Part shown: piece after piece, positions 1-64,000 of the stretch
Layout of the letters: every line of letters begins with the position of its first letter
How positions within the stretch are numbered: the first letter of the stretch is position 1
Virus record (IMG/VR): IMGVR_UViG_3300045988_172839
Span: 160,001 to 224,000 of that record
Source: a virus
Strand: one strand, 5' to 3'
Length of the DNA: 64,000 bases
Notes under the pieces: generated by a model
The model's input: the letters and a program-made list of their open reading frames with translations, nothing else
Database searches by the model: none
Told to the model about the DNA's origin: nothing
Made by a program: the position numbers and the translations under genes

Positions 1-851
1 GTTTTTAGAACATCTTTAAAACTTGCAATCGGAATATCTAAGCCCAAACGTTTATTTACAGAAGCTCTCACCTTACTCAAAATAGTTGAACCCCCAATCT
101 TAATGGTGTGTTTCAGACCATCAAGTAGTCTTTGACTGGATACCCCAATTAAATCTGTAGTGCCTTCTCCAAAGTCAATAATCAATACATTTCGAGAAGC
201 TAAGTCTTCGTAGTGTGGGCGAGGGTTCAAATCTCCATAACTCAAGAATACTGAGTAGAATGAAGAATACCCTTCTGGGAAAACTTTAACGGACTTAACG
301 GTTAAATTAAACTCAGCCCCATCATATAAGTTCTTATAAGTGAAGGTGCGAACTAAGTTCTGTTCAAAAGTTTCACGTGCGGAAACTGCTTGTGCTGGTG
401 GAACCAAGACTGCAAACTCAAACTCAACTTCTTTCGACAAAGCTTGTTTTGTGCTTGAAGGATACACCATGTTTACCCAATCCAAAACCTTATCCATTAA
501 GTTAATCAATACAACATAGTTTAGTAAATGATCTGCTTTTGCTAAGTGACTAACTGGTGTTTTTAGTTTCTTAGGTAAGTTTGCAGTCGCTAAGTCACCC
601 CACATTACCAACTTTTCATGTTTAATTGCTCCTACTTGTAGAGAAACCTCAAGAACATTGGAGTCTAACTTGTTAAAGTCCTCAGACTGAATATAAGAAG
701 AGTAAGTTTCCTTAGTTGCTAAGTTCTCCACTACAAAGTGGTTATCAAGCAAATAACCGCGAGTGTGTTTGACGATACCCTCTTCCACAATCTGCGCTAC
801 TGCGCGTGTTTCTGAGTTTCCTAAATCAACCATCAATTTTACTTGTGTCAT
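1..851 (-). CDS. Actin-like ATPase (ParM/Alp family), N-terminal 283 codons; 3' end lies beyond window start
   Basis: Own translation from ATG at 849-851 (not in ORF track because there is no stop in the window): MTQVKLMVDLGNSETRAV... Actin-fold phosphate-1 (VDLGNSETR) and phosphate-2 (LIIDFGEGTTDL) motifs; open to position 1. Confidence 0.6.
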   Translation of the reverse strand, partial: MTQVKLMVDLGNSETRAVAQIVEEGIVKHTRGYLLDNHFVVENLATKETYSSYIQSEDFNKLDSNVLEVSLQVGAIKHEKLVMWGDLATANLPKKLKTPVSHLAKADHLLNYVVLINLMDKVLDWVNMVYPSSTKQALSKEVEFEFAVLVPPAQAVSARETFEQNLVRTFTYKNLYDGAEFNLTVKSVKVFPEGYSSFYSVFLSYGDLNPRPHYEDLASRNVLIIDFGEGTTDLIGVSSQRLLDGLKHTIKIGGSTILSKVRASVNKRLGLDIPIASFKDVLK

Positions 852-934
852 TTTTACACCATATTCTTTCTATTTCTTGTTTTATGAAAATAAGCCTTAA
901 ATTCAAAGGGAATTTTCAAAAATTTGAAAATAAC

Positions 935-2494
935 CTATTTTCTCAATATCAATTTCAATTCATCACCATATAAATAAGGCACAATCAAAGCGTTTTTAGG
1001 GTTCAATTCCTTGTCGAAGGAGTCCACAAACATGCCGTCCACTTCGTAACCCCTCTTTTTAGCGGTTTCTGTAAAAGTAGAATAAGCTAAACCGCTATAT
1101 GAGATAGAATGGAAGTGAGAACTCAATAAAAACTCGTTTTCATAAGCTAGTTCTCTTAACTTATCAAAATTCGCTAACAAATTAGACATAACATGAATGT
1201 TCAAACCTTGTTGAGTTGCACCTTGTTCGAGGATACCGAGTTCTTTATCAAGTGAAGGGAAGTGAATAGAACCTTGCACCGAAACCAAACCAAATGCTCC
1301 TTTATGACCTTGTGCATCAAAGTTATGATGTTCAAAGAAGTCTCTATACTCCAAATCGGAATGGAAACCACGAACAGAACCTCTAAGCCAGTTACCGTTC
1401 TCAACTGCTGCAATCAAAACAGTTTTCCCTAAATCGCGCAAATACTGGTTCGCAATCAAACCAAGGAAAGAAGTGTACTTAAAGTTGTACTCTTTCGAGT
1501 CTGAAGTCTCTGGTATTTCTGCTACATCAATAGCCAAAATAACCAAGTTTTCAAGCTCAGTAACCTTCAAGTAGTCCTTCATGTGGTTCAAAATACGAGT
1601 CCGAATGGTTTTAGCTGGTAAAGAGTAAAAGAAATCTGTTTGGATACACAATCGGAACAAATACTCGCTCAAATTAAGTTGATAAGAAGCGTTAATGTAA
1701 GGAGACAAACTAAAGTCCACAAACGTTCTATCTAACTTTTCGGGATACCGCTGAAAAGCAGTAGGTACTTCTGCTTGGCACACCTGAGTGAGTTTTCGAA
1801 GTGTTGGCATCTCTAACAAAGGAGTTTCAAATGTAACCTTTAAAATCTCTCTTGCTAAAGAGTTTTCAATATCTCGTACATCAGAAAGCAAAGTGACTCC
1901 GTGCATAGCTACCCACTCTGTCTCAATCTCAACCTCTAAAATCTTAGATAGAGCGTTTAAAACAACACCTGTTCCTGACCAAAATCTTAATTCTTCTGGT
2001 TCAAAATCATACTGATTATTGATTAAAACCGCTTCGCCAATGAGGGATACCCCATCCCCTGTTTCCTCTGTGGTAGACCAATATTGTTGGTTGGGAAACA
2101 AAGGATTACTCTCAACCTCATGGTGGTCTAAGCTAATCACAAAGTTCCCTTGGGAAGTCAACTGCAACATTTCCTCTGCCGAAATAGAAGAGTCCACATT
2201 GATAATGATTTCATTTTGGTGGTACTCTGTAGGGATATAGTAGTCAAATTCACCCCAACTGCGCTCTTTCTTGACGAGTTCTTCTTCGACCATGCCGTGT
2301 CTTCTATCTGTGTTGACACACGAATGGAAAGAATATCCTGCTTTCTGCAACATCTTAGCACCTACGTACCAAGCTAAGAGACCATCAACGTCCGGGTCGC
2401 CTTTAAGGACTATAGGGTAACCACGTGCTAAACCATTTGCCAATACTTGTTTAGCTAAGTCAACACCCTTTAGTGTGTAGTTTTGTAAGTCCAA
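935..2494 (-). CDS. DHH-family phosphoesterase, RecJ-like
   Basis: 519 aa; GDPDVDG (DHH motif I), SLDHHEVE (motif III), QGHKGAFG (DHHA1-like); TTG start with AGGAG upstream. Confidence 0.6.
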   Translation of the reverse strand: MDLQNYTLKGVDLAKQVLANGLARGYPIVLKGDPDVDGLLAWYVGAKMLQKAGYSFHSCVNTDRRHGMVEEELVKKERSWGEFDYYIPTEYHQNEIIINVDSSISAEEMLQLTSQGNFVISLDHHEVESNPLFPNQQYWSTTEETGDGVSLIGEAVLINNQYDFEPEELRFWSGTGVVLNALSKILEVEIETEWVAMHGVTLLSDVRDIENSLAREILKVTFETPLLEMPTLRKLTQVCQAEVPTAFQRYPEKLDRTFVDFSLSPYINASYQLNLSEYLFRLCIQTDFFYSLPAKTIRTRILNHMKDYLKVTELENLVILAIDVAEIPETSDSKEYNFKYTSFLGLIANQYLRDLGKTVLIAAVENGNWLRGSVRGFHSDLEYRDFFEHHNFDAQGHKGAFGLVSVQGSIHFPSLDKELGILEQGATQQGLNIHVMSNLLANFDKLRELAYENEFLLSSHFHSISYSGLAYSTFTETAKKRGYEVDGMFVDSFDKELNPKNALIVPYLYGDELKLILRK

Positions 2495-2530
2495 TCGTCT
2501 AAACTACTCCTTTCCGAGTTTAATAAGACT

Positions 2531-2559
2531 ATTATAGCAGATTTTAAAGGGTTTTGCAA
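2531..2559 (-). promoter_or_regulatory. Sigma-A type promoter for the RecJ-like gene
   Basis: Minus strand TTGCAA-17 nt-TATAAT; first iteron box (2563-2571) abuts the -35. Confidence 0.55.
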
Positions 2560-2562
2560 ATC

Positions 2563-2707
2563 TTATGACAACTGTATGACAAGAAAAATAAAGGTAAGAC
2601 AGAAAAGGAAAATGTTAGGACGAAAACAAATTAAGATGAGCCAAAATAAGGAGGAGATGAGACAAATTTAAATTAAAGTAAGACTAAATAAATTAAGTTT
2701 GAGACAA
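2563..2707. repeat. Second array of the same 9-bp box (about 8 copies)
   Basis: GAC cores at 2567, 2578, 2598, 2619, (degenerate 2640), 2661, 2682, 2703. Confidence 0.8.
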
Positions 2708-2747
2708 AAGAAAAACCTCACCGAAGTGAGGATACCGCTGAGTGAGT

Positions 2748-3047
2748 TTACTCAGACCAAATTACAATGCTATCATTTCTAACAAAGACATGAAGAAGAC
2801 CACCATCAAAAAGCTCAGATAAGTCGCTCTTTATTTTATTCGGAGAATTGAACTCAAAAGAATGAGAACCCCACTCATCCTCTGTGTTTGTTGCAGAAAC
2901 CTCTAAAAAACCATGAGTATAATATCCTCTGGAGGTTTCCTTAGAAGACTGAGGAAATGTAATCTCAATATCCCAAACTCTGTAATTTTTAAAGTGAGTT
3001 GAAATAAACTCACTAAGTAAAGGCAAAAAAGTGCTTGTATCTTTCAT
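2748..3047 (-). CDS. Hypothetical protein
   Basis: 99-aa minus-strand ORF tiling the gene array; no recognisable motif. Confidence 0.6.
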   Translation of the reverse strand: MKDTSTFLPLLSEFISTHFKNYRVWDIEITFPQSSKETSRGYYTHGFLEVSATNTEDEWGSHSFEFNSPNKIKSDLSELFDGGLLHVFVRNDSIVIWSE

Positions 3048-3106
3048 TTATCTACCTACTATCTTTCTAATTTTCCAATGAACATGAGGTGTTCCATAAG
3101 ACTACC

Positions 3107-3664
3107 TCAATAATATCTTCTTAACTCTTCTTGGTGTTTCTCAAAGTATTCACGTAACCAGTCCATACCGTAAGCTCTACTGAAACCTTCTAAAATGTAA
3201 GCAAAATCTACGGTATTAAAACCAGTTTTCTCCAAAAACTTAAATAAAACAATAGGAGACTGCAGTTCTCTATATCTGATAATGTCACCTACATCTTTCA
3301 AATCTTGCTCACGTGCGCTTGTTAGTTTCATTCCTAAAAGGTAGTCTAGTGAAACTGTGTAGACCGTTAAGTTTTCAAAGGAATACAAAACCTCACAAAA
3401 TTCAAATGGAGGTCGTGGATTTAAGTTCGCAACGCTATTGTTTAACCAAACATCCTCAGAAGTATTCAAACCTAGTTGTTGTCCGACTCGGTAAATGACC
3501 TCGTTTATTTTAGGTGTTTCAATGTAAAAAGCATCTATGTCTTGAGTGGTTCTGAATCCATGTTGCTCCAAAACAAAACCCCCAACGCAAATAAGAGCTA
3601 AATTAAGACCTTCATTTGCTAATTCTTCATTCAATAGCTCAAAAGCAACTTGTCTTCTATCCAA
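3107..3664 (-). CDS. Nucleotidyltransferase-fold protein (minimal NTase)
   Basis: CVGGFVLEQHGFRTTQDIDAFY fits the hG[GS]-x9-13-DxD NTase signature; overlaps the upstream ORF by 8 nt. Confidence 0.4.
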   Translation of the reverse strand: MDRRQVAFELLNEELANEGLNLALICVGGFVLEQHGFRTTQDIDAFYIETPKINEVIYRVGQQLGLNTSEDVWLNNSVANLNPRPPFEFCEVLYSFENLTVYTVSLDYLLGMKLTSAREQDLKDVGDIIRYRELQSPIVLFKFLEKTGFNTVDFAYILEGFSRAYGMDWLREYFEKHQEELRRYY

Positions 3665-3941
3665 ACTTGAAATCCTCCATCAACTTCTTTACTTCTTCAA
3701 CATTTGCCGATTTATTCAAGGATACCACGTGTTCATGAGTTGGAGAATCTTGTTGTACTGCAAATTCTAAACTGACCTTTTGAAAAGCAGTCAACTCATT
3801 AGAAGTAAGTAACTTTTCAATATCCTCATCAGTTAAATAAGTGTAGTCTTCAAAAATCACTTTTCTTAGGTAGCGAAACCAATGGCGAGCATTATGTCGA
3901 GACTGTTTGGCTGTGTTTATCATAAAGTCGTACCAAGTCAT
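3657..3941 (-). CDS. Hypothetical protein (overlaps start of NTase-like gene)
   Basis: 94-aa ORF, 8-nt overlap with 3107-3664 suggests translational coupling. Confidence 0.55.
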   Translation of the reverse strand: MTWYDFMINTAKQSRHNARHWFRYLRKVIFEDYTYLTDEDIEKLLTSNELTAFQKVSLEFAVQQDSPTHEHVVSLNKSANVEEVKKLMEDFKFG

Positions 3942-3954
3942 GTTCTGTAAATCC

Positions 3955-4326
3955 TTATTCTTCCAACAAACTTAAAAAAGTTTCCATATCTAAATGGTTT
4001 GGGTCAAAATCTTCCAAATCGAAAATTGGAGGTTTTAAAGATACCCTATAGTAAGGTGAACCCCAACTATCTACTAACCGAACAAGTAAATCACCAAAAA
4101 TGTAAGTTTTACTGCCGTGGTACATAAACGTAAAAGGTATGTCTTCGACCTCAACTCGATTAAGCATGTAGTCCGGATTTACAAGCCTATTGTTATTTCC
4201 TTGAATGATGAAGCCGTTTTGGTCACATAAGTGGTGTAGTAACTCTGTTTTGTACTGTTCCGTTTCTTTTACAATCCTGCGGACTCTAGCAGTCATTCGT
4301 TTGTTAAAGTGTTCTTTTGTTTCCAT
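3955..4326 (-). CDS. Hypothetical protein
   Basis: 123-aa tiling minus-strand ORF. Confidence 0.6.
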   Translation of the reverse strand: METKEHFNKRMTARVRRIVKETEQYKTELLHHLCDQNGFIIQGNNNRLVNPDYMLNRVEVEDIPFTFMYHGSKTYIFGDLLVRLVDSWGSPYYRVSLKPPIFDLEDFDPNHLDMETFLSLLEE

Positions 4327-4335
4327 AACTTAACC

Positions 4336-4602
4336 TCAAAATTCCAACTGCAAGGGCGAGATACCCAAACCTGTATCTTCAAAGCGAGAATGTAGCTCAT
4401 CTAAGACAGAACGAGGTACAATCCAGTTACTACCTAGCTTCTCTAAGTGAATATCTACCTTCTCACCTAGTAACTCTCCTGACTTCAAGAGCGTTTGCAA
4501 ACGTTTTGCAGTAGCTAAATAGTGATAATCACCATAAAATTCGACTAGGTAGACTTCTTTGCTCCGACTGTAAACATGTTTTGCCATATAGAACCTCACC
4601 AA
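4336..4602 (-). CDS. Hypothetical protein
   Basis: 88-aa tiling minus-strand ORF. Confidence 0.6.
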   Translation of the reverse strand: MVRFYMAKHVYSRSKEVYLVEFYGDYHYLATAKRLQTLLKSGELLGEKVDIHLEKLGSNWIVPRSVLDELHSRFEDTGLGISPLQLEF

Positions 4603-5828
4603 TCTAAGTTATCTGCAATATATCGACCCAAATGTTCAACAACCTCAACAACTAAGGCATTACCCATAAAGAACTTTCTGCGAGTGTCCGATACCGTAAC
4701 TTCTTTTCCCTTGCTCAATTTAACTTGTGTCCAGTTGTCCGGGAAACCTTGTAAACGCTCTGTTTCGAGTGGTGTTAAAAGTCGATACCCTTTCTCATCT
4801 TCAATTAAATGAGTGGTGCGACTTATAGAACCCTCAGAAGTTAACAAAGTTCGAGAAGGTAAATCTGCGCTATCTACTAAAGCCATAGCACCTTCAGAGT
4901 AAATGTAAGTGAAACCTTCAGAGTTGGTGCGCTCAAACTTCTTAGCGCCTCTCAAATAACGGAACTTGTTTACTTTGTCCTCAGATAAATAAAGTTCCTG
5001 TGGTAAATCAGAGGGATTTTCTAACACATCTCTGAGAACCAAACTAGCGCCATCATAATAAGGCTCTAGCTCCTTTGTAATGACTTTACCCTCTATCATA
5101 CTACCTGAGTTCCAAAACTGCGTAGAAAAAGAGTCTGAGACCTCTACAATGTCTTCTGGTAAAGTGAAAGACAAAGCTCTGTCTTTTATAATCTCAGCTT
5201 TAGTTTCATGCGTGGATTCGAAGATACCACTAGTGCCTACTCCGAAATCATTCAGTGCTTGTTGTTGCGTGAAATAGTCAGTGTCTTTTCGATAGACAAA
5301 GAGAAAGACTCTCTTCCTTCTTTGACACCAACCATAATCTGCAGGGTTAACGACCCTCCAATCGACTCCGTAACCTAAATCAGCAAAAGCTCTCAACATA
5401 ATTGCAAAGTCTCTACCTCTTTGTTTTGAGGGAGCTTTTAACAAGCGATCTACGTTTTCAAGGAGTAAATATTTAGGTTGTGAAAGTCTAGTCGCTCTAA
5501 TGATTTCCCAAAAGAGGACTCCCTTTTTACCCTCGATACCCTTTTCATCTTTTTTGGTTCTTGCTACAGAGTAATCTTGACAAGGAAACCCACCTACAAT
5601 CAAATCTACCTCACCTCTTAAGGCAGAAAAGCGCTCGTCAGAAATTTTAGTGATGTCTTCGTTCCAATTTTCACTGTCTGGGAAATGGTAATTGTAGACC
5701 TCAAAGGCATCTTGCGACTTTCTCAACGGTTCAAACTGGTTCGACCACAAAGTTTTTAAAGTAGGACTTGCTTTTTCAAGACCTACTCGGAAACCTCCTA
5801 CTCCTGCGAATAATTCAAGTACATTCAA
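4596..5828 (-). CDS. DNA (cytosine-5)-methyltransferase
   Basis: Motif I ELFAGVGGF, IV GGFPCQDYS, VI LLLENV, VIII QRRKRVF, X GNALVVEV. Track ORF runs to 5897, but in-frame TTG at 5828 preceded by AAGGAAGAGG is the likelier start. Confidence 0.9.
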   Translation of the reverse strand: MNVLELFAGVGGFRVGLEKASPTLKTLWSNQFEPLRKSQDAFEVYNYHFPDSENWNEDITKISDERFSALRGEVDLIVGGFPCQDYSVARTKKDEKGIEGKKGVLFWEIIRATRLSQPKYLLLENVDRLLKAPSKQRGRDFAIMLRAFADLGYGVDWRVVNPADYGWCQRRKRVFLFVYRKDTDYFTQQQALNDFGVGTSGIFESTHETKAEIIKDRALSFTLPEDIVEVSDSFSTQFWNSGSMIEGKVITKELEPYYDGASLVLRDVLENPSDLPQELYLSEDKVNKFRYLRGAKKFERTNSEGFTYIYSEGAMALVDSADLPSRTLLTSEGSISRTTHLIEDEKGYRLLTPLETERLQGFPDNWTQVKLSKGKEVTVSDTRRKFFMGNALVVEVVEHLGRYIADNLDW

Positions 5829-5853
5829 GTTAATTAGTCCCTCTTCCTTTAAA

Positions 5854-6495
5854 TTAAATAGAACAAGTTCCCCAAGTATAACACAATAGCGCATCACGCT
5901 TTAGTTCTACATTCGGATAATCTTGTAACAAACCCCTTGTATCAAAACGCTGATTTACAATAACTGAGTAACCATTTGGCGTTTTGTGCAAAGTTACAGA
6001 TATTGGAGGTCGCTTTTGACCTTTCTTTGTCTGCGTAGTCTCATGTGCAATATGTAAGTCTTCAACAAACTTAGTTAACAAAACCTCAGTATCTTGACCT
6101 TCAACTGGATCGAAGTCGAACAACCAATGCTGCTTATCTCCATAAGCATTTTCTACCTTAGCTGCAAGAGAAGCTACTTTCGGAGGTAATGTAGATAAAT
6201 CAAACTCTTGATCCAACATCTTGTGCTGCAAAGCCTTAAAGGTTTTTGAGTTAGATCGAGGATTAATAGAGACATACATCCTCGAAAACTCACCAACTTG
6301 ACCGTCATTAACAAAAACTTGAAACTGGGACTTAATTTCTTCAAAACCCTTAGTTGTAACAAATGATACTTTTCTCTCTTTAAACGTTTCAAGGTTCTTG
6401 TTATCCTTATTTCTTGAGACAAACAAGACAACATTTAACTTATCTAAATCAAAATTAACGTCTGAAGCATCTTTAGTAAGTTTTACCATAATCAA
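5854..6495 (-). CDS. Hypothetical protein
   Basis: 213 aa; weak AEP/PrimPol-like strings (WLFDFDP, TPNGYSVIV, RFDTRG), not enough to call. Confidence 0.55.
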   Translation of the reverse strand: MIMVKLTKDASDVNFDLDKLNVVLFVSRNKDNKNLETFKERKVSFVTTKGFEEIKSQFQVFVNDGQVGEFSRMYVSINPRSNSKTFKALQHKMLDQEFDLSTLPPKVASLAAKVENAYGDKQHWLFDFDPVEGQDTEVLLTKFVEDLHIAHETTQTKKGQKRPPISVTLHKTPNGYSVIVNQRFDTRGLLQDYPNVELKRDALLCYTWGTCSI

Positions 6496-6498
6496 CCT

Positions 6499-6828
6499 CT
6501 AACTTTCAATATACAAAATTTCAACCACTTCAAGAATAAAGTGCTCTAAAACTCTCTCCGAGTCGATTTGAGGATACCCAAGGATAGGTGTAATCTCATT
6601 TTCAGACCAATAAGGTGCAGAATTACCTAATATCACAATCTTTTCTGTACCGTCTACAAACTCAACTGAAATTTGCGATTTAGTTAATTTTATAGAGCGA
6701 ACAAGAGTATAAGTGTCCCAAAGTTGTTCTTCTTTATCCACACTGTGTACTACAAGCGAAATCAGAGTGGAAGCTAGGTATTCTGGTACAGTCTTATCCA
6801 ACATGTAATTCTCATATTTTAATCTCAT
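6499..6828 (-). CDS. Hypothetical protein, tandem paralog family A
   Basis: Starts MRLKYENY...; shares LVRS..L, ILG...PYWSENEI.P with 6829-7161. Confidence 0.65.
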   Translation of the reverse strand: MRLKYENYMLDKTVPEYLASTLISLVVHSVDKEEQLWDTYTLVRSIKLTKSQISVEFVDGTEKIVILGNSAPYWSENEITPILGYPQIDSERVLEHFILEVVEILYIES

Positions 6829-7161
6829 TTATTGCACCTCTTCATATAAATAATCTACAACCTCTTGTTTCATTTTCTCCAATAGACGAGTTGGACTAGG
6901 GTAACTAGAACCAAAGTCTGGTTTAATCTCATTTTCTGACCAATAAGGTTCATTATCCCCAAGAATTAAAACCTTAGTTGTATCATCTGTAAAAACAAAC
7001 TGAATACAAAGTCGAGATAAATGTACTGAGCGAACCAAATTTAAACGATGTTTAAAGCTAGACTCACTATCCGTAGTAAAAACAGTATAACCAGCTAAAA
7101 CTTCACTTAATTCAATCACCAAACTTATCTTTTCTGTATAATCTTCATACTTTAATCTCAT
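6829..7161 (-). CDS. Hypothetical protein, tandem paralog family A
   Basis: Start moved to internal ATG (MRLKYEDY...) matching its paralog; stop/start TAAATG junction with the next gene. Confidence 0.65.
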   Translation of the reverse strand: MRLKYEDYTEKISLVIELSEVLAGYTVFTTDSESSFKHRLNLVRSVHLSRLCIQFVFTDDTTKVLILGDNEPYWSENEIKPDFGSSYPSPTRLLEKMKQEVVDYLYEEVQ

Positions 7162-7474
7162 TTTCTTTTCCACCTTTCTTATAATAATGTGAAAGAACTT
7201 TCTTTTTCAAATACTTCTTTAAATGTCCCGAATTGGAAACAACAGAAGTATGTTTTTCATTCGACTTCCAAAAGGCTCCGTTTTCCTCTAATTTCAAGGT
7301 ATTTACCACACCGTCTGAAAACATAAACATAATGCCAAAATCAGTTTCTCGAACCTTCCAAATTAAGTTCTCTACTTCCACATGACCTACAAAGTTTCGA
7401 ACCCTATTCAAACTTGTAAAATCTCTAAATAGCTTTACTTTATTTACTGGTTTCTTTCGTCTGACTAGCACCAT
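7145..7474 (-). CDS. Hypothetical protein, distant member of paralog family A
   Basis: 109 aa; similar size and FWKSNEKH vs YWSENEI region. Confidence 0.55.
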   Translation of the reverse strand: MVLVRRKKPVNKVKLFRDFTSLNRVRNFVGHVEVENLIWKVRETDFGIMFMFSDGVVNTLKLEENGAFWKSNEKHTSVVSNSGHLKKYLKKKVLSHYYKKGGKENEIKV

Positions 7475-8347
7475 TTAGACCTCCACAACTTTAAATCGAT
7501 ACCCCAAAGACTCTACCTTATCTTCAATTTTCCAAAATGACGAAATTCCAAGACCTGCAAAGCTCTGCAAACCAATCTTCGTTACAGACTCTAAATCTGA
7601 AATAAAGGTAAACCCTTTACTTTTCAACAAGGCTCTAATTTTAGAGTTGAACAAGTCAACTGTGAGACAAGGCTCAATCTGAGAACCTGTGTTTTTCGGA
7701 CGGTAAGTAACAATACCCTCAACCTCAGTTAAGACTTGCCCTTCTTTTAACAAACGCTCAGAAACCCTAGAAGAAGACCTATAGCGAACAACCAAACCTT
7801 TATCATTGATATACCAAGACTTACTAACGTTTTTGACAATGTTAGCTATTGATTTTTCAACAAAGGGTTGGCGAGTTGGAGATACCCTTTGGGTGTTAGA
7901 AACTGCTACTAGAAAGTCTCCTGTGTTCTTAGCAGTCAACCAAGTTGAACCTTTGAAGAACTTCTCAAACCACTTCCGTTCTGTTTCATCTACGCTTTTT
8001 ACAACTGTATCTACAAAAGGTAGGAAAGATGAGAAGAAATCATCTGAAAGCTCTGTAACCTCAGAACCAAAGACCAATCGACAAAATGAGCCGAAAGCCG
8101 TTTCACCCATATTATCTAGTAAGTCTTGGTTAAATACAAGAGTATTTTGCAAAGGTGCTACAACTCGACTATTTGTCCAAGCGCTTTTATTCAACTTCTT
8201 ACGAGCAAAACTAAAGTAGTTTACCCCCAGTTGTTTTTCTGCTTCGGTTGCAGAAATGCGACCTAAAATAAGGGCTGACATGATTTGAGATACCCTATCA
8301 GCTTCTTCTTTCACCGCTTTATAAACTTCTTTATCTAAGTTAGACAT
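7475..8347 (-). CDS. Hypothetical protein, possibly DNA-binding
   Basis: 290 aa; C-terminal helix-hairpin-helix-like stretch (ISDLESVTKIGLQSFAGLGISS); weak. Confidence 0.55.
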   Translation of the reverse strand: MSNLDKEVYKAVKEEADRVSQIMSALILGRISATEAEKQLGVNYFSFARKKLNKSAWTNSRVVAPLQNTLVFNQDLLDNMGETAFGSFCRLVFGSEVTELSDDFFSSFLPFVDTVVKSVDETERKWFEKFFKGSTWLTAKNTGDFLVAVSNTQRVSPTRQPFVEKSIANIVKNVSKSWYINDKGLVVRYRSSSRVSERLLKEGQVLTEVEGIVTYRPKNTGSQIEPCLTVDLFNSKIRALLKSKGFTFISDLESVTKIGLQSFAGLGISSFWKIEDKVESLGYRFKVVEV

Positions 8348-8361
8348 CGTTTAAAACCTTT

Positions 8362-9237
8362 CTAAATAATATTCAACAAAGTTGCTCTCATTAAAACTTT
8401 GTAGTCTGTACAATCTACTAAAGTAACCTCTACATAAGACGGAATTAAAGTATTATCGTCGTAAAAACACTCAACACCGTATCTGTAAGTATGCTTATAA
8501 ACCTGCGCACTTTGATGTACAAAATGACTGATAGAACGCTCAAAATCATCCAAAGAGAACTGTGATGTACGCTTTGGATTCATATAATACATAGAGTTCT
8601 TTAATGCATTCTTGAAAATGACCTCTGCGTTTCGGTTATGATCTTCCTCAGTAGGTAAATAATTCTCTTTAACACGCATACCACTATTCAAACGAGCCGT
8701 TCCTGTAAACATAACATGCTTATACTCCCCATCATTTAAACACAATCGGTAAGGAACTAAGTGAGTTCTATGGTATAAAGGTCGCTCTTTTCCTTGAACA
8801 ATCGCCCATTCTTGTTTCACAGTATCAAACCCAGGTACATCTGCATTCTTACGAACATCATCACTACGCTTATAAAAACCTACCTTAATAGCTTTATTTT
8901 GAGTATCTAATAAGTGACCATCAAAAACCATAAAGCCACCCACAATACGACCTAAATCATCTTTATCTGCTAGTATATAAGCACCTTTATGCCCTACAAA
9001 GTCCAAACTTGTTAATGATTTATGAAACAACTTACGAGTTCTGATAGGGATATAGTTGATATGATTGAAATAATTCTTCTCAATCTTCCTTAACGTCTCG
9101 TCTTTATCTTTCCCTTTGTTGTAAACAAAAACCAAAAGCGCTATGGACAAAAAAGCAACAATAGAAAACCACAGATGAGAAATTACAAAAAATACTCCAA
9201 CTAAAATCAGTAAACCTTTTAAAATTAACTTTATCAT
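8362..9237 (-). CDS. Membrane-anchored DNA/RNA non-specific endonuclease-like protein
   Basis: N-terminal TM helix; YHRTHLVPYRL resembles the (D/N)RGHL active-site region of EndA/NucA-type nucleases; tentative. Confidence 0.4.
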   Translation of the reverse strand: MIKLILKGLLILVGVFFVISHLWFSIVAFLSIALLVFVYNKGKDKDETLRKIEKNYFNHINYIPIRTRKLFHKSLTSLDFVGHKGAYILADKDDLGRIVGGFMVFDGHLLDTQNKAIKVGFYKRSDDVRKNADVPGFDTVKQEWAIVQGKERPLYHRTHLVPYRLCLNDGEYKHVMFTGTARLNSGMRVKENYLPTEEDHNRNAEVIFKNALKNSMYYMNPKRTSQFSLDDFERSISHFVHQSAQVYKHTYRYGVECFYDDNTLIPSYVEVTLVDCTDYKVLMRATLLNII

Positions 9238-9267
9238 TTAAAACCTCAAATAACTCTGTAAAATAAG

Positions 9268-9507
9268 CTAGGAAACAATACCCTCAAGAGTAGCTAAACA
9301 CTCCATAAAACTCAATAAACCTAGTTTATACTGACTCTTAGAAAATAATTTAGAAGAGACTACACCAACAATGTTAAACGGAGAATAATAACAAAATTGA
9401 ACATTATCACCTTCAATTTTAACCTCAAAATCACCTTCTAACTCAATATGATGAGTCCGTTGAAGATTATCTACCACTGTATCTATCGTATTTAGGAACT
9501 CTACCAT
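9268..9507 (-). CDS. Hypothetical protein
   Basis: 79 aa; preceded by AGGAG and a consensus extended -10 promoter. Confidence 0.65.
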   Translation of the reverse strand: MVEFLNTIDTVVDNLQRTHHIELEGDFEVKIEGDNVQFCYYSPFNIVGVVSSKLFSKSQYKLGLLSFMECLATLEGIVS

Positions 9508-9538
9508 TTTTAACTCCTTAAATCTTTATATTTAATTT

Positions 9539-9567
9539 ATTATACCATAAATAATACAATTAGTCAA
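9539..9567 (-). promoter_or_regulatory. Consensus extended -10 promoter
   Basis: Minus strand TTGACT-17 nt-(TGG)TATAAT upstream of 9268-9507. Confidence 0.65.
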
Positions 9568-9612
9568 ATAAAAATAGGTGCAAACTCTTGTTCTACACCT
9601 ACTTCTTCTATT

Positions 9613-9816
9613 CTAAACCACAAATATCGCTCCGACAAATAGCAAGGCAAGTCCAATCGCCCCTAAACCTGCTAGATATAAATGCTCCCTTCTCATGTTT
9701 TCTTTATTCTTCACTTCTTCGAAAAGTTGGAGTTCTTTCAAAACAAAGGATACCGCAATTCCAAAGAGAAATACAGAGTTGAAAACGAAAAGAACCCATA
9801 GATAAAAGCCGTCCAT
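9613..9816 (-). CDS. Small membrane protein
   Basis: 67 aa with two hydrophobic helices; fills the gap between neighbours. Confidence 0.5.
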   Translation of the reverse strand: MDGFYLWVLFVFNSVFLFGIAVSFVLKELQLFEEVKNKENMRREHLYLAGLGAIGLALLFVGAIFVV

Positions 9817-9822
9817 AGAGAT

Positions 9823-10770
9823 TTACCAAAAAGCGCCTTTGGGTTTGTAAGACTTAATCTTACTTGAAAGCTCTCCACGTTTGTTCTCATCAGCCTTCTT
9901 GAAGAGTTCTGTACGAGCTAGAGCCATCTCTGAGTCATTCAAAGAAGGGTCTGCGTACAAACGATAGTCCAAATTAAAGCGCGCACCTTCTACCAACTGA
10001 TACATTTGGTACTCATTGTAAATTGGAAAACCGTCTTTATCGGTACTACAAACTAAACTCAAACAACCAAAGTCAGAAGCTCTCCAACATTGTTCAATCT
10101 GGCCTGCGGTGAAGTTCTCATTGATATAATGCTGAATGAAATCCACTACAGACATCTTCAAACGACCTCTTAAAATCGCCAAAATCTGACTCTCAGACCA
10201 TGAACCCTCTAGGAAAGGGGAAATATCAACCCCTGCCATACGAAGGGAAATCAGAAAATCGAGGTAGTCCTTGTCGGATACCGCTCGACTGTTTTGCAAG
10301 TCCGTAATTTCAACCCCTTGAACCAAAGCAGAAGCAAAAACCTCTATTGTAGACAAAGGAATTAAGGTAAAGTCCACCTTAGAAAAGTCTACATTTTCAA
10401 GCGCCAAGTCTACGAGGATACCGAAAGTCTTTGGTTCAACCATTAACTCATAATTGGTTGAGTTGAAATAGTTAGACAAGCCACTAGAGTCCAAAGTTCT
10501 ATGAGCGCTATACAACTTGTACAAAGGAGTCAGAATATCCTTATCCAAATTAGCGTTTACCAAATAAAGAGGTACATCATGTTCCAAACATAAGCGAACT
10601 GCTCTTAGCAGCTCAAAGTCTACCTTATCACTTGTTATAAAAGGTGTTAAATCCAAACCGTGAAGGAGACCGAGAGTCAACTCGTCCTTCACGTTTCGGT
10701 TCACATCTAATGCTTGTATGTCAAAAAAGGAAAGACCTAAATTCGCATTCTTGTTCAAATTCTTTACCAC
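9823..10770 (-). CDS. Hypothetical protein
   Basis: 315-aa tiling ORF. Confidence 0.65.
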   Translation of the reverse strand: MVKNLNKNANLGLSFFDIQALDVNRNVKDELTLGLLHGLDLTPFITSDKVDFELLRAVRLCLEHDVPLYLVNANLDKDILTPLYKLYSAHRTLDSSGLSNYFNSTNYELMVEPKTFGILVDLALENVDFSKVDFTLIPLSTIEVFASALVQGVEITDLQNSRAVSDKDYLDFLISLRMAGVDISPFLEGSWSESQILAILRGRLKMSVVDFIQHYINENFTAGQIEQCWRASDFGCLSLVCSTDKDGFPIYNEYQMYQLVEGARFNLDYRLYADPSLNDSEMALARTELFKKADENKRGELSSKIKSYKPKGAFW

Positions 10771-10783
10771 ACAATCTTTAAAA

Positions 10784-12991
10784 TCAAAGTTTCAAATCGA
10801 AGTCTGTGAACGCTCCAAGTTGTTCTTCGACCTTGGCTTTTTGCATGCGTTCTTTTAAACTCAATTCCTGCTTCAATTTTACACCATTTAGTACCACTCC
10901 GTCAAGTGGAGTCCACGATTTTAACGGGATACCCATTTCTTTCAAGAATGGTGAAGCTTTTCCTCTACGAGTGAGGTAAATCGTAACTTCATCACCACGT
11001 GTTCCTGCTACGAAGTGAACCCTACGTTCTTCTTCATAACTTAGCTCTCCACTCAAGGTATAAGGAAAGACACCATCAGAATCATCAAAAATAATGTTGA
11101 CATTGGCTTCACGACCTTTAAAGCTGAACGGTGTAGCAAAGGTCAAGAGCGAAGTTCCACCTCTTTTTGCTTCACGGATTTTATTGTTGATAAAGTCCAT
11201 GTTGCTAAAGAAGTCTGTAACTGTGTCGCTTTCTTCCGCCAAGGTTGAAATCGTGCCTACTACTTCCGCATTAGAAGGTTCACCCCAATAAAGAACATGA
11301 GCCAAAAGCTCTTTGAAGAGAACCATTTCTCCGGGAAACTCTTCTCCATAGGTCTTTCTCAACTTGTCTACCAAAGTAGCCATAGACTTGAGACCATATT
11401 CTTGCGCAATGAAATCCAAGTAAGCGTAGTTATCGGAGAACAAGATATTTTTGTTCTCTGGAATAGCGTTCATTAGGCGCTCTGCGAGAGTCTTGGCATC
11501 CCAAAGTTTCAGCTCTGGTGCTAAGACTTTCAAGTTGTTCTTAATATCAACTAAACCACGACCACGCACCATTTCAATGAGGTTCCAAACCTTTTGATAC
11601 CGCGCGGTTCTGAAATCCCTTACGTCTCCTAGTAAGTTGAAGTCTCCTTGGCGCTTAACTGCGTAAAGAATAGAAGACGGAGAGTAAGTGAAGTTCACTC
11701 GTGACTGAACTGCAATAGTCTTTCCTTCAGCTAAATACTTATCAATCAACTGCAAAGAAGCGTCAGCCATATCTTTTACAGAGTCAAATTGGTAAGCTTC
11801 AAGGACTCCAACCTCTTTAAAGGAGCGAAGAGAGTGTTCGTAGCGATTTGAGTTCTTCTCAATCGACTTGGTAATGGGTTTCAAAATGTTTGAAGGGCAA
11901 CGGTAAGATACCGAGAGTGGGTACTTAGTTGGTTGGTACTCCTTGTCGAACCACTCCATGACCTCTGGGTTTGACCCACGGAAACCATAAATCGACTGGT
12001 CTGGGTCTCCTACAATAACCACACGTGGACAATTCTCGAAAATAGGTTTCAAGACTTGGTACTGCAACTCAGACATATCTTGCGCTTCGTCCAACATGAA
12101 GTATTCGTAGCGGTATTTATAGAAGTTGACCCAAGCCATTTGAACTGGATCATCTTTCTTCTCTACGACCATGTACTCGTAAACAAGAGACATCAAATCA
12201 TCAAAATCAATGACGTTCATAGAAGTCTTCAAGGCTTGGTAATCTTCAACTACCATAGGAAGTAAATTTCTTGGGAGGTTCAAGCGTTTTGCCGTTTCGG
12301 CTGCTTCACCAAATTGGTACTCCGTAATCGAGCAGTTACGGTAGTTTGAAATAATTGCAGCCAAGTCTCTTTTATCTTGAAGAGAAATGTAGTTACTTCC
12401 TTCTTCTCCCAAATCATGTTTACGGAAGAGACGACCCATAATTGCATTGAAAATACGAGAACCCTCAGAGTCTCCGCCACCAGTGTCCAACATTTGAACA
12501 TAGTCTGATTTTGACTTATCTGTGAGGTTAAACCCACGAAGTCTCAAAAGTTCAAAGAACTCTGACTGTAGTGTACTGAATGTGAGGTCATTTGTGGATA
12601 CCCCTGAGAGACCTAACTTAGCGAAAGTGCGCTCTACATTCTGTTTAATCTCTTCTGCTCCTTTGCTGAGGAAAGTTGTGACCCAAGCGACTTTCTTTCC
12701 TCTCTGAGCTGGAGACAAGCGACCAATCGTTTTATCCTTTGCTAAAATCAATGAAATCGAAGTGGACTTACCTGAACCCGCAGTCGCAAACAACTCTGTG
12801 CGACCTTCTGAGCGAATAATTGGCTCTAGTTCTTCCAAGTTATAACCTTTAGAAGCGACTAGCTCCAAATACTTCTTCATATTTTCTTCGTAAATTTGTT
12901 CCTCAGTAATTTGTTGCTCAGAATTTGCACTAGGTTTTACACTAGCAAAACCTTTGTCGTTACTGAGGTTGTCGAGTGCTGATTTATACAT
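10784..12991 (-). CDS. UvrD/PcrA/Rep-like SF1 DNA helicase
   Basis: Walker A ATAGSGKST, motif II FMLDEAQD, motif III VGDPDQSIYGFRGS, motif IV SYRCP, motif VI VAGTRG. Confidence 0.85.
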   Translation of the reverse strand: MYKSALDNLSNDKGFASVKPSANSEQQITEEQIYEENMKKYLELVASKGYNLEELEPIIRSEGRTELFATAGSGKSTSISLILAKDKTIGRLSPAQRGKKVAWVTTFLSKGAEEIKQNVERTFAKLGLSGVSTNDLTFSTLQSEFFELLRLRGFNLTDKSKSDYVQMLDTGGGDSEGSRIFNAIMGRLFRKHDLGEEGSNYISLQDKRDLAAIISNYRNCSITEYQFGEAAETAKRLNLPRNLLPMVVEDYQALKTSMNVIDFDDLMSLVYEYMVVEKKDDPVQMAWVNFYKYRYEYFMLDEAQDMSELQYQVLKPIFENCPRVVIVGDPDQSIYGFRGSNPEVMEWFDKEYQPTKYPLSVSYRCPSNILKPITKSIEKNSNRYEHSLRSFKEVGVLEAYQFDSVKDMADASLQLIDKYLAEGKTIAVQSRVNFTYSPSSILYAVKRQGDFNLLGDVRDFRTARYQKVWNLIEMVRGRGLVDIKNNLKVLAPELKLWDAKTLAERLMNAIPENKNILFSDNYAYLDFIAQEYGLKSMATLVDKLRKTYGEEFPGEMVLFKELLAHVLYWGEPSNAEVVGTISTLAEESDTVTDFFSNMDFINNKIREAKRGGTSLLTFATPFSFKGREANVNIIFDDSDGVFPYTLSGELSYEEERRVHFVAGTRGDEVTIYLTRRGKASPFLKEMGIPLKSWTPLDGVVLNGVKLKQELSLKERMQKAKVEEQLGAFTDFDLKL

Positions 12992-13099
12992 TTTTCTCTT
13001 CTTTCTTCTATTATATAGTGAGACTGAAATCAGTCTAAAATCTTTTCTGAATAATTAAAATCTAATTTGTTATGTTTATACTAAATTGAGAATAAGGTG

Positions 13100-13979
13100 A
13101 AAAACTGTGAAAAATCCAAAATCCGAGTATTAGTAAGTTACTACCAAGTTAGTGCTCGGAAAAAGGTAAAATTTCATAACATTGAGGAGATACCTACCAA
13201 GATGTAATTAAATCAAGGGTTTTGCTTGATTTTCTATAAGAAAATAATGAAAATACTTGTCAGATAAGGGATTTACTTGTTTTCTGAGGAAAAATACCTA
13301 CTCATTTTAGAAAATCCAGTTAAAAGTGGCAAGTGAAAACCAAAATTGAGGTCTTCTTTTAGATACCTTCTAAGTGGGGTTGAGAAAAGAGGTTTAATCT
13401 CTTGTGTGCCAAGGACTTTCAAAGTTGTTGCTAGTGAAATTTGAGTTTTAAGTGGTAAGCTCTGAAAAAACTTTGGAGGTATGTTTAGATACCCTCTTCT
13501 CTAGGTTAGGAAAACTAGGTTTAACCCAAGCGTCCCAAAGAGTTTGGAAAGTTTAAGCACGTGTTTTCGATTTTTAACTTCCTCAACCTTAACTAGAGAA
13601 ATTGAAAAATCGAAAAGTGTGACTCGATACCCTCTTGTAACTTTGACATAAAAGGTTCAAAACCTAGTAGTACCAAGTAATAGAAAGCCTACCATCTACT
13701 AAAACTTATTTGAACAAAAGAAAATACTAATTCGACCGAGAGAAAATTTCAAGCTAGGATGAGATACCCTCAAAACCCTGTTAAATCAAGGAAATTAACT
13801 TTTAAGTTAGTTAAACAGTTGCTATCACTAGGTTTCTGAGAACTTGACCTAGTTTGCAATCAAAACCTCATAGTTATTTTATCAATTTGGAGAAAATTGC
13901 GAGGTGTGATGAGATACCCACTTACTAACTTGACAAACCTTATTAAATCAAGGTTCAACACACTTTCACCTAAGAGAAC
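13100..13979. repeat. ORF-free region with degenerate 125-175 bp units anchored on GATACC
   Basis: GATACC at 13189, 13362, 13488, 13626, 13763, 13913; recurring GAGG-N5-10-GATACCC and TTAAATCAAGG / AGGTTTAA strings. Confidence 0.5.
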
Positions 13980-14594
13980 CTAATTCGAAAAGGCGACATA
14001 ACCAATAAGAGCTAGAAGCGGAACCAAGATAGCAGCTAAAACCCACAAAATAGCAGTGTTTAACTTAGGTTTATCCTCTTGTTTCTCATCGTCTGTTTGA
14101 ACCGGTAAAATATGTGCTGAATGTGGATGATAACCATAAAGAGGTCGGTACAGAAGCGCATTTATAGGAGTATCTGCTGAATAAAACGTTTTTACAGTTT
14201 GCTCAGACGAACCCACAGACGAGGAAGAAGCACCAAAGCTAGGTTTACTATGTGTATCTACTTGCGAACCTAACGAGCGCCAATATGAAACTGGCGTACC
14301 AACGGCACTCGACCTATAAGACCTACCATGACTTGAGTTATGTGAACCAAAATGAGACCCACTTTTTGAACCTTTTGATCCACCGTTATGACTGGTTGAA
14401 CCTTTGGAACTACCATGAGAGCCGCTTTTCGAACTACCACGTGAACTACCGTGTGAACCTCCACGAGCACCACCATGACCTCCACCATGACCACCGTAAC
14501 CTCCGTGACCACCTTTAGCAAGTGCCAAGGTTGGAGCGGATACCGAGAATGCTAGTAAACCAACCACAGCTATTTTTGTAAATTTTCGTAACAC
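13980..14594 (-). CDS. Secreted, C-terminally membrane-anchored Gly/Ser/His-rich protein
   Basis: Signal peptide ending LALA-KGG; GGHGGYGGHGGGHGG... and SHGSS low-complexity region; C-terminal TM helix; GTG start with AAGGAG 9 nt upstream. Confidence 0.65.
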   Translation of the reverse strand: MLRKFTKIAVVGLLAFSVSAPTLALAKGGHGGYGGHGGGHGGARGGSHGSSRGSSKSGSHGSSKGSTSHNGGSKGSKSGSHFGSHNSSHGRSYRSSAVGTPVSYWRSLGSQVDTHSKPSFGASSSSVGSSEQTVKTFYSADTPINALLYRPLYGYHPHSAHILPVQTDDEKQEDKPKLNTAILWVLAAILVPLLALIGYVAFSN

Positions 14595-15010
14595 TGTTCA
14601 AATCTCCTTATGTAATTGTCCTCAAGCTCTGAGTAATTCGAAACCAAAAGCATGTACTTATCAGAGGTAACTTTCTTATTGTAGAGGTAAAGCTCTGGTA
14701 CTGCTATCTTAAATGCTTGGTGCAACAACTCTAAAGGAAAAGTCTCACGAAGTGATGAGATACCTTGCCTAGACAGTTCCGTAAGCTCAAATAAATCTTT
14801 ATGTACCAAGCGATTAGAGTAGTTCGTTAAGTTATTTTTTTTGTAATCAAAAGGGTAATCAAGAATTTCAAATAAACAAGTGTAACTCCCCTTTTTATTT
14901 GTTTGAACCACCCCTCTATAAAGCTTATGTTTAAAAAGATTTACACACGAAACAGTGCGCTCAACCCCATCATCTTCAATTTCAACCTTGTACTTATATT
15001 TATCTTTCAT
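14570..15010 (-). CDS. Hypothetical protein
   Basis: 146-aa tiling ORF. Confidence 0.6.
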   Translation of the reverse strand: MKDKYKYKVEIEDDGVERTVSCVNLFKHKLYRGVVQTNKKGSYTCLFEILDYPFDYKKNNLTNYSNRLVHKDLFELTELSRQGISSLRETFPLELLHQAFKIAVPELYLYNKKVTSDKYMLLVSNYSELEDNYIRRFEQCYENLQK

Positions 15011-15036
15011 CTAAGTACCTTCTTTTTCTAGTAAAG

Positions 15037-16269
15037 CTATTTAACTTTACAAAAGTCTTGAATTTCATAACCTAACTTTTCTTCCAGTTGCGAGGTGTAA
15101 AAGGATACCCTCTCACGGATTTGCGAAACCTCTACGGAATACTGCTTTTGGTAAAGTTCTTCATCAAATAAAACTCCATAAGACAGTAACAAGAATAGAG
15201 TTGCAACTTCAATCGGAAGAACGGTCGTTTCAAAGTGTAAGTTCTCATTTAAAACTGTAATCGGTACAGAATAAACAGACTCTACTTTAGTAATAAAATA
15301 ATGCTCTGCGTAGACTGAGTTATTGGTTTGAGCGTAGTTGACCCCCAAAGTGTCCCAACCTACCTCAACTCTGCTGACTGTTAGTGAAGGTTCCAAAAAC
15401 TCAATGTAGCTACCATATAATTCTTGAATAGACTCTGGGAGACCTTCAAAATCTTCTAATAAACCCTCTCTGGTCTTATAGACGTTGTAAGTATGGAACT
15501 GAACCTCTGTATCTGTGACCTTTGTAATCTTAGCCAAATGAACCTTGTTAATGAATTTGTTTGTACCTTTGCTACTGCGAACCTCTTCGTTTGCTACATA
15601 GCCTTTTTCATAGAGGAAAACGAGCGAACCAACCTGATACCCTTGCTCTTTAAAGAGCTTTTGTTTCTCAGAAATTGGTAACACCTCTTTGTTCATGTAC
15701 CCATGAAAGCGAGCCATCTCAACATAAAGTTGACTGTTAATCGTGTCTATATCTTTCGCACTCAAATCATAGTCAATCGGTAAATACTCAAAGAGTTTGA
15801 AATAGTAAAGAATACTGGACTCAGCTAACTCTGAGGAAAGACCTTTCACACTTAAATGAAAATCTCCTACAATCACATCAAGATAAATCGCAAACCACAA
15901 GACCACCAAACTATACGAGAGTTGGTAAGGGTAGTTACTAGGTTTCAAATAAGTATAGTTCTCTTCAGTTACCACAAAGGAAGTGCTTGAAACTCTGAAA
16001 TTCTCTACGATTGTTTCAAAGTGAGCCAACAACCTCCGATAATCATAGCTAGGAGGAACTGCTGCTATAGTTTCTTTTAAAGTTAAAAGCTTACGAGCGG
16101 AAGCCATGCTGACATAGGGATACCCATCTAGTTTACTGAGAGCGCTCGGTTCAAATGGAACTGTTGGAATGAACTCTGGAGTAGTTTTGTAAATCTCACT
16201 ATAAGCAATATTATAGAAAGACCAATAAAGAGCCTTATAGGGAGAGTCTATCGTGTATTTATCAACCAT
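15037..16269 (-). CDS. Hypothetical protein
   Basis: 410-aa tiling ORF. Confidence 0.65.
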   Translation of the reverse strand: MVDKYTIDSPYKALYWSFYNIAYSEIYKTTPEFIPTVPFEPSALSKLDGYPYVSMASARKLLTLKETIAAVPPSYDYRRLLAHFETIVENFRVSSTSFVVTEENYTYLKPSNYPYQLSYSLVVLWFAIYLDVIVGDFHLSVKGLSSELAESSILYYFKLFEYLPIDYDLSAKDIDTINSQLYVEMARFHGYMNKEVLPISEKQKLFKEQGYQVGSLVFLYEKGYVANEEVRSSKGTNKFINKVHLAKITKVTDTEVQFHTYNVYKTREGLLEDFEGLPESIQELYGSYIEFLEPSLTVSRVEVGWDTLGVNYAQTNNSVYAEHYFITKVESVYSVPITVLNENLHFETTVLPIEVATLFLLLSYGVLFDEELYQKQYSVEVSQIRERVSFYTSQLEEKLGYEIQDFCKVK

Positions 16270-16271
16270 CG

Positions 16272-17033
16272 TTAAACACCCTCAACCCTTTCAAACTCAA
16301 CTTTGTTGTGGTTTGGGAAATTCTTCTTTTGAAGTTCTAAAACCAAATCTGCAGGGAGAGTTTTGTTCAAGGTCAGATACCGGGAGAGTGAACCCCAAGT
16401 CTTAATATCTTCAAGGCTTTCTGAGAGAACCTGCTTTAGCGTTTTCTCTACTTCTAAGACTCTTGTAAGAGCTTCTACAATCTCTTCTTTGGACTTCTCT
16501 TTAATCAAATCTATCTGGTAAAGCTCACTTGTACGCTGATTTAAAAGGTTTGGAGCGACTTGTACTAAAGGGAAATCTGAAATTTCTTCTATAATAGTAG
16601 AAAGTCCATCAGAATTGACTTGTAAATACTCCTCAATCACTTGAAACTGACGGTTTTTCCAAAGACTTAATAAACCTGTCGGAAATCTTGACTCAAGACT
16701 TTCTTCAACTTTTAGACTTGCGTAGTAAACTTGACGAGAAGTCAATCCTGAAAGGTCTACGAGTTGCTTGCAGTTGAGTCCTGATCGATACAATTTCAAA
16801 AGACTAAGTGTGCTTTCTTCATTTGACTTACTCAGATTTAAGTAAGACCCGCTCTTCAAAAAATCAACAAGCGTTTTTGCAAACTGCAAGTCCTCTACTG
16901 TTTGTAAGACCGAACTAGAAGGAATGTGCTTGTTATTCTCTAATCTAGTTTGGAATAAAGTAATATCAGAATAAATCTGATTTAAAGTATTAAATATCGG
17001 TTTCTTTTTACTCATAAAAGTTAAAAACCACAC
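16272..17033 (-). CDS. Hypothetical protein (possible HTH)
   Basis: 253 aa; LNCKQLVDLSGLTSRQVYYASLKVEE resembles a helix-turn-helix; start codon uncertain. Confidence 0.55.
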   Translation of the reverse strand: MWFLTFMSKKKPIFNTLNQIYSDITLFQTRLENNKHIPSSSVLQTVEDLQFAKTLVDFLKSGSYLNLSKSNEESTLSLLKLYRSGLNCKQLVDLSGLTSRQVYYASLKVEESLESRFPTGLLSLWKNRQFQVIEEYLQVNSDGLSTIIEEISDFPLVQVAPNLLNQRTSELYQIDLIKEKSKEEIVEALTRVLEVEKTLKQVLSESLEDIKTWGSLSRYLTLNKTLPADLVLELQKKNFPNHNKVEFERVEGV

Positions 17034-17174
17034 AAAAAACTACTATTTTATGATTTACTTTTAAAGCACAAAATAAATCATTCTACTTTTCTGTACTTTA
17101 TCCTCTCTGTAAAATTTTCAGTCTGAAATCTAGCTATATGACTAGAAATTTTCTTTGCTGAATTTCTTAAGGTC

Positions 17175-17203
17175 TATTATACATTATTTTAAAATAAAAA
17201 TCA
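17175..17203 (-). promoter_or_regulatory. Sigma-A type promoter
   Basis: Minus strand TTGATT-17 nt-TATAAT, about 140 nt upstream of 16272-17033. Confidence 0.5.
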
Positions 17204-17385
17204 AGTAACAAGATGTACAAAATCTAAATCAAAATGAGATAAGTTTGGTATTTTTTGGACTAAAGTAAATAATTTGGATTGAAATAGAGTTTACTATAAA
17301 GAAAAACAAGTTTGAGGATACCGAATAGAGGATTTGGGGAGTTCTTTCAATAGTAAAAAAAAACTGAAATTTAAAATTGACAGTT

Positions 17386-17420
17386 TGTTCTCTGTTCTCT
17401 GTTCTCTGTTCTCTGTTCTC
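17386..17420. repeat. Perfect heptanucleotide tandem repeat (GTTCTCT)x5
   Basis: Direct reading of gttctct x5. Confidence 0.95.
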
Positions 17421-17862
17421 TGTTCTCTACTTTCCAAATTCGACCCAACTCAAAAATCTCAGAACTGAAAACTGAATTAGAAATGCACGTGGACTGAGGA
17501 TACCGCAAGGGTGACTAGAGTTTGCTCTGATTTTCTTGGAATTAGAATGCTCCATGAACCTCTACTAATCTTACTGAAGTTTAAGTTACTTACTTAAATT
17601 AAGGCTTACAAAGAAGGAAGACCGCAAAACAAATCTGAAGCCCAACGGAGGTTGAGCGTTCCTATTAACAAAGTTAAAGCCAAAAGTAAAGACCAAAACT
17701 CAAAGCGAGGATACCACTGAGAGGTAGGTTGAGGAGTTGAAGTTTTAAGTTCAGACCTCAGACATTAAACCTGCACAACCAAGCAAAAAGCCACCAAATC
17801 CTTACGGAATTGGGGCGTTCCCTAACCTTAAAACGAAAAATCAGCCTTAAACTTGAAAAACC

Positions 17863-18239
17863 TATGACACAATTTAAGGAAACCTAAGACAATATATTCT
17901 CAATCTAGGACAGAAATTGAGAGAATTAGGACAAATAAATCTCATTTTATGACAAACTTTAACCGTTTTAGGACAAACAAACCTTAATTTAGGACAAAAA
18001 GGCAAAGATTTATGACAAATTTAAACAAAGTTATGACAAATAAACCTATTTCTACGACAAATAAAACCGTTTTTATGACAAAAAGACAAAGACTTAGGAC
18101 AATTTTAAGTAAAGTTAAGACAAAAATAACTAATCTTAAGACAGATTTTAGTACAATTAGGACAAGTGTATGACAGAATTACCTAATCTTAGGACAAAAA
18201 GTCTAAAATCTATGACAAAAATAAAAAGAGTTACGACAA
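17863..18239. repeat. Array of 19 nine-bp boxes (YTANGACAA) phased at 21 bp
   Basis: GAC cores at 17866, 17888, then every 21 bp to 18161, then 18172, 18193, 18214, 18235; spacers not conserved. Confidence 0.9.
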
Positions 18240-18449
18240 GTCACAACTACTGCTTTTCAGAAGCCTAAATACAAGAAATAAGGGAGAAAAAGACACAAAC
18301 TTCGCAAAAGTCTTGAAAATCTAGATACCGCTGAGAGGGTTTAAGAACTAAATTTAGTTCTCAAAATCAAACCGCAGACATTTTTCCCTAAAATCAAGTT
18401 TAAAGGCTCTCATTTGCCCCGTGTCGCATTTTAAATTGAAGTTGGACAT

Positions 18450-18478
18450 ATTATACCATAAGAGGTTAAAATCAAATC
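18450..18478 (-). promoter_or_regulatory. Extended -10 promoter reading into the 21-bp iteron array
   Basis: Minus strand TGGTATAAT just downstream of terminator 18508-18535; -35 poor (TTGATT at 14-nt spacing). Confidence 0.45.
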
Positions 18479-18507
18479 TGGTGCAATCTGGGGCTTTTTA
18501 GAGAAAT

Positions 18508-18535
18508 AGAAAAAGTGAAGACTAAAATCTTCACT
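18508..18535 (-). terminator. Intrinsic terminator
   Basis: 8-bp stem AGTGAAGA/TCTTCACT, 6-nt loop, T-run on the minus strand. Confidence 0.7.
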
Positions 18536-18665
18536 TATCTTCTACGTTTATTAAGGTTATGTTTAGGTTCATCTTCAAAACAGTCTGTGAAATCAACCTC
18601 TTTCGAACGATATAGGAAACCCAAACTAACCAACATAAGGACTGCAAGTAATAACCACAAAGTCT

Positions 18666-18944
18666 TTACTCCCAACCATCATCTGAGTTTGCTGCACTCT
18701 CATAGTCTACTTCAGCTCCGTCTCGGAAGCTCTTCTTAGTGAGGAGAGAGTAAACCCACAAACCAAAGTACCAAATAGTCACAACACCAACTACAAGTCC
18801 GAGTGGAATCGTAGCTACAATCACATCAAGATTGGAAAGACCTGTGAGACGGAGAACGAAAAGTACAACAACTGCAAGCATTGTAAGAATCATTGTCGTC
18901 ATTAAAATCGCTAATGGTAAGTTCCATTTGTTGATAAATTTCAT
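18666..18944 (-). CDS. Small membrane protein (2-3 TM, charged C-terminus)
   Basis: 92 aa, hydrophobic helices then acidic tail; followed by an intrinsic terminator. Confidence 0.55.
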   Translation of the reverse strand: MKFINKWNLPLAILMTTMILTMLAVVVLFVLRLTGLSNLDVIVATIPLGLVVGVVTIWYFGLWVYSLLTKKSFRDGAEVDYESAANSDDGWE

Positions 18945-18959
18945 TGTTTTTAACCTTTC

Positions 18960-19256
18960 TTAAAGCCTACATTTATATTCGCGCCCTGCGAGGTGATACC
19001 GCAATAAGTCTGAACCTTGGGTAACCAGAACCTCTCTAGTTACTAAATCAATAGTCTGACCTAAACCATGTTCTAATAAGAGTTCGTAGGCTTCTTGCAG
19101 AACCTTGAACTCCTCATGAGACCCACCTTCAACATCCGGGTGAACTTCTTTGGAGCGCTTTTTATACGCTTGTTTCAAACTAGTTTGTTCTACGGTTATA
19201 ACACCTTCAAAGCCGAGAATCTTTAAGGCTTTTTTAATACTGCTTAATTCTATCAT
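18960..19256 (-). CDS. J-domain (DnaJ-like) protein
   Basis: 98 aa; AYKKRSKEVHPDVEGGSHEEFKVLQEAYELL with the diagnostic HPD tripeptide. Confidence 0.8.
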   Translation of the reverse strand: MIELSSIKKALKILGFEGVITVEQTSLKQAYKKRSKEVHPDVEGGSHEEFKVLQEAYELLLEHGLGQTIDLVTREVLVTQGSDLLRYHLAGREYKCRL

Positions 19257-19283
19257 AATCTATCTAAACGTGCAAGAGTTTCT

Positions 19284-19814
19284 TTATCTGTAGTAATTAG
19301 CGCTTGCCACGTAAACGTGGGTTGGGTAACGTCCTACGGTGTAAGGGTGGCGGACAACCTTGTAGTTTGCTTGATTATCTTGGTATTTGAGGATACGGTA
19401 AGGGTTATCGTCTACAAAAACCACCTTATCTGAACTATCCTTTGCAGACTGTAAAAGACGAGCTAGAACTTTCTCTTCTTGCTTTACGCTATAGAAAGAC
19501 ATGAAAGCTGAGTTTCCATAACCTAACTTATCAAGCAGTTCTCTCTTCTTCTCTGCAATTTCCTTATTAGGGCTCAAACTAATAAAGCAAATATCCTCAG
19601 TATGAGAGCCTACGAGACCTTCGAGATACCACTCTACTTCTTCATTTACCTTAATCCCACCGTATTGGTAAAATTGAGGGTTTGAGAAGTGTTTAAGTAA
19701 CTCCTTCTCCAACTCATAAAACAACTGTTTCTCTGGTTCATAAGTTGGTTTGAAATCAACCAAACGACTTGCTGAATCAAGGAGTGTATTGTCTAAATCA
19801 ACGTAAACGCGCAA
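19284..19814 (-). CDS. HAD-superfamily hydrolase, 5'(3')-deoxyribonucleotidase-like
   Basis: N-terminal VDLDNTL (DxDxT motif I) and VFVDDNP (motif IV). Confidence 0.6.
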   Translation of the reverse strand: MRVYVDLDNTLLDSASRLVDFKPTYEPEKQLFYELEKELLKHFSNPQFYQYGGIKVNEEVEWYLEGLVGSHTEDICFISLSPNKEIAEKKRELLDKLGYGNSAFMSFYSVKQEEKVLARLLQSAKDSSDKVVFVDDNPYRILKYQDNQANYKVVRHPYTVGRYPTHVYVASANYYR

Positions 19815-19857
19815 TCTTTTAACCTCACTAAAATTTAATTTAAACTAGGAAAAGTCC

Positions 19858-20292
19858 TTATTCCAAAGCGATAAAGACTATTTCATCCCATGTGAACTTA
19901 GAAAAGAACTTCAAAACTCTTTCTAAACTGAATTTATTTATAGTATTCTCTGAGTTCTTTATATAAGTCTCCAAATCAAACTGAGGGTAAATGGTCTGAT
20001 ACACCTCTGTATCTAAGCGAGAACCTAAGTGGGATATACCGCTATAAAATAAGGCGTCTTCAAGACCCATATTGCGAACCCACTTACAAAACTGAAGGCT
20101 TTCGCTTGGGGTTAGCTTATAAACCTTGTTGGTCTGAACAAGCGAATTAGGTGCTAAGGCAATTAGCACCTTATCAAGAATACCCTCACCCTCAATCCAC
20201 AAGAAACCTAGTTCTTTCAAGGACTGTAGGAGTTTATCTCTTTCATAAATTGTAACAATTAAGTGTCTATCTTCTTTCATGTAGTGCGACAC
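19858..20292 (-). CDS. Hypothetical protein
   Basis: 144-aa tiling ORF. Confidence 0.6.
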   Translation of the reverse strand: MSHYMKEDRHLIVTIYERDKLLQSLKELGFLWIEGEGILDKVLIALAPNSLVQTNKVYKLTPSESLQFCKWVRNMGLEDALFYSGISHLGSRLDTEVYQTIYPQFDLETYIKNSENTINKFSLERVLKFFSKFTWDEIVFIALE

Positions 20293-20301
20293 CTACTAGC
20301 A

Positions 20302-20445
20302 CTAAACCTTACGAGGTTTAGGTTCTTCCTTATTCTTGTGCAAATCCTTACAAGAGTCATCCTTACAAGAGTGCTTATACTTAGTTACAACTGAAGTGTA
20401 AGCACTAGACAAACCTTGCTTCGGAGGTACTTCTTTTGTCTTCAA
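20302..20445 (-). CDS. Small Lys-rich hypothetical protein (47 aa)
   Basis: Own reading: TTG start 6 nt after AAAGGAG; MKTKEVPPKQGLSSAY...; fills an otherwise empty gap; below the track length cutoff. Confidence 0.35.
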   Translation of the reverse strand: MKTKEVPPKQGLSSAYTSVVTKYKHSCKDDSCKDLHKNKEEPKPRKV

Positions 20446-20457
20446 AGCTACGCTCCT

Positions 20458-21231
20458 TTACTTTCTTGTTTCTTTCGTCTTCAAGGTGCGAGCAGAAACT
20501 TTAGGAGTAGAAGTCTTCGCTACTTTTGGCGTGGCTTCTGCACTCTTTTTCTTACTGCTCGAACCTGTGCGAATGACCTTTGGCTTTTCAACATCGCCAA
20601 ATTTCTTATATAAGTCAACCAATTCATCATTGATATATTTCTCTCTCAAAATACCTGATTGAGAGTAGACAAGGCGCACGGTTGCGCCATTTTCGAGATA
20701 CCCGTGGACGGTTTGGTTCATGGAAGTACGAGTAACACGAACCTCTCCAACTAAGTTATTCTCCTTGCGAATCTTAACTACACTTTGGTGGATTCGGTGG
20801 AGCTGAATTTTGAAGACTTTTTCAGTCTTACTTGTGTACCCCAAAGGAATGTGGTAATTACGCTCTGGGAGAACAAACTCAGCGCCTAAGTTACATGAAG
20901 GTAAGTTCTTCAACATGTAAGGTTTCAACTGAATATCAACATCTTTTGTCAACCACAAGTGGAGCTGAATAGGAATGTCTAAACCTTCAACCTTTAAGGT
21001 AATGGTGCGGTTAATGGTAATATCTAAGTCCAAACCATCTTGAACATATTCCAAATCACTCCACAAGCGAGTGTTGAACTTGTACTTCTTGTCATGGTAC
21101 AACTGTTTTAAAACGTTGTTTACTACTGTCTTTTCCCAGTAGTTCTTAATTTCCTGTGTAACCTTTACAAATGGTGTTGAGGGAAATTTGGTCAAGTCTA
21201 AATCTGCTTTCTTTTCTTTCAAATACACCAA
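20458..21231 (-). CDS. Hypothetical protein with basic C-terminal tail
   Basis: 257 aa; Lys/Ser/Thr-rich tail SSSKKKSAEATPKVAKTSTPKV. Confidence 0.6.
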   Translation of the reverse strand: MVYLKEKKADLDLTKFPSTPFVKVTQEIKNYWEKTVVNNVLKQLYHDKKYKFNTRLWSDLEYVQDGLDLDITINRTITLKVEGLDIPIQLHLWLTKDVDIQLKPYMLKNLPSCNLGAEFVLPERNYHIPLGYTSKTEKVFKIQLHRIHQSVVKIRKENNLVGEVRVTRTSMNQTVHGYLENGATVRLVYSQSGILREKYINDELVDLYKKFGDVEKPKVIRTGSSSKKKSAEATPKVAKTSTPKVSARTLKTKETRK

Positions 21232-21241
21232 CTCCCTCTAA

Positions 21242-22060
21242 TTATTTACCAAACATAAACTGTTCTTGGTCTTTAGCAAATTGCTCTGTATAACGGTCTA
21301 AGCGCATGTACATTGCAGCCTTTGAAATCCCTTGTTTTTCCGCCCACTGGACGACTGGGATACCTTTGAAATAAATCGCCTTAATGTCATCTCTTACCTG
21401 TTTAGTTGTCTTATCTTTCAAGTAAGCCTTTAGCTTAGTTGGTGAGACTCTAAACAAGTCTTCTTCAAACTCTTTAAAGGCACTTGCTACAACATTGTAA
21501 GGGTACAATTTTGATAAGATCTCTGGTGTTGCTTCTTGGTAGGCTACAACTCCACTTACTCTGTTCTTACGAGATTTTACTTTTACTTCGTTTTGAGCTT
21601 CCAACCATTTCTTAAAAGGAACTTCAAGACCCCTACTTAACCCAATTAAGTAAACAGTTTGCTCTTTGAATGGGAAACAAGTAAAGTGCAAGACTTCAAT
21701 TCCTTCTGCGTTTGCAAAAGCGTGTACTAAAGACGACAGCTTAGACAAGCGACTTAACCCTACAACTTCAGACAACTCGTGTAGTGAAATAATTTCACTA
21801 TTGTCAATCTTAGAGCCATCTTTCAAGTATTTATCGCTCTCGATAATTTCTTGATTCGTAAGGGGCGCTTTATCTACATAAGTCACACCTCGAACGCGAG
21901 ACTTGACTTCCCCTATTTGAAACGGTTTACTTGCAAGACCAATTCTACCATTTTGCAAGTTGTAATTGAATGATGACTCTTGGATTTGGTACTTATTTCT
22001 GTACTCATTACGAGTCAACCCTACTTCTACTACCATAATTCTATCTAAAATACCTTTCAT
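21242..22060 (-). CDS. Hypothetical protein with C-terminal HTH-like segment
   Basis: Track ORF extends to 22105 across a consensus promoter (22077-22105); internal ATG at 22060 (MKGILDR...) is the likelier start. Confidence 0.6.
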   Translation of the reverse strand: MKGILDRIMVVEVGLTRNEYRNKYQIQESSFNYNLQNGRIGLASKPFQIGEVKSRVRGVTYVDKAPLTNQEIIESDKYLKDGSKIDNSEIISLHELSEVVGLSRLSKLSSLVHAFANAEGIEVLHFTCFPFKEQTVYLIGLSRGLEVPFKKWLEAQNEVKVKSRKNRVSGVVAYQEATPEILSKLYPYNVVASAFKEFEEDLFRVSPTKLKAYLKDKTTKQVRDDIKAIYFKGIPVVQWAEKQGISKAAMYMRLDRYTEQFAKDQEQFMFGK

Positions 22061-22076
22061 CTCGATTTTCTCTTTT

Positions 22077-22105
22077 ATTATATCACAAATTTTAGTAAAA
22101 GTCAA
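22077..22105 (-). promoter_or_regulatory. Consensus extended -10 promoter
   Basis: TTGACT-17 nt-(TGA)TATAAT on the minus strand. Confidence 0.7.
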
Positions 22106-22145
22106 GAAAATAAGATAAAGTTGTGAAAACGACTTGGAAATCTTG

Positions 22146-22172
22146 AAAAAAGGAAGAACCCAAGTTCTTCCT
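22146..22172 (-). terminator. Intrinsic terminator
   Basis: 9-bp stem AGGAAGAAC/GTTCTTCCT, 4-nt loop, TTTTT on the minus strand. Confidence 0.75.
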
Positions 22173-22185
22173 AATCTTAGATAAT

Positions 22186-22518
22186 TTAAAGAAGTGGATA
22201 ATCCACAACAGTAGCGCCTTCTTCGGACGGATACCCTTTGACACCTCGGTATAAAGCCCTCTCAAGTCCATCTAAACCATGTGAAGAAGAACTAACCAAC
22301 TGAGCTTGAGAACCCTCTAATAAAGTCTTCAAGTGGTAAATTGTTCCGTGACCTACGAAACGTTTCACAACAATCACAATGTCAAAGTCTTTCAACTTAT
22401 CTGGGGCAAGTTCTGTATCGTTGTGTGAGCTAGAATCAATCACTTCAAGCGCTTCTGCTTTCTTCTCCGTTAATACAAGAGACCTAAAACGCTCTACTTG
22501 AGATTTGGGTAATCCCAA
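22186..22518 (-). CDS. Hypothetical protein
   Basis: 110 aa, TTG start; followed by a strong hairpin terminator. Confidence 0.55.
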   Translation of the reverse strand: MGLPKSQVERFRSLVLTEKKAEALEVIDSSSHNDTELAPDKLKDFDIVIVVKRFVGHGTIYHLKTLLEGSQAQLVSSSSHGLDGLERALYRGVKGYPSEEGATVVDYPLL

Positions 22519-22566
22519 TATAGCGACTTTCTTACCTTTTAAGTCAAAGTCATATTTGGCAAAGGT

Positions 22567-23418
22567 TCATGAAGGTTTTGAGGATACCACCGATGACGTG
22601 ATTGGTTTAACTTTATTATCTTGGTGAACCCAAGCTAAGCGTGGTAGTTCACCCTCTTTAATGACTAAATCCACCGAGTGTGCAGTCGCTAGGCGATAAG
22701 TCTTCACTAGGTAATCATTGAGGCTGAAGACCCCACAACGAGAACCATAATCTCTTAAAGAGTTACCTTCAGAATCAGAAGGAACATAGTAACCTTCCGC
22801 ATCTTTGTTTAGTGGACAATTTTCAACGTAAGTAAGGCCTGTTTTAGGCTCTAAGGTCGTTTCATAAGAAATATCATAAATACGCGGACCTGAAAGATTA
22901 AAGGAAATTACAAGACCGTGACTCAAATCAAACCGTTTGTACACCTCAAAGTTATTATCGTATAGAACTTCTCCAGTTTCAACATCTTCAATTTCAAAAC
23001 CACGCTCTGTCAATAATACAACACCACACAAGTCACCGTTTGCATTTGGTGAGAAAATACGAGGGCACCATTTGTAACTAGGTGTCTCCTCTTCTTGGTA
23101 CTCTGTTTCATCTGAGTAACCTACTACTTCTTCAGTCGTAAGAGTTTGTGGAGCTTGACCTTTAGGCAGAAGCGCATGATCTTCTGAAGATACCGCAACA
23201 AGGTTTGAAGGACTATCTGAACGAGCTAAGTAATGATGCAAGACCAAATCTTGTTCTTCTTTAAACAAAGGAACTAAAAACTCTCCAAAAGCTTGATTGT
23301 CTAAGCCTAAAAACTCTTTGGCGAGTTTTAGGCGTTCCAAATCACCCTCTACCAAAATATCTTTAATTGTCTTGCGAAATTCATTTAAAAATTCTTCTCT
23401 AAATTCCATTGAAATCAA
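22567..23418 (-). CDS. Hypothetical protein
   Basis: 283-aa tiling ORF. Confidence 0.65.
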   Translation of the reverse strand: MISMEFREEFLNEFRKTIKDILVEGDLERLKLAKEFLGLDNQAFGEFLVPLFKEEQDLVLHHYLARSDSPSNLVAVSSEDHALLPKGQAPQTLTTEEVVGYSDETEYQEEETPSYKWCPRIFSPNANGDLCGVVLLTERGFEIEDVETGEVLYDNNFEVYKRFDLSHGLVISFNLSGPRIYDISYETTLEPKTGLTYVENCPLNKDAEGYYVPSDSEGNSLRDYGSRCGVFSLNDYLVKTYRLATAHSVDLVIKEGELPRLAWVHQDNKVKPITSSVVSSKPS

Positions 23419-23879
23419 CCTCTCTTATTCTTTCTATTTTTCTTCCTAACTTTGTGTATGCGAGGTGCAAACTGCTCCGCAGTTGTGCAAATGTCGTCCC
23501 AATTTACTCTAGGTTGTGGGTTAATTAGTAGTTTTCTTGTGTCTATAAAGCTCTTTGTGACCTTACTGCAGTTTCTATATCTTTCCTTGTAACAATAGCA
23601 GCAGACAAAGAAAGTCAGACCCTTTTGATTTAAAGCAAACAACTGCTTAACCTTACGGTGGCAAATGTCACAAGGCGTAGTCAAAGGCGCTTTTGAGGAT
23701 ACCGTAACTGTAGGTGTGAGCGAATTATCAAAGGTTGTCTCAATATCGAAAGCTACTGCTTTTGGAGAAACTGTAACTGTAGGCTCAGAACCGTTGTAAA
23801 AAATTGATTCAGGATCGAAATCCCAATTCTTCTTGTCTGGGTTTAAGAACGATTCAAAATTGATAAAATCACCTAACAT
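23415..23879 (-). CDS. Zinc-ribbon protein (hypothetical)
   Basis: CDICHRK...CCYCYKERYRNC cysteine clusters; start moved to ATG 23879 (AGGAA upstream) because the longer track ORF translates the 19-bp tandem repeat. Confidence 0.55.
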   Translation of the reverse strand: MLGDFINFESFLNPDKKNWDFDPESIFYNGSEPTVTVSPKAVAFDIETTFDNSLTPTVTVSSKAPLTTPCDICHRKVKQLFALNQKGLTFFVCCYCYKERYRNCSKVTKSFIDTRKLLINPQPRVNWDDICTTAEQFAPRIHKVRKKNRKNKRG

Positions 23880-23925
23880 AAATTTATTCCTATTTTCCTT
23901 TCTAAAATATAAGAAACCCCAAAGA

Positions 23926-24000
23926 AATTTGGGATACCCAAAGAAATTTGGGATACCCAAAGAAATTTGGGATACCCAAAGAAATTTGGGATACCCAAAG
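23926..24000. repeat. 19-bp tandem repeat x4 (GGGATACCCAAAGAAATTT) with internal inverted arms
   Basis: GATACC at 23933, 23952, 23971, 23990; each unit contains TTTGGG-ATA-CCCAAA; intergenic between 24007 and 23879. Confidence 0.9.
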
Positions 24001-24006
24001 GTAGTT

Positions 24007-24744
24007 TTATACTGGGATTCTTGCACTATGTAAAAAGCTTTCAATCTTTTCCATAGCTTCATTTATTTTTGTCATTACTCCTGAATTAGAGTAAAAATTA
24101 CAAGGGACAGTAATCTTCGCAGTAATAAGCTCATTAACAGAATTTGAAAAATCCAATACTAAACCTTCAGAGCCTAGATTAAACTTCATAGCACGTGAAC
24201 CTGCAACTTCCTTAGAAACTTCAACACGACCAAGACTAACACTAGAAAAATTTGTCACAACAACTTGAAATTGATTAAAATTGAATGTAATCAATGAATT
24301 TGTAAAGTCGTATTTTAAATCAAATTTATAAAAGTTACCACCTGTTAATTCAAGTAGAACTGACAAAGCGTTTATTAACCCTGAAACGTCATTAAACCAA
24401 TATTGAATAGGATTCATAGCAGTTGCAGTTCCCAATATTTTCTCCATTTTAGCTCGCACTTCAGTTTCAGAATAAACTGCAATAGTGTACGAAATATCAG
24501 AGTAATGCTGAACCAACTGCAATGTACCTAAAATATGGTTTACTACAACTTCCATCTGCAGTTTAGAACGTAAAGTGGAGTTCAAGCTATCAAGTTTTTC
24601 CTGTAATTTCTTACTTAATTTTAAAAACGGAAGCTCAACTTGGGAAGCTTGTTTTCTTTGTTCTATCTCTTTCATTAGTTGTAATTTAGACATTTCACTC
24701 TGTAAATCTAGTAAGCGAGTGTCTATAGCGTCAATTAAATCCAT
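24007..24744 (-). CDS. Hypothetical protein (N-terminal coiled coil)
   Basis: 245-aa tiling ORF. Confidence 0.6.
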   Translation of the reverse strand: MDLIDAIDTRLLDLQSEMSKLQLMKEIEQRKQASQVELPFLKLSKKLQEKLDSLNSTLRSKLQMEVVVNHILGTLQLVQHYSDISYTIAVYSETEVRAKMEKILGTATAMNPIQYWFNDVSGLINALSVLLELTGGNFYKFDLKYDFTNSLITFNFNQFQVVVTNFSSVSLGRVEVSKEVAGSRAMKFNLGSEGLVLDFSNSVNELITAKITVPCNFYSNSGVMTKINEAMEKIESFLHSARIPV

Positions 24745-24745
24745 G

Positions 24746-25135
24746 TTAGTTTACCACCTCTCTATGCTTAAACAAGAGTTCAAAGGACTCTAAAATATCA
24801 AATCTTCGACTAGGGTGTGGTGTGAACATATAAAGACCACAACTCAAACTAAACTTCAAACCTACCTTGTTCAACTTTAAAATCAAAGCCGTGTCAATTT
24901 GAGTCTCAAAACCTATTACTCCAACCAAGTTTAACTTGTTATCAGAACCCAATCGAATCTTAGAGTGTTCACTTAGAGGAATTTCAAAATCATCTACCTC
25001 GTTTTGAACAAACTGAAGACTAGTTTTAGTTAGAACAGACAACAAGGTTTCTACCAACTCAGCTCTTTTCTTACTCGTAAAACAAAGTCGGGGTACAGTC
25101 GGATTAAGTGTACTTACATAAAAGTAAGGTTTCAT
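24746..25135 (-). CDS. Hypothetical protein
   Basis: Track ORF extends to 25195 over a consensus promoter; ATG at 25135 (MKPYFYV...) is the likelier start. Confidence 0.6.
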   Translation of the reverse strand: MKPYFYVSTLNPTVPRLCFTSKKRAELVETLLSVLTKTSLQFVQNEVDDFEIPLSEHSKIRLGSDNKLNLVGVIGFETQIDTALILKLNKVGLKFSLSCGLYMFTPHPSRRFDILESFELLFKHREVVN

Positions 25136-25166
25136 ACAGTTTCTCACTTTCTTCTTTATTTTCTTT

Positions 25167-25195
25167 ATTATATCAAAAAAGAGGAAATTTGTCAA
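25167..25195 (-). promoter_or_regulatory. Consensus extended -10 promoter
   Basis: TTGACA-17 nt-(TGA)TATAAT on the minus strand. Confidence 0.75.
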
Positions 25196-25200
25196 AGAAA

Positions 25201-25230
25201 AAGAGAGGATACCGCTTGGTAAACTCTCTT
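25201..25230 (-). terminator. Terminator-like hairpin with GGTATC in the loop
   Basis: 7-bp stem AAGAGAG/CTCTCTT, 16-nt loop containing the polar hexamer, T-rich tract then the -35 of the next promoter. Confidence 0.5.
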
Positions 25231-25240
25231 TTTACATTCT

Positions 25241-25624
25241 TTAAATCTCTTTCGCAAGCGCAAGATACCGCTCAAAAGCTGTTTCTAAGTCAAGAATTTC
25301 TGCAAGTGTCAAACTAACAACTCCTCGGTCTAGTTCGTAAAGCAAACCTTTGTCGTAAAGATTTAAGACCTTTTTAGTTGAAACATAAGGCTCTGGATCA
25401 TACTCTTCTACAAGTCTAAGACCTAGTTCTGGAGAAAACTCTAAGTCATAACGATTAGTTAACTTAAATCTAAAATAATCATCACTGGTTTGTTTTAGCT
25501 CCAAATCATAATCAATCATAGCTTTATAGGCAATTTTCTCTAAAAGAAGAGCTGTCTTTTCACTCAGAAAAGAATAGTTTCCGTAAACTGTTTCAGCAGT
25601 GTAAAGAAGTGTGCGTTTAGGCAT
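25241..25624 (-). CDS. Hypothetical protein
   Basis: 127 aa; own consensus promoter, GAGGA RBS and downstream terminator. Confidence 0.7.
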   Translation of the reverse strand: MPKRTLLYTAETVYGNYSFLSEKTALLLEKIAYKAMIDYDLELKQTSDDYFRFKLTNRYDLEFSPELGLRLVEEYDPEPYVSTKKVLNLYDKGLLYELDRGVVSLTLAEILDLETAFERYLALAKEI

Positions 25625-25654
25625 GTTTTGTCCTCATTTCATTTTATTGATTTA

Positions 25655-25683
25655 ATTATATCAAAAATGTCTTATTTTGTCAA
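25655..25683 (-). promoter_or_regulatory. Consensus extended -10 promoter
   Basis: TTGACA-17 nt-(TGA)TATAAT on the minus strand. Confidence 0.75.
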
Positions 25684-25687
25684 GCAA

Positions 25688-25720
25688 AAAGAGAGGATAC
25701 CGCTAGGTAAAGCTCTCTTT
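25688..25720 (-). terminator. Terminator-like hairpin with GGTATC in the loop
   Basis: 8-bp stem AAAGAGAG/CTCTCTTT, 17-nt loop containing the hexamer, flanked by A/T runs. Confidence 0.5.
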
Positions 25721-25724
25721 TTGC

Positions 25725-26114
25725 TTATAAAGGTAAATCTAAAGGACTGTGAACTATCATAGTGGCTTTAAACCCATCTTTTTTCTTGTTTTTAACAACA
25801 CCTTGAGCAACTTCCTGAGAAGAGTAAAGACCTATAGACTTAGAACCCGTTGAAGTCCAATCATTAGTCTCAGAGTCGTAATTTCGGTCGTCAATGCGAA
25901 CTTCGTATTTAGGTCTTACATAGCGAATGAGATAAGTATTTATAATAAAAGTGACACCTACATGGTTAGAAACCAAGGCAACATCTACCACATAATAACC
26001 GCGAGCTTTTAGAACATCTAATTTAGACTGAAGTTGCTTTTCGTCAAAGTCTGAACCTGCTTTTTCAAGAGTAACATACATAAACTCTATATCTGCTTTT
26101 GTGAAAACTTCCAT
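25725..26114 (-). CDS. Hypothetical protein
   Basis: 129-aa tiling ORF followed by a terminator hairpin. Confidence 0.65.
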   Translation of the reverse strand: MEVFTKADIEFMYVTLEKAGSDFDEKQLQSKLDVLKARGYYVVDVALVSNHVGVTFIINTYLIRYVRPKYEVRIDDRNYDSETNDWTSTGSKSIGLYSSQEVAQGVVKNKKKDGFKATMIVHSPLDLPL

Positions 26115-26116
26115 AA

Positions 26117-26392
26117 CTAAACCTTACCTCTAAAAACTTTCCGAGCTAAATCATTACGTTCCTTAACCCAATCCAACCCCTTGTCGTGTAAATCTCGAAC
26201 CATATCATTGTACTCAATCAGAGAATCCAACCCACTCTTTCTAGTAGTTAAATCAATGACCTCAGAAGAAGGTTGAGGAGAAAGACGTCCCATCAAGAAA
26301 TCCAATTTACGAGTATCTTTAAAGTAATCATCAGAAGTTCTACCTAAAATAACTACTTTATCTTTTAATCGTTTACCTAATTCAGCACCCAT
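26117..26392 (-). CDS. Hypothetical protein
   Basis: Start set to ATG 26392 (GGAAGGA RBS, 1 nt after the upstream stop) rather than 26425. Confidence 0.55.
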   Translation of the reverse strand: MGAELGKRLKDKVVILGRTSDDYFKDTRKLDFLMGRLSPQPSSEVIDLTTRKSGLDSLIEYNDMVRDLHDKGLDWVKERNDLARKVFRGKV

Positions 26393-26393
26393 T

Positions 26394-27095
26394 TTATTCA
26401 CTATCCTTCCAAACAAACAACGCACCTAGACTGTTTAAGATATAGAAAAGGTACTTACCAACGTTAGCAAAGTTCCCTTGAATAAGAGCTTTAGCTAACT
26501 GCACAAAGTTATAGAACAACCAAAAGCTCCATTGAGTTGTAAGTTTAAGTGCATTTAAACCGTTAGCCACCAAAGATAAAGCAAAGGCTATGGTTGTTAC
26601 ATAAGCGAGAGGGTTCATTTGACCCTGATACCCTATATAATTGGTGAGGTACGAGAAGGCAAATGAAATAACTATCAAAGTTGGTACAATCCAATTTAGA
26701 CGAGCTTTTGAAATAGTATTGGCTTTACCGTCTTGCGACTTGTTCCATAAGTAAATAGCTCCAAGGTAGATGAGGAACGTAATGGGATAAGTTATAATTG
26801 CAGCTTTATTGCCTAAAATATAGTCAATTAAGCCAGACAAGACTGCATTGATAATACCTAGATAATTCCCTAACTTACTCAATTTTCCAGTAAATCGAGT
26901 GGACATCATGGAAATCGCTACATTTCCTACTGAAATCCAACCAAAAGGAACAAATACTGTCCAAGTTCCCCAATCAACTAACTGGTTGAGCCATTTGGTG
27001 TGATACCCTGCGGAAATTGCAATCATGAGAACTAGGATAACCCCTAGCAAGTCAAACCACTGAGAAGTGGCGAATTGTTTCAATTTTTGTTTCAT
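26394..27095 (-). CDS. pnuC: Nicotinamide riboside/NMN transporter PnuC-like membrane protein
   Basis: 233 aa, about 7 TM helices, Trp/Asn-rich helices resembling the PnuC family; from memory of the family only. Confidence 0.45.
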   Translation of the reverse strand: MKQKLKQFATSQWFDLLGVILVLMIAISAGYHTKWLNQLVDWGTWTVFVPFGWISVGNVAISMMSTRFTGKLSKLGNYLGIINAVLSGLIDYILGNKAAIITYPITFLIYLGAIYLWNKSQDGKANTISKARLNWIVPTLIVISFAFSYLTNYIGYQGQMNPLAYVTTIAFALSLVANGLNALKLTTQWSFWLFYNFVQLAKALIQGNFANVGKYLFYILNSLGALFVWKDSE

Positions 27096-27109
27096 AAAAA
27101 TGTTCCTTT

Positions 27110-27916
27110 CTACTCAGTAACCAATGTGACTTGTACAGTTACTTTATCATTATCTTCGTTATCTAATTCTACCAAACGAGAAACTAGAGAGTCAAAAGTT
27201 GACTGCAAATCAGTTGACGAAACACCTTCTTGCAATGCTTGTACTGTTGCACTTTGTACTTTATTGAATTGAAGAGTGACTTTAGAATCTGAGTCTTTAG
27301 TGTAAGGTAATAAAGTGATCGAATCATCACAAAAACACTCAATTTGACCTTCCAATTTAACCGTATAGCGATCTATTTGAGACTCATAAGAAATATAGAG
27401 TTGGTAATCAAAAATACGAGGTAGTTTAGAACTGTAAACATAAAGTGAAAGTTCTCTTCCAAGTTGACCTTCAAAATAAGGTGAAACACCAATATCCAAA
27501 TCACACAAGAACTTTATTAAATCAAGTTGTTGCTCCACGATAGACAGCTGCTCTAACAACTCATCACCTTTAATAACTTCCTCAAAAGTGTAGACCAAAA
27601 TTGGTACAAAAACATCACCTTTACCGTAATAAAGAGCAAGTTGCTTGTAGCTTTCTAATGGAAGTTCTTCTTCACTAAGAGTTACTACCTCAGACTTGCG
27701 AGCAAGCAATAAAGGGATACTACTATTGCTAAGTAAGTCGTTTACATAAGCGAGTTTGCTTTGTAGTTGGACGTCTCCAAATAGTAAGTCGCCCTTTTCT
27801 GCTGCATTTAACTGCTCCTCCAAAGGTTTAATTTTGTGTGAGAAATTTAAGCAAGCGTCATATTCTTCTCTTTTCAACTGTTCTAGTTCTTTTCTTAATT
27901 CTTCTGTTGTTTTCAT
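27110..27916 (-). CDS. Hypothetical protein (N-terminal coiled coil)
   Basis: 268-aa tiling ORF. Confidence 0.6.
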   Translation of the reverse strand: MKTTEELRKELEQLKREEYDACLNFSHKIKPLEEQLNAAEKGDLLFGDVQLQSKLAYVNDLLSNSSIPLLLARKSEVVTLSEEELPLESYKQLALYYGKGDVFVPILVYTFEEVIKGDELLEQLSIVEQQLDLIKFLCDLDIGVSPYFEGQLGRELSLYVYSSKLPRIFDYQLYISYESQIDRYTVKLEGQIECFCDDSITLLPYTKDSDSKVTLQFNKVQSATVQALQEGVSSTDLQSTFDSLVSRLVELDNEDNDKVTVQVTLVTE

Positions 27917-27942
27917 TGTCTTTTCTTTCTAAATCGCTTATT

Positions 27943-28737
27943 TTAATGACTCACTACATTAAACTTGTTACGAAACTCAGTAAGTTCTTCTTCTAGCTCA
28001 ACCATAACCTTACCTAAATCCTTGTAGGTAGTAAATGACTTGTGAACTGACAAGATCTGTTCAAATGAACCTGTATAGTCCTCATCATGAACGTACAAAT
28101 TTTCTGCACGTGTTTGAATACAAATATTACTGTTTTTAAATCTAAGTGAACAAAACTCAGACTCAAAAGTTAAAGTGTCATTTACAATCAAAACATAAGG
28201 GCGCTTTACAACCAAAATACAATCATAAGAGTCCATGTATTGATTTGTGTAAGTAAAATATAATTTATCCAAAAAATTATCATAAGACTTGAAAGTAAGA
28301 CTTGCACCATTCAAGTAAAGCAAACTTTTAACTTTAAACACACTACTTACTAATTTCAAAGAACCTTGAAGCCATAATTGGATATCCTCAAAAGTAATGA
28401 TTTGGTTAAAAGACTCCACCAAACCATAGAAAACACGCTTATCTTTAGGGTCAAGAACTTTAAAACTAGAGAGGCCTTCTTTCGAATCTCTATCATTAAC
28501 GATAAATACCCAATTACGTTTGTAATCAATACTTAAAGCCAATCCTAATTCACATTTCACCAATTCATTTTGAAGTTTTTGAATCAGATGGCTTAGAGTC
28601 TCATCTTCTAACAAACTGGAAGCTTTATCCTTCGCCAAACTTTCTTGTGCTTTTACGAGTTGTTGTCTTGCTCTCAAAGAACCAAGTTTGTCCTCTAACT
28701 CTTTAATTTCTTTATCTAATTCTACGGAATTTGTCAT
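27943..28737 (-). CDS. Hypothetical protein (N-terminal coiled coil)
   Basis: 264 aa; own consensus promoter at 28769-28797. Confidence 0.65.
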   Translation of the reverse strand: MTNSVELDKEIKELEDKLGSLRARQQLVKAQESLAKDKASSLLEDETLSHLIQKLQNELVKCELGLALSIDYKRNWVFIVNDRDSKEGLSSFKVLDPKDKRVFYGLVESFNQIITFEDIQLWLQGSLKLVSSVFKVKSLLYLNGASLTFKSYDNFLDKLYFTYTNQYMDSYDCILVVKRPYVLIVNDTLTFESEFCSLRFKNSNICIQTRAENLYVHDEDYTGSFEQILSVHKSFTTYKDLGKVMVELEEELTEFRNKFNVVSH

Positions 28738-28768
28738 GTTTATTACCTTCTTTTACTCAATTTTCTTT

Positions 28769-28797
28769 ATTATATCAAAAACAAAAGAAAAAGTCAA
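28769..28797 (-). promoter_or_regulatory. Consensus extended -10 promoter
   Basis: TTGACT-17 nt-(TGA)TATAAT on the minus strand. Confidence 0.7.
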
Positions 28798-28846
28798 GTA
28801 ATACCCTCGACTTTTGTTGAACTTGTAAGATACCGCGAGCGAATTT

Positions 28847-29092
28847 TTAGCGATAAGACTTAAAGCTGTGGTTAATGTATCTTCGGTCTTTGTGTGCTGT
28901 CCACAAAAGACGGAGACCTTGTTCCGTTTGAAGGTATAGAGTCTCTACTACGCTTGTGATCGGTCTGTGGTCTGGTGTGCAAGCAGTTACTTTGCTATGG
29001 AAAACTGCAGTTATTGTCACGTCTTCTCCCTCTTTAGTTGGGAGGTTAAAATCTCGGATACCGAGAACTGTTGGTACTTCTTGAAGTTTCAT
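28847..29092 (-). CDS. Hypothetical protein
   Basis: 81-aa tiling ORF. Confidence 0.55.
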   Translation of the reverse strand: MKLQEVPTVLGIRDFNLPTKEGEDVTITAVFHSKVTACTPDHRPITSVVETLYLQTEQGLRLLWTAHKDRRYINHSFKSYR

Positions 29093-29108
29093 GTGTCAAA
29101 CCTACTTT

Positions 29109-29552
29109 CTAATAATTCTCTTGAGCTAAAGCAAAAACCGACCCTTGAGTGGTCAATAGCAACCAATTTAACGGTGAATCATGTTTTGTGCGCAGATGCA
29201 AAGCATCAAAACTTAGAGGAACTTTCGTACTAAACGTAATCAATTCTTGCCAACATAAATGTGCCAAGGGTTTAATCGGTTCGTAAACTTTAGTGTAGGA
29301 ATCAGTAAAACAGAGAACCCCTACTGTGTAAACCTCTGTTGTACCATCAGATAGTTCTTTTCGATAAGGTGGCTTTGTAATCCCAATATTTGTAAGAAGA
29401 CCAGCTTCAAATTGATCTAACTCCTTACTCAAAGGAGTTAAAGTGTCCCAAAATTTGTTGAGAAAACCCATGTCATACACGCTCATTGGGTCGTTTACTG
29501 GAAAATGGGATTTAGTAATACGAAGTTCAAATAATTGTACTGTTTTAGTCAT
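29109..29552 (-). CDS. Hypothetical protein
   Basis: Start set to ATG 29552 (MTKTVQ..., GAAAGGAAA RBS) downstream of promoter 29582-29610. Confidence 0.6.
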   Translation of the reverse strand: MTKTVQLFELRITKSHFPVNDPMSVYDMGFLNKFWDTLTPLSKELDQFEAGLLTNIGITKPPYRKELSDGTTEVYTVGVLCFTDSYTKVYEPIKPLAHLCWQELITFSTKVPLSFDALHLRTKHDSPLNWLLLTTQGSVFALAQENY

Positions 29553-29581
29553 TCTATTATTTCCTTTCATTTAATGATTTA

Positions 29582-29610
29582 ATTATATCAAAAACAGTAG
29601 AAAAAGTCAA
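29582..29610 (-). promoter_or_regulatory. Consensus extended -10 promoter
   Basis: TTGACT-17 nt-(TGA)TATAAT on the minus strand. Confidence 0.7.
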
Positions 29611-29611
29611 T

Positions 29612-29636
29612 ATAAAAAGAGCAAAAACTTGCTCTT
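29612..29636 (-). terminator. Intrinsic terminator
   Basis: 8-bp stem AAGAGCAA/TTGCTCTT, 4-nt loop, T-run on the minus strand, right after the 29640 stop. Confidence 0.7.
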
Positions 29637-29639
29637 TTC

Positions 29640-30281
29640 TTATATTTTTGTTACATCAGACCAACGTAAAACGTCTTTGTTGTAAGGGCTATACTTACTG
29701 TATCGAATGAACAATAAAACAACACCCATAGCAAGTAGTAAACTACCAAAGAAAGTAAAGGCTGGCACAAAACCATGTGTATTCACATAAGTTTGAAGTT
29801 GACTTCCCGAAATAGAAGCACCTTCGTTAGTAAATGGAGAAGGTACAGAGAGATCGTAAGAATCTCGGAACACCCACATCACAAACTTATTAACTAAAGG
29901 ACTAATTGCCAAAGCAAGTAGAGCAGAAATTAAAAGCATCCAATTTTCTAAATGATTTAATCTCTTATAGGCTTTAGATTTCTCTTTAGCACAAGTCAAA
30001 TAAAGGCGACCTTTCAACTTGAAAAATTTGCAGTAAATATAAGGACTTTCGAGTTTTCCCATGACGATACCCAGGTAATCATATTCCATAGTGTCTACAT
30101 CGGTCACATCAACTGTAAAGTCAACCATGTCAAGCTCTTTTGCCTTTTCGACTTCTGGTTGAATAAGTTCAGTTAGACGATTGAGTTTAGCTCTTTCAGT
30201 ATTTAGAGCACTGTCGTCAGTCAGCAAAGATTGATATTTTACTAATAACACTGAATAAGAATCGTTTTTAAATAGTTGCAT
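29640..30281 (-). CDS. Membrane protein (soluble N-domain + C-terminal TM helices)
   Basis: 213 aa; same architecture as the next two genes. Confidence 0.6.
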   Translation of the reverse strand: MQLFKNDSYSVLLVKYQSLLTDDSALNTERAKLNRLTELIQPEVEKAKELDMVDFTVDVTDVDTMEYDYLGIVMGKLESPYIYCKFFKLKGRLYLTCAKEKSKAYKRLNHLENWMLLISALLALAISPLVNKFVMWVFRDSYDLSVPSPFTNEGASISGSQLQTYVNTHGFVPAFTFFGSLLLAMGVVLLFIRYSKYSPYNKDVLRWSDVTKI

Positions 30282-30319
30282 TGAAATTTCCTTTCAAATA
30301 AATTACGCTTATGATTTTA

Positions 30320-30952
30320 TCATAAAATACTTGGTTTGTCAATAGAATCAAGCGTTCCGAAGTATAACAAATTCTCCAGTTTCTTACCCCATGCAGTTCC
30401 CTTAAACCAAACCACATATAAGTCAAGTGAACCTAAAGAAATGACTACAGATAAAAGGAATGTCAAGAAAACATAGAAAATATAACTAAGTGGAGGTATC
30501 ATCGGATGATTGGGTCTTGGTAAGTTAGCTTTCAAAAAGTCAAAAAGCCCATAAAAAGCAAGACCACTTACGGTAAAAGCAAAAATAGGAAGTGACATAT
30601 AACCTAAAACAAAAGCAAAAACCTGCAAAAGATACCGAATGTACTCTTCTTTGGGTTTGTTCTTGTACAAAGTTAGTTCAAAATCGTCACCTACTTTGAC
30701 CCACTTATAGTAAGTGTAATCAAGGTTCAAATCCTCAATAACCTCTGAGAGTAAACCTAAACTAAAAAGCTCCTTTGACAAAATTCGAAGAGTTAACTTT
30801 TTTGATCCGCATAATGAAGGAGAAAAACTCAAAGTCTTAGTCATTACTTCAAAAACCTTATCTCTCACCGATTGAGACATAGGAGAGCTAACAATATCTT
30901 TAGGCAAGAAAACATAAGCATCATCGAAATAAGTTTGAATAAAATCAATCAT
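30320..30952 (-). CDS. Membrane protein, paralog of 30945-31547
   Basis: Shares (E/L)LTLYK(N/T)(K/R)P followed by multi-TM region. Confidence 0.6.
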   Translation of the reverse strand: MIDFIQTYFDDAYVFLPKDIVSSPMSQSVRDKVFEVMTKTLSFSPSLCGSKKLTLRILSKELFSLGLLSEVIEDLNLDYTYYKWVKVGDDFELTLYKNKPKEEYIRYLLQVFAFVLGYMSLPIFAFTVSGLAFYGLFDFLKANLPRPNHPMIPPLSYIFYVFLTFLLSVVISLGSLDLYVVWFKGTAWGKKLENLLYFGTLDSIDKPSIL

Positions 30953-31547
30953 TTTCTACCACCTTATCAAATCTTATTGTATGTTCAAATTCTTTTGCGA
31001 CTTTCGAATAGCGAAACAGTACGCTTGCAACCGTATTAGAACTTATTAGCACAAAGAAGACTGTTAGGAAGTTCAAGAGAATTGTAACTAAAAAAGACGA
31101 AGCAAACTGCGATTTTACAAGTTCCAAGCCGGGAGACAATACCTCAAATATCAAGGAAGCCGTCATCAAAGCAAGTATCAACCAAAGCAACCCTCTCAAT
31201 AATATAGCTAAATATAGCCGAGAAATCGCTTCTGGGCGAGTTTTATATAGAGTGAGTAGAAAGTTACCTTCAAACTTCTCAAGGCGCGTGTAGGCGATTT
31301 TAGAGCCGATTTTTGATAGTGCTTTTGAAAGCAAACTATAGTTGAACTTTGAAGGGGTTAAAAGAGTGAATGTCAAGCTCTCTAAGTTATTCTTCTCCAT
31401 AAAGTCTAACTGAGGAGTTAATTCCTCAATCATAAAACCCAGTGTTTCTCTATCATATTCTGCTTGACGGTCTTTCTTTCGTTGTTCTAATTCTTTCAAT
31501 TTGCGATTTTCATCGCCAAATAAAAATCCTAACCAGAACATTATCAA
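30945..31547 (-). CDS. Membrane protein, paralog of 30320-30952
   Basis: 200 aa; LLTLYKTRPEAISRLYLAILL then TM helices; overlaps both neighbours. Confidence 0.6.
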   Translation of the reverse strand: MIMFWLGFLFGDENRKLKELEQRKKDRQAEYDRETLGFMIEELTPQLDFMEKNNLESLTFTLLTPSKFNYSLLSKALSKIGSKIAYTRLEKFEGNFLLTLYKTRPEAISRLYLAILLRGLLWLILALMTASLIFEVLSPGLELVKSQFASSFLVTILLNFLTVFFVLISSNTVASVLFRYSKVAKEFEHTIRFDKVVEND

Positions 31548-32050
31548 AGTCCTCCCCCAAGCTTAAATTCCAAGGATACGGTGTGACTTCCCCTAAGTCC
31601 TGTAATCGTAATTGTCTCAGAACTTGCAGAGAAACCAAATGGAAATTGTAAGGCTTGTCTTACTTCTCTTGTAGTTAAAGGTAGCAAGTCAGTAAACCAC
31701 ACATGAACCTCAGTGTCTTGCAACTCTGTGAAATCTAAGTGGTCTGAGCTGCGCATTACTCGTGCAATGTCAGTAGGTGGAATAACTGCAACCCTTACCC
31801 AATTAGGTGCAAGTGCTTGAACTACTGCTACTACTTTACCTCTTAGATAAACATAAGTATGGTAAACAAAACCATCAGACATGGGGTTAATTGAACCCTC
31901 AATCTTAAAATCAAACTCATAGTCTTTAAGTTTACCATAGCTTCCAAATTCTTCACTCACTAATGCTTGTTTGATAAAAGCTGAAAGCTTTCTGAACGCT
32001 ACTTTTTGTTTCTGAAAATAGGGGAATGTTTCAAGTAAAATTGTGTCCAT
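31544..32050 (-). CDS. Hypothetical protein
   Basis: 168-aa tiling ORF, ATGA overlap. Confidence 0.6.
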   Translation of the reverse strand: MDTILLETFPYFQKQKVAFRKLSAFIKQALVSEEFGSYGKLKDYEFDFKIEGSINPMSDGFVYHTYVYLRGKVVAVVQALAPNWVRVAVIPPTDIARVMRSSDHLDFTELQDTEVHVWFTDLLPLTTREVRQALQFPFGFSASSETITITGLRGSHTVSLEFKLGGGL

Positions 32051-32064
32051 AACTTAACTCCATT

Positions 32065-32358
32065 CTAACCAAAATCATACTCAATGAACAAATTAAATTC
32101 ATTCTTTCTGCTATGTGGAGTCAACCACAAACCTTTAACCTTATAAGGTTTTTCAATGCGCTCAAGGGAACGCATAAGACCATGCAATTCTTTCATATTG
32201 TCAACGTAGTAGTGAGGGTAAGCGCCCCAATTATAATTTTCAACTTTACCATGTTGGCGAAGCTTTTTGTGTGATACCCCTGGTGTGTTACGTAGCAAGT
32301 TATAAAACTCTTCTCTCATGCTAATGTTAGATGAAATCCAAATTTTTGTTGAGTTCAT
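32065..32358 (-). CDS. Hypothetical protein
   Basis: 97-aa tiling ORF. Confidence 0.6.
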   Translation of the reverse strand: MNSTKIWISSNISMREEFYNLLRNTPGVSHKKLRQHGKVENYNWGAYPHYYVDNMKELHGLMRSLERIEKPYKVKGLWLTPHSRKNEFNLFIEYDFG

Positions 32359-32375
32359 GTAATTTTCCTTTCAAT

Positions 32376-32756
32376 CTAATTCAAAACATCATTTAAATTT
32401 AAATCCAGTTGTGTGACTTTCTCAATCTCGTCCCACTTGTTTTCAAAAGCACTTTTGTACTCATCAGAAGGTGGTTGAGTTTTCGAATACGACACTATAG
32501 CTAACAACTCCTCTAAGGTCAACTTAGCTAATTTCATGGGTTTAACAGAATGTTCAACAAAGTCTTCATGCACTACTGTCTTTACAATCTCACCTTTGTC
32601 CGTCATGTGAAACTTATGTTCCAACAAAACTTTACCTAAAGGGTCTACGATAGCGTGAGTCCCAAAATGTTTCTCACTTAAAGCCAAGTAATTCAACAAA
32701 ATTTGAACATCTGAGCCAACAGTTTGTACTGCTTGTAGTAGTTGTTTTATGCGCAT
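32376..32756 (-). CDS. Hypothetical protein, paralog of 32756-33115
   Basis: Start set to ATG 32756 (TAATG stop/start overlap); shares (V/L)TL..L..I..SK.Q.P region. Confidence 0.55.
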   Translation of the reverse strand: MRIKQLLQAVQTVGSDVQILLNYLALSEKHFGTHAIVDPLGKVLLEHKFHMTDKGEIVKTVVHEDFVEHSVKPMKLAKLTLEELLAIVSYSKTQPPSDEYKSAFENKWDEIEKVTQLDLNLNDVLN

Positions 32757-33115
32757 TATACTTCTCCAATCAAAAACTTGATTTCTTCCCAATTAGTTGC
32801 ACAAATTCCTCTATATCTCAAAGGAGCTTGGTGTTTACTGCGCTCAATAGCATTTTCTAAATCAGCTAAAGTAACTTCCATAGGAAAACCTTTAGATTGC
32901 TCAAAAGTTTCAAAAGATACCGATTTTCGCAGTTGACCATCTACGGTTGCATAAATGTCAACCTCCAAAAGAGAACCATCCGGGGATGTATGTAAATACT
33001 GTAATGTATTTGATGGTGTTTGTTTCAAGTATCTACCAACTGTTAAAAATCCTTCAACTTCACTATGTTCCATTACTTGTCCCAAGTTATTTAAAATTAT
33101 TTCTTCTTTTTTCAT
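32756..33115 (-). CDS. Hypothetical protein, paralog of 32376-32756
   Basis: 119-aa tiling ORF. Confidence 0.6.
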   Translation of the reverse strand: MKKEEIILNNLGQVMEHSEVEGFLTVGRYLKQTPSNTLQYLHTSPDGSLLEVDIYATVDGQLRKSVSFETFEQSKGFPMEVTLADLENAIERSKHQAPLRYRGICATNWEEIKFLIGEV

Positions 33116-33120
33116 TTTTT

Positions 33121-33678
33121 TTACTCCTTACAATCCAAAGCCTTTTGAAACTCTTCACTTGTGTGTTGAGTTCCACCCTTGTTAATCAAAACATAAAAGT
33201 CAATTAAGTCATTCCAAGCTTCAATGTAAGAGTGGACAATGCTGATTGGATACCGCTTGATATTTAGCCATTCTTGGAAAGACAAATCAGTTACATAATA
33301 TTCTTTACCCTCAAAGGTAATCGGAAATTGACCTGTTAAAAACTCTAAAATTGCAGTAAACCGTTGTTGACCATCAAATAAAACGTGATCCATTTTAGCA
33401 CGTTTTTCATCCTCGTCAAACCACCAATCGTTTAGGTAAAACGCACCAATAGGCAAACCATTAAGCATAGATACAATCAAATTCTCCTTCTGCTCTTGTG
33501 TCCAAACCAGTCCACGTTGAAACTCTGGGAACCAAGAACCGTTAGGATGTTCCTCACAGTATGTTGTGTAAGTATTGTACAAACTTTCAAAGCTAGAGGA
33601 ATATGTGTCACACCGAACTGTCTTAATATCAACACCTTGATTTTCTTTATTTGGTCGAAATTTAGATAGATTAGACAT
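33121..33678 (-). CDS. Stand-alone DUF262 (ParB/GmrSD N-terminal-like) domain protein
   Basis: FQRGLVWTQEQKENLIVSMLNGLPIGAFYL ... FDGQQRFTAILEF matches the QR..VW / DGQQR signature of DUF262. Confidence 0.65.
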   Translation of the reverse strand: MSNLSKFRPNKENQGVDIKTVRCDTYSSSFESLYNTYTTYCEEHPNGSWFPEFQRGLVWTQEQKENLIVSMLNGLPIGAFYLNDWWFDEDEKRAKMDHVLFDGQQRFTAILEFLTGQFPITFEGKEYYVTDLSFQEWLNIKRYPISIVHSYIEAWNDLIDFYVLINKGGTQHTSEEFQKALDCKE

Positions 33679-33679
33679 C

Positions 33680-34078
33680 TCAAAGCTCCTTCTTTAATTG
33701 CATAAGCGTCAATTCTTGTCCAAACATGAAATAAAAATACTTCCCTTGCGATACATAATCTCTTACTGCTCTTACAAAAGCTAATTGACGAGTCTTAGAA
33801 CTCTCTAACTTCAACTGATTTGTTTCATTCAACTTCAAGTTCAAAATGCGAGTAATATACTCTTTTTGCGAAGGTGTAAGCTCAGACATAGCGTAGATAC
33901 CCAATTCACGAGCGAAAACTTTTCTTAAATCATTGAACAATGCTTTACGGTTACGTTGTCCATTGTGTATAGGTTGCAAATAACCCTTACCTTTTGCCCC
34001 ATGACCTTTAAAACCTTGATAATCTCCACGAATTACCATAGACTCCAATTTGTTAAAATCTAGTAGTGTTGGTTTCAT
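33680..34078 (-). CDS. Hypothetical protein
   Basis: 132 aa; own consensus promoter and GGAG RBS. Confidence 0.65.
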   Translation of the reverse strand: MKPTLLDFNKLESMVIRGDYQGFKGHGAKGKGYLQPIHNGQRNRKALFNDLRKVFARELGIYAMSELTPSQKEYITRILNLKLNETNQLKLESSKTRQLAFVRAVRDYVSQGKYFYFMFGQELTLMQLKKEL

Positions 34079-34107
34079 AACCTTTTCTCCTTTTCTTAAT
34101 TATCTCT

Positions 34108-34136
34108 ATTATATCAAAATAATTAAATTAAGTCAA
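34108..34136 (-). promoter_or_regulatory. Consensus extended -10 promoter
   Basis: TTGACT-17 nt-(TGA)TATAAT on the minus strand. Confidence 0.7.
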
Positions 34137-34140
34137 GCAA

Positions 34141-34163
34141 AAAGAGAGGATATACCTCTCTTT
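34141..34163 (-). terminator. Intrinsic (bidirectional-looking) terminator
   Basis: 9-bp stem AAAGAGAGG/CCTCTCTTT, loop ATATA, A-run and T-run on both sides. Confidence 0.75.
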
Positions 34164-34177
34164 TCTTCAATTCAAGT

Positions 34178-34774
34178 TTACCTCGGAATTTCTTTAATTT
34201 GTACAGTTTGATTTACGAACATATCTTCAAAAGACTTAAATGTATTTTGAAGCCAATCAAGATTTTCAACCACTTCTGTTTCGTGAATCGCTCGTTTTAA
34301 AATAGCTCTAGTACGAACAGGGAATTTTTCGCTAGGTATAAGAACTTTTTCAAGTGCTATCTCACCAACTTTGTTACCCAAACGAGTTAAGTCTTTTTCA
34401 TAATACTTATAAGCTATAATAACTAACGTTTCATTAACATATTTGAAAAGGTAAGTTATATCTTTTAAAGTTAAAGTTAAACTGTCATCTTCTAACATAG
34501 TTGCTCTGTAAAAAGACCCTTTGAAATACTTAGCTAACTGTACATATAAGTATAAGTTACTCTCTTGGTAATCTAACCACTCTACCAAATCTAAGTAGTA
34601 ATCACTAACAATATATGCAATTAGATCAAAGCTAGGCTTCGAGTGATAGCTTAATCTCAACAAACCCCACGTAGGTTCAAAATCGAATTTGAGTTGGGAG
34701 ATACCGCTATCCTTTAACCTTTGATTTAGTTCCGTTACTTTCTTTTCAACTTGTGTTCTTTGTTCTAAATTCAT
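34178..34774 (-). CDS. Hypothetical protein, tandem paralog family B
   Basis: NLEQRTQVEKKVTELNQRLKDSGISQLKFDFEP parallels NLEERTQIENRVAQLNQQVKDSGIPQLHYDFDS in the neighbour. Confidence 0.65.
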   Translation of the reverse strand: MNLEQRTQVEKKVTELNQRLKDSGISQLKFDFEPTWGLLRLSYHSKPSFDLIAYIVSDYYLDLVEWLDYQESNLYLYVQLAKYFKGSFYRATMLEDDSLTLTLKDITYLFKYVNETLVIIAYKYYEKDLTRLGNKVGEIALEKVLIPSEKFPVRTRAILKRAIHETEVVENLDWLQNTFKSFEDMFVNQTVQIKEIPR

Positions 34775-35425
34775 CTAATTAACCTCACTAAATTCTACGG
34801 TACGTTCAAATTCTTTAAATGTATCTTGCACGAAATCTAAAAAGTCGATTAACTCAGTCTCAGACAAATTTCGAGTTATTGAAACTTTTGTACCTAGATA
34901 TTCACGATTATATAGGGGAGTTACACATTCTAACTTCAACTCACCCACTTCCAAACCCAATTTAACTAAATCCTTACCAAAGTAATATTTAAAAGCAGTA
35001 ACTACTAAATGCTCTTTATCATAACTAAAAATATAAGCCAGTCGATTTAAAACCAAAGTAACTGTAGAATCATTTGGAATGATAGCGTGGGCAAAACCGT
35101 CTCCGAAATATGAAATAAGTTGTTTATACAAGTAAAATTGAGTTTCTTGAGTTTTCAACCACTCAAGTATTTCTATTGGAGTAGAGTCTACAACAGAACC
35201 AACCCATTCATTATAGCCATTAGCAATATAACTTAACTGAACTAAGTCACCCTCAGAATCAAAATCATAATGCAGTTGAGGGATACCACTATCCTTTACT
35301 TGCTGATTTAGTTGTGCTACTCTGTTTTCAATTTGTGTTCTTTCTTCTAAATTCACTGACAAACCCCCTTTGTATTTCGTTCCCCTATAAGCGTTCTTAG
35401 TCCTAAGTTTGAATAGGTTAAACAC
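34775..35425 (-). CDS. Hypothetical protein, tandem paralog family B
   Basis: 216 aa; see 34178-34774. Confidence 0.65.
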   Translation of the reverse strand: MFNLFKLRTKNAYRGTKYKGGLSVNLEERTQIENRVAQLNQQVKDSGIPQLHYDFDSEGDLVQLSYIANGYNEWVGSVVDSTPIEILEWLKTQETQFYLYKQLISYFGDGFAHAIIPNDSTVTLVLNRLAYIFSYDKEHLVVTAFKYYFGKDLVKLGLEVGELKLECVTPLYNREYLGTKVSITRNLSETELIDFLDFVQDTFKEFERTVEFSEVN

Positions 35426-35428
35426 GTT

Positions 35429-35815
35429 TTAGGAATTTTCTCCATCAGAAACCAGTTCTTCATATTTAATAATATAAGAAACCTTAGACCAAACTCTCTT
35501 ATCATAAAATGTAATGGGGATAAAAGAATATAAATCCCCCACTAAATATTGATAAATCAGTCTTAAAGCATCTTCTTTTACAGAGGTGTTCAAACCACTT
35601 GGGTCGGAACAAATAAAACTACCTACGTTTAAATCATCTGCAGTCAGGTCTGCAAACTCAAACTCTGAACGCATAAAATTAATACCGAAGTCAATAACTG
35701 CTGACAAGTCTTCACTTTCGATTGTTTGCAGCAAACTCAATTTAAACTCCGATTCGTTAGCTTTTATGGAAGAATAAGGCTCCCTGTAAATTTCAATTCT
35801 GTGCATCATAATCAA
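35429..35815 (-). CDS. Hypothetical protein
   Basis: 128-aa tiling ORF, ATGA overlap upstream. Confidence 0.6.
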   Translation of the reverse strand: MIMMHRIEIYREPYSSIKANESEFKLSLLQTIESEDLSAVIDFGINFMRSEFEFADLTADDLNVGSFICSDPSGLNTSVKEDALRLIYQYLVGDLYSFIPITFYDKRVWSKVSYIIKYEELVSDGENS

Positions 35816-37242
35816 TCTCCTACTTCAAGCAAACCCTCACTGAGCATAAAAGGCAAAGGTGCTTGTTTTAATTTTTCTTTTGGAACACACTCAGACAAAG
35901 CAGACTCAGATGCTCTAGCCATGTCAATCAACCAAAAATCAGAGCCGTTTTGCATCACATCGATAGACCACTGACCTTTCAATTTACAGTCTTTGAGCAG
36001 GTTTGAAACCTCAGATACCACTAAGTCTTTGTTCTCTTCATAACGTTTCATGAGAGTTTCTTCATGGTTGATATAGTTGATGTAATCGTGCTGTTTTTGA
36101 ACATCATTTAAACTACCTAAGTCCAAGAAGTGTTCTTTCATAACTGAGGGTTCCCAGTATGGGGAGATGCCGATAATCTCTTTTGTATCGAAGTCTACAA
36201 ACACTCGATATTCTGTATGTAAAGGTAAACCATTATAAATTGTAGGATTATCTTCTTTGTCCTCAATGAACTCTCGAACCACCCACTCATTGTTAGAAGA
36301 AACTCCATAAACCACCTGATTATTTAAAGGCGAAGCGAACTGACTTGCTTGGTGTTGAATAAACCACAAGTAAGAGCCTAGCTCTGAAACTTCTTGACCT
36401 TTGGTAACTTTGGCGTTTCTAAAGTCAAACTTAGATGAAAACGTACCTGTTTTGATAAAGTAGTCTTTCTCTAAATCTAAATCGAAAACCTTTTGAGCAT
36501 ATTGGTTGATAATCCCAAGACTTAAAGGGTTTAAATCTTGAAACTCATAGACACGTGTACTTTGTAATAGCGTTAATGGCACTTTGATAATACGAGTTTT
36601 TGGGATTTTGAAAAACCTAGTTTTATCTACAACTTGCTTAATTGGAAGCAACCAATTTGACATAGCATTTGGGTCTAAATGCAATAGGCGATAAAGCAAC
36701 TCATCAATATCCAAAATATCTAACCCTTGGCGGAACGTATGATAAAAGTGCATGTTTCTTGTCTCAACGTAGCGTTTATAAAGACTAAGTAAGGTTTTAC
36801 CACTAGGTTCAGGAACATCTTGCTTTGCGAGATACCCTGTGAACTGCACTCCAAGTTGTTTTTCCAACTTCGGAGCTACTTCTTTCTCATAGTGTTGAAT
36901 AGGGTTTGGTAAAGCTAGTACATCTCCTACTTCGGAATCCCAAATTATAGTCTGAGAGACCAACTCCTCTACTATCTTCTTAACAACCTCTTCTGTTTCT
37001 GAGGTCAAATCTACTAATTTATCTGATTTTGCAATTTGTTTTTGAGCGTTCTGTTGAGCTAAGTTAGGCGTTTCTAACTTACTCTCAACTTCTTCATAAG
37101 CACTCTCAAAGGCACTTTGTCTCACTGAATTGTTTTTAATAAGCAAAGCTAAAGTGTCAAGTTCAGCTTTGCTATATGACCGTTTAGGACTTAAATCCGA
37201 TAAAATAGACTTAGACTTCAAATTTTTAAATAAATCAAACAT
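35812..37242 (-). CDS. ATP-grasp-like protein (tentative)
   Basis: 476 aa; EYRVFVDFDTKEIIG and GQWSIDVMQNGSDFWLIDMA resemble ATP-grasp C-terminal strands; no search possible. Confidence 0.4.
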   Translation of the reverse strand: MFDLFKNLKSKSILSDLSPKRSYSKAELDTLALLIKNNSVRQSAFESAYEEVESKLETPNLAQQNAQKQIAKSDKLVDLTSETEEVVKKIVEELVSQTIIWDSEVGDVLALPNPIQHYEKEVAPKLEKQLGVQFTGYLAKQDVPEPSGKTLLSLYKRYVETRNMHFYHTFRQGLDILDIDELLYRLLHLDPNAMSNWLLPIKQVVDKTRFFKIPKTRIIKVPLTLLQSTRVYEFQDLNPLSLGIINQYAQKVFDLDLEKDYFIKTGTFSSKFDFRNAKVTKGQEVSELGSYLWFIQHQASQFASPLNNQVVYGVSSNNEWVVREFIEDKEDNPTIYNGLPLHTEYRVFVDFDTKEIIGISPYWEPSVMKEHFLDLGSLNDVQKQHDYINYINHEETLMKRYEENKDLVVSEVSNLLKDCKLKGQWSIDVMQNGSDFWLIDMARASESALSECVPKEKLKQAPLPFMLSEGLLEVGD

Positions 37243-37272
37243 TGGACTTCTTTCTTTTCTAGTTAGTTAGAT

Positions 37273-37560
37273 TTAAAATTTGGGAAGGAACTCAAAAGTA
37301 TGATACCCTTTCCTTATATTTCTGAGGTGCAAATCCAACTCTTCCAAAGTTTTAAAGTAGTTGGTACATTTAACTTCCCCAATTTTATCACTTTTACGCA
37401 AGACTTCAATTACCTTATAATCCCAGTCTCTTGAAATAATGCGGATATGGTGCGTATTGAAACCTCGTCTTAAGGTGAAATCATAAAGCGAACCATTACT
37501 TTCGAAGTCTGGTTCATCAAAAATTTCTTGGATTATAGTTGTTAACTCAGACATACTCAA
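37273..37560 (-). CDS. Hypothetical protein
   Basis: 95-aa tiling ORF. Confidence 0.6.
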   Translation of the reverse strand: MSMSELTTIIQEIFDEPDFESNGSLYDFTLRRGFNTHHIRIISRDWDYKVIEVLRKSDKIGEVKCTNYFKTLEELDLHLRNIRKGYHTFEFLPKF

Positions 37561-37820
37561 CCTCTGGGACTCAAATCGAACAAACTTAAAAAGTTCTTCA
37601 AATAAGCAAGAGATTTGAACTTGTGCGTTTTGGAGATACTACTTACTAGTTCTTTAGAGGTGTAGGTTTCAACAACCTTAACGAAATTACCTACTTGTAT
37701 CAAAGTAAGTACAAACTCATCAGCACCTCGGTTGAAAACAAGCGTTAAAACATCTTCCGTTCGCTCAAGCTCTGTATATTTCAATTCCTTTTCGATAAAT
37801 TGTTTAACTTCTTCTAACAT
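37557..37820 (-). CDS. Hypothetical protein
   Basis: 87-aa tiling ORF, 4-nt overlap. Confidence 0.6.
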   Translation of the reverse strand: MLEEVKQFIEKELKYTELERTEDVLTLVFNRGADEFVLTLIQVGNFVKVVETYTSKELVSSISKTHKFKSLAYLKNFLSLFDLSPRG

Positions 37821-37825
37821 ACTCT

Positions 37826-38263
37826 CTACTTTCTAGGAGAAAAATACCCAATCGGAAAACCATCTATAACCCCATTTGAATTATAGTTCAAACAAATTAC
37901 TGAACCATTTGACTGTTCAACTTGAATAGTTACCTCAGTCGGAGCAATCTCTTGATATTCAATCTTTTCCCCTACCCAATTCAAAAAGCTAGAAGAGTAA
38001 GTCGAAACTTCAACTGTATAACCATTCAAAACCAAACCAAGCAAAGAAGTATAAACGACACCTAAATGCTCTGGGTGGAAATAAGCTTCTGGTTTAGGGA
38101 AGTTGACTTCTCTACGGTTGGATAAAGCAATCAACTTGACTGCACTCCAATATCTATCTAAATTCTCACTAGAGGTTGCACTTACAGACAAACCTCCTAA
38201 ATCAACTAAAGACTTCCCGTTTAACTTAGTCTTCTGACCAATTTCTGAATAAATGTGTAACAT
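37826..38263 (-). CDS. Hypothetical protein, tandem paralog family C
   Basis: L(N/R)GKSLVDL.GLS....S.ENL and NFP...YFHP.HL..VY shared with 38273-38740. Confidence 0.65.
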   Translation of the reverse strand: MLHIYSEIGQKTKLNGKSLVDLGGLSVSATSSENLDRYWSAVKLIALSNRREVNFPKPEAYFHPEHLGVVYTSLLGLVLNGYTVEVSTYSSSFLNWVGEKIEYQEIAPTEVTIQVEQSNGSVICLNYNSNGVIDGFPIGYFSPRK

Positions 38264-38272
38264 ACAAAAACC

Positions 38273-38740
38273 TCACAAACTTAAATCAAACGGAGCGCTA
38301 GGTTCAAAGTAACCTACTGGCCAATTATGGATGCGACCTTGTTCATCAAAGCGCAACTCTTTTCTACCGCCATCTTCAAGTTCAAACTGGATACGAACTA
38401 ATTCTGTTGGAACGGAACCTCGTAAAATGCTCTCTCCAACTAAGTTAAGGAGAGTGTCGTCATAAACTGAAAAGTCGATTGTAACTGCGCGCTCCATGAT
38501 AAGATACCGCAAGTATTCATAGACTTCTCTTAGGTGAATTGGGTGGAAATAACTTGTCATATTAGGGAAATTGACTACTTTACCTCCAAACTCACCACTC
38601 TGAATAATAGGGTTAATTTGTGTTGTAAACAACTCTAAATTCTCCAAAGAAGACTTACGAGTTGAAAGTCCAAATAAGTCTACAAGAGACTTACCTCTCA
38701 ATCTTGGGTTTTGATAAATTCCTGATTTGATAATAAACAT
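38273..38740 (-). CDS. Hypothetical protein, tandem paralog family C
   Basis: 155 aa; see 37826-38263. Confidence 0.65.
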   Translation of the reverse strand: MFIIKSGIYQNPRLRGKSLVDLFGLSTRKSSLENLELFTTQINPIIQSGEFGGKVVNFPNMTSYFHPIHLREVYEYLRYLIMERAVTIDFSVYDDTLLNLVGESILRGSVPTELVRIQFELEDGGRKELRFDEQGRIHNWPVGYFEPSAPFDLSL

Positions 38741-38750
38741 GTTCTTTTAC

Positions 38751-38987
38751 CTACCTTTCTATTGACGGGGGAACATTGAGTTCGTAACCATAACTTTTAG
38801 AAACCACAGTAACGTGTGGATACCCTTTGGTAATCAAGAGCTTTTTCAGATCATCTAAGTCCAACAAATCTAAAATGACCGTTCCGTTAATGCGAACTAG
38901 TACATGGTTTTGCGACTTAAATAACTTCTCTAGTAATTGTGGTAGAGTCTCTGAAGTGAGTTCTACCTTTTCTTTCTCTACTTTCAA
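38751..38987 (-). CDS. Hypothetical protein
   Basis: 78 aa; TTG start 9 nt after GGAG, consensus promoter at 39020-39048. Confidence 0.6.
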   Translation of the reverse strand: MKVEKEKVELTSETLPQLLEKLFKSQNHVLVRINGTVILDLLDLDDLKKLLITKGYPHVTVVSKSYGYELNVPPSIER

Positions 38988-39019
38988 AATTTAGTTCTCC
39001 TATTGATTTAATTTCTCTT

Positions 39020-39048
39020 ATTATATCAAAAAGTTGTAAGAATGTCAA
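39020..39048 (-). promoter_or_regulatory. Consensus extended -10 promoter
   Basis: TTGACA-17 nt-(TGA)TATAAT on the minus strand. Confidence 0.75.
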
Positions 39049-39077
39049 GTAATCAACTAGCAAAAAGGTAAAAAGAA

Positions 39078-39097
39078 AAGAGAGCGTTAGCTCTCTT
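39078..39097 (-). terminator. Intrinsic terminator
   Basis: 8-bp stem AAGAGAGC/GCTCTCTT, loop GTTA, T-run on the minus strand. Confidence 0.7.
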
Positions 39098-39142
39098 AAC
39101 TACATTTTGAAAACCTAAGAGAAAAAGCGGATACCCCTACCC

Positions 39143-42100
39143 TTAGTGTTTCGACTTGTCCATTTCTTTCCAATTCTCAGCAACAGAGGAACCTGCTTGA
39201 CGGAAGACTCTTGCAGCCTTATTGAAGAATCCACCGACATGACTTGCTCCTTGGAAACCAACCCCAAGACCTGCACCTATAGCCGAAGCGACTGCTCTAC
39301 CAGTATGACCTTCAGCCATGTGTTCTCTTGCTTTCTGCCAACGTTTTTGACGGAAAGATTTCCCTTTGCTATTTCCTCTACGGAAAACTTGTTGTCTACG
39401 GTCATAGCTTGATAAGAACGGTTGTCTTTCAAGTATCATTTCTTCAACCTCTGCTCTTGTAAAGGTGTATGTACCGACTTGTAAGTCTTGCAACATAGAA
39501 TAACGCTTAAATGCAGTTTCTACAACTGCTTTAGAACTACTAGACTCCATAAGGTCAAATTCTCTATAAGCATAATCCATAGAGTCAAAGACTAAAGAAG
39601 TTGGGTTCAAATACTGTCTAATCAGTTTCCAATCGAATAATTCTCCGAAACCTCCACTGTCCCATAAAGAAATAGAGTATGGGGAAACTTCAGGACTAAA
39701 TTGGATACCCTCTTTCTCTGGTTCATAAAGTAAACCATTGAAGTACAACTGACGACCAATAATTTCAATCTTACGAACTCTACTCCAATCACCAAAGTAA
39801 GTGTAAATATCCTCTAACAAATACTCTCTCAAGTCTTGGTCATCTTTAATGACTACACCTGCTTGATGTGAAGCAACTCGACTCATAGTTGTTCTATCAT
39901 TCAATTCCTCAGTAGAAACAATCGTCTCTACTTTAGGAATACTAGCACCTTGCAAACCAAAGGCAGACTGCAAAACAGACATAAGTGCTTGTTCGGATAC
40001 CCCTAATTGACTTGCTAAAGTGGAAGCAACATTTACAGAGTCAGCTACACTAGGTGTTTTCGCTTGTGCGCTCTCATAAGGCTCAGATTGCTCTCTGGTC
40101 CATTTTTGAGGTTCAACCTCTAAGTTATCGACTGATGAGTTTAAATCGCTCTCAGACGAAACTGGAGATTCTGAGGTAGGCTCTGAGATAATTTCTTCGT
40201 GAAGGTCTGAGAAGCTTGAAGTGTCTTCTTCCTCAGAAAGAGAGGTTGGTTCTTCTACTTCATCTGCTTTGACTTCTTTAGTCGCAAACTCTGGACGGAG
40301 GTCTACAATATTAGAACCCTCAGAAACCTGATCAGTTGCTCCACCACTTTGTTTAAAATCAACTAACTCAGTTAATAACTCATTAACTTTGTAGTAAACA
40401 GTTTCTTTTTTCTTAGCTAAATAAGCGTCTTGGTTGGTGAAAGCCATAACGACATCTTCACAAGAGAAGTTCCACTCAGGTCTTAAATCTAAAAGGAACT
40501 CTAAGTAAGAACCCTTATAACCCATTTGTGCTACAACCAGGTCAGCAATCTCTCTTGCACGTACAAAAGAACGACTAATATCACTGGAACCTAAAGCCTT
40601 CAAATACCCTAGAACACCAATACGTTCATCCCACTCACTTGGATTGTCTGGATTTGAATTGCGAGACTTAATAGACTCTGCTTTGCTTCCTAAGTTCTTC
40701 TCCAACTGAGTAACACAGGAACCTTGGGAGTCACCTAAAATCAAATAAGGTTTAAAGTAGACTGCCCCACCCTCCATTTGAGAGTTAACCGAGCGAGCTA
40801 AACCTTTATTTTGTGGATTTTCGTCTCGAATAGTTGGGAAATCTACACTACCAAAATAGGCAAATCTACGAGAACTTGAAGTGAGATACCGCTTAGAGTC
40901 TGACCCATTTTGACTAGACCAATACTGAGACTTCTCAGTACCTTTGTAGCCAACCATGAAGCCTGTGTCTAAGTTCAACAATGTATACAACCAAGGGTCT
41001 ACTACACCATTCTTATAGTCACAAGCTGCTTTAAAGGAGGATGCATCATTTCCTTTATTTCTAGGAAGTCGTTCAAAACCACCTATGTTAAAGCTCTGAC
41101 CCACTAAATAAATACTTGAACGTAAACTCTCCTCATTTTGAAAGCCTGCTTTTTTCAACTTGTTCAATAGTTGCATACTTTCATCTAATTTATCGTACAA
41201 GTCTCTTAAATAAGCTCTATCTCTATAATCATCGGACTTTTCTTCCAAAGCTCGTTCAAATTTGCGAGTTGCTTGTTCTTTTAGTAAACCACCTAAGTAA
41301 TTTTGACCTAAATCTACAAGCTCATCTAATTCTGGATCTGACATAATACTTTGGAACCAGCCACCATTAGAACTCAAAGCCTTAGAACCAAATAGGTTAG
41401 ACCAGTTTGTAACCTCGTCGAAAATTCCGAGGATACCTTCATCACCTCCAAGTTTTTCATAGAGAGCAACATCACTAGCTTTTACAGTAGCACGGAGAGA
41501 AACAATACCCATGACAAGTAACATGTGGCGATAAAAAGCCATATCTCCCCAAGCACCTGTGTAACGCTTTTGAGAACTGCTCACACCACTAAACCACTTA
41601 GGTATAGACTTGTCGAACCAACCCATAATCGTTGGGTTGTTATCCCAATCCAACTGCTCAGAAATGTTGTTGACAACGGGCATAGCAGACTTATTGAAAA
41701 CACCAGCTTGGATAAAGTAACCTTTCGGAATTCCATTAGAATCAGCTCCACCAAAGGCAATGTAGTAAGGAACCATTGTGTCTGGTTTACCATCACCTCC
41801 AAATACTGGACGACCGTTAGCAATCGATACCGCTAAACCATTAGAAATGGAAACTCCTTTCCCTGAGCGAGAACCAGCCCAATAAGTGAGCACCAACTTT
41901 GCTCCAGCGTTTATAGCTGCTGTTAGTTCATTAGACGAAGTTAAAATACGACCATCAAGACCTTTACCTAACAACTGATAACCATAAGTTAGTTTCTCAC
42001 CTTTTCTTTGTAAAGACTCCAAAGCTTTATAGGCAAATAAAGGCTCACTCTCTGCAATTTCTGGTTTTGCAATATGAGAATAGTGACTCACTCGAACATC

Positions 42101-43387
42101 TTTAAAGTCTTTGACTAAAGGAGCTTCAAAGTCGCCACCATAATCAAAAACATCAGTGTATAAAGCACTAGTATGATTGAACTCACTGTTTTGCAACTCC
42201 GAAATTGGGGCTGATACCACCCACTCAGCGGACGCCCATTTCTCGTCTTCCATCATTCCTACATGGTTTTTCAAGATAGAAAATGTTGAGAAAGTAGCTT
42301 TGAACTTAGCTAGATAATCTTTGAACACTTGGTTGTCTGTTGGAGTAATTGGTCTTGTCGCACCTTTACCGAAGTAAGCAACTTTGTCTGACCAAAAATA
42401 CCCATCTTGGTAAGTATCACACACCAACACCAAATACTCCCAAGCTCTCTTTGTTAAGTAATCTTTAATTGATTCACGCTGACCATCTGAACCTTTCCAC
42501 TTCATAGGAACTGAAGGGAAGTTCAAATCATCTTTTTGAACCGTTACTTTACGACTTAAAGCAAACTCCAACATCTTGTAAGGGTAATAAATAGGTTTAC
42601 TTGACTCTACAATTTCTTTTAAGTCTACTTGTCTTGAAGTGTTTACCGAAATAGAGCGAAGAGGAGAAAACATAGCTTCTCCTGCATAGTAAGATGCAGT
42701 ATAATTTGGTTGGACTGCTTGTTCTCCTTGGATAATCACCATAGGCAGATCAGGTAGACCAACTACGACCCCTTCGTATTTATCTAATTCATAGCCTGCT
42801 TCAAAAGCAAAATCATAAATATCAAGCAAAGAGTCAACCAAAGAAACCACATCAGCGTTCAATTTACTTGACGACTTTAAAGCCTTTATTTTTCTAGCGA
42901 AAGTCTCATCTTCAACAGAAACCAAACTGTCTTTGATTTCTGAGGATACCGAAGTGGGGTCAAACTCTAAATCTAAAGCCTTTGAAACAGTCGCAATATC
43001 ATCAATTAAGAAGTGTTCTAATTGTTCGGCTTTTAAGTCTTTCAAAGAATTAGAGCGCAAGTCGGAGACCGCTAACTGATTTTTCAGTTGGTTTTCAACA
43101 GAATGAACTGCTAACTCTGACTCTAACTGAGTATAAATCGGTTTTAAGTCACTAAAACCAAAGGTAAACCCGCTTGCTTTTCTATCTAAAGAAAGTTGAC
43201 CGAAGGCACAAGCTAACATACAAGTAGCATAGAAATAAACGACCTCATCTGAACCTTCAAGTCCGTTTTCTACTAATTCCTCTACAGAACTGTAGACTAC
43301 ATCTACAATCTGTTGATTGTCTAAACCTAAACCAAGTTGGTTTGAGATTTTCTCCATCTGGTCTTGTACTTTACTCACTAATCTCAC
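39143..43387 (-). CDS. Very large protein (1414 aa) with possible P-loop NTPase core
   Basis: KLVLTYWAGSRSGKGVS (Walker A-like after a beta-strand) and GILGIFDEVTNW (Walker B-like hhhhDE); acidic Ser/Glu linker; Gly-rich C-terminus; start codon uncertain. Confidence 0.6.
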   Translation of the reverse strand: MRLVSKVQDQMEKISNQLGLGLDNQQIVDVVYSSVEELVENGLEGSDEVVYFYATCMLACAFGQLSLDRKASGFTFGFSDLKPIYTQLESELAVHSVENQLKNQLAVSDLRSNSLKDLKAEQLEHFLIDDIATVSKALDLEFDPTSVSSEIKDSLVSVEDETFARKIKALKSSSKLNADVVSLVDSLLDIYDFAFEAGYELDKYEGVVVGLPDLPMVIIQGEQAVQPNYTASYYAGEAMFSPLRSISVNTSRQVDLKEIVESSKPIYYPYKMLEFALSRKVTVQKDDLNFPSVPMKWKGSDGQRESIKDYLTKRAWEYLVLVCDTYQDGYFWSDKVAYFGKGATRPITPTDNQVFKDYLAKFKATFSTFSILKNHVGMMEDEKWASAEWVVSAPISELQNSEFNHTSALYTDVFDYGGDFEAPLVKDFKDVRVSHYSHIAKPEIAESEPLFAYKALESLQRKGEKLTYGYQLLGKGLDGRILTSSNELTAAINAGAKLVLTYWAGSRSGKGVSISNGLAVSIANGRPVFGGDGKPDTMVPYYIAFGGADSNGIPKGYFIQAGVFNKSAMPVVNNISEQLDWDNNPTIMGWFDKSIPKWFSGVSSSQKRYTGAWGDMAFYRHMLLVMGIVSLRATVKASDVALYEKLGGDEGILGIFDEVTNWSNLFGSKALSSNGGWFQSIMSDPELDELVDLGQNYLGGLLKEQATRKFERALEEKSDDYRDRAYLRDLYDKLDESMQLLNKLKKAGFQNEESLRSSIYLVGQSFNIGGFERLPRNKGNDASSFKAACDYKNGVVDPWLYTLLNLDTGFMVGYKGTEKSQYWSSQNGSDSKRYLTSSSRRFAYFGSVDFPTIRDENPQNKGLARSVNSQMEGGAVYFKPYLILGDSQGSCVTQLEKNLGSKAESIKSRNSNPDNPSEWDERIGVLGYLKALGSSDISRSFVRAREIADLVVAQMGYKGSYLEFLLDLRPEWNFSCEDVVMAFTNQDAYLAKKKETVYYKVNELLTELVDFKQSGGATDQVSEGSNIVDLRPEFATKEVKADEVEEPTSLSEEEDTSSFSDLHEEIISEPTSESPVSSESDLNSSVDNLEVEPQKWTREQSEPYESAQAKTPSVADSVNVASTLASQLGVSEQALMSVLQSAFGLQGASIPKVETIVSTEELNDRTTMSRVASHQAGVVIKDDQDLREYLLEDIYTYFGDWSRVRKIEIIGRQLYFNGLLYEPEKEGIQFSPEVSPYSISLWDSGGFGELFDWKLIRQYLNPTSLVFDSMDYAYREFDLMESSSSKAVVETAFKRYSMLQDLQVGTYTFTRAEVEEMILERQPFLSSYDRRQQVFRRGNSKGKSFRQKRWQKAREHMAEGHTGRAVASAIGAGLGVGFQGASHVGGFFNKAARVFRQAGSSVAENWKEMDKSKH

Positions 43388-45623
43388 CTTCTTTCTTCTC
43401 TACTAATTCTAAGGCTTTTTGGAACACCCCACTAATATCTCTTACTTCGCTAGGCGGATAGTAACTGAAAATGCTACTTACTACTTTTACGAAAGTATGA
43501 GGGTCTATAGCATGACTTAGGAAATCTCCTTCTTTGGTTAAGTGTTTACTGCTCAAACGACTAATAACATCTGCTCCAAATTCTTTTTCAAACTTCTCAA
43601 AGTCTCGACGGAAACGGTAGGATACCCTTGTGGTATTTACCAAATCTGTTAGAAGTTTGCTTAATTTAGGTAGTTGAGATACTTTAGGCAATGGAACACC
43701 CAAAGCATTAAAACCATAAGCAGAACGCAAGACATCTACTGCTAAATAATTAGGCGCAGTCAACAACTCCACAGAAACTTCATTAGCGAAACGCTCTGCA
43801 AAATCTTTAAAAGAAGGTCTAATCTGTTTAAACTCTGAATCTTTACCTTCATTTGCGAAGTAACTATCCAATTCTGCAAATTGTTCTTTTAGTTTAGAGT
43901 GTTTATCAATAAACTCATTGTAACCATCAAAAATAGAAGTTGACTCTAAACCAAAGATACCGAAACTTGCTAGTTTAATTGCTTCTTCATCTGATAAATC
44001 CAACTCTTTCAAAGAGCAAGCTAATTGGAAGAACTCTTTTTCGTTAAAGAACGTATCAAAAGAGTAAACCGAGTTCATTGATAACCAACTGATTACTGCA
44101 AACAAAGGCGAAACCTCACCTACTGTTTCTAAAACACTATCTGGTAAAAAATCTACACCCTCTAAAGTAATTTCTCTTGCTAAAGGTTTAAACTCTACAC
44201 CCTCTAAATCAAGTCCGAAACTCTCTAGTTTATCGTAAAGACTTTGGTACTTCTCACTATTTTTATCTTCTTCGTTTGGTTCTTCTGAAACCTCGTCTTC
44301 TGTCTCCAAAGGTTCTTCTGTTTCTTCCGTTTCATCAGACAAGTTACTTAAGTACAATTCTAACCCACTCTTATAACTTGAAACAAACTCAGAACTCATA
44401 AAATCAAAAGTGATGTTTTCTAAAGCCAACTCCAAGCAAGTGGTGAGCGCAGTGAGATACCCCACAAATACGGAATCAACACCTTTACTCAAGCCTACCT
44501 TATCTTTATTCTTCAAAAGGTAATTAGCTACGGAAACTGCTCTCAAATAAGTTGTGTCAGAAGTGATAGTCACCTTAGGAGTCGGATAAGAAGTAATATC
44601 TCTATGCTCTTTCACAAAAGCAACCATCGAGTTTACATACTCTTTTGCTAGAGCTTCGTTATGTTCTCCAACCTCTAAAGTCTCTTTCAAAGTTGGAAAT
44701 TGAGCTGAAATCTCAGACTGATACCCCTCAAGTACACGAACCAAACCTAAGAAGTTAGTAACTAAAGTTAAGTCGGAGTCTTTTAAGAACCCTTCTCCAA
44801 TATCTTTAGTCTCAACAAGTTTAGTTGATTTAGGCGTTCCTTTCTTCACTTCTTGGAAATAATTCCACAGAGCGCCACCTTCTTCATCCATCTCATAATA
44901 TTGTGGACGAAGAGCAGTATGAGTATAGTACAAATCATCATTAAATAAGGCACCTACAAAGTTTAACTCAGTATCTCTCAAAATTAAACCATACGGATCA
45001 TTGATTTGTTCTCTATGGATTTCTACAAACTCTTTACAGGTAATGCTATCTTCAACTAAACCAACTGCTCTTAGTCGTTTGAATGAAGACTCTACTGTTT
45101 GCTTTCTACTTGGGTCTAAGAACCAATCGAGACCGTGGTTGTCTAAAAGATACCCTTGAACTTCTGAGCTACTATTCAGTACAATAATTTCTTCTACACT
45201 AGAGAAGACACGTGAACCAAAGAGCGAGCGACTATCACCTCTTAAAACCTTAGTAATTGGAGTTGACTTGCTTTCTGCTGATAATTCTGTACCTAACTGC
45301 TCTGTAAAAGTAATTGGTACAAACTGTTCCTTTGCCTTGAAATTGACTGGGGAAACATAAAATTGAACATAAATACCATCCAACCCAAGTACTACTCTAC
45401 GAACATTATTAGGTGAGAACTTGGAAATGATACCCTCAGTTATTCCTTTGTCTTTTCGCTCTTTTAACTGTTTATATGCTCCTGCACATAAGAGCCTTTC
45501 AAAATTTTCAACGTATTTATTGGTTACTTTACCTTGTACAACTCCTTGACCTTGTTGGTTTTGAGTTGAGTTAGGTTGTGAACCTTTTAGTAGTTCATAC
45601 ATTTGTTTTATCTCAACTTTCAA
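43371..45623 (-). CDS. Large hypothetical protein (750 aa)
   Basis: Long uninterrupted ORF with an acidic ETEETEEPLETEDEVSEEP linker; no motif recognised. Confidence 0.65.
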   Translation of the reverse strand: MKVEIKQMYELLKGSQPNSTQNQQGQGVVQGKVTNKYVENFERLLCAGAYKQLKERKDKGITEGIISKFSPNNVRRVVLGLDGIYVQFYVSPVNFKAKEQFVPITFTEQLGTELSAESKSTPITKVLRGDSRSLFGSRVFSSVEEIIVLNSSSEVQGYLLDNHGLDWFLDPSRKQTVESSFKRLRAVGLVEDSITCKEFVEIHREQINDPYGLILRDTELNFVGALFNDDLYYTHTALRPQYYEMDEEGGALWNYFQEVKKGTPKSTKLVETKDIGEGFLKDSDLTLVTNFLGLVRVLEGYQSEISAQFPTLKETLEVGEHNEALAKEYVNSMVAFVKEHRDITSYPTPKVTITSDTTYLRAVSVANYLLKNKDKVGLSKGVDSVFVGYLTALTTCLELALENITFDFMSSEFVSSYKSGLELYLSNLSDETEETEEPLETEDEVSEEPNEEDKNSEKYQSLYDKLESFGLDLEGVEFKPLAREITLEGVDFLPDSVLETVGEVSPLFAVISWLSMNSVYSFDTFFNEKEFFQLACSLKELDLSDEEAIKLASFGIFGLESTSIFDGYNEFIDKHSKLKEQFAELDSYFANEGKDSEFKQIRPSFKDFAERFANEVSVELLTAPNYLAVDVLRSAYGFNALGVPLPKVSQLPKLSKLLTDLVNTTRVSYRFRRDFEKFEKEFGADVISRLSSKHLTKEGDFLSHAIDPHTFVKVVSSIFSYYPPSEVRDISGVFQKALELVEKKEGEISE

Positions 45624-45664
45624 GATTTTCTACTTACTATCCAAACGAGAACACGAAAAAATCC

Positions 45665-45681
45665 CGCATACCTACTATGCG
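45665..45681 (-). terminator. Probable intrinsic terminator after the PcsB-like gene
   Basis: 6-bp stem CGCATA/TATGCG followed by GGATTTTTT on the minus strand. Confidence 0.45.
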
Positions 45682-45702
45682 AGACCAAAATTCCTATTTT
45701 TC

Positions 45703-47022
45703 TTAATTTTGATAGATATAAGTTACAAAACCTTCAGAGGTTGTTGTTGGGTTAAACCAACCACGGTGGTTGCCAATGTAACGTTTTCCACCAACATTTG
45801 ATTCAGAAACCTGAATGCGTGTAGCTGATTCTACCGCAGTTACCACCGCAACGTGACCATAAGCACCGTCATTCCAACATGCAATCGCACCTACTTGTGG
45901 AGTTGAACCTGTTCTAAACCCCGCTGCAGCAGCACTTGTCGCCCACTGCGCTCCATTACCCCAATAATCTCCAGCCCAAGGTGCCAATGTTTTAGCTCCC
46001 CAAGTACACTCTCCCATTGGATAACTTGAAGCGTCTGTATTGTATCTAGGACGACTTGTTGTGGTCACCGTAGGAGTTACTGTTGGTGTTGGGGTTGGAG
46101 TTGTTGCTTCCTCTTGAGGTTCTGAACTTGGAGCTACTTCTTCTGAGGTAGTTGGGGCAGACGGAGTGGATACCGAAGAAACTTCTTGCGCTAATGAAGT
46201 ATTTGCAGAGTTAGTTACTACTGCTTTTTCACTCTCTTTTTGAGCTAGGTAAGCCTTCTCTTCTTCCAAAGCTTTAGCTGCTTGACGTTCTGCTTCAGCT
46301 TTTTGCTCTACCAACTCAGCTTTCTTATCTTCTGCTTCAGTTTTTTCAACCTCTAAGTTCAACTTCGCTACTTCTAACTCAGCCTTGCGAGAATTAAGAG
46401 CTTGCGCGTCATCTTCTAACTTCTCTTTATTGGTAATAACCGTGTTAATCGCTTGGTTGTTCTCTTCTTGTTTCGCTAAAATGTCTTCTTTGTCACTCTT
46501 TTGTTGTGCTAACATCTTGTTACTTGCTTCAACAATTTGGTTCATAGAAGTAACCTTAGAAATAGCTTCAGAAATAGAATTTGAGTTAACAACTGCATTC
46601 ACATAGTCTAAAACAGAACCACTAGTTTGCGCACTACGAGCTTGTTTTTCCAAAGACTCTTGACGAGACACAATGTTCTTAGATAAGTTGTTGATGTCTT
46701 TTTCTAAGTCTTTAGACACTGACTCCAAACGGTTAGTTTCAGCTTGTAAATTAGCTTGTTCAGTTTCTAAAGCAGTAACTTTACTTTGGACACTCTCTAA
46801 CTGGGAACTTGCTTCTTTTTGTTTCTCTGTTAATTGCTCCACTTTCTGGTCTTGTTCTGCAATGGCAGAATTAGATACCCCAACTGGATTTGAGGTTGTT
46901 TGTGGCACATCAACTACCTCATGAGGACTTAACGCTCCTGCGCTGACTGTTTGAATGGTTGTTAAACCTTGACTTAATAATACTGTACTTAATAATAAAG
47001 TCGATAAAACTCTCTGTTTCAT
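45703..47022 (-). CDS. Secreted PcsB/GbpB-like coiled-coil CHAP peptidoglycan hydrolase
   Basis: Signal peptide [16 protein letters not shown]...VSA, long coiled coil, Thr/Pro linker, C-terminal CHAP (GECTWGA Cys, GHVAVV His). Start set to ATG 47022. Confidence 0.8.
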
Positions 47023-47141
47023 ACTGGGAAAATCCTTTACTTTCAAAATATGAAATCATTATACCAAAGAAAGTCGCAATTTCATATTACGACTTTGTTA
47101 CAATTTCGATTTGGTTGGCAGAAATAGATACCGCAAGGGTT

Positions 47142-47402
47142 TTACTGCTTGAAAGGTTTATATAACGCTTGAAAGTTACTCAAAGACAAAGTTTCACGTT
47201 TAGGTGGTACAAGCCAGTGGATGTCACTATTCATCGGAGGTGCGTGGAGAAAAGTGACCTCATTACCTTTTATTTCTTTGACAACTACGACTTTGTTAGA
47301 GTCTAATTGATTTTTGTACAGTCTATTCTCTGTCAAATCCAAAAGCAAATCCACCTTTCGTTTATTTTTCTTTATTCTAACAAAACCACAAAGGAAACGC
47401 AA
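47142..47402 (-). CDS. Hypothetical protein
   Basis: 86-aa ORF; 5' end abuts the terminator hairpin, so the true start is probably an internal TTG after AAAGGTGGA. Confidence 0.4.
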   Translation of the reverse strand: MRFLCGFVRIKKNKRKVDLLLDLTENRLYKNQLDSNKVVVVKEIKGNEVTFLHAPPMNSDIHWLVPPKRETLSLSNFQALYKPFKQ

Positions 47403-47405
47403 GAA

Positions 47406-47439
47406 AAGAGAGGATACCGCACGAAGGTGAACCTCTCTT
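47406..47439 (-). terminator. Terminator-like hairpin with GGTATC in the loop
   Basis: 8-bp stem AAGAGAGG/CCTCTCTT with an 18-nt loop; immediately after the 47448 stop. Confidence 0.45.
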
Positions 47440-47447
47440 CACAATAT

Positions 47448-48116
47448 CTAAGCTACACTCTCAGTTGCAACTGCTTTTTCTTCTGGCAATAATGGATATT
47501 CTCTCGAATCCACAATGTTGGTGCGTTCTTTCTTATTGTCAAAAGCCAACATCAACTCTTTACCAAAGTCCTCAAAGGTGTACTCAATCATAGTGAATTG
47601 CCCTCCATGACCTTCAAACTCAGCAATACAACGTTGCACTAGTTCTACTGCTTTTTCATGAAGCCCACCCATCAACTCGTCTACGACAAACAACATACGG
47701 TGATTGGTAATCTCAGTCAATACTACAGAGAACAGAAAGGCAATGATTTGACCCATACCGTCTCCTGTTTGCTTACCAATCACTAATTCGTTCCATTGAC
47801 CGTTCTTGAACTCCAATAAATTCAAGTGAACTTTCTGAGCTTTCAAGTCGGAAATCAAAGAGAACTTATACACGTTTTCTCCAAAGACCAAAGCCAAAGC
47901 ACGGTTAATGATACCCTCCATATAGTCACGCAAACCTTTTGTACCATCATTGCTCAACATAACAACGTATTGTAAGGCTTTCGCTCTATTCAAGTAGAGA
48001 GTGCGCAAATCTTCTAGTTGTGCAATGTCATCTTGGCGCTTTCTAAGTCTATCCTCTTTCAAGGAGTAGTCTTGTTTAATCGCACCGAGGCGACTTGCGA
48101 ATGTTTCTGAAACCAA
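47448..48116 (-). CDS. sbcC: SbcC/Rad50-type ATPase, C-terminal lobe only
   Basis: Short coiled coil, then signature-like QTGDGMGQIIAF, Walker B MLFVVDE and GGLH (D/H-loop region); no Walker A. Confidence 0.5.
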   Translation of the reverse strand: MVSETFASRLGAIKQDYSLKEDRLRKRQDDIAQLEDLRTLYLNRAKALQYVVMLSNDGTKGLRDYMEGIINRALALVFGENVYKFSLISDLKAQKVHLNLLEFKNGQWNELVIGKQTGDGMGQIIAFLFSVVLTEITNHRMLFVVDELMGGLHEKAVELVQRCIAEFEGHGGQFTMIEYTFEDFGKELMLAFDNKKERTNIVDSREYPLLPEEKAVATESVA

Positions 48117-48149
48117 GGAAACCCTCCTTTTCTATTCACTTACTTAGAT

Positions 48150-49376
48150 TTAGTTACTACTCATAGCAACAGACCAAATGTTAGATGAGTCAAAACTCTT
48201 AATAAAGACAAACTTCCCTGCACCCGCAAATCCAAAGCGAATATCGTCAGCAAACTCACCTTTACCATACAACAAGTAGTCAAAGTAAACTGGGGAAAGT
48301 CCAAATTGGAAACCTCCTAACTCCAACTCCGCTTGGTTACCTTCTGTTACCTTATGCACGTGTTCAATAGGAGCAGTTAAATCCAAGTCTCCATACTTGA
48401 AAGTAATGTTCTTCAAATCCTCAGAAATAATCACTTGAATGCGATCTGCGGACATCAAACCACTTAGAGCGTTAATACGTTTCAAGTACATTTCAACAAG
48501 GGGGCGAGAAAGGGATACCCAAGGTAAATCTCCCAGTTGATCCAAAGAGTTTGGTGGGTAAGCTACATCTGCATCATAAAGGACACCTAGTACAGTAGCG
48601 CCTTGTTTCAAAACAAAGAAGTGTTTTTCTTCATCTTTGTAGAACGAGAACAACCCTTTAGCCAACAAATCTTTCAAAGCAATCAAACTCATTGGACGAA
48701 GACCACCTTCTTCCAAGAAGAAGTCCATGTTGTTCTGAACACTAGGCATATAAGTGTCTTTGTAGAACTCCAAAGCCTTTGTACTTGGGTTGAACATTAA
48801 ATCGTTGTGGATTTCATTCGTTGTTGGAGTGTAAGGAGCTAAGTCATTTAAGGTTTGAATCATATCCTCACGTTGTTGTTCTGTCAACTCAACAAAAGGA
48901 ACCTCTTCATTATCTGCAATGCTAATATACTCCAAACGGTACAAGTCCGAAACATAAAACGGTGGAGTAGTTGCAATGAGAGAAGAGTTGCGAATCTCTT
49001 CATCTTTGTCTGGTAACTTCAAGCTCTCTTGAACCGTGATGGCAACCTCAATATCCGTTAGAGGATGGAAAGTTACGCTCAAAGGAGTTGTCAATTCACT
49101 AGCAGAGTAAGTTGAAATCAATTTTTCCAAAGTCAAAGCTGGTACTTGGAAGTAAATTGGTTCTTCCCCTTCAAATTCTGTAACCTCTACTGCAGAAGTG
49201 GTTACACTTGTTTTTGCAACTACAATATCTGTAAGGGCAAGGAAGGATACCGCACCGCTAGGTTCGACCTTCATAACTACATTCTTGCTCTTAGGGTCAA
49301 TCATAGATCGCTTTACTGTATCAATGAGCAAACGACTTTCTTCTGCTAATGTGTCAAATGCAATTTTTAAAAACAT
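48150..49376 (-). CDS. Hypothetical protein
   Basis: 408 aa between the two Rad50-like halves; no motif recognised (size compatible with a clamp-like protein, unsupported). Confidence 0.6.
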   Translation of the reverse strand: MFLKIAFDTLAEESRLLIDTVKRSMIDPKSKNVVMKVEPSGAVSFLALTDIVVAKTSVTTSAVEVTEFEGEEPIYFQVPALTLEKLISTYSASELTTPLSVTFHPLTDIEVAITVQESLKLPDKDEEIRNSSLIATTPPFYVSDLYRLEYISIADNEEVPFVELTEQQREDMIQTLNDLAPYTPTTNEIHNDLMFNPSTKALEFYKDTYMPSVQNNMDFFLEEGGLRPMSLIALKDLLAKGLFSFYKDEEKHFFVLKQGATVLGVLYDADVAYPPNSLDQLGDLPWVSLSRPLVEMYLKRINALSGLMSADRIQVIISEDLKNITFKYGDLDLTAPIEHVHKVTEGNQAELELGGFQFGLSPVYFDYLLYGKGEFADDIRFGFAGAGKFVFIKSFDSSNIWSVAMSSN

Positions 49377-49392
49377 AACTTAAATGCACCCC

Positions 49393-50145
49393 TTAATCTA
49401 ATTTGAAGCCTTGTTCCCAAGAAGCAGTGTCAAATCCTGCAAAGGGATTGGTGTCTGCGCTTGGTGTCGATTTAGGCGTTTCCTCAACTTTAGGAACGTC
49501 TACCTCTACAGTTTCAGTTGGAGTTGCACTACCAAATACACCACTCAACAAATCAACTGCGCTTGTATCTGTATTTGAAGGGGTTTCTACACTAGTTGGA
49601 ATTTCTACGGTGTTTGGGGATACCACTTGCTCTTCCTTAGTTGGAACCGTTTCTTCAAATTTAAGTTCCTTTGCAGGTTCTGGAATAAGTGGAGAGTCCC
49701 CTTTTGCAATATCAACAACTGCATCGTTTTCCAACATTTGAGCAGTCATCTCTTTTGCTTCTGCTTTGACTTCTTTGCTATCTGCTACTTCAACATCATA
49801 AGAAACCGCAGACACATCTTCTCCTGTAATTTCTTTAATGGTATCATAGTCTTTCTTTTCAACCGCTTCAAAGAACTTCTCTAAGCGCTCTGCTTCAGCA
49901 ACTTTCTCAGCCAAGATTTTACTTGCAAGTGCTTTGTAAGCTTCAATCGACTCTTTTGTGAACTCTGTTTCACTAGCGAGTTCCATTTTAATCGGATACC
50001 CAAGGGAGTTGAGGATTTCAACTTCTTTCAAAATCGCTTGAACACGAGCCTTTTTAGACCCTCGAATTTCTTGCTCTTTGCGGTTATGCTCCAATGCTTG
50101 TTTATTTAGAGACTCTAATCGAGCCAATGTTTGTTCTACTGACAT
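49393..50145 (-). CDS. Hypothetical coiled-coil protein with acidic Pro/Thr/Glu-rich tail
   Basis: 250-aa tiling ORF. Confidence 0.6.
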   Translation of the reverse strand: MSVEQTLARLESLNKQALEHNRKEQEIRGSKKARVQAILKEVEILNSLGYPIKMELASETEFTKESIEAYKALASKILAEKVAEAERLEKFFEAVEKKDYDTIKEITGEDVSAVSYDVEVADSKEVKAEAKEMTAQMLENDAVVDIAKGDSPLIPEPAKELKFEETVPTKEEQVVSPNTVEIPTSVETPSNTDTSAVDLLSGVFGSATPTETVEVDVPKVEETPKSTPSADTNPFAGFDTASWEQGFKLD

Positions 50146-50267
50146 TTTATGTCCTTCCTATTTTCTTCTTGTTTTCTTCGTTTTTCACTTCTTATCGAAA
50201 ACTTTACAACTTCAATCATTAAGTAGAAGAGTTGAAAAGTAATCAACAAACCTACTGCAATTAACAT
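50136..50267 (-). CDS. Small membrane peptide (43 aa), tentative
   Basis: Own reading: MLIAVGLLITFQLFYLMIEVV + basic tail; fills the gap but has no clear RBS. Confidence 0.3.
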   Translation of the reverse strand: MLIAVGLLITFQLFYLMIEVVKFSIRSEKRRKQEENRKDIKCQ

Positions 50268-50286
50268 ATTCACAACGAAATAATAG

Positions 50287-51324
50287 TTAATTAAGCGCTA
50301 AATAATACTTAATCAAGTCCTTAATCTCTGGTTCCAAGACCATAAGATTTAAGCGTTCTGAAAGGGATACCCCTGCCCAGTTAAAATCTCTCAAACCTTC
50401 TAAGGCTTCTGAAAGTTGAGCTTGTTTCCCTTCTGCTTTGACTTGTTCTGCTACTGACCCTTCTGTATCTTCCAAGAAAATCTCAGAAGGTGGTTTTAAT
50501 TCAAAAACTTGTGGGTCAAAGTGAACCTCTGGTAAGCCTGTGTGTGGGTTTTTACGCATCTTCACTACTGCACACCATACAAAGCTATAATCTTCTGAGC
50601 GTTTCGGTCTTGCCATGCAGCCTAAGTTCATAAAGGCACACTTCGTACCACCCTCAGTCTTAAAGGCTTTCAATTCACTAGGTTGATGAATATGACCATT
50701 TAAAATTAAGTCCACACCATAAAAAGGTTCATGTGTTGTTAAGTCAATCGCTTCCGGATTGTTTGTAAAGTTTGTTAAACCAACTCGAAAATCGTAGTGA
50801 GTTATCGCAATATTAGTGACACCTTCTACAATATCCAATTTCTCAAACTCTTTCCCATAAGGAACATAGTGGAAAACCACTCTCATAGGCTCATTTGTAT
50901 CTGGATCAATTAAGTCTGGTGACTCTAACATCACTCGACCTACTTGTTTATCTTCATCTGCTAGATGTGCAGGGGAGTCAAAGTAACCCAAGGACGACAA
51001 GAACAAATAGTCATTACGCTCTTCCGACCCATGTAAATCATGGTTTCCTCGGTTAATAACCTTGTGACCTTTAATTGAGTCCAAGAATTTCATAGTGCGA
51101 CTTAGCATAATGCGGTCGCCAGAGAGCCACGATACCCCTGTGCGGACTCCAATAAAGTCGCCTGTTTCATTATATAACTCTGGCTCAAGGAGTTGAACTC
51201 TCTCCAAAGTTTTATCCATACAATAATAACAGTTCTCTTGGTAATTTATATGTTGACCTCTGTACACATTTTCAATGTGGCGGTCACCAAAAGTAACTGA
51301 GGTGTTGCCTATTACTGTTTTCAA
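50287..51324 (-). CDS. sbcD: SbcD/Mre11-like metallophosphoesterase nuclease
   Basis: FGDRH (motif I), SGDR (II), GNHDLHG (III), LNGHIHQP (V); TTG start after GAGAGG. Confidence 0.7.
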   Translation of the reverse strand: MKTVIGNTSVTFGDRHIENVYRGQHINYQENCYYCMDKTLERVQLLEPELYNETGDFIGVRTGVSWLSGDRIMLSRTMKFLDSIKGHKVINRGNHDLHGSEERNDYLFLSSLGYFDSPAHLADEDKQVGRVMLESPDLIDPDTNEPMRVVFHYVPYGKEFEKLDIVEGVTNIAITHYDFRVGLTNFTNNPEAIDLTTHEPFYGVDLILNGHIHQPSELKAFKTEGGTKCAFMNLGCMARPKRSEDYSFVWCAVVKMRKNPHTGLPEVHFDPQVFELKPPSEIFLEDTEGSVAEQVKAEGKQAQLSEALEGLRDFNWAGVSLSERLNLMVLEPEIKDLIKYYLALN

Positions 51325-51436
51325 ATATACTTACCTCTCAAAATGCTCTCATTTGCTCTCTATTCGAGTTTAAATCTCAGAGGTAGAAATAGACCTAAAA
51401 GGATTTAAAATCAAATCTGAGCCAATCTGAGACTTC

Positions 51437-52885
51437 CTAGCTATGCTCATGTGGACTTACTACAGTCGAACCAATTTCAAAAGGTTCTGTAATCGAAAGA
51501 TGACCACAGTGTGAGCAGACACCAACGGGATACCCTTGAGTTTTTAGTTCTTGTAAGAGTTCTTCGCTTTCTTTAAAGCAAGACTCTTTCTCTGAACCTT
51601 CAAGTTCTAATTGTTTGTTCAAAGTTTCCAATTCTGAGAACTGAGACTCTAAAGCTAAGAGAGATAGAACTTCCTCACTTCTGCTTTCTTCAATCAAACC
51701 AAAGCTAGGTGCAGTGTTCAAATCCTCAATAGCTGAGTTCAAAGTTGAAATAACTTCCAAAACTTGAGTAGAAGAGCTACTAGGAGCTTGACCGAAACTT
51801 TCAATCTCGTTTAAAGCAGTTAAACCTTTTGAAATCTTATCGAGAGTTGCTAAACCACTTAAATTAACAATTTCAACAAGAGGTAAGGAAATCTCTGAAC
51901 CAAACTCTTTTAACTTAGTCTGAATAGAATGAACTTGATTAAGTGCTTTTAAATTAACCCCATCAATCGTAGTTGTACCTTCCAACTCAGACATAGCTTT
52001 CAAATTGCTTGCGATTGTAAGGATACCCTCAGAGCCTTTTTCCAACTGTTCAAAAGCATTTGTTTGACTCTCTAACTGTCGAATAACTTCTTTCGTTAAG
52101 TGTCTACGCTCTACAATATCTTGAGAATAGACTCGGATACGACCCTCTACAACCTCTAACTGTTGGAAAGTCTCCTTGTTATCATCCGTCATTTGTTTAA
52201 TCGCTTGCTCCGCAGTCTCTAAGTCCGCAGCTTGCGATAACATCTTATTGAGTGAAGCTGGTGATTGTTCCAAAACTGGAAGACCTTCTGCCCCCCTCAT
52301 TAAATTCAAATAACGACCTCCAACCTCTGCTAAGTTGAAGTAGCGCTTCAAGAAACTTGGGGTTTCCCCAACTTTTACAAAGCGACCATCTACAAGGGTG
52401 TTATACACCTCTTTGCGAGTGCCATCTTCGTTCAAGTACACTCTATAACCGTTCTTAAACGTAGAGCGAGGACTCAAACTCGTTCGAGTTAAATAATATT
52501 CAACCTCTAACCCATCAGACCAAAAGGTTGTAATCTTTGCTTCTAATGCTCCATGCTTAATAAAGCCTTTCGCCAGTTGCAAGCCAATACCCTTAGTGGT
52601 TAGGTTGTATTCCAAAGCCTTTAAAGCATTGGACTTCCCAGTTGAGTTGAAAGCCTTAAGCAACAACACCCAATGAGAACCAAACTCAAAGCGTTCTTTC
52701 TCATACTGAGCAAAGTTTTCAATCTCCCAAGCCAACAACTTAGCTTTCTGACCTCTAGCAATAATACCCTCTAGGTAATTACGGTGTTCTTCCGAGTCAA
52801 ATAGTGAAGTTTGTTTCAACTCACTTTTGCTCTCACCCTTACTCACCTGTAGGTCAGCAAATAGTTCATCTACTACTGTTGCCAA
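51437..52885 (-). CDS. sbcC: SbcC/Rad50-type ATPase, N-terminal lobe + coiled coil + zinc hook
   Basis: Walker A AFNSTGKSNALKALEY, long coiled coil, terminal CSHCGH (CxxC hook). Track start 52981 overlaps terminator hairpins; TTG 52885 after GAAAGGAAG is likelier. Confidence 0.6.
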   Translation of the reverse strand: MATVVDELFADLQVSKGESKSELKQTSLFDSEEHRNYLEGIIARGQKAKLLAWEIENFAQYEKERFEFGSHWVLLLKAFNSTGKSNALKALEYNLTTKGIGLQLAKGFIKHGALEAKITTFWSDGLEVEYYLTRTSLSPRSTFKNGYRVYLNEDGTRKEVYNTLVDGRFVKVGETPSFLKRYFNLAEVGGRYLNLMRGAEGLPVLEQSPASLNKMLSQAADLETAEQAIKQMTDDNKETFQQLEVVEGRIRVYSQDIVERRHLTKEVIRQLESQTNAFEQLEKGSEGILTIASNLKAMSELEGTTTIDGVNLKALNQVHSIQTKLKEFGSEISLPLVEIVNLSGLATLDKISKGLTALNEIESFGQAPSSSSTQVLEVISTLNSAIEDLNTAPSFGLIEESRSEEVLSLLALESQFSELETLNKQLELEGSEKESCFKESEELLQELKTQGYPVGVCSHCGHLSITEPFEIGSTVVSPHEHS

Positions 52886-52910
52886 ATTTGTTCTTCCTTT
52901 CTTCTTTATC

Positions 52911-52972
52911 TTCGCAAAATTCCTAGAAAAGGCTAGGAACTTAGAGAAAACAAAGAAATTTCTTTCTTTGTT
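52911..52972 (-). terminator. Tandem terminator hairpins downstream of 53079-54455
   Basis: 10-bp stem AACAAAGAAA/TTTCTTTGTT (52949-52972), then 7-bp stem TTCCTAG/CTAGGAA followed by TTTT (52911-52939). Confidence 0.55.
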
Positions 52973-53078
52973 AAAGGTCAAACCATAGTTAGTTTGACCT
53001 TCTCGGTTTTATGAGACATACCCCTCTACCAATTAAGGAGAGTTTAAAGGCTAATAACTCTTAATGATAGAGTTTTCC

Positions 53079-54455
53079 TTATTCTTCAGCTCCAAAGTCC
53101 AAAGCACTAGCTGGGTCAACGTCTACACCCGGAGGAAGTTGACTCGCGTTTGCACCTAGACGGTTCGCTGCAGAATTTGTGATAGGGTTGGCAGAACCCC
53201 CTGCTGCTACACCTTTTTTAAGGTTTTCAGCAGTTGTTTGAATGTTCTCAACCTCAGCTTTCACTTTGTCAAGACCACCATACATTTTATCCAACTTCTC
53301 GTTTACCTCTTCGTCAGAAAGCAATTCGCAGTTACGAACTGTTTGTACAAGGTAAAGAGCGTTATAGTGAGCTTGAGCTTCCTTGTCCCACTGCTCTTGA
53401 AGACCAAGGTATTCAGTCAAATCGTACAAGTCAGTGAACGGAGCCACTTTTTGCATGATTTGAATGTTCAATGAAGCACCTGATTTAGAGTCTTCACTTT
53501 CGTAAGAAGCTCCACCGTTCTTCTTAGCTTTTGCAAGAGCTTGTTCATCAATCTCATAATTGAAGAGAACGAAGAACCCACCAAGTTCAGTGATACCCGG
53601 TTGTTGCGCTTGCAATTCAAAAGCTTTCATTAATTTCTCAGTGAAAGCTTTTGTAGTAAGCTTATGCCACTTCAACTCACCTTCAATCGTGTGAGCAAAC
53701 TCACGTTCTGCAAACATTTGATTTCCTTCGTTATCAAGCAAAGGCGCACCTGTACTTTCGTAACGTGGAATTTGTTTTTTCACAGACGTTGGGTTTCCAG
53801 CTTCATCAAGCAAAGGATGTGTTTCTGGCGTAGTTGTAAACTTGCCATGTGCGTCCTTTGTAGTTGGAATTACCACAATAGGGAACCACATATCTGAGTT
53901 ATTTTGAACTTGCAAGAACACATACTCCATGAAGTTTTTAGTGAAGTCTTTTTCTTCTTTATACTGAGGGTCACTTGCAACCAACTCAGCTACAGAAGAA
54001 TACCCTTGACGAGCTACTTCAAGCTCAATTTTCGCACGGCGCATGTCAAATGCTGCTGAAATGTAGTCACGAAGGTACTCATTGTTACCTGATTGACCGT
54101 AAGGTGCGAAGACACGGTTTTCCTCTTTTGCTTCCTCAAAGTAAGGCATTGAACCTGCCCAGTTGTTATCTTTGTCACCATTGTTAAATTTCTTCATAGT
54201 AACACTACGCATAGGTACACGGAAAGGAATCAAATCACCTTTCTCGTCAACAGTTGGGAAGCCCATGCGAGGGATGTAAACCAAAAGTTTTTGGTTTGTG
54301 TAACCGTCCTTCGCACGGTTAAAGATTTGGATACCGAGTTCTTCTCCAAGTTCAGTGAGTGGAGAACGTTTAGCACCCGCAGTATCTTTTGCAAGGACAG
54401 CTTGCATTTGAGCCATTTGCTCTTGCGAAATTTTTGTCAAGTCTAGTTTTACCAT
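53079..54455 (-). CDS. Hypothetical protein, probably highly expressed (possible ssDNA-binding protein)
   Basis: 458 aa; GAGGT RBS; 1.5-kb leader from a consensus promoter; tandem terminators downstream; acidic C-terminal tail DPASALDFGAEE reminiscent of SSB tails (weak). Confidence 0.65.
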   Translation of the reverse strand: MVKLDLTKISQEQMAQMQAVLAKDTAGAKRSPLTELGEELGIQIFNRAKDGYTNQKLLVYIPRMGFPTVDEKGDLIPFRVPMRSVTMKKFNNGDKDNNWAGSMPYFEEAKEENRVFAPYGQSGNNEYLRDYISAAFDMRRAKIELEVARQGYSSVAELVASDPQYKEEKDFTKNFMEYVFLQVQNNSDMWFPIVVIPTTKDAHGKFTTTPETHPLLDEAGNPTSVKKQIPRYESTGAPLLDNEGNQMFAEREFAHTIEGELKWHKLTTKAFTEKLMKAFELQAQQPGITELGGFFVLFNYEIDEQALAKAKKNGGASYESEDSKSGASLNIQIMQKVAPFTDLYDLTEYLGLQEQWDKEAQAHYNALYLVQTVRNCELLSDEEVNEKLDKMYGGLDKVKAEVENIQTTAENLKKGVAAGGSANPITNSAANRLGANASQLPPGVDVDPASALDFGAEE

Positions 54456-55935
54456 GTTTGTTTTACCTCAAGTTTTTCTAAGCAATAATTAGCATTATTT
54501 AGTAATTTAAAGCAATTTCTAAGCAATTTAAAGCATTTTAAGCAATGTGTAACTACCGTTAGTCTTTTGTTTCTTTTGTAAAGCTTTCTATTCAGTATCT
54601 TTAGTAAAGTAAAATCTGCTAGTTTAACTAACAGTATGTAACCAAATTTTTGAAAGAGGAATTACTAAGCAACCAAATCAATTAACCAACAAATTAACAA
54701 AATCTTAGTCTATCATCCAGACCTAACGATAGTTGTGCCTTTTGAGGTAATCTCATAAAACCAACAGTGCGACTTCTCAGCCGGACTTAAAAAGCCAACG
54801 AAAAAGGACACCCTTAACAGTGGTTACGGTAGTCTCTACATTGGCTTTGCCTGTCATCACGACGGTCAAATAAATTAAGTGTCCTGTACGGACTTCAGTA
54901 AGCTAAACTTACTTATAAGTCATAAGCCTTTTACAACTTATGACCTGAAAAAATTTGGAAAGGAAATAGTTCAACGAGAACCACTCGGAGCTAGGAAAAT
55001 AAACCTAAAAACTAGCTCCTATAACCTAAAGACCTTTTACAATCTCTAAGTTTGAAAAGAAAGGGACAACTATGCGTTATCTAAATTGGTGAACCAAAAT
55101 TCAACCATAAATCACAAATCTTTTATAATTGGTGACCTAATAGGTTCAAAGGGTTGTTACAAATGTTAAAAACAGATATAAATGTACCATTCAATTCTTA
55201 ACGCTCCACAATAACTTGCTTTGCAAGTTATTGTTTCCGCTAAAGGCATCCTACGATACCCCTAAACCCGCTCTTAAATAAAGATAAGATATAGGTTTAC
55301 ATTTAAAAGTTAAATTTAAGTTTTTAAACCTCGTCAGATAAATAAGTCTCAAAGACCAAGGACGGTGGGTTTTATTTGTATTCAAATGAATACAAAGATT
55401 ACTTAATTTATTTAACCTTTAAAATACAATTAAAGAAAAGGTATTAAGATAAACTTAACTACCCTTGTGAAAGAAAAGAATAAACTTTTCCTCACAATGA
55501 GCTTTGAACCTTTTACAATTCAAAGCCCTGAACCAAAATAAATACTAGGAGAACATCAATGAGCAAACAAAGTCACGCATTAAACATTCTAAGAGGAGGG
55601 AACCAATCTCCTCTAAAAGTTGCAGACCTCTTACAATCTACAACTCAAAAAGAAAAGAAGAAATTCTAAGATTTCTTTTGGTAAGGATGAGAAAACCTTA
55701 CCTATCACATAACAACTGATTAAAGTTGCTATATGCACTACTTAATAGGAGAATCAAGTATGGAAAAATTAAGAAGTTTTGTTCAAATATTGAACACCCT
55801 ACAAAATTGTAGGTATTAGTTGCAAACCTTTTACAATCTGCAACCACAACTAAATAATATAAGGAGTGCTTACCTAACGGTAAAGTGAGCTACTTTATTA
55901 AAAATAGATCACAGTAAAGTATTTATCAACTTTAC
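54456..55935 (-). ncRNA. Long structured 5' leader or ncRNA with 5-6 hairpins bearing loop UUGUAAAAGG
   Basis: No ORF of 60 aa or more; consensus promoter at 55942-55970; hairpins at 54919-54944, 55025-55050, (55111-55136), 55501-55526, 55619-55644, 55819-55844; stem mismatches become G-U pairs only on the minus-strand RNA. Confidence 0.45.
54479..54548. repeat. Seven AGCAAT-like hexamers at 10-11 bp spacing
   Basis: AGCAAT 54481, AGCATT 54491, AGTAAT 54501, AGCAAT 54511, 54522, AGCATT 54532, AGCAAT 54541; 25-90 nt upstream of the 54455 start codon. Confidence 0.8.
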
Positions 55936-55941
55936 TTATTT

Positions 55942-55970
55942 AGTATATCACAAAAAGTAAGGTGTGTCAA
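55942..55970 (-). promoter_or_regulatory. Near-consensus promoter at the head of the 1.5-kb ORF-free leader
   Basis: TTGACA-17 nt-(TGA)TATACT on the minus strand, 44 nt downstream of the 56014 stop. Confidence 0.7.
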
Positions 55971-56013
55971 GAGTTTTCTTTACTTTTTACTACTTTTTCT
56001 ATTCTATAGTTTT

Positions 56014-56352
56014 TTAACGAATGCGTTCCAAACGCAAATGTACGACTACATTATCTTTGTAATCTGTGCGGTCAATGTCACGTTGCAAACGGTAAGAAAT
56101 GTAATGCTCCGCAATTTGGAGATATCCATTTGAGAGGAGTTTGTTTTCTACCAAAGCTTGAACCATAGAAATGGTAATATTCCCAGAGTGAGACTCTTCT
56201 AACTCTACTTCAACACTCTTAGCAATTTTAGCTAAATTCTGTCTCAAATCATCACTCACTACAAATACAGACTGCGCTGCTTTAATCAAAGCACCGTAAA
56301 TCTTATTAGCGTCAAAACCCTCTAATTGACCGTTACGTTTTACAATTTTCAT
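56014..56352 (-). CDS. Stand-alone ATP-cone domain protein
   Basis: MKIVKRNGQLEGFDANKIYGALIKAA matches the V.KR.G....F...KI ATP-cone start of NrdR/RNR regulators. Confidence 0.6.
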   Translation of the reverse strand: MKIVKRNGQLEGFDANKIYGALIKAAQSVFVVSDDLRQNLAKIAKSVEVELEESHSGNITISMVQALVENKLLSNGYLQIAEHYISYRLQRDIDRTDYKDNVVVHLRLERIR

Positions 56353-56371
56353 GTGTTACCTGCTTTCATTT

Positions 56372-56608
56372 TTAATTTTTATAATCGCGAATAAAACGAC
56401 CATCTACAAATTGGTCTACTGAACTAAAGTTGATTAAGTGAGGAGCATCCTCAGAAATGTACTCTATCTTAATCGAATCTGTATCGCTACAATAAACAAT
56501 GTCTGTAACCATTATTGCTACAGGCTCAAACTCAACAGTCAACCACTCAGAACCAATACCAATCCAGTTTTTCCAATAGTTTATCTTATCTTCTATAGTT
56601 ACTTCCAT
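56372..56608 (-). CDS. DUF1653-like small protein
   Basis: Paralog of 56586-56864; ends ...FSSVDQFVDGRFIRDY. Confidence 0.5.
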   Translation of the reverse strand: MEVTIEDKINYWKNWIGIGSEWLTVEFEPVAIMVTDIVYCSDTDSIKIEYISEDAPHLINFSSVDQFVDGRFIRDYKN

Positions 56609-56864
56609 CTGTTACCTCATCTTTAAACAAAACCTCTCGCTTAAATCGACCATCTAAAAATTCATCTAATGGACGGAGCCAGTGTAGACGATTAGCATCT
56701 CCAAGGCGCTTATAGGATACCGCAAGAGTTAAATCAGACTCCACTATTACAATGTCTTTAACAGTGTAAAGGTTGTCTGTCTTTAAATGTCGCCAAAGAG
56801 AACCTATGGGAACTTCTTTACGTTTAAGAGATAAATCTTCTTGCACTTCTTCTAGTGATTTCAT
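56586..56864 (-). CDS. DUF1653-like small protein
   Basis: GSLWRHLKTDNLYTV...VSYKRLGD...WLRPLDEFLDGRFKR resembles the DUF1653 pattern. Confidence 0.55.
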   Translation of the reverse strand: MKSLEEVQEDLSLKRKEVPIGSLWRHLKTDNLYTVKDIVIVESDLTLAVSYKRLGDANRLHWLRPLDEFLDGRFKREVLFKDEVTDGSNYRR

Positions 56865-57631
56865 AAACTCAACCTCTCCACTACCGCTGCCTTGTTTTCT
56901 ACCAAAGGAACTAATACCTCATGTATCTGAGAACCAAATAAACTTAAAAAGTTGTCTATATCTTTTACTTGAAATGAAAGTCCTTCGCCAAATTGATACC
57001 GCTTCTCTTCCACATATAAGAAAGTTGAATTAGTAGGTACTTGCCACTTCTTCTTTAGCAACGCTTTTTGCCCTGCTTCATCATTATCCGGAACACAAAT
57101 TACCTTGTCGAACAAGTTAAGAACTGCTCCCTTATAAGCATTTACGTCCGCTCCCATAGTCGCAATAGCTGGTACACCATAAGCGTCCAAATGAAGAGCA
57201 TCGAAAATACCTTCAACCACCACTACAGAACCTCGATACCGCTTGTCACCGTTAAAGGACTTATCTAAGGCTCGATCTAAATTGAACCAATGACTTTCTT
57301 TAGAGAAGTCTTTGTCAGCAATAGTGTAGTATTTTGGAAACCCTTTTCGCCAACCTACTAAAGTTGCAATCGAACCATCTGCGTTACGAATAGGTACAAC
57401 CACTCGACCTTCTAAAGTAAAAGTTCCTTTATCTAACCAACCTACCTCATCTAAGGCATTCATCAACTCAATATTAACTGAAGGACTTGTTGCGAAACCT
57501 AAATAATTCTCAATCAAATAAGACTTAATCTCATCATGAATGTACTTTCGCTGAGTGGCGACTTCGGATACCGAGTCTAAATCGATAAGGTGTGACTTAA
57601 CCAATTCAAAAACTTCTTCTTTGGTTCTCAA
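56861..57631 (-). CDS. Toprim-domain DNA primase (DnaG-like)
   Basis: VVVVEGIFDALHL (Toprim E-G-x-x-D) and ICVPDNDEAGQKA (DxD-x-x-G). Confidence 0.6.
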   Translation of the reverse strand: MRTKEEVFELVKSHLIDLDSVSEVATQRKYIHDEIKSYLIENYLGFATSPSVNIELMNALDEVGWLDKGTFTLEGRVVVPIRNADGSIATLVGWRKGFPKYYTIADKDFSKESHWFNLDRALDKSFNGDKRYRGSVVVVEGIFDALHLDAYGVPAIATMGADVNAYKGAVLNLFDKVICVPDNDEAGQKALLKKKWQVPTNSTFLYVEEKRYQFGEGLSFQVKDIDNFLSLFGSQIHEVLVPLVENKAAVVERLSL

Positions 57632-57665
57632 CGTATAAATTCTTCCTTTCCTTTAAATTTCTTTT

Positions 57666-57694
57666 ATTATAGCACAAAAACGCAAAGAAAACAA
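57666..57694 (-). promoter_or_regulatory. Extended -10 promoter (weak -35)
   Basis: TTGTTT-17 nt-(TGC)TATAAT upstream of the primase gene. Confidence 0.45.
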
Positions 57695-57720
57695 GTACAT
57701 GACTTGTTTTCCAGACTATA

Positions 57721-58467
57721 TCAAAGAACTTGACTATTAGGTACGTCTGAGCTTGCTAAACTTAAAAGTAAATTCTGAATGTAGAGCAAGCAAACTCTAT
57801 GAGATACCCCATTAACTGCATCTTTTGGTTTAAAGTTCTTAAAGGACTGTAAACCTATCTCTAAAGCATCAGATTGCGACCATCGGGGATTTAAGTTAAA
57901 AGAACAACTGTATTGAGCTAATAAATCTAAAATCTCACCCTTCGAAATTCCGTTTGGGAACTTATATGCAATAATGTTATAAACATCAACCTTATCTTTT
58001 GCTCGACGATCCACATATCTATTGCACATTTGGATTTTTCTTGCTAAAGAGTGTTCAATCGGAAGAACTTCGTACTGCCAAGTTCCTAAATTTGAGCTGA
58101 AGTCAATCTTCAAACAAGGAGTTACGCAAGTACCGTTTGTTACTTGGAACTTATAAATAACTGAAGTCTCACGGACTTTTATCGGTTTGAAGGATACCGT
58201 TAGACCTAGTTCATTTAGTCTCAATGCGAAACGGTCTTGAAACGTAAAGTAATCAAGCTCAGATAAATCGCCAAAGTAGTCTAAATCTAAATCCGTAGTT
58301 TCCCTTGTCTCTTCTGCTAAGTCAATCAAACCCGCAAAGTAGTTCGAGTAAATCGCATGAGCGCCCACTACTGTAATCTTGTTTGCTAAACCTAAATCTT
58401 CTTGCAAAGTACGAAAAGCCAAGTTTAATAAGTCATTGTAAGTGCGTTTTGTTTTAAGATTAAACAA
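57721..58467 (-). CDS. Hypothetical protein (possible AbiEii-like nucleotidyltransferase fold)
   Basis: VVGAHAIY...RETTDLDLDYF loosely resembles the NTase G..-R.T.DLD region; weak. Confidence 0.55.
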   Translation of the reverse strand: MFNLKTKRTYNDLLNLAFRTLQEDLGLANKITVVGAHAIYSNYFAGLIDLAEETRETTDLDLDYFGDLSELDYFTFQDRFALRLNELGLTVSFKPIKVRETSVIYKFQVTNGTCVTPCLKIDFSSNLGTWQYEVLPIEHSLARKIQMCNRYVDRRAKDKVDVYNIIAYKFPNGISKGEILDLLAQYSCSFNLNPRWSQSDALEIGLQSFKNFKPKDAVNGVSHRVCLLYIQNLLLSLASSDVPNSQVL

Positions 58468-58564
58468 TGTATAGCTCCTTTCCTAGTAGTTTTATTGCTA
58501 ATTATTTTAACACAAAACAGTAGAAAAATCAACCCTCTACGAGAGTTGACCGTTCCAATCCTAT

Positions 58565-58939
58565 TTAGTTCTTCAACTGTTTCAAAACTTCAAATAGCAT
58601 TGTAATATCCGGTGCTAAGTACGTTTGAACTGATAACAAAGCGTAATCAACCAAGCACAATACTAGGAAGGATACCGCTAGGTATTTGAGCCACTTCTTT
58701 CGAATAGCAGTTACTTCTTCCTCAAGTTCATCTTCTAAATCTGAGTGGTACTTAAATCCTACATAAATTAAGACACCTAGTACAATCAAGGCAGTGAAAC
58801 TTAGAAAGTCGTTCCAAAGGTCAAAAACCTTATAAATTTGCCACTGAGAGCGTAGTTGTGGGTAGTTTCCTACAAATTGTTGTACCAAATCGGTGCTTAC
58901 ATTTGGCGATTTTGCTAGTTCATCAAATAATTTATCCAC
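58565..58939 (-). CDS. Membrane protein
   Basis: 124 aa with two hydrophobic helices. Confidence 0.6.
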   Translation of the reverse strand: MDKLFDELAKSPNVSTDLVQQFVGNYPQLRSQWQIYKVFDLWNDFLSFTALIVLGVLIYVGFKYHSDLEDELEEEVTAIRKKWLKYLAVSFLVLCLVDYALLSVQTYLAPDITMLFEVLKQLKN

Positions 58940-59281
58940 TTAGTTTACCCCCCTCAAAAATAAAGACTTTCCTAATTCATCATAATTAAGAATAAGCAGT
59001 TTGTAATTGGTATTCACAACTTCTAGTGAAATGCGATCTTGAGCTTCACTTACCTCAAATGTTACATAACTATTTAATAAAATCGAACTTATAGTCTCAA
59101 TTACGTTATCTACGCTCAAATAAGACTGTTGATAAGAAATAGAATCGTGTCCGAGTCTATCTTCTTCAAATTTTGAGACTACATAGCGTGCGTTTTTCTT
59201 TAAATGTCTTCTCAGTTTCCTAATAACTTCTTCTGTTGAGTAAACTGTTAAACGTTTTGGTTTTGAGTGTTCAGGAAACAT
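58940..59281 (-). CDS. Hypothetical protein
   Basis: 113-aa tiling ORF abutting the next gene. Confidence 0.6.
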   Translation of the reverse strand: MFPEHSKPKRLTVYSTEEVIRKLRRHLKKNARYVVSKFEEDRLGHDSISYQQSYLSVDNVIETISSILLNSYVTFEVSEAQDRISLEVVNTNYKLLILNYDELGKSLFLRGVN

Positions 59282-59300
59282 TTAGATACCCTTTCTAAAT

Positions 59301-59549
59301 TTATTTTGTAAGGAGCAAGTCTAAACCGTTTGTATACTGTTTCGATAAGTATAAAAGTTCTTCCTCAGAAATATAAGTAATACCCTTACGCTTTATATAA
59401 GACCAAGTTCTGTTGTACATCTCATCAGGTACAGACAACCAACCGTAGTCATCTCTAAAGAAAATCTTCAATATTTGGTCTTGAACCATGAAAATAGTTT
59501 GGTCTCCGTTTTTAAAGTTAATACGAAAAGGTTTTAATTCTTCAATCAT
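59301..59549 (-). CDS. Hypothetical protein
   Basis: 82-aa tiling ORF. Confidence 0.6.
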   Translation of the reverse strand: MIEELKPFRINFKNGDQTIFMVQDQILKIFFRDDYGWLSVPDEMYNRTWSYIKRKGITYISEEELLYLSKQYTNGLDLLLTK

Positions 59550-59552
59550 ATT

Positions 59553-59696
59553 TTAGTCCTCAAATTCACTACGCATTTCTTCAACAAAATCGTCTGAGAT
59601 TAAACCTTGTTTTAAAGCTTCTTCCACTACAAATTCCTTAACTAAAAGCTCATTTAACTCCGTCAAAGGTAAAGAAACCATCTGTGTTTGTGTCAT
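59553..59696 (-). CDS. Small acidic hypothetical protein (47 aa)
   Basis: Own reading: MTQTQMVSLPLTELNELLVKEF...; exactly fills the gap between 59549 and 59698. Confidence 0.4.
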   Translation of the reverse strand: MTQTQMVSLPLTELNELLVKEFVVEEALKQGLISDDFVEEMRSEFED

Positions 59697-59697
59697 A

Positions 59698-60060
59698 CTA
59701 TTTTCCTTTCAATTCTTCTTCATAATGAGTTACAAGCTCTTCCATATAACGTCTAGTCCAACGTTTAATTTTGGCGAGTTGACCTACTGATAGTAAACTA
59801 ATTTCATATAGAGGAGCTAACGTACTTTTACGTACCCAATCAAAACTCGTATCTGGCCAAATATATCCCTCACAAACAGTTGTGCCACCTAGGGAATAAT
59901 CCTCTATTTCAACATTTAGTGGACTAATTGAATCAGAATAGATAAAAACTTCTAATTTCAATTCTTTATCTTTCAACTTCTCATTCAGTAAGGAGTTCAA
60001 CTCCATAGAGCACCCTTTTAAGTCTTTAGGGTCGCTTTTTACTAATTGTGCTTTTGCCAT
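59698..60060 (-). CDS. Hypothetical protein
   Basis: 120-aa tiling ORF. Confidence 0.6.
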   Translation of the reverse strand: MAKAQLVKSDPKDLKGCSMELNSLLNEKLKDKELKLEVFIYSDSISPLNVEIEDYSLGGTTVCEGYIWPDTSFDWVRKSTLAPLYEISLLSVGQLAKIKRWTRRYMEELVTHYEEELKGK

Positions 60061-60072
60061 ATTATACCTCTT

Positions 60073-60645
60073 TTAACTAAAATACTCAGAATCACAAGAT
60101 ACTCCAAGTAAACCTTCTACTAATGTTTTATTAATCAAAGAAAAAGGAAAACCAGACTCAAAATGGGATACCCAAATATCACTAATAACTAAATCCTTAG
60201 TAGTGAATTCCTGCAAGAGATTACGTTTTACAAGAGCATGAGGTAACACTTTAAAGTCTACTTGACATCGAATACGTTTCAGTTTCATCCCCTGATGTGA
60301 GAACTCAAACACTAATTTATTAGCTTTCACATCCGTCTCAAAATAACCAAATGTAATTTCACCCCTATAACACTCACCAAACCACTTAGATAGTGGACTA
60401 GTTTCGTAAATAAGCGTTTCAATAGAAGTAACGGAACAAGACTTTTCAAACTCTTTTAACTTATTAACCTTAGTAGAACAATATAATCGTAAAACCTCTT
60501 GATATTGCTCTAATTGTAATAAACGTTGAAGAAGGTCTATAAATTGCTCCTCAGTTTCAATCAGAAAATCATCTCGATCATCTGTTTTGGGTTTATACCC
60601 CTTAGGATGAACAGAAGTTTGCAAAAATTCTTTTAAACTAGGCAT
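60073..60645 (-). CDS. Hypothetical protein
   Basis: Start set to ATG 60645 (MPSLKEF..., GGAGG RBS) instead of 60744, which overlaps the upstream gene. Confidence 0.6.
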   Translation of the reverse strand: MPSLKEFLQTSVHPKGYKPKTDDRDDFLIETEEQFIDLLQRLLQLEQYQEVLRLYCSTKVNKLKEFEKSCSVTSIETLIYETSPLSKWFGECYRGEITFGYFETDVKANKLVFEFSHQGMKLKRIRCQVDFKVLPHALVKRNLLQEFTTKDLVISDIWVSHFESGFPFSLINKTLVEGLLGVSCDSEYFS

Positions 60646-60649
60646 TAAA

Positions 60650-60874
60650 TCAACCTCCAACCTTATCTGAAACTTCGTATAGCAAACAAATAGACTCGTG
60701 GAAGTCATTAGCAGATACCCCACTATCAGCAAATCCTGAAACATTTGCTTGATAGCGCATATCTAAAACTCTAACATTTGGATTTTCTGCTAACCACTTA
60801 TTTGCTTTCTCGTCTGCACTAACCCAATTCTCCCTAAAACCAGAGTCCGTTGTAAAAATCTTAATTTGTTGCAT
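60650..60874 (-). CDS. Hypothetical small protein
   Basis: 74-aa tiling ORF. Confidence 0.55.
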   Translation of the reverse strand: MQQIKIFTTDSGFRENWVSADEKANKWLAENPNVRVLDMRYQANVSGFADSGVSANDFHESICLLYEVSDKVGG

Positions 60875-61379
60875 CTTTTAAGTCCTTTTCCTTAACCCAC
60901 TTACCATCTACAACTTGACCTTTTCGGTCTTTAATTTCTTCCCAAGCGTGTTCAACACAGTCAGTTAGGTTCCAACCGTAGTGTTTTGCAATGTGTTTTA
61001 AATCTGCAACAACATCTCGCAAAACCCAGATACCGCTTGCACCTGAGAAAATCAAATTTGTAGAGATAGCGATTTGGTCTAGGTGGAAACCCAAATAATT
61101 AGACTCACCTTTATCTATCCACCAAAATTCTTCAAAAAAGTTATGCTCACCCTTTGAAAATTGCTGCACGTAGATAATCAAAGTGACTATAATATCACCC
61201 AAAGAGTCTTTCAATTCAAGTGTGTTACCTCGGTAATAAGCACCGAAGAGTTCTCCAAACTCTTCCATAATCTTGTAGCGTTGCTCTTGATAAGATAACT
61301 TGTTGATACCCCTAGCCCTAGACCACTCTTCGATTTTGGTAATCAAGAGGGGCATTTCTTTTAATTCATTTGTAATCAT
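60861..61379 (-). CDS. MazG-like all-alpha NTP pyrophosphohydrolase
   Basis: IMEEFGELFGAYYRGN...LKDSLGDIIVTLIIY (E..E..E..D metal-binding helices); C-terminal WEEIKDRKGQVVDGKWVK. Confidence 0.5.
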   Translation of the reverse strand: MITNELKEMPLLITKIEEWSRARGINKLSYQEQRYKIMEEFGELFGAYYRGNTLELKDSLGDIIVTLIIYVQQFSKGEHNFFEEFWWIDKGESNYLGFHLDQIAISTNLIFSGASGIWVLRDVVADLKHIAKHYGWNLTDCVEHAWEEIKDRKGQVVDGKWVKEKDLKDATN

Positions 61380-61382
61380 AAA

Positions 61383-61664
61383 CTAAGCTCCGTAAATATA
61401 GTCTACAATTTCATTAACCGTTGAAAATTGCAACTCATCTGTTGGATATAACAGCAAAACATCTGCTAGAGGAGTTGAGTGATCCACACAATAATACTTA
61501 ATTGTGTTTGTTTTGAAATCTACTCTGAAAATTTCCTTAACATGATTCGCTTTTAACCGCTCAAAATACAATTTCCACTTTGTTTTACGTGCAATATGCT
61601 CATAACCCGTGTCCATGTATTCTGACAACTCTTTAATTAAATCTTGCATCATGATTTTTACCAC
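61383..61664 (-). CDS. Hypothetical protein
   Basis: 93-aa tiling ORF. Confidence 0.6.
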   Translation of the reverse strand: MVKIMMQDLIKELSEYMDTGYEHIARKTKWKLYFERLKANHVKEIFRVDFKTNTIKYYCVDHSTPLADVLLLYPTDELQFSTVNEIVDYIYGA

Positions 61665-61671
61665 CTTTTAA

Positions 61672-62166
61672 TTATTTCTGTTCCTTATTTTTAATCAAAT
61701 CAGCGTTTTCATAAAGGTTCCCCACAATCGTAAAATCATCTGACAACTGTAGAAAATCACTCAATACTCTCATATTATCTTCATAGATAGAAGACCACAA
61801 AGCTGATTCCTCCAATAAACCATATTTGCTCTTTGTTAGTAAGAACTCGAAACCGTTAAACTCCAAAGCAAAGTAGTTCTCAATCTGAGTTTCACCATAA
61901 GCTTCGTCTTGGTTTTCACAAAAACCACCATCACTAAAGTACACTGTATCAGCAACTTTAATAATAGCCCCTGCAAATAGAGGTTGACCTTTAGAGTCTA
62001 CAAAGGGAGTTTGAGGTAAGAGGATACTCTCAGACAGTGGGATGAACTGTTTAAAGTCATCTTCATGTACTGGATAAATCTCCCCTTGCACATAATCGAT
62101 TCCTGCTACTTGGAACATCTGTTTAGTTTTGGTGTCCCATACTTTGTAAGTCATTGTGTTGTTCAT
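61672..62166 (-). CDS. YopX-family protein
   Basis: YKVWDTKTKQM ... PLFAGAIIKV ... IVGNLYENADLI matches the YopX pattern. Confidence 0.65.
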   Translation of the reverse strand: MNNTMTYKVWDTKTKQMFQVAGIDYVQGEIYPVHEDDFKQFIPLSESILLPQTPFVDSKGQPLFAGAIIKVADTVYFSDGGFCENQDEAYGETQIENYFALEFNGFEFLLTKSKYGLLEESALWSSIYEDNMRVLSDFLQLSDDFTIVGNLYENADLIKNKEQK

Positions 62167-62174
62167 GAAATCCT

Positions 62175-62591
62175 TTATTTACCTTTCAGCGCTTTATAAA
62201 GCAAACCAACCAAAACTTCTTTTTCTTGAGTCTCTAAAAACCAACACAAGTCCAAATCAGAGTCAATCGGAAATTCATCCAAAGAGCGCGTACCGTTTAC
62301 AACCTCTACAAGTTCGGAAACCGAAACCTTATAATGGTTTGAATCTCGGAAACCTACATAATCATTGCAAAGAAAGACAGTTTCAGTTTCAAAGTCATAG
62401 TAATACTTATTAACCCCTTTAACTAAAGAAACACCACGAAACTGTTTACATAGTTCAGACTCAAATTCTACCAACTCAGTCAAACCTACTAAAGTGTAAG
62501 AATCTGGGTAAGTAGGTAAATCTTTTAAAGCAAAGTCCGTTAACTGACCTTCTGTATGTAATTTTTGTAGCTGTTTCAAATTAAGCTTCAT
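62175..62591 (-). CDS. Hypothetical protein
   Basis: Start set to ATG 62591 (MKLNLKQ..., GGAAGGAA RBS, 1 nt after the upstream stop). Confidence 0.55.
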   Translation of the reverse strand: MKLNLKQLQKLHTEGQLTDFALKDLPTYPDSYTLVGLTELVEFESELCKQFRGVSLVKGVNKYYYDFETETVFLCNDYVGFRDSNHYKVSVSELVEVVNGTRSLDEFPIDSDLDLCWFLETQEKEVLVGLLYKALKGK

Positions 62592-62592
62592 C

Positions 62593-63012
62593 TTAAATTC
62601 CTTCCAATAAATCCTTGTTTTGATAAATGTTGCCAACTACTTTCACATCAAGTCGATGGTCTCCCAATAGCAAATCCTCAAGCTCTACTGTAAAACGGTT
62701 TGTAATATTTAAACCTAAATCCAAGCGCTCAACGATACCGAGAGAATAAAAAGTGTCTTCTAATTGAGGATCATAATCTTCAAACTGGACAATATCACCT
62801 TCAAAAATCTCAACCTTATCCTCAGAATTGTCGAACACGTGGAAAGACTGCATGGCATTGTTAGGGAATAAAGCTTTTGCAATAGGTAATCTATATCCTG
62901 TTAAGGGAGAAAAAATCTCATAAATTGCTCCATTAAAGTGCTTTGTTAAACAATGGTCTGGAACCATAAGGCAAAGCTCTGGATCCCAAGCTCTTATCTT
63001 TGGTATAGTCAT
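62593..63012 (-). CDS. YopX-family protein
   Basis: IPKIRAWDPELCLM ... IFEGDIVQFED ... VVGNIYQNKDLLE. Confidence 0.7.
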   Translation of the reverse strand: MTIPKIRAWDPELCLMVPDHCLTKHFNGAIYEIFSPLTGYRLPIAKALFPNNAMQSFHVFDNSEDKVEIFEGDIVQFEDYDPQLEDTFYSLGIVERLDLGLNITNRFTVELEDLLLGDHRLDVKVVGNIYQNKDLLEGI

Positions 63013-63047
63013 CTTAACATCCTCCTAGGAATTCAATCTAACTGCGC

Positions 63048-63404
63048 TTACGGACACGCAACCCAAGTTGGGTATTCTAAGTCATACCCTACATCATTTG
63101 GTGAGAATAATACATCCTCAATGTAAGACTTAGAGTCCTTGTCATAGTGCATCAAAGTCAATGTCATTGAATGTTTAAATGCAATTCGAATGACTGCAGT
63201 TAAAGCTGGTGTTAAACCTGTTACATAGATAATTAAATCATCATGGTCTGTAATCCCTAACTCATTGAACCTATCTACTACTTGATTTCTCAAAGTTTTA
63301 GGGTCGATGGGGAAAGTAATAGAACCCTCAGCGAAGATGTAAGTTGTTACATCTTTAATTTCATGTCGGTTGTCGCAAAGACCTAATTTGTAAGTTTTAG
63401 CCAT
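63048..63404 (-). CDS. Hypothetical protein
   Basis: 118 aa; AGGAG RBS and consensus promoter 63446-63474. Confidence 0.65.
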   Translation of the reverse strand: MAKTYKLGLCDNRHEIKDVTTYIFAEGSITFPIDPKTLRNQVVDRFNELGITDHDDLIIYVTGLTPALTAVIRIAFKHSMTLTLMHYDKDSKSYIEDVLFSPNDVGYDLEYPTWVACP

Positions 63405-63445
63405 AGTTTTATTCTCCTATTTATCTTTTATTTTAAGTATGTTTT

Positions 63446-63474
63446 ATTATAACACAAATAAAAGAATAAGTCAA
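63446..63474 (-). promoter_or_regulatory. Consensus promoter
   Basis: TTGACT-17 nt-TATAAT on the minus strand. Confidence 0.7.
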
Positions 63475-63477
63475 GTA

Positions 63478-63744
63478 TTAAAAGACTTGACCTACTCCCA
63501 ACACAAGTAAAAGCAAAATAAAGGATATCGAAAGTAAGAAAATCATACCGTTAAGACACCATTGAACAATTTTCTTCTTTTCTGCCTTAGTTGGTGCGTG
63601 TTTGAATAACTTCCAACAAATACGAAACCAACTCAAAAAGAGAAATATCAACAGTCCAATAAAGACATAAAGGTGTTGATCCATGAAACTTAAAAAAGCG
63701 TGTGCATAATGTTTTAAAGTGTTCCAAAGTTGTGTATAGTTCAT
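63478..63744 (-). CDS. Small membrane protein
   Basis: 88 aa with two TM helices. Confidence 0.55.
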   Translation of the reverse strand: MNYTQLWNTLKHYAHAFLSFMDQHLYVFIGLLIFLFLSWFRICWKLFKHAPTKAEKKKIVQWCLNGMIFLLSISFILLLLVLGVGQVF

Positions 63745-63926
63745 GAGTGTAGTTTTTCTAAGTCGGAATTAGAGAGTAAGCTTAACTGAAAACTATCTAA
63801 AGTTTCCAATAAACCAGTGTTTATTTCAAGGTCGAACCATTCACCTTGAATGTTCACTTTATAAGTATAAGAACTGTGAGACCTATATCGTTTATTCAAC
63901 AAATAAATTAAGCGAAGAAACAACAA
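63741..63926 (-). CDS. Hypothetical small protein
   Basis: 61 aa, TTG start, 4-nt overlap downstream; start uncertain. Confidence 0.4.
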   Translation of the reverse strand: MLFLRLIYLLNKRYRSHSSYTYKVNIQGEWFDLEINTGLLETLDSFQLSLLSNSDLEKLHS

Positions 63927-64000
63927 ACCATAATGTTGATCTAACCAGATCCAAAAGGAGCGCTCAATTAAACGGTGTTTAGAATCTCTTATATTTCCCC

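Follow-up and report, generated by a model that had tools for sequence, protein, structure and literature searches.

Why would a hexamer recur about once per 550 bases on one strand of a long stretch of DNA and be nearly missing from the other? The question is raised by the 64-kb stretch analyzed here (the window), part of a giant plasmid-like element represented by a 238.7-kb contig of human oral metagenomic origin. Exact counting gave 115 copies of GATACC on the plus strand and 2 on the minus strand; the coding (minus) strand reads the word as GGTATC. A first-pass annotation had located at least 114 and 2 copies, placing both inverse copies correctly (30495, 49840) and the other listed ones to within one base (4360 and 4690, not 4359 and 4689). 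Its statement that all genes lie on the minus strand is true of all ORFs of at least 100 amino acids, apart from those nested inside a larger one. Among window hexamers GATACC has the greatest strand asymmetry, and the run goes on beyond the window start (15 versus 0 copies in the adjoining 9 kb). Throughout, the coding strand is rich in purines and in G.

1..64000, minus strand: GGTATC population, 115 copies, extended form (G/C)GGTATC(Y), mean spacing 549 bp, largest gap 1827 bp
30495..30500, plus strand: inverse GGTATC copy, one of only two by exact counts
49840..49845, plus strand: the second inverse GGTATC copy by exact counts

The hexamer is real and selected on one strand, most likely as a DNA-level signal. 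Markov models of orders 0–3 predicted 6.8–17.9 copies of GATACC on the plus strand (chance ~7–18 per strand; the earlier rough estimate was 10–15), and dinucleotide shuffling of the window left 13.7 ± 3.5 copies (maximum 23, both strands combined). The word is not a codon artefact, as had been argued before. ORFs contain 94 copies versus 18.7 ± 3.9 (maximum 27) after synonymous-codon shuffling, an excess of ~5-fold or 19 standard deviations, and versus 11.0 ± 3.2 after shuffling of codon order. All three frames are used (25/32/37), and the density is 2.6 per kb in intergenic DNA versus 1.7 per kb in genes. Within the window, the enrichment persists in exact two-strand counts and against a Markov null and a codon-preserving shuffle, tests that the first-pass annotation had proposed for the complete genome. 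The inverse orientation is mildly depleted in the window (2 versus 7.6 ± 2.5 expected). A purine precedes GATACC in 89 of the 115 copies and C or G follows in 101 (C 57, G 44), nearly the 88/114 and 100/114 noted by eye; the nine GATACCA copies are indeed all GATACCAC. Past about ±2 bases the flanks carry no information and share no similarity, indicating that the population is not a longer repeat. No earlier description of this one-strand word was found in the literature searched.

The window's contig is syntenic with pXO16, a 350-kb conjugative plasmid of B. thuringiensis sv. israelensis, across Toprim, SbcCD-like, 1400-aa ATPase, DnaJ, UvrD, RecJ-like and ParM-like genes. Protein identity is just ~24–28%, and the word in pXO16 is GGGGTA instead of GGTATC. 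The window genes that matter here are the following.

39143..43387, minus strand: Walker A/B ATPase of 1414 aa, matching no database family; as marker gene it links the window to pXO16 and more than 100 relatives
56861..57631, minus strand: Toprim protein, 256 aa, with a DnaG-type primase catalytic domain (PDB 2au3, E 2.4e-5; TIGR01391 dnaG, E 4.5e-15)
10784..12991, minus strand: UvrD/PcrA-like helicase, conserved and syntenic across the family
4596–5897, in the window: orphan C5 methyltransferase

We put the 1414-aa ATPase forward only as a marker, not as the reader of the motif.

In pXO16, GGGGTA occurs 658 times on the coding strand and 5 times on the opposite strand, at the same density as the motif in the window (mean spacing 531 bp) and all round the circle without a switch in polarity. 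The largest gap, 2071 bp, is below that of all 2000 random placements, and the ORF copies lie 37 standard deviations above synonymous shuffle. The inverse orientation is about as frequent as composition predicts (3 versus 4.2). Among 156 intergenic copies, 83 lie 0–12 nt before start codons, overlapping a Shine-Dalgarno-like AGGGG, and part of the intergenic excess in pXO16 may be translational in origin. In the window, 3 of 21 intergenic copies are near a start codon and the motif is not Shine-Dalgarno-like.

The first-pass annotation had also suggested the same test in related genomes. Besides pXO16, about 80 further relatives have GGTATC, GGGTATC, GGGTATT, AGGGTA or GGGGTA, in each case on their coding strand. 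Their sources are metagenomes (oral and others), IMG/VR, and MAGs of Lachnospiraceae, Clostridia and Mogibacterium. Every relative tested has its own word on a GGGTA or GGTA core, with differences between clades, a strand purity of 98–100% and a G+C content mostly of 31–40% (up to 46%). All pXO16 CDS, the window and every locus sampled have a single gene orientation, and up to six chunks sampled from each related contig showed no switch in ORF orientation. The oral 'Inocle' elements, which share with the window the human mouth, size and some genes (e.g. RecJ, gyrase), are in contrast described as reversing their ORF orientation at ori and ter; their InoC marker was not found in the 64-kb window.

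Spacing in the window is more regular than expected (CV 0.62 versus 0.99), with none of 10,000 simulations giving a value that low. Gaps below 100 bp make up 1.8%, compared to 16% expected, and the even ~0.5-kb spacing takes no account of gene boundaries. Motif sites are also conserved 2–3 times better than other hexamers: relative L018 shares 60% of motif sites versus 31% of other hexamers (site counts 40/40), and relative L012 shares 41% versus 14% (39/46). Single sites thus turn over at constant number, which fits density being what matters.

Some copies form part of local structures.

13189..13918, minus strand: six-copy motif cluster, copies 126–173 bp apart, in the ORF-free region upstream of the UvrD-like helicase gene
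23918..24000, minus strand: 19-bp tandem array, 4.4 copies of CCCAAAGAAATTTGGGATA, 100% match
25198..25233, minus strand: terminator-like hairpin AAAAAGAGAG…CTCTCTTTTT, motif in the upper stem (TACC-AAGC-GGTA)
25686..25722, minus strand: second copy of the hairpin-plus-promoter module, promoter at 25683–25655
47403..47440, minus strand: third hairpin of the same kind, seen in the sequence

The ORF-free cluster, placed near 13.0–14.0 kb in the first-pass annotation, is real and spans 13.19–13.92 kb. Four of its six copies fall within a degenerate 36-nt unit with a period of ~140 bp (minus strand, …GAGGGTATC-N~20-AATTTTCTC), and an ORF-free gap is also present at the syntenic position in pXO16 and in the relatives L015 and L016. 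Judged by sequence, the cluster may be a candidate origin or oriT region, or a promoter array. The 19-bp array is likewise real; every junction makes one motif copy, and each unit contains the palindrome CCCAAA/TTTGGG. The three hairpins have the 15-mer GGTATCCTCTCTTTT in common and visibly run into T-runs, and a perfect sigma-70-type promoter (25195–25167) follows the first. A terminator scan of 24900–25900 called neither of the two hairpins there (25198..25233, 25686..25722), the first because its loop exceeds 8 nt.

What reads the word? The evidence points to a reader encoded by the element, and not to a host Chi site. This follows from the core being common to a Bacillus plasmid and to Lachnospiraceae, Clostridia and Mogibacterium MAGs, while the co-resident B. 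thuringiensis plasmid pBTHD789-2 shows no enrichment (GGGGTA 3/4). Together with the absence of any polarity switch in pXO16, the same evidence disfavors the host Chi or KOPS site that had been considered. The first-pass annotation was sound in its observation, its statistics and its rejection of a codon artefact; the evidence now ranks its four mechanisms, though it proves none of them.

A primase site gains most. We favor, at a probability of about 0.4, the reading that a split DnaG-type primase of the element itself uses the motif copies to start primers on the lagging or transferred strand. The reader would consist of a Toprim catalytic protein and a separate zinc-ribbon protein, acting with a DnaB-like helicase and a family-A polymerase. 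The coding strand would be the lagging-strand template in co-directional, unidirectional replication, and also the strand that enters the recipient in single-strand conjugative transfer. Priming would start opposite the T of 5'-GGTA-3', the 3' A (in the window clade also TC) being cryptic, and would yield a short C-rich primer, pppACC(C/G) in the window and pppACCCC in pXO16. We infer all three of these elements, the reading of the motif by the primase, the direction of replication and the transferred strand.

The presence and type of the primase genes are observed. pXO16 encodes a Toprim_2 protein, a separate DnaG zinc ribbon (PF01807), a DnaB-like helicase and a family-A polymerase, and in another family member a zinc-ribbon gene lies 70 kb away from the marker gene and is oriented like it. 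A search for the zinc-ribbon gene in the window's own clade found none. The 256-aa Toprim protein of the window (56861..57631), in which zinc finger and helicase-binding domain are both absent, is a candidate for the catalytic half of the reader. The UvrD/PcrA-like helicase provides a context for rolling-circle or conjugative DNA processing and could serve as an alternative reader. Single-stranded DNA transfer has been reported for pXO16, with neither a relaxase nor an oriT identified (PMC6199540, PMC9673590).

The form of the motif is consistent with priming. As in the sites of T7 gp4 (5'-GGGTC/TGGTC/GTGTC), it is a short single-strand word on the presumed lagging-strand template, with a G-rich 5' part (C-rich primer) followed by T and by one or two cryptic 3' bases, in elements that encode a DnaG-type primase, a DnaB-like helicase and a family-A polymerase. 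Likewise, the T7-type primase AtTwinkle uses 5'-(G/C)GGA-3' with cryptic 3' bases (PMC5737085), and Firmicute DnaG initiates at d(CTA)/d(TTA) from the middle T, with specificity set by zinc-finger residues (PMC2978363). The undepleted inverse orientation in pXO16 would be expected of a signal that does no harm on the opposite strand. The mild inverse depletion in the window (2 versus 7.6 ± 2.5) is not predicted by a pure priming model. To our knowledge, d(GTA) is not among the reported DnaG start triplets.

However, the known primase sites of T7 leave no comparable genomic signature. While the motif is 5–10-fold enriched and evenly spaced, the genome of T7, the best-studied case, shows neither strand bias nor marked enrichment of its primase sites (GGGTC 39/55, TGGTC 79/62, GTGTC 43/42), and none of 61 unrelated viral contigs with DnaG-type zinc-ribbon primases has a comparable trait. 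Primase specificity is thus not known to sculpt a genome. Moreover, because genes, G+C skew and motif are co-oriented, orientation cannot separate replication, transfer and transcription.

An element-specific Chi-like signal with an element-encoded reader is unlikely. Such a signal would attenuate or redirect a helicase–nuclease entering a one-ended break (a collapsed fork or rolling-circle tail), protecting the element and starting recombinational repair. Like known Chi sequences (E. coli GCTGGTGG, B. subtilis AGCGG, L. lactis GCGCGTG, S. aureus GAAGCGG), the motif is over-represented, rich in G and runs in the same direction as the presumed leading strand and replication. Its density is near that of a 5-mer Chi, even spacing would help such a signal too, and the family has a UvrD-like helicase, a RecJ-like DHH exonuclease and an SbcC/SbcD-like pair adjoining the marker gene. 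Yet known Chi sequences vary even among Bacilli, whereas the motif is element-specific and its core is kept from a Bacillus plasmid to several Clostridia MAG contigs, making host AddAB/RexAB an unlikely reader; a co-resident plasmid of the same strain lacks the word. Occurring once per 0.5 kb as a 6–7-mer, the motif has a strand purity (98–100%) far above that of known Chi sites. In the loci sampled, of which pXO16 alone was covered in full, we saw no reader of the AddAB or RecBCD type and neither a RecB-family nuclease nor an AddAB-like gene.

We consider it quite unlikely that the motif orients an element-encoded dsDNA translocase or SMC-like loader, e.g. the FtsK/SpoIIIE-domain protein of pXO16, in the manner of KOPS, SRS or architecture-imparting sequences. 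These are likewise polar and nearly absent inversely, the motif is G-rich and its inverse mildly avoided in the window, and the pXO16 transfer region contains the FtsK/SpoIIIE-domain ATPase along with large unclassified Walker ATPases. But the pXO16 protein matches the motor domain only and lacks the gamma (KOPS-reading) domain, and pXO16 moves single-stranded DNA in a reported transfer that has its own polarity (PMC6199540). The polarity of the word runs the whole circle, never switching at a terminus, so that pXO16 has no dif-like convergence point; its inverse orientation is undepleted, and the motif is ~20 times denser than KOPS or SRS.

With all genes on the motif strand, every transcript contains GGUAUC or GGGUA, to which a factor encoded by the element might bind in antitermination, RNA stability or translation. 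The co-orientation with transcription in every locus, the 83/156 intergenic pXO16 copies ahead of start codons and the three terminator-like hairpins of the window are consistent with this RNA-level signal. It is nevertheless improbable, as copies lie in all three frames along whole genes without positional preference, even spacing is independent of gene boundaries, the window motif is not Shine-Dalgarno-like (3/21 intergenic copies near a start codon) and Rfam gave no family match.

A strand-specific modification or nick site, or a one-way orientation evading Type III or Type ISP enzymes that need two inverse sites, is very unlikely. T7 offers a precedent, its EcoP15I site CAGCAG being completely strand-restricted (0/36) with genes all one way, and the window has the orphan C5 methyltransferase (4596–5897). 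Evasion accounts for polarity only, as the first-pass annotation had said, and for neither the even spacing nor the 5–10-fold enrichment; CAGCAG reaches only ~1.6 times expectation (36 versus 22.4). Unlike CAGCAG, the motif is regularly spaced, with a core conserved in several Firmicute groups whose restriction systems should differ. A link to the methyltransferase is unsupported as an explanation for the family, since pXO16 has the trait with no methyltransferase annotated, and a one-strand nick per 0.5 kb is hard to square with replication.

That the word arose neutrally, from mutation bias, codon usage or a dispersed repeat, as the purine- and G-rich coding strand might suggest, is effectively refuted by the excess over synonymous shuffle (19 standard deviations in the window, 37 in pXO16), the lack of flanking similarity, the 2–3 times better conservation of sites, the regular spacing and the different words of different clades.

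In conclusion, the motif is a trait of a family of giant Firmicute elements, of which pXO16 is the studied member. If its copies are priming sites for a split DnaG-type primase, selection would have had to raise their density because G-runs are rare in these genomes. It would have done so to ~1 per 0.5 kb with no gap above ~2 kb, which would provide a start site in every Okazaki-sized stretch.

Exact counting in the 64-kb window returned 115 copies of GATACC on the plus strand and 2 on the minus strand (30495, 49840), and no other hexamer of the window was as strand-asymmetric. Dinucleotide-preserving shuffles contained 13.7 ± 3.5 copies with both strands summed (maximum 23), and Markov models of order 0–3 predicted 6.8–17.9 on the plus strand. 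The claim of the first-pass annotation that this word is over-represented on one strand was thus confirmed. The inverse orientation was mildly depleted (2 copies against 7.6 ± 2.5 expected), and the next 9 kb past the window held 15 copies against 0. All non-nested ORFs of at least 100 aa lie on the minus strand, so that the coding strand bears GGTATC.

The same annotation had argued that the motif is no coding artefact, and this held. ORFs contained 94 copies, compared with 18.7 ± 3.9 (maximum 27) when synonymous codons were shuffled per gene and 11.0 ± 3.2 when codon order was shuffled. All three frames were used (25/32/37), and the motif was denser in intergenic than in genic DNA (2.6/kb vs 1.7/kb). 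The flanks of GGTATC were weak, with (G/C) on the 5' side and a pyrimidine on the 3' side; flank information ended ~2 bases out, indicating that the copies do not lie within a longer repeat. Spacing was more even than expected (CV 0.62 vs 0.99), with none of 10,000 random placements equally even. Gaps of less than 100 bp made up 1.8% of the total (16% expected), and the widest motif-free gap was 1827 bp.

An exact-protein match placed the window at about 170.3–234.3 kb of a human oral metagenome contig of 238,733 bp. Near-identity DNA searches of phage and plasmid collections gave no match to the window, and the link to the Bacillus thuringiensis plasmid pXO16 was reached by protein search alone. 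Few window proteins could be named. The features of the window used below are as follows.

Features of the window
39143–43387, minus strand: 1414-aa Walker ATPase, the marker gene
56861–57631: 256-aa Toprim protein, a DnaG-type primase catalytic domain without zinc finger
12992-13979: conserved ORF-free gap (counterparts: pXO16 record, 335639-337327; related loci L015, 15819-17175, and L016, 16044-17090)
23918-24000: 19-bp perfect tandem array, 4.4 copies of CCCAAAGAAATTTGGGATA, the unit being a small palindrome (CCCAAA/TTTGGG)
25167-25233 and 25655-25722: hairpin-promoter modules, a terminator-like hairpin followed at once by TTGACA-17-TATAAT with extended TG
47403-47440: third terminator-like hairpin, related to the module
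Elsewhere in the window: UvrD/PcrA-like helicase
Elsewhere in the window: RecJ-like DHH protein
Elsewhere in the window: C5 methyltransferase
Elsewhere in the window: PcsB-coiled-coil/CHAP hydrolase
Elsewhere in the window: SbcD-like phosphoesterase adjoining a weakly SbcC/Rad50-like protein

The marker ATPase is ~28% identical to a hypothetical protein of pXO16 (pBTHD789-1) in a syntenic neighborhood. By core-gene homology and synteny, judged on the 64-kb window and a further 9 kb out of the 238.7-kb contig, the window belongs to a pXO16-like giant element, with ATPase identity to the pXO16 homologue of 24–28%; one-way ORF orientation is common to both. Alignment showed invariant Walker A (GSxxGKG) and DE motifs in the ATPase and its homologues, and profile searches of PHROGs, Pfam, NCBIfam and PDB returned no family for it. 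The gene sits in a stretch that corresponds by homology to the transfer (tip) locus of pXO16, and its product may represent a conjugation ATPase of a new type. No capsid, portal or terminase family matched among the 20 largest window ORFs searched against PHROGs, and InoC, the Inocle marker, was not seen in the window. IMG/VR classes the plasmid-like elements of this kind (L099-L125, contigs up to 284 kb) as viral genomes. Rfam and tRNA scans of the window gave no matches.

Three local structures noted in the first-pass annotation proved to be real. The 19-bp array is a perfect repeat at the 5' end of ORF 23415–24062, or just upstream of the true start of that gene, which encodes a Cys4-like pattern (CDIC…CCYC) not of the DnaG type. 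As its period is not a multiple of three, the array is probably a non-coding iteron-like element. The three terminator-like hairpins are followed by T-runs and carry the motif in the upper stem; two of them precede perfect sigma-70-type promoters. A terminator scanner passed over both hairpins that lay in its scanned range. The hairpin modules have in common the 15-mer GGTATCCTCTCTTTT, which recurs in many related contigs and can be used as a family probe. Finally, six motif copies cluster at 13.19–13.92 kb, 126–173 bp apart, and a degenerate ~140-bp repeat of the ORF-free gap contains four of these. This gap (1–1.7 kb) recurs at one syntenic position across relatives, the UvrD/PcrA-like helicase gene lying a few genes downstream of it, and may hold an origin or oriT.

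pXO16 is a conjugative plasmid whose sequence has been termed 'terra incognita'; its CDS all run in one orientation, single-stranded DNA transfer has been reported, no relaxase or oriT has been identified, and within the family conjugative transfer has been shown experimentally for pXO16 only (PMC6199540, PMC9673590). We assembled the whole pXO16 record and searched it de novo for enriched and skewed words. The top word was GGGGTA, mostly (A/T)GGGGTA(G/T), with 658 copies on the coding strand and 5 on the other. It occurred 13–26 times in every 10-kb bin of the 349.6-kb circle, at a mean spacing of 531 bp (CV 0.71), and the widest gap of 2071 bp was below that of all 2000 random placements. 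The density was nearly equal to that of the window, with a different word. ORFs contained 502 copies, against 117.7 ± 10.3 after synonymous shuffling. Frame 0 (Gly-Val) dominated in pXO16 (324/83/95), in contrast to the even frame use in the window. G+C skew was positive round the entire circle.

All loci around ATPase homologues carried a word that has GG(G)TA as its basis and is exclusive to the coding strand.

Words at loci around ATPase homologues (word; loci; copies on coding/other strand)
GGTATC; 41 metagenome loci with ATPase 74–97% identical to that of the window, also L012 (66%); 47/2, 43/0
GGGTATC; clade 32–38% identical to the window ATPase; 42/0, 50/0, 47/0
GGGTATT; other distant loci (24–33% identical); 32/0, 27/0
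AGGGTA; other distant loci; 61/1, 48/0 (GGGTA 117/1)
GGGGTA; Lachnospiraceae, Clostridia and Mogibacterium MAGs and others; 54/0, 66/3, 41/0

The terminator-module 15-mer retrieved many more chunks of about 23 related IMG/VR contigs. Word polarity was uniform inside each of them, as against 2/2 and 7/6 in unrelated contigs. Within the view of ±10 kb around the known gene, no locus contained an opposite-strand gene block. Compared with two relatives, motif sites of the window were conserved at 2–3 times the rate of other hexamers (60% vs 31% kept in L018; 41% vs 14% in L012). Many sites had shifted while totals remained steady (40/40 for L018, 39/46 for L012). Such turnover at constant number is the pattern expected if selection acts mainly on density and coverage.

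Two side observations concern individual loci. A second strand-exclusive word, GAGGAC(A), accompanied GGGTAT on the coding strand (11–15 copies vs 0) in L067 and L073-L075, loci with an ATPase ~32% identical to that of the window. Contig BNJT01000212.1 (477 kb; loci L032 and L079) contained two marker ATPase copies, 90% and 68% identical to that of the window; the second region had few long ORFs and a weak motif signal. In this contig a long-read assembly, chimeric or rich in errors, has probably mixed two related elements.

Three lines of evidence suggest that the word is read by a factor which the element, not the host, encodes. First, the GGGTA/GGTA core is common to a Bacillus plasmid and to Lachnospiraceae, Clostridia and Mogibacterium MAG contigs; known Chi sequences vary even among Bacilli. 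Second, a 50-kb stretch of the co-resident plasmid pBTHD789-2, standing proxy for host chromosomes, contained GGGGTA 3/4 times on the two strands, without enrichment. Third, the word differs from clade to clade (GGGGTA, AGGGTA, GGGTATT, GGGTATC, SGGTATC), as would a co-evolving protein–site pair. A host Chi site, which RecBCD/AddAB of the host would recognize and which the host chromosome and its other replicons would therefore share, did not stand up to the pBTHD789-2 count, the host being represented by that plasmid, or to the common core. A Chi-like signal encoded by the element itself we consider unlikely.

A translocase-orienting sequence of the KOPS/SRS type, also raised in the first-pass annotation, is distinctly improbable. 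A search round the full pXO16 circle found no polarity switch; this unbroken polarity leaves no convergence point for a KOPS-like system. Moreover, the FtsK/SpoIIIE protein of pXO16 matches the motor domain PF01580 alone and has no gamma domain, and the window has no FtsK/SpoIIIE gene. A signal acting at the RNA level would fit the co-orientation of motif and genes, and we rate such a role as low in probability. Modification, nicking or restriction evasion is still harder to sustain. Evasion of Type III or Type ISP restriction fits the polarity, but it predicts neither the 5–10-fold enrichment nor the regular spacing. A role as T5-like nick site or as modification target of the C5 methyltransferase failed as a family explanation, since none of the 454 features of pXO16 is annotated as a methyltransferase although the trait is present there; this enzyme cannot be the family-wide reader. 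That the pattern is a neutral by-product is hardly credible.

Several further candidates were dropped: DNA-uptake sequences, which are not strand-restricted; sigma-factor promoters, as most motif copies lie inside genes; known Type IIS sites, as BciVI (GTATCC) fits just 53 of the 115 copies; and G-quadruplexes, as each motif copy has a single G-run.

We favor the reading that the motif provides priming sites for the element's own primase, with a probability of roughly 40%. The first-pass annotation had raised this idea, and one support for it stood: primase genes are present. In addition to the window Toprim protein, pXO16 encodes a Toprim_2 protein (WP_000389279) and, separately, a DnaG-type zinc-ribbon protein (WP_000365721), together with a family-A polymerase with proofreading exonuclease and a DnaB-like helicase (WP_001162832). 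The window encodes no DnaG-type zinc ribbon, so the zinc-finger partner of its primase must lie elsewhere on the element. A word-indexed protein search, which reached Bacillus relatives only, did not find the zinc-ribbon gene of the window's clade; two IMG/VR scans found a zinc-ribbon gene in one other family member (L217/L297) and otherwise returned unrelated phage primases.

The T7 primase sites are GGGTC/TGGTC. The T7-type primase AtTwinkle recognizes 5'-(G/C)GGA-3' with two cryptic bases (PMC5737085). For Firmicute DnaG the start site is d(CTA)/d(TTA): the primer begins opposite the central T, the 3' A is cryptic, and zinc-finger residues determine the specificity (PMC2978363). GGGTA and GGTATC appear to fit the format of T7 GGGTC, AtTwinkle (G/C)GGA and Firmicute DnaG YTA, a likeness by resemblance only. 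Starting opposite the T of GGTA, the primer would be pppACC(C/G) in the window clade, and with the pXO16 site AGGGGTAG as template it would be pppACCCC. The G-rich coding strand suggests that replication is co-directional with transcription; the motif strand would then serve as template for the lagging strand, and equally as the displaced or transferred strand, which has to be primed repeatedly in the recipient. A site per 0.5 kb, with no gap of more than about 2 kb, would match the scale of Okazaki fragments. G-runs are scarce in the family genomes, mostly of 31–40% G+C (up to 46%), and chance alone would supply pXO16 with a site every 2.7 kb, which would explain why enrichment is needed.

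Four points count against the priming-site reading. T7 sites are neither skewed nor clearly enriched in the T7 genome (39/55, 79/62, 43/42). Among 61 unrelated viral contigs with DnaG-type zinc-ribbon primases, none was comparable. Genes, skew and motif run in one direction throughout, and orientation is therefore unable to tell replication, transfer and transcription apart. Lastly, 83 of 156 intergenic GGGGTA copies of pXO16 sit 0–12 nt upstream of a start codon and thus double there as Shine-Dalgarno-like AGGGG, an overlap affecting half of the intergenic copies. The pairing of primase and motif is one that we infer.

More tentatively, the motif may be a replicon-wide, co-evolving address code for the element's split primase, the word drifting as primase specificity evolves. 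About 20% of the needed sites would then arise by chance and the rest be placed by selection, in all reading frames. The lagging strand of a 240–350-kb element could receive a primer per 0.5 kb without need of the host primase, and the transferred strand would likewise be primed in a new host independently of that host's primase.

Few sequence features tell how a replicon is copied, repaired or moved, and polar words present in excess, Chi, KOPS and SRS among them, belong to these few. As a kind they are known. What is new here is that the word is specific to the element and found throughout its family, that it is so dense and so nearly confined to one strand, and that its sequence drifts. Compared with Chi, KOPS and SRS, the motif is far denser, more strand-pure and apparently specified by the element, not the host. 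A full-text literature search for the words and for genome-wide primase-site enrichment found no description. The pXO16 reviews, to which this check extended, the primary papers (Makart et al. 2015, 2018) lying outside it, give the common CDS orientation and no motif.

The motif defines a large, barely studied family of giant elements, with close relatives in dozens of oral-metagenome and IMG/VR contigs filed as viruses, and it offers a simple test for recognizing such elements and orienting their contigs. It is also a route into the biology of pXO16, a plasmid with neither a known oriT or relaxase nor a described mode of replication. Since pXO16 is cultivable and genetically tractable, each hypothesis is directly testable. 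If the primase reading is true, selection for priming sites across a genome, and the visible reshaping of a whole genome by the template specificity of a primase, would be seen here for the first time, and the family would provide a natural series of primase/site pairs in which to study the evolution of primase specificity.

What the first reader, a model, noticed from the sequence alone, without database searches (positions are those of the whole stretch)
17863..18239. Nineteen 9-bp boxes phased at exactly 21 bp in a 1.6-kb ORF-free gap (centromere- or origin-like iterons)
The box consensus is YTANGACAA, mostly TTAGGACAA or TTATGACAA, and the 12-bp spacers are not conserved. GAC cores lie at 17866 and 17888, then every 21 bp without exception through 18161 (14 in-phase copies). 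An extra copy follows 11 bp later at 18172, then 18193, 18214 and 18235 resume 21-bp steps. Since 21 bp is two helical turns, all boxes face one side of the helix, with one half-period phase jump. The array lies downstream of a terminator (18508-18535) and an extended -10 element (18450-18458), so it is probably transcribed as well. Phased short iterons of this kind are the architecture of plasmid/phage partition centromeres (ParR-parC, TubR-tubC) and of iteron origins. The window also encodes an actin-like ParM/Alp ATPase (1-851). The binding protein is unknown.
Basis: partly seen in the sequence, partly recalled or inferred. Interest (0 to 1): 0.75.

Follow-up and report, generated by a model that had tools for sequence, protein, structure and literature searches.

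The report
Phased protein-binding DNA arrays in oral phage
A large phage from the human mouth carries two conserved arrays of a 9-bp DNA box spaced exactly two helical turns apart, most likely docking sites for a phage protein of unknown fold that act as a replication origin or DNA-segregation handle and as a gene switch.

Summary
In detail: 19 boxes (core TA-N-GACA) lie at 17862-18239, almost all exactly 21 bp apart, far beyond chance. The array keeps its place, box and phasing in at least 9 related 226-284 kb oral phage contigs, while the spacers diverge.

New findings:
1. A second array with the same box, orientation and phasing lies at 2563-2708. It abuts the -35 of a strong promoter for the RecJ-like/ParM-like operon, in DNA that is not transcribed.
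2. Both arrays start at a terminator hairpin, so the "probably transcribed" idea is not supported.
3. The main array always precedes a cassette: a 253-aa protein of unknown fold with a weak HTH signal, then 410-aa and 146-aa proteins and a PcrA/Rep-like helicase. Distant homologues of the cassette carry upstream box repeats with lineage-specific boxes (TGTAATA, TGTATC, TGTCAA).
4. A-tracts in the array are phased at 10.5 bp, which predicts curved DNA.

The arrays therefore act as DNA, as one-face cooperative binding sites, probably for the 253-aa protein. My estimates are iteron-type origin or replication control 0.38, actin-type centromere 0.27, operator only 0.15. This is a new variant of a known kind, and the binding protein and function are untested.

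The parts
17862..18239 (.). Main array: 19 boxes, YTANGACAA on the + strand and TTGTCNTAR on the gene-sense minus strand. Steps are 22, then 13 x 21, then 11, 21, 21, 21.
   Evidence: conserved in relatives
18136..18176 (.). Dense box cluster holding the 11-bp doublet TGTCATACACTTGTCCTA (minus strand), a possible nucleation site. A near-identical doublet sits in the second array.
18216..18248 (-). T1: hairpin (18248->18229) plus U-run CUUUUUAUUUUUG (18228->18216). Its G-U pairs form only on the minus strand, and the stem sequence differs between relatives while pairing is kept. The U-run overlaps the next box.
17781..17816 (-). T2: hairpin GCCCCAAUUCC-GUAA-GGAUUUGGUGGC plus UUUUUGCUU, closing the array on the gene-sense strand.
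18395..18500 (-). Conserved non-coding block with the extended -10 TGGTATAAT (18458->18450). Together with T1 it would give a roughly 200-230-nt transcript that stops at the array.
18503..18536 (-). Strong intrinsic terminator after the small ORF 18535-18675.
   Evidence: z = -4.2
2563..2708 (.). Second array with the same box, orientation and phasing. GAC cores at 2567, 2578, 2598, 2619, (2640, degenerate), 2661, 2682 and 2703. Relatives have 8-9 boxes; the distant clade has 15-16.
2531..2559 (-). Promoter TTGCAA-17 nt-TATAAT, with TGC before the -10. It abuts the last box, so box centres lie at about -43, -54, -74, -95 and so on.
2705..2731 (-). Terminator CCUCAC-UUCG-GUGAGG plus U-run. The U-run overlaps the first box of the second array.
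935..2494 (-). RecJ-like DHH protein, first gene of the operon behind the second array.
1..851 (-). Actin-like ParM-type ATPase, N-terminal part. The full protein is 407 aa (L121 11644-12867).
16272..17033 (-). 253-aa (or 247-aa) all-helical protein with an HTH-like segment (residues about 80-105). It is the first gene downstream of the main array and the candidate box binder.
10784..16269 (-). Rest of the conserved cassette: 410-aa protein (15037-16269), 146-aa protein (14570-15010), 204-aa protein (13980-14594), a repeat-filled gap, and a PcrA/Rep/UvrD-like SF1 helicase (10784-12991).
17069..17310 (-). Nearly invariant AT-rich block containing the promoter (17204->17176) and leader of the 253-aa gene.

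Best explanation
The boxes are DNA binding sites for a phage-encoded sequence-specific protein, most likely the 253-aa protein encoded immediately downstream. One copy binds each 9-bp box. Because boxes are 21 bp (two helical turns) apart and A-tracts recur every 10.5 bp, all copies sit on one face of intrinsically curved DNA. They can then polymerise cooperatively into a wrapped nucleoprotein complex, probably nucleated at the 11-bp box doublet.

I read the large array, insulated by terminators, as the cis-acting site of the adjacent replication-type cassette (binder, two unknown proteins, PcrA/Rep-like helicase). That makes it an iteron-type origin or replication-control locus. The smaller array is an operator or auxiliary site through which the same protein controls the strong promoter of the RecJ-like/ParM-like operon.

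Shown here: the arrays, their phasing and conservation, the two-locus layout, the promoter and terminator context, and the association with the cassette.

Inferred: who binds, cooperative wrapping, and the replication role.
For: DNA-level function:
- The second array occupies about -40 to -185 of a promoter, between a strong terminator and the transcription start. This layout holds in 18 loci.
- The main array is bracketed by hairpin plus U-run elements.
- The 21-bp register is kept in relatives whose flanking genes are only about 63-71% identical in nucleotides.
- AA dinucleotide power at 10.5 bp in the array exceeds that of all 337 comparison windows tiled across the 64 kb, and persists with the boxes masked.

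Phage-encoded binder and cassette link:
- The four-gene cassette (about 250 aa, about 400 aa, about 150 aa, about 700-aa SF1 helicase) recurs in five distant lineages.
- Four of these, plus the window's own clade, have upstream non-coding box repeats with lineage-specific boxes: TGTAATA x15 at exact 21-bp steps in L243, TGTA[CT] in L245, TGTATC pairs in 79-bp units in L248, and TGTCAA in about 80-bp units in L247.
- In the TGTAATA lineage the doublet next to the RecJ/ParM promoter also reads TTGTAATAG/TTGTAGGAT.
- Homologues give weak HTH hits at the same residues.

Replication flavour:
- The helicase scores best against PcrA and Rep, and RecJ-like is the first gene behind array 2.
- The 21-22-bp phasing, and a large control array paired with a promoter-proximal array, resemble classical iteron replicons such as P1 incC/incA and P4 ori/crr (from memory).
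Against: - There is no DnaA box in the gap and no AT-rich unwinding element directly next to the array.
- There is no change of GC skew or gene orientation at the array.
- Only about 9 of 21 bp are conserved, fewer than in classical 17-22-bp iterons.
- The 253-aa protein matches no known initiator by sequence or fold, and its HTH is sub-threshold.
- One cassette lineage (L246) shows no repeats in the 1.2 kb available.
- L241 and L243 come from one sample but were not shown to be one genome.
- The promoter-proximal array fronts an operon with an actin-like gene, which is the classical position of a centromere.
Confidence: 0.38

Rival explanations
1. Centromere-like handle of an actin-type (ParM/Alp) system. 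The box protein is an adaptor that coats the arrays into a segrosome. The ParM-like filament captures this complex to move or position phage (or plasmid-prophage) DNA. Array 2 doubles as the autoregulatory operator, as parC and alpS do.
For: - Array 2 lies immediately upstream of the operon encoding the actin-like ATPase and abuts its promoter. This holds in all relatives and in a lineage with a changed box.
- Prophage CGP3 has 24 short alpS repeats upstream of alpAC, bound by the adaptor AlpA (PMC4446434).
- Nineteen to 23 one-face sites on curved DNA fit a solenoid-shaped segrosome.
Against: - No small RHH or ParR-like gene follows the ParM-like gene; a 464-aa coiled-coil protein does.
- A RecJ-like gene lies between the array and the ParM-like gene.
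- The largest array is 15 kb away and is syntenic with a helicase cassette, not with the motor gene. This cassette-plus-repeats association also occurs on contigs where no ParM-like gene is visible, although those contigs are short.
Confidence: 0.27
2. Purely regulatory arrays. A phage repressor or silencer polymerises from the 11-bp doublet along the phased boxes to shut the strong RecJ/ParM promoter. The big array is a titration sink or insulator with no role in replication or segregation.
For: - The last box is centred at about -43, next to a near-consensus promoter that should need repression rather than activation.
- Near-identical doublets occur at both loci.
- Both arrays are flanked by terminators.
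Against: - The main array has no adjacent promoter: the nearest downstream one is about 650 bp away.
- Nineteen to 23 sites under strict phase conservation is a great deal for a sink.
- The conserved synteny with the helicase cassette is left unexplained.
Confidence: 0.15
3. The array works as RNA. It is transcribed from the extended -10 promoter into a repeat-rich non-coding RNA that sponges an RNA-binding protein.
For: - A promoter-like element lies upstream, at 18458->18450.
- T1 is weak in this window (-5.4 kcal/mol), so read-through to T2 is possible.
Against: - The sister array is in promoter-upstream, terminator-downstream DNA that is not transcribed.
- T1 is maintained by compensatory changes.
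- An exact 21-nt register and 10.5-bp A-tract phasing make sense for B-DNA, not for RNA.
- There is no Rfam match, even at E <= 1.
Confidence: 0.03
4. Packaging recognition site, or a decoy for a host factor. The boxes would recruit the small terminase subunit, or titrate a host regulator. The host regulator could be a PhoB/OmpR-type winged-helix protein (the doublet TGTCATA-N4-TGTCATA looks like a pho box) or a LytTR-type protein (9-bp repeats with 12-bp spacers).
For: - Phased boxes on bent DNA are typical of pac sites (from memory).
- The geometry resembles pho boxes and LytTR sites (from memory).
Against: - No terminase, LytTR or Trans_reg_C domain was found in the window.
- Box identity changes along with phage lineage and with the phage protein family, which argues for a phage-encoded binder.
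- Contig ends near the gap fall in microsatellites and are not genome termini.
Confidence: 0.07

Closest known systems
Iteron replicons with a promoter-proximal array plus a distant control array (P1 incC/incA; phage P4 ori/crr with 8-bp type I repeats). From memory.
   Same: Direct repeats in helical phase at 21-22 bp. Two arrays kilobases apart, one overlapping a promoter. Short boxes in P4. Adjacent genes for a DNA-binding protein and a helicase.
   Different: Only 9 of 21 bp are conserved. There are 19-23 copies. No DnaA boxes or adjacent unwinding element. The candidate binder has no Rep_3, RepA or P4-alpha similarity and an unmatched fold. The promoter-proximal array fronts RecJ-like/ParM-like genes, not the binder's own gene.
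ParMRC type II partition loci (R1, pSK41, pCW3): parC repeats bound by ParR (PMC2241845, PMC9426499).
   Same: An array of direct repeats directly upstream of an operon with an actin-like ATPase, touching its promoter. Many copies suited to a wrapped segrosome.
   Different: No RHH ParR gene next to the ParM-like gene. RecJ-like is the first gene of the operon. The repeat period is 21 bp with a 9-bp core, against contiguous 10-20-bp repeats. The main array is 15 kb from the motor gene.
AlpA/AlpC/alpS of Corynebacterium prophage CGP3 (PMC4446434, PMC5539076).
   Same: A phage-encoded actin-like protein. About 24 short degenerate repeats (TTAAnnG) in the promoter region upstream of its operon, bound by a phage adaptor. 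The system is linked to efficient phage DNA replication, so it bridges the origin and centromere readings.
   Different: alpS repeats are not reported as strictly phased. The adaptor AlpA is co-transcribed with AlpC. No second distant array is known.
[quoted passage not shown]
   Same: A very short conserved core, AT-rich non-conserved spacers, suspected curvature, and cooperative coating.
   Different: parH is about 100 bp, belongs to a type Ib ParA system and is bound by an RHH protein. Here the array is about 380 bp with a 9-bp core and a different candidate protein.
StbA/stbDR of plasmid R388 and omega/heptad arrays of pSM19035 (bioRxiv 10.1101/2022.04.29.490116; details from memory).
   Same: One small protein binds arrays of short direct repeats that serve both as a centromere and as operators of several operons.
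   Different: Those repeats are contiguous (7 bp, or 9 bp with an 11-bp period), fewer in number, and on plasmids.

Membership tests
Iteron-type replication origin | Tandem direct repeats in helical phase (about 21-22 bp) that bind the initiator | tested here: met
   21-bp register in 9 relatives. However, only about 9 bp per unit are conserved. Binding itself was not tested.
Iteron-type replication origin | Adjacent gene for a recognisable initiator (Rep_3/RepA winged-helix, replisome organiser, lambda O-like) | tested here: not met
   No Pfam, PHROG or NCBIfam hit for the 253-aa protein. The confident AF2 model (pLDDT 86) has no Foldseek match with E < 0.1.
Iteron-type replication origin | DnaA boxes and/or an adjacent AT-rich unwinding element | tested here: not met
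   No TTATCCACA (up to 1 mismatch) in 17034-18665. The invariant AT-rich block (17069-17310) is about 550 bp away.
Iteron-type replication origin | Strand-asymmetry or gene-orientation switch at the origin (bidirectional theta replication) | tested here: not met
   GC skew is negative across all 64 kb and all genes are on one strand. This is uninformative if replication is unidirectional or rolling-circle.
Iteron-type replication origin | Supports replication in cis | not testable with these tools
   Needs a replication assay or coverage profiling.
ParMRC (type II) partition locus | Actin-fold ParM-type ATPase | tested here: met
   PF21522 MreB-like_C at 39.8 bits, above the 27.8 cut-off. PHROG 691 'partition protein' at 1e-15. 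NCBIfam ParM at 2e-07, below its cut-off. PDB CBg-ParM at E = 0.008.
ParMRC (type II) partition locus | Centromere of direct repeats directly upstream of the par operon, including its promoter | tested here: met
   Array 2 abuts the -35 of the operon promoter. However, a RecJ-like gene precedes the ParM-like gene.
ParMRC (type II) partition locus | Small RHH adaptor (ParR) encoded next to parM | tested here: not met
   The downstream genes encode 464-, 269-, 620- and 142-aa proteins without an RHH or HTH hit. No RHH family was found in the window.
ParMRC (type II) partition locus | The adaptor binds the repeats and captures filaments; the plasmid is stabilised | not testable with these tools
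   Experimental.
LytTR-regulator binding sites | 9-bp direct repeats separated by 12-13 bp (from memory), bound by a LytTR-domain protein | tested here: inconclusive
   The geometry matches. No LytTR domain was found among the window proteins scanned. The rest of the genome and the host were not examined. Nineteen copies is atypical.
Repeat-rich sponge RNA or other known RNA family | Transcribed, structured, or matching a curated RNA family | tested here: not met
   No Rfam hit at the gathering threshold or at E <= 1. A conserved hairpin plus U-run lies upstream of the array. The sister array is untranscribed.

The most novel reading that the evidence does not exclude
One protein of a previously unseen fold uses lineage-specific, helically phased box arrays for two jobs. 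It acts as the replication initiator at the large array and as the adaptor and operator for an actin-like filament at the second array. This would be a combined origin-centromere system that physically couples firing of a jumbo phage's origin to cytoskeletal positioning of its DNA.
Probability: 0.12. Interest if true: 0.8.

Novelty: new variant of a known kind. Interest (0 to 1): 0.58.

Why it matters
These 230-290 kb phages recur in many human oral metagenomes, yet almost none of their genes have a known function. The arrays give a concrete handle on their biology. They define a cis-element family with lineage-specific specificity and name a cognate candidate protein of unknown fold. They also tie a helicase cassette to an actin-like operon. 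If the arrays form an origin, they identify the replication module of an uncultured jumbo-phage clade. If they form a centromere, they add a second phage actin-type DNA-positioning system after CGP3, organised differently. In either case the binding prediction can be tested with one purified protein and two DNA fragments.

Tried and rejected
- **Known RNAs:** no Rfam or tRNA match.
- **Known genomes:** no DNA match in INPHARED phages or PLSDB plasmids.
- **DnaA boxes:** none in the gap.
- **Genome terminus or pac site at the gap:** three assemblies break about 390-410 bp upstream of the 253-aa gene. The breaks fall inside (TGTTCTC)n and (CTCAAAC)n microsatellites, so they are assembly artefacts.
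- **Other IMG/VR hits to the two-box pattern:** L022, L059/L116, L044 and L086 are unrelated perfect tandem repeats or coding repeats. L059/L116 is a textbook iteron-plus-DnaA-box origin, useful as a contrast.
- **Boxes as -35 elements or sigma decoys:** TTGTCA resembles TTGACA, but the invariant positions (TGTC-N-TA) run past the hexamer and no -10 follows.
- **Structure of the 253-aa protein:** the first AF2 run with a shallow alignment failed (pLDDT 46). A deeper alignment gave pLDDT 86, but Foldseek against PDB and BFVD found nothing significant.
- **Cassette proteins:** the 410-aa and 146-aa proteins gave nothing above threshold in Pfam, PDB profile, PADLOC or NCBIfam searches, even through their distant homologues. 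The Gabija defence idea was dropped because only the helicase matches GajB and no GajA partner is present.
- **Third protein search:** its listing showed only close relatives.

Full report
**Origin of the window**

The window matches a 238,733-bp contig from a human oral metagenome (ENA ERZ989710 k127_74389). Every ORF of 90 aa or more that looks real is on the minus strand. Recognisable genes are:
- an actin-like ParM-type ATPase, a RecJ-like DHH protein, a C5 methylase and a PcrA/Rep/UvrD-like helicase;
- MazG, a primase/Toprim protein, an ATP-cone protein, PnuC, YopX and a CHAP/PcsB hydrolase.

Weak protein similarities point to SPbeta-like and other Firmicutes phages. No isolate phage or plasmid matches at the DNA level. 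IMG/VR holds many related contigs of 226-284 kb.

Nineteen boxes lie at the stated coordinates.
- Eighteen of the 23 plus-strand YTANGACA matches in 64 kb fall within 378 bp.
- Box pairs exactly 21 bp apart occur 17 times, 16 of them in this array, against 0.36 expected.
- A test for phased GAC cores found only two loci in the window and none in 20 shuffles.
- Pooling 174 boxes from nine genomes gives the extended consensus AAWKT-TA-K-GACA-AAWW, and the variable position is rarely C.
- Boxes are 82% identical to each other. Spacers are 41% identical against 35% for shuffled composition, with a 63/84-bp higher-order repeat. So the spacers are weakly patterned rather than random.

**Conservation**

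Nine related contigs carry the array at the same syntenic position, with 14-23 boxes. Nearly all steps are 21 bp. There is one 22-bp step near one end, occasional 42-bp steps where a box has decayed, and a dense cluster with 9-12-bp steps near the other end. This holds even in the clade whose flanking genes are only about 63-71% identical in nucleotides and whose spacers no longer align. The register is therefore under selection. AA dinucleotides in the array show 10.5-bp periodic power higher than in any of the 337 comparison windows tiled across the 64 kb, and the signal persists when the boxes are masked. This predicts intrinsically curved DNA with all boxes on one face.

**A second array**

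The intergenic region 2495-2747 holds the same box in the same orientation and register, with GAC cores at 2567, 2578, 2598, 2619, 2661, 2682 and 2703. It is degenerate in this window but clear in relatives. They have 8-9 boxes, and the distant clade has 15-16 in phase.

Read on the gene-sense (minus) strand, the layout does not vary:
1. A GC-rich terminator hairpin whose U-run overlaps the first box.
2. Boxes at 21-bp steps.
3. A final 11-bp doublet, TTGTCATAC-AG-TTGTCATAA.
4. Two bases later, TTGCAA-17 nt-TATAAT with a TG extension.
5. The RecJ-like gene, followed by the ParM-like gene (407 aa).

The 11-bp doublet occurs in only two places in the window, once in each array, with nearly the same sequence.

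**DNA, not RNA**

Array 2 lies upstream of a transcription start and downstream of a terminator, so its boxes cannot act as RNA.

Between it and the array lies hairpin T1 followed by CUUUUUAUUUUUG.
- In this window T1 needs two G-U pairs that exist only on the minus strand.
- In six relatives the stem sequence differs (TTGTGAC/GTCACAA, TTATGA/TCATAA, AGAGGT/ACCTCT, GAGGGGTG/CACCTC) while all six fold.
- T1 is weak here (-5.4 kcal/mol), so some read-through is possible.

A second hairpin plus U-run (T2, about -15 kcal/mol) closes the array. Rfam finds nothing even at E <= 1.

**Who binds**

The first gene downstream of the main array encodes a 253-aa protein found only in this phage group. A profile search of 1.84 billion representative proteins found 18 relatives, 15 of them about 230-265 aa long (three are short fragments). 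The relatives placed in the alignment are only about 18-31% identical to the window protein.

Their contexts were informative:
- The cassette of about 250 aa, about 400 aa, about 150 aa and an SF1 helicase of about 700 aa recurs in L245, L246, L247 and L248. On the short L243 contig only the first gene and part of the second are visible.
- Four of the five lineages have upstream non-coding box repeats with their own box.
- L243 has 15 TGTAATA-type boxes at exact 21-bp steps, about 700 bp upstream of the gene. This copies the layout in the window.
- L245 has about 26 TGTA[CT] boxes with preferred 21-23-bp steps.
- L248 has TGTATC pairs 22 bp apart in five 79-bp units.
- L247 has TGTCAA boxes in units of about 80 bp.
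- L246 shows nothing in the 1.2 kb available.

In L241, which comes from the same sample as L243, the doublet beside the RecJ/ParM promoter reads TTGTAATAG/TTGTAGGAT. The box appears to have changed at both loci together, although I could not show that L241 and L243 are one genome.

Homologues give sub-threshold HTH hits (HTH_23, HTH_58, Sigma70_r4_2, a LuxR-type regulator) at the position of LNCKQLVDLSGLTSRQVYYASLK. With the deeper alignment AF2 gave a confident all-helical model (pLDDT 86, pTM 0.68). Foldseek found no significant match in PDB or BFVD. The protein is the best candidate binder, but this is inference from linkage and co-variation.

**What the arrays do**

Two known kinds of element fit.

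*Origin or replication control:*
- The main array is tied to a cassette ending in a helicase that scores best against PcrA and Rep.
- RecJ-like is the first gene behind array 2.
- Arrays phased at 21-22 bp, with a second array at a promoter, are the classical iteron layout. Short boxes at two distant sites recall P4 ori/crr (from memory).
- Against: no DnaA boxes, no adjacent unwinding element, no skew or orientation switch, and no similarity to known initiators.

*Centromere:*
- Array 2 sits exactly where parC and alpS sit relative to an actin-like gene (PMC9426499; PMC4446434).
- Nineteen to 23 one-face sites on curved DNA suit a solenoidal segrosome.
- Against: there is no ParR-like neighbour, and the main array travels with the helicase cassette.

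I put the origin or replication-control reading at 0.38 and the centromere at 0.27. An operator-only reading gets 0.15, packaging site or host-factor decoy 0.07, and RNA 0.03. The rest is unassigned. The CGP3 precedent, in which the actin system promotes phage DNA replication, shows that the two leading readings need not exclude each other.

**Verdict**

The finding is real, conserved and clearly functional. It is a two-locus system of helically phased binding sites with a linked candidate protein of unmatched fold. It belongs to a known kind (iteron or centromere arrays) but differs in four ways: a 9-bp core in a strict 21-bp frame, unusually many copies, terminator insulation, and pairing of a helicase cassette with an actin-like operon. 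The binder and the function remain untested.

Noticed in passing
whole window (e.g. 17322, 17504, 17715, 18329, 2736): The hexamer GGTATC occurs about 150 times on the minus (coding) strand and only twice on the plus strand, against about 15 expected per strand. It lies inside genes and in gaps alike, often just before terminator hairpins. This extreme strand polarity recalls Chi, KOPS or AIMS motifs. The 'GAGGATACCG' motifs in the gap are copies of it.
   Followed up: partly
window 12992-13979: A second ORF-free gap just upstream (gene sense) of the PcrA/Rep-like helicase. It holds about six units of about 125-170 bp, each ending in ...GAGATACCC (GGGTATC on the gene strand).
   Followed up: partly
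window 54456-56013: A third ORF-free gap with five hairpins at 55836, 55636, 55518, 55042 and 54936. Their 6-7-bp stems differ in sequence while the loop motif (A/G)A-TTGTAA(A/G)AGG is invariant. These are the only copies in the window and all are on the minus strand. They may be a structured RNA family or a hairpin-type signal.
   Followed up: partly
window 54479-54546: About seven ATTGCTTA-like boxes at 10-11-bp steps, directly upstream of the ribosome-binding site of the 458-aa gene (53079-54455). This is a different phased array with a different box. TTGCNTA x4 at 11-bp steps also occurs upstream of the RecJ-like gene in the divergent relative L241.
   Followed up: partly
window 17386-17428 and about 17753-17775: Heptamer microsatellites (TGTTCTC)6 and (CTCAGAC)n vary in unit sequence and copy number between relatives (up to about 15 copies). 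Other assemblies break at exactly these points.
   Followed up: yes
window 17069-17310: An AT-rich block containing the promoter (17204->17176) and leader of the 253-aa gene. It is nearly invariant in six relatives and more conserved than the neighbouring coding sequence, which suggests an extra regulatory or structural role.
   Followed up: partly
window 17640-17665 and 17790-17822: Repeated element made of a hairpin followed by GGCGTTCC. There are two copies here and 3-4 in relatives, with different stem sequences. One copy is the T2 hairpin.
   Followed up: partly
window 18216-18458 (minus strand): The conserved extended -10 promoter plus hairpin T1 would give a roughly 200-230-nt non-coding transcript. 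Its first ~50 nt are conserved even in the distant clade. No Rfam match.
   Followed up: partly
window 23918-24000: 4.4 perfect tandem copies of the 19-bp unit CCCAAAGAAATTTGGGATA. Each unit contains GGTATC on the minus strand and an internal palindrome. They lie where ORFs 23415-24062 and 24007-24744 overlap.
   Followed up: no
L059 7058-7147 and L116 7590-7679 (unrelated IMG/VR contigs): Five near-perfect 21-bp iterons TTTACGACAAAAAACCCGGTK followed by two DnaA boxes (TTATCCACA). This is a textbook iteron origin picked up by chance by the pattern scan.
   Followed up: no
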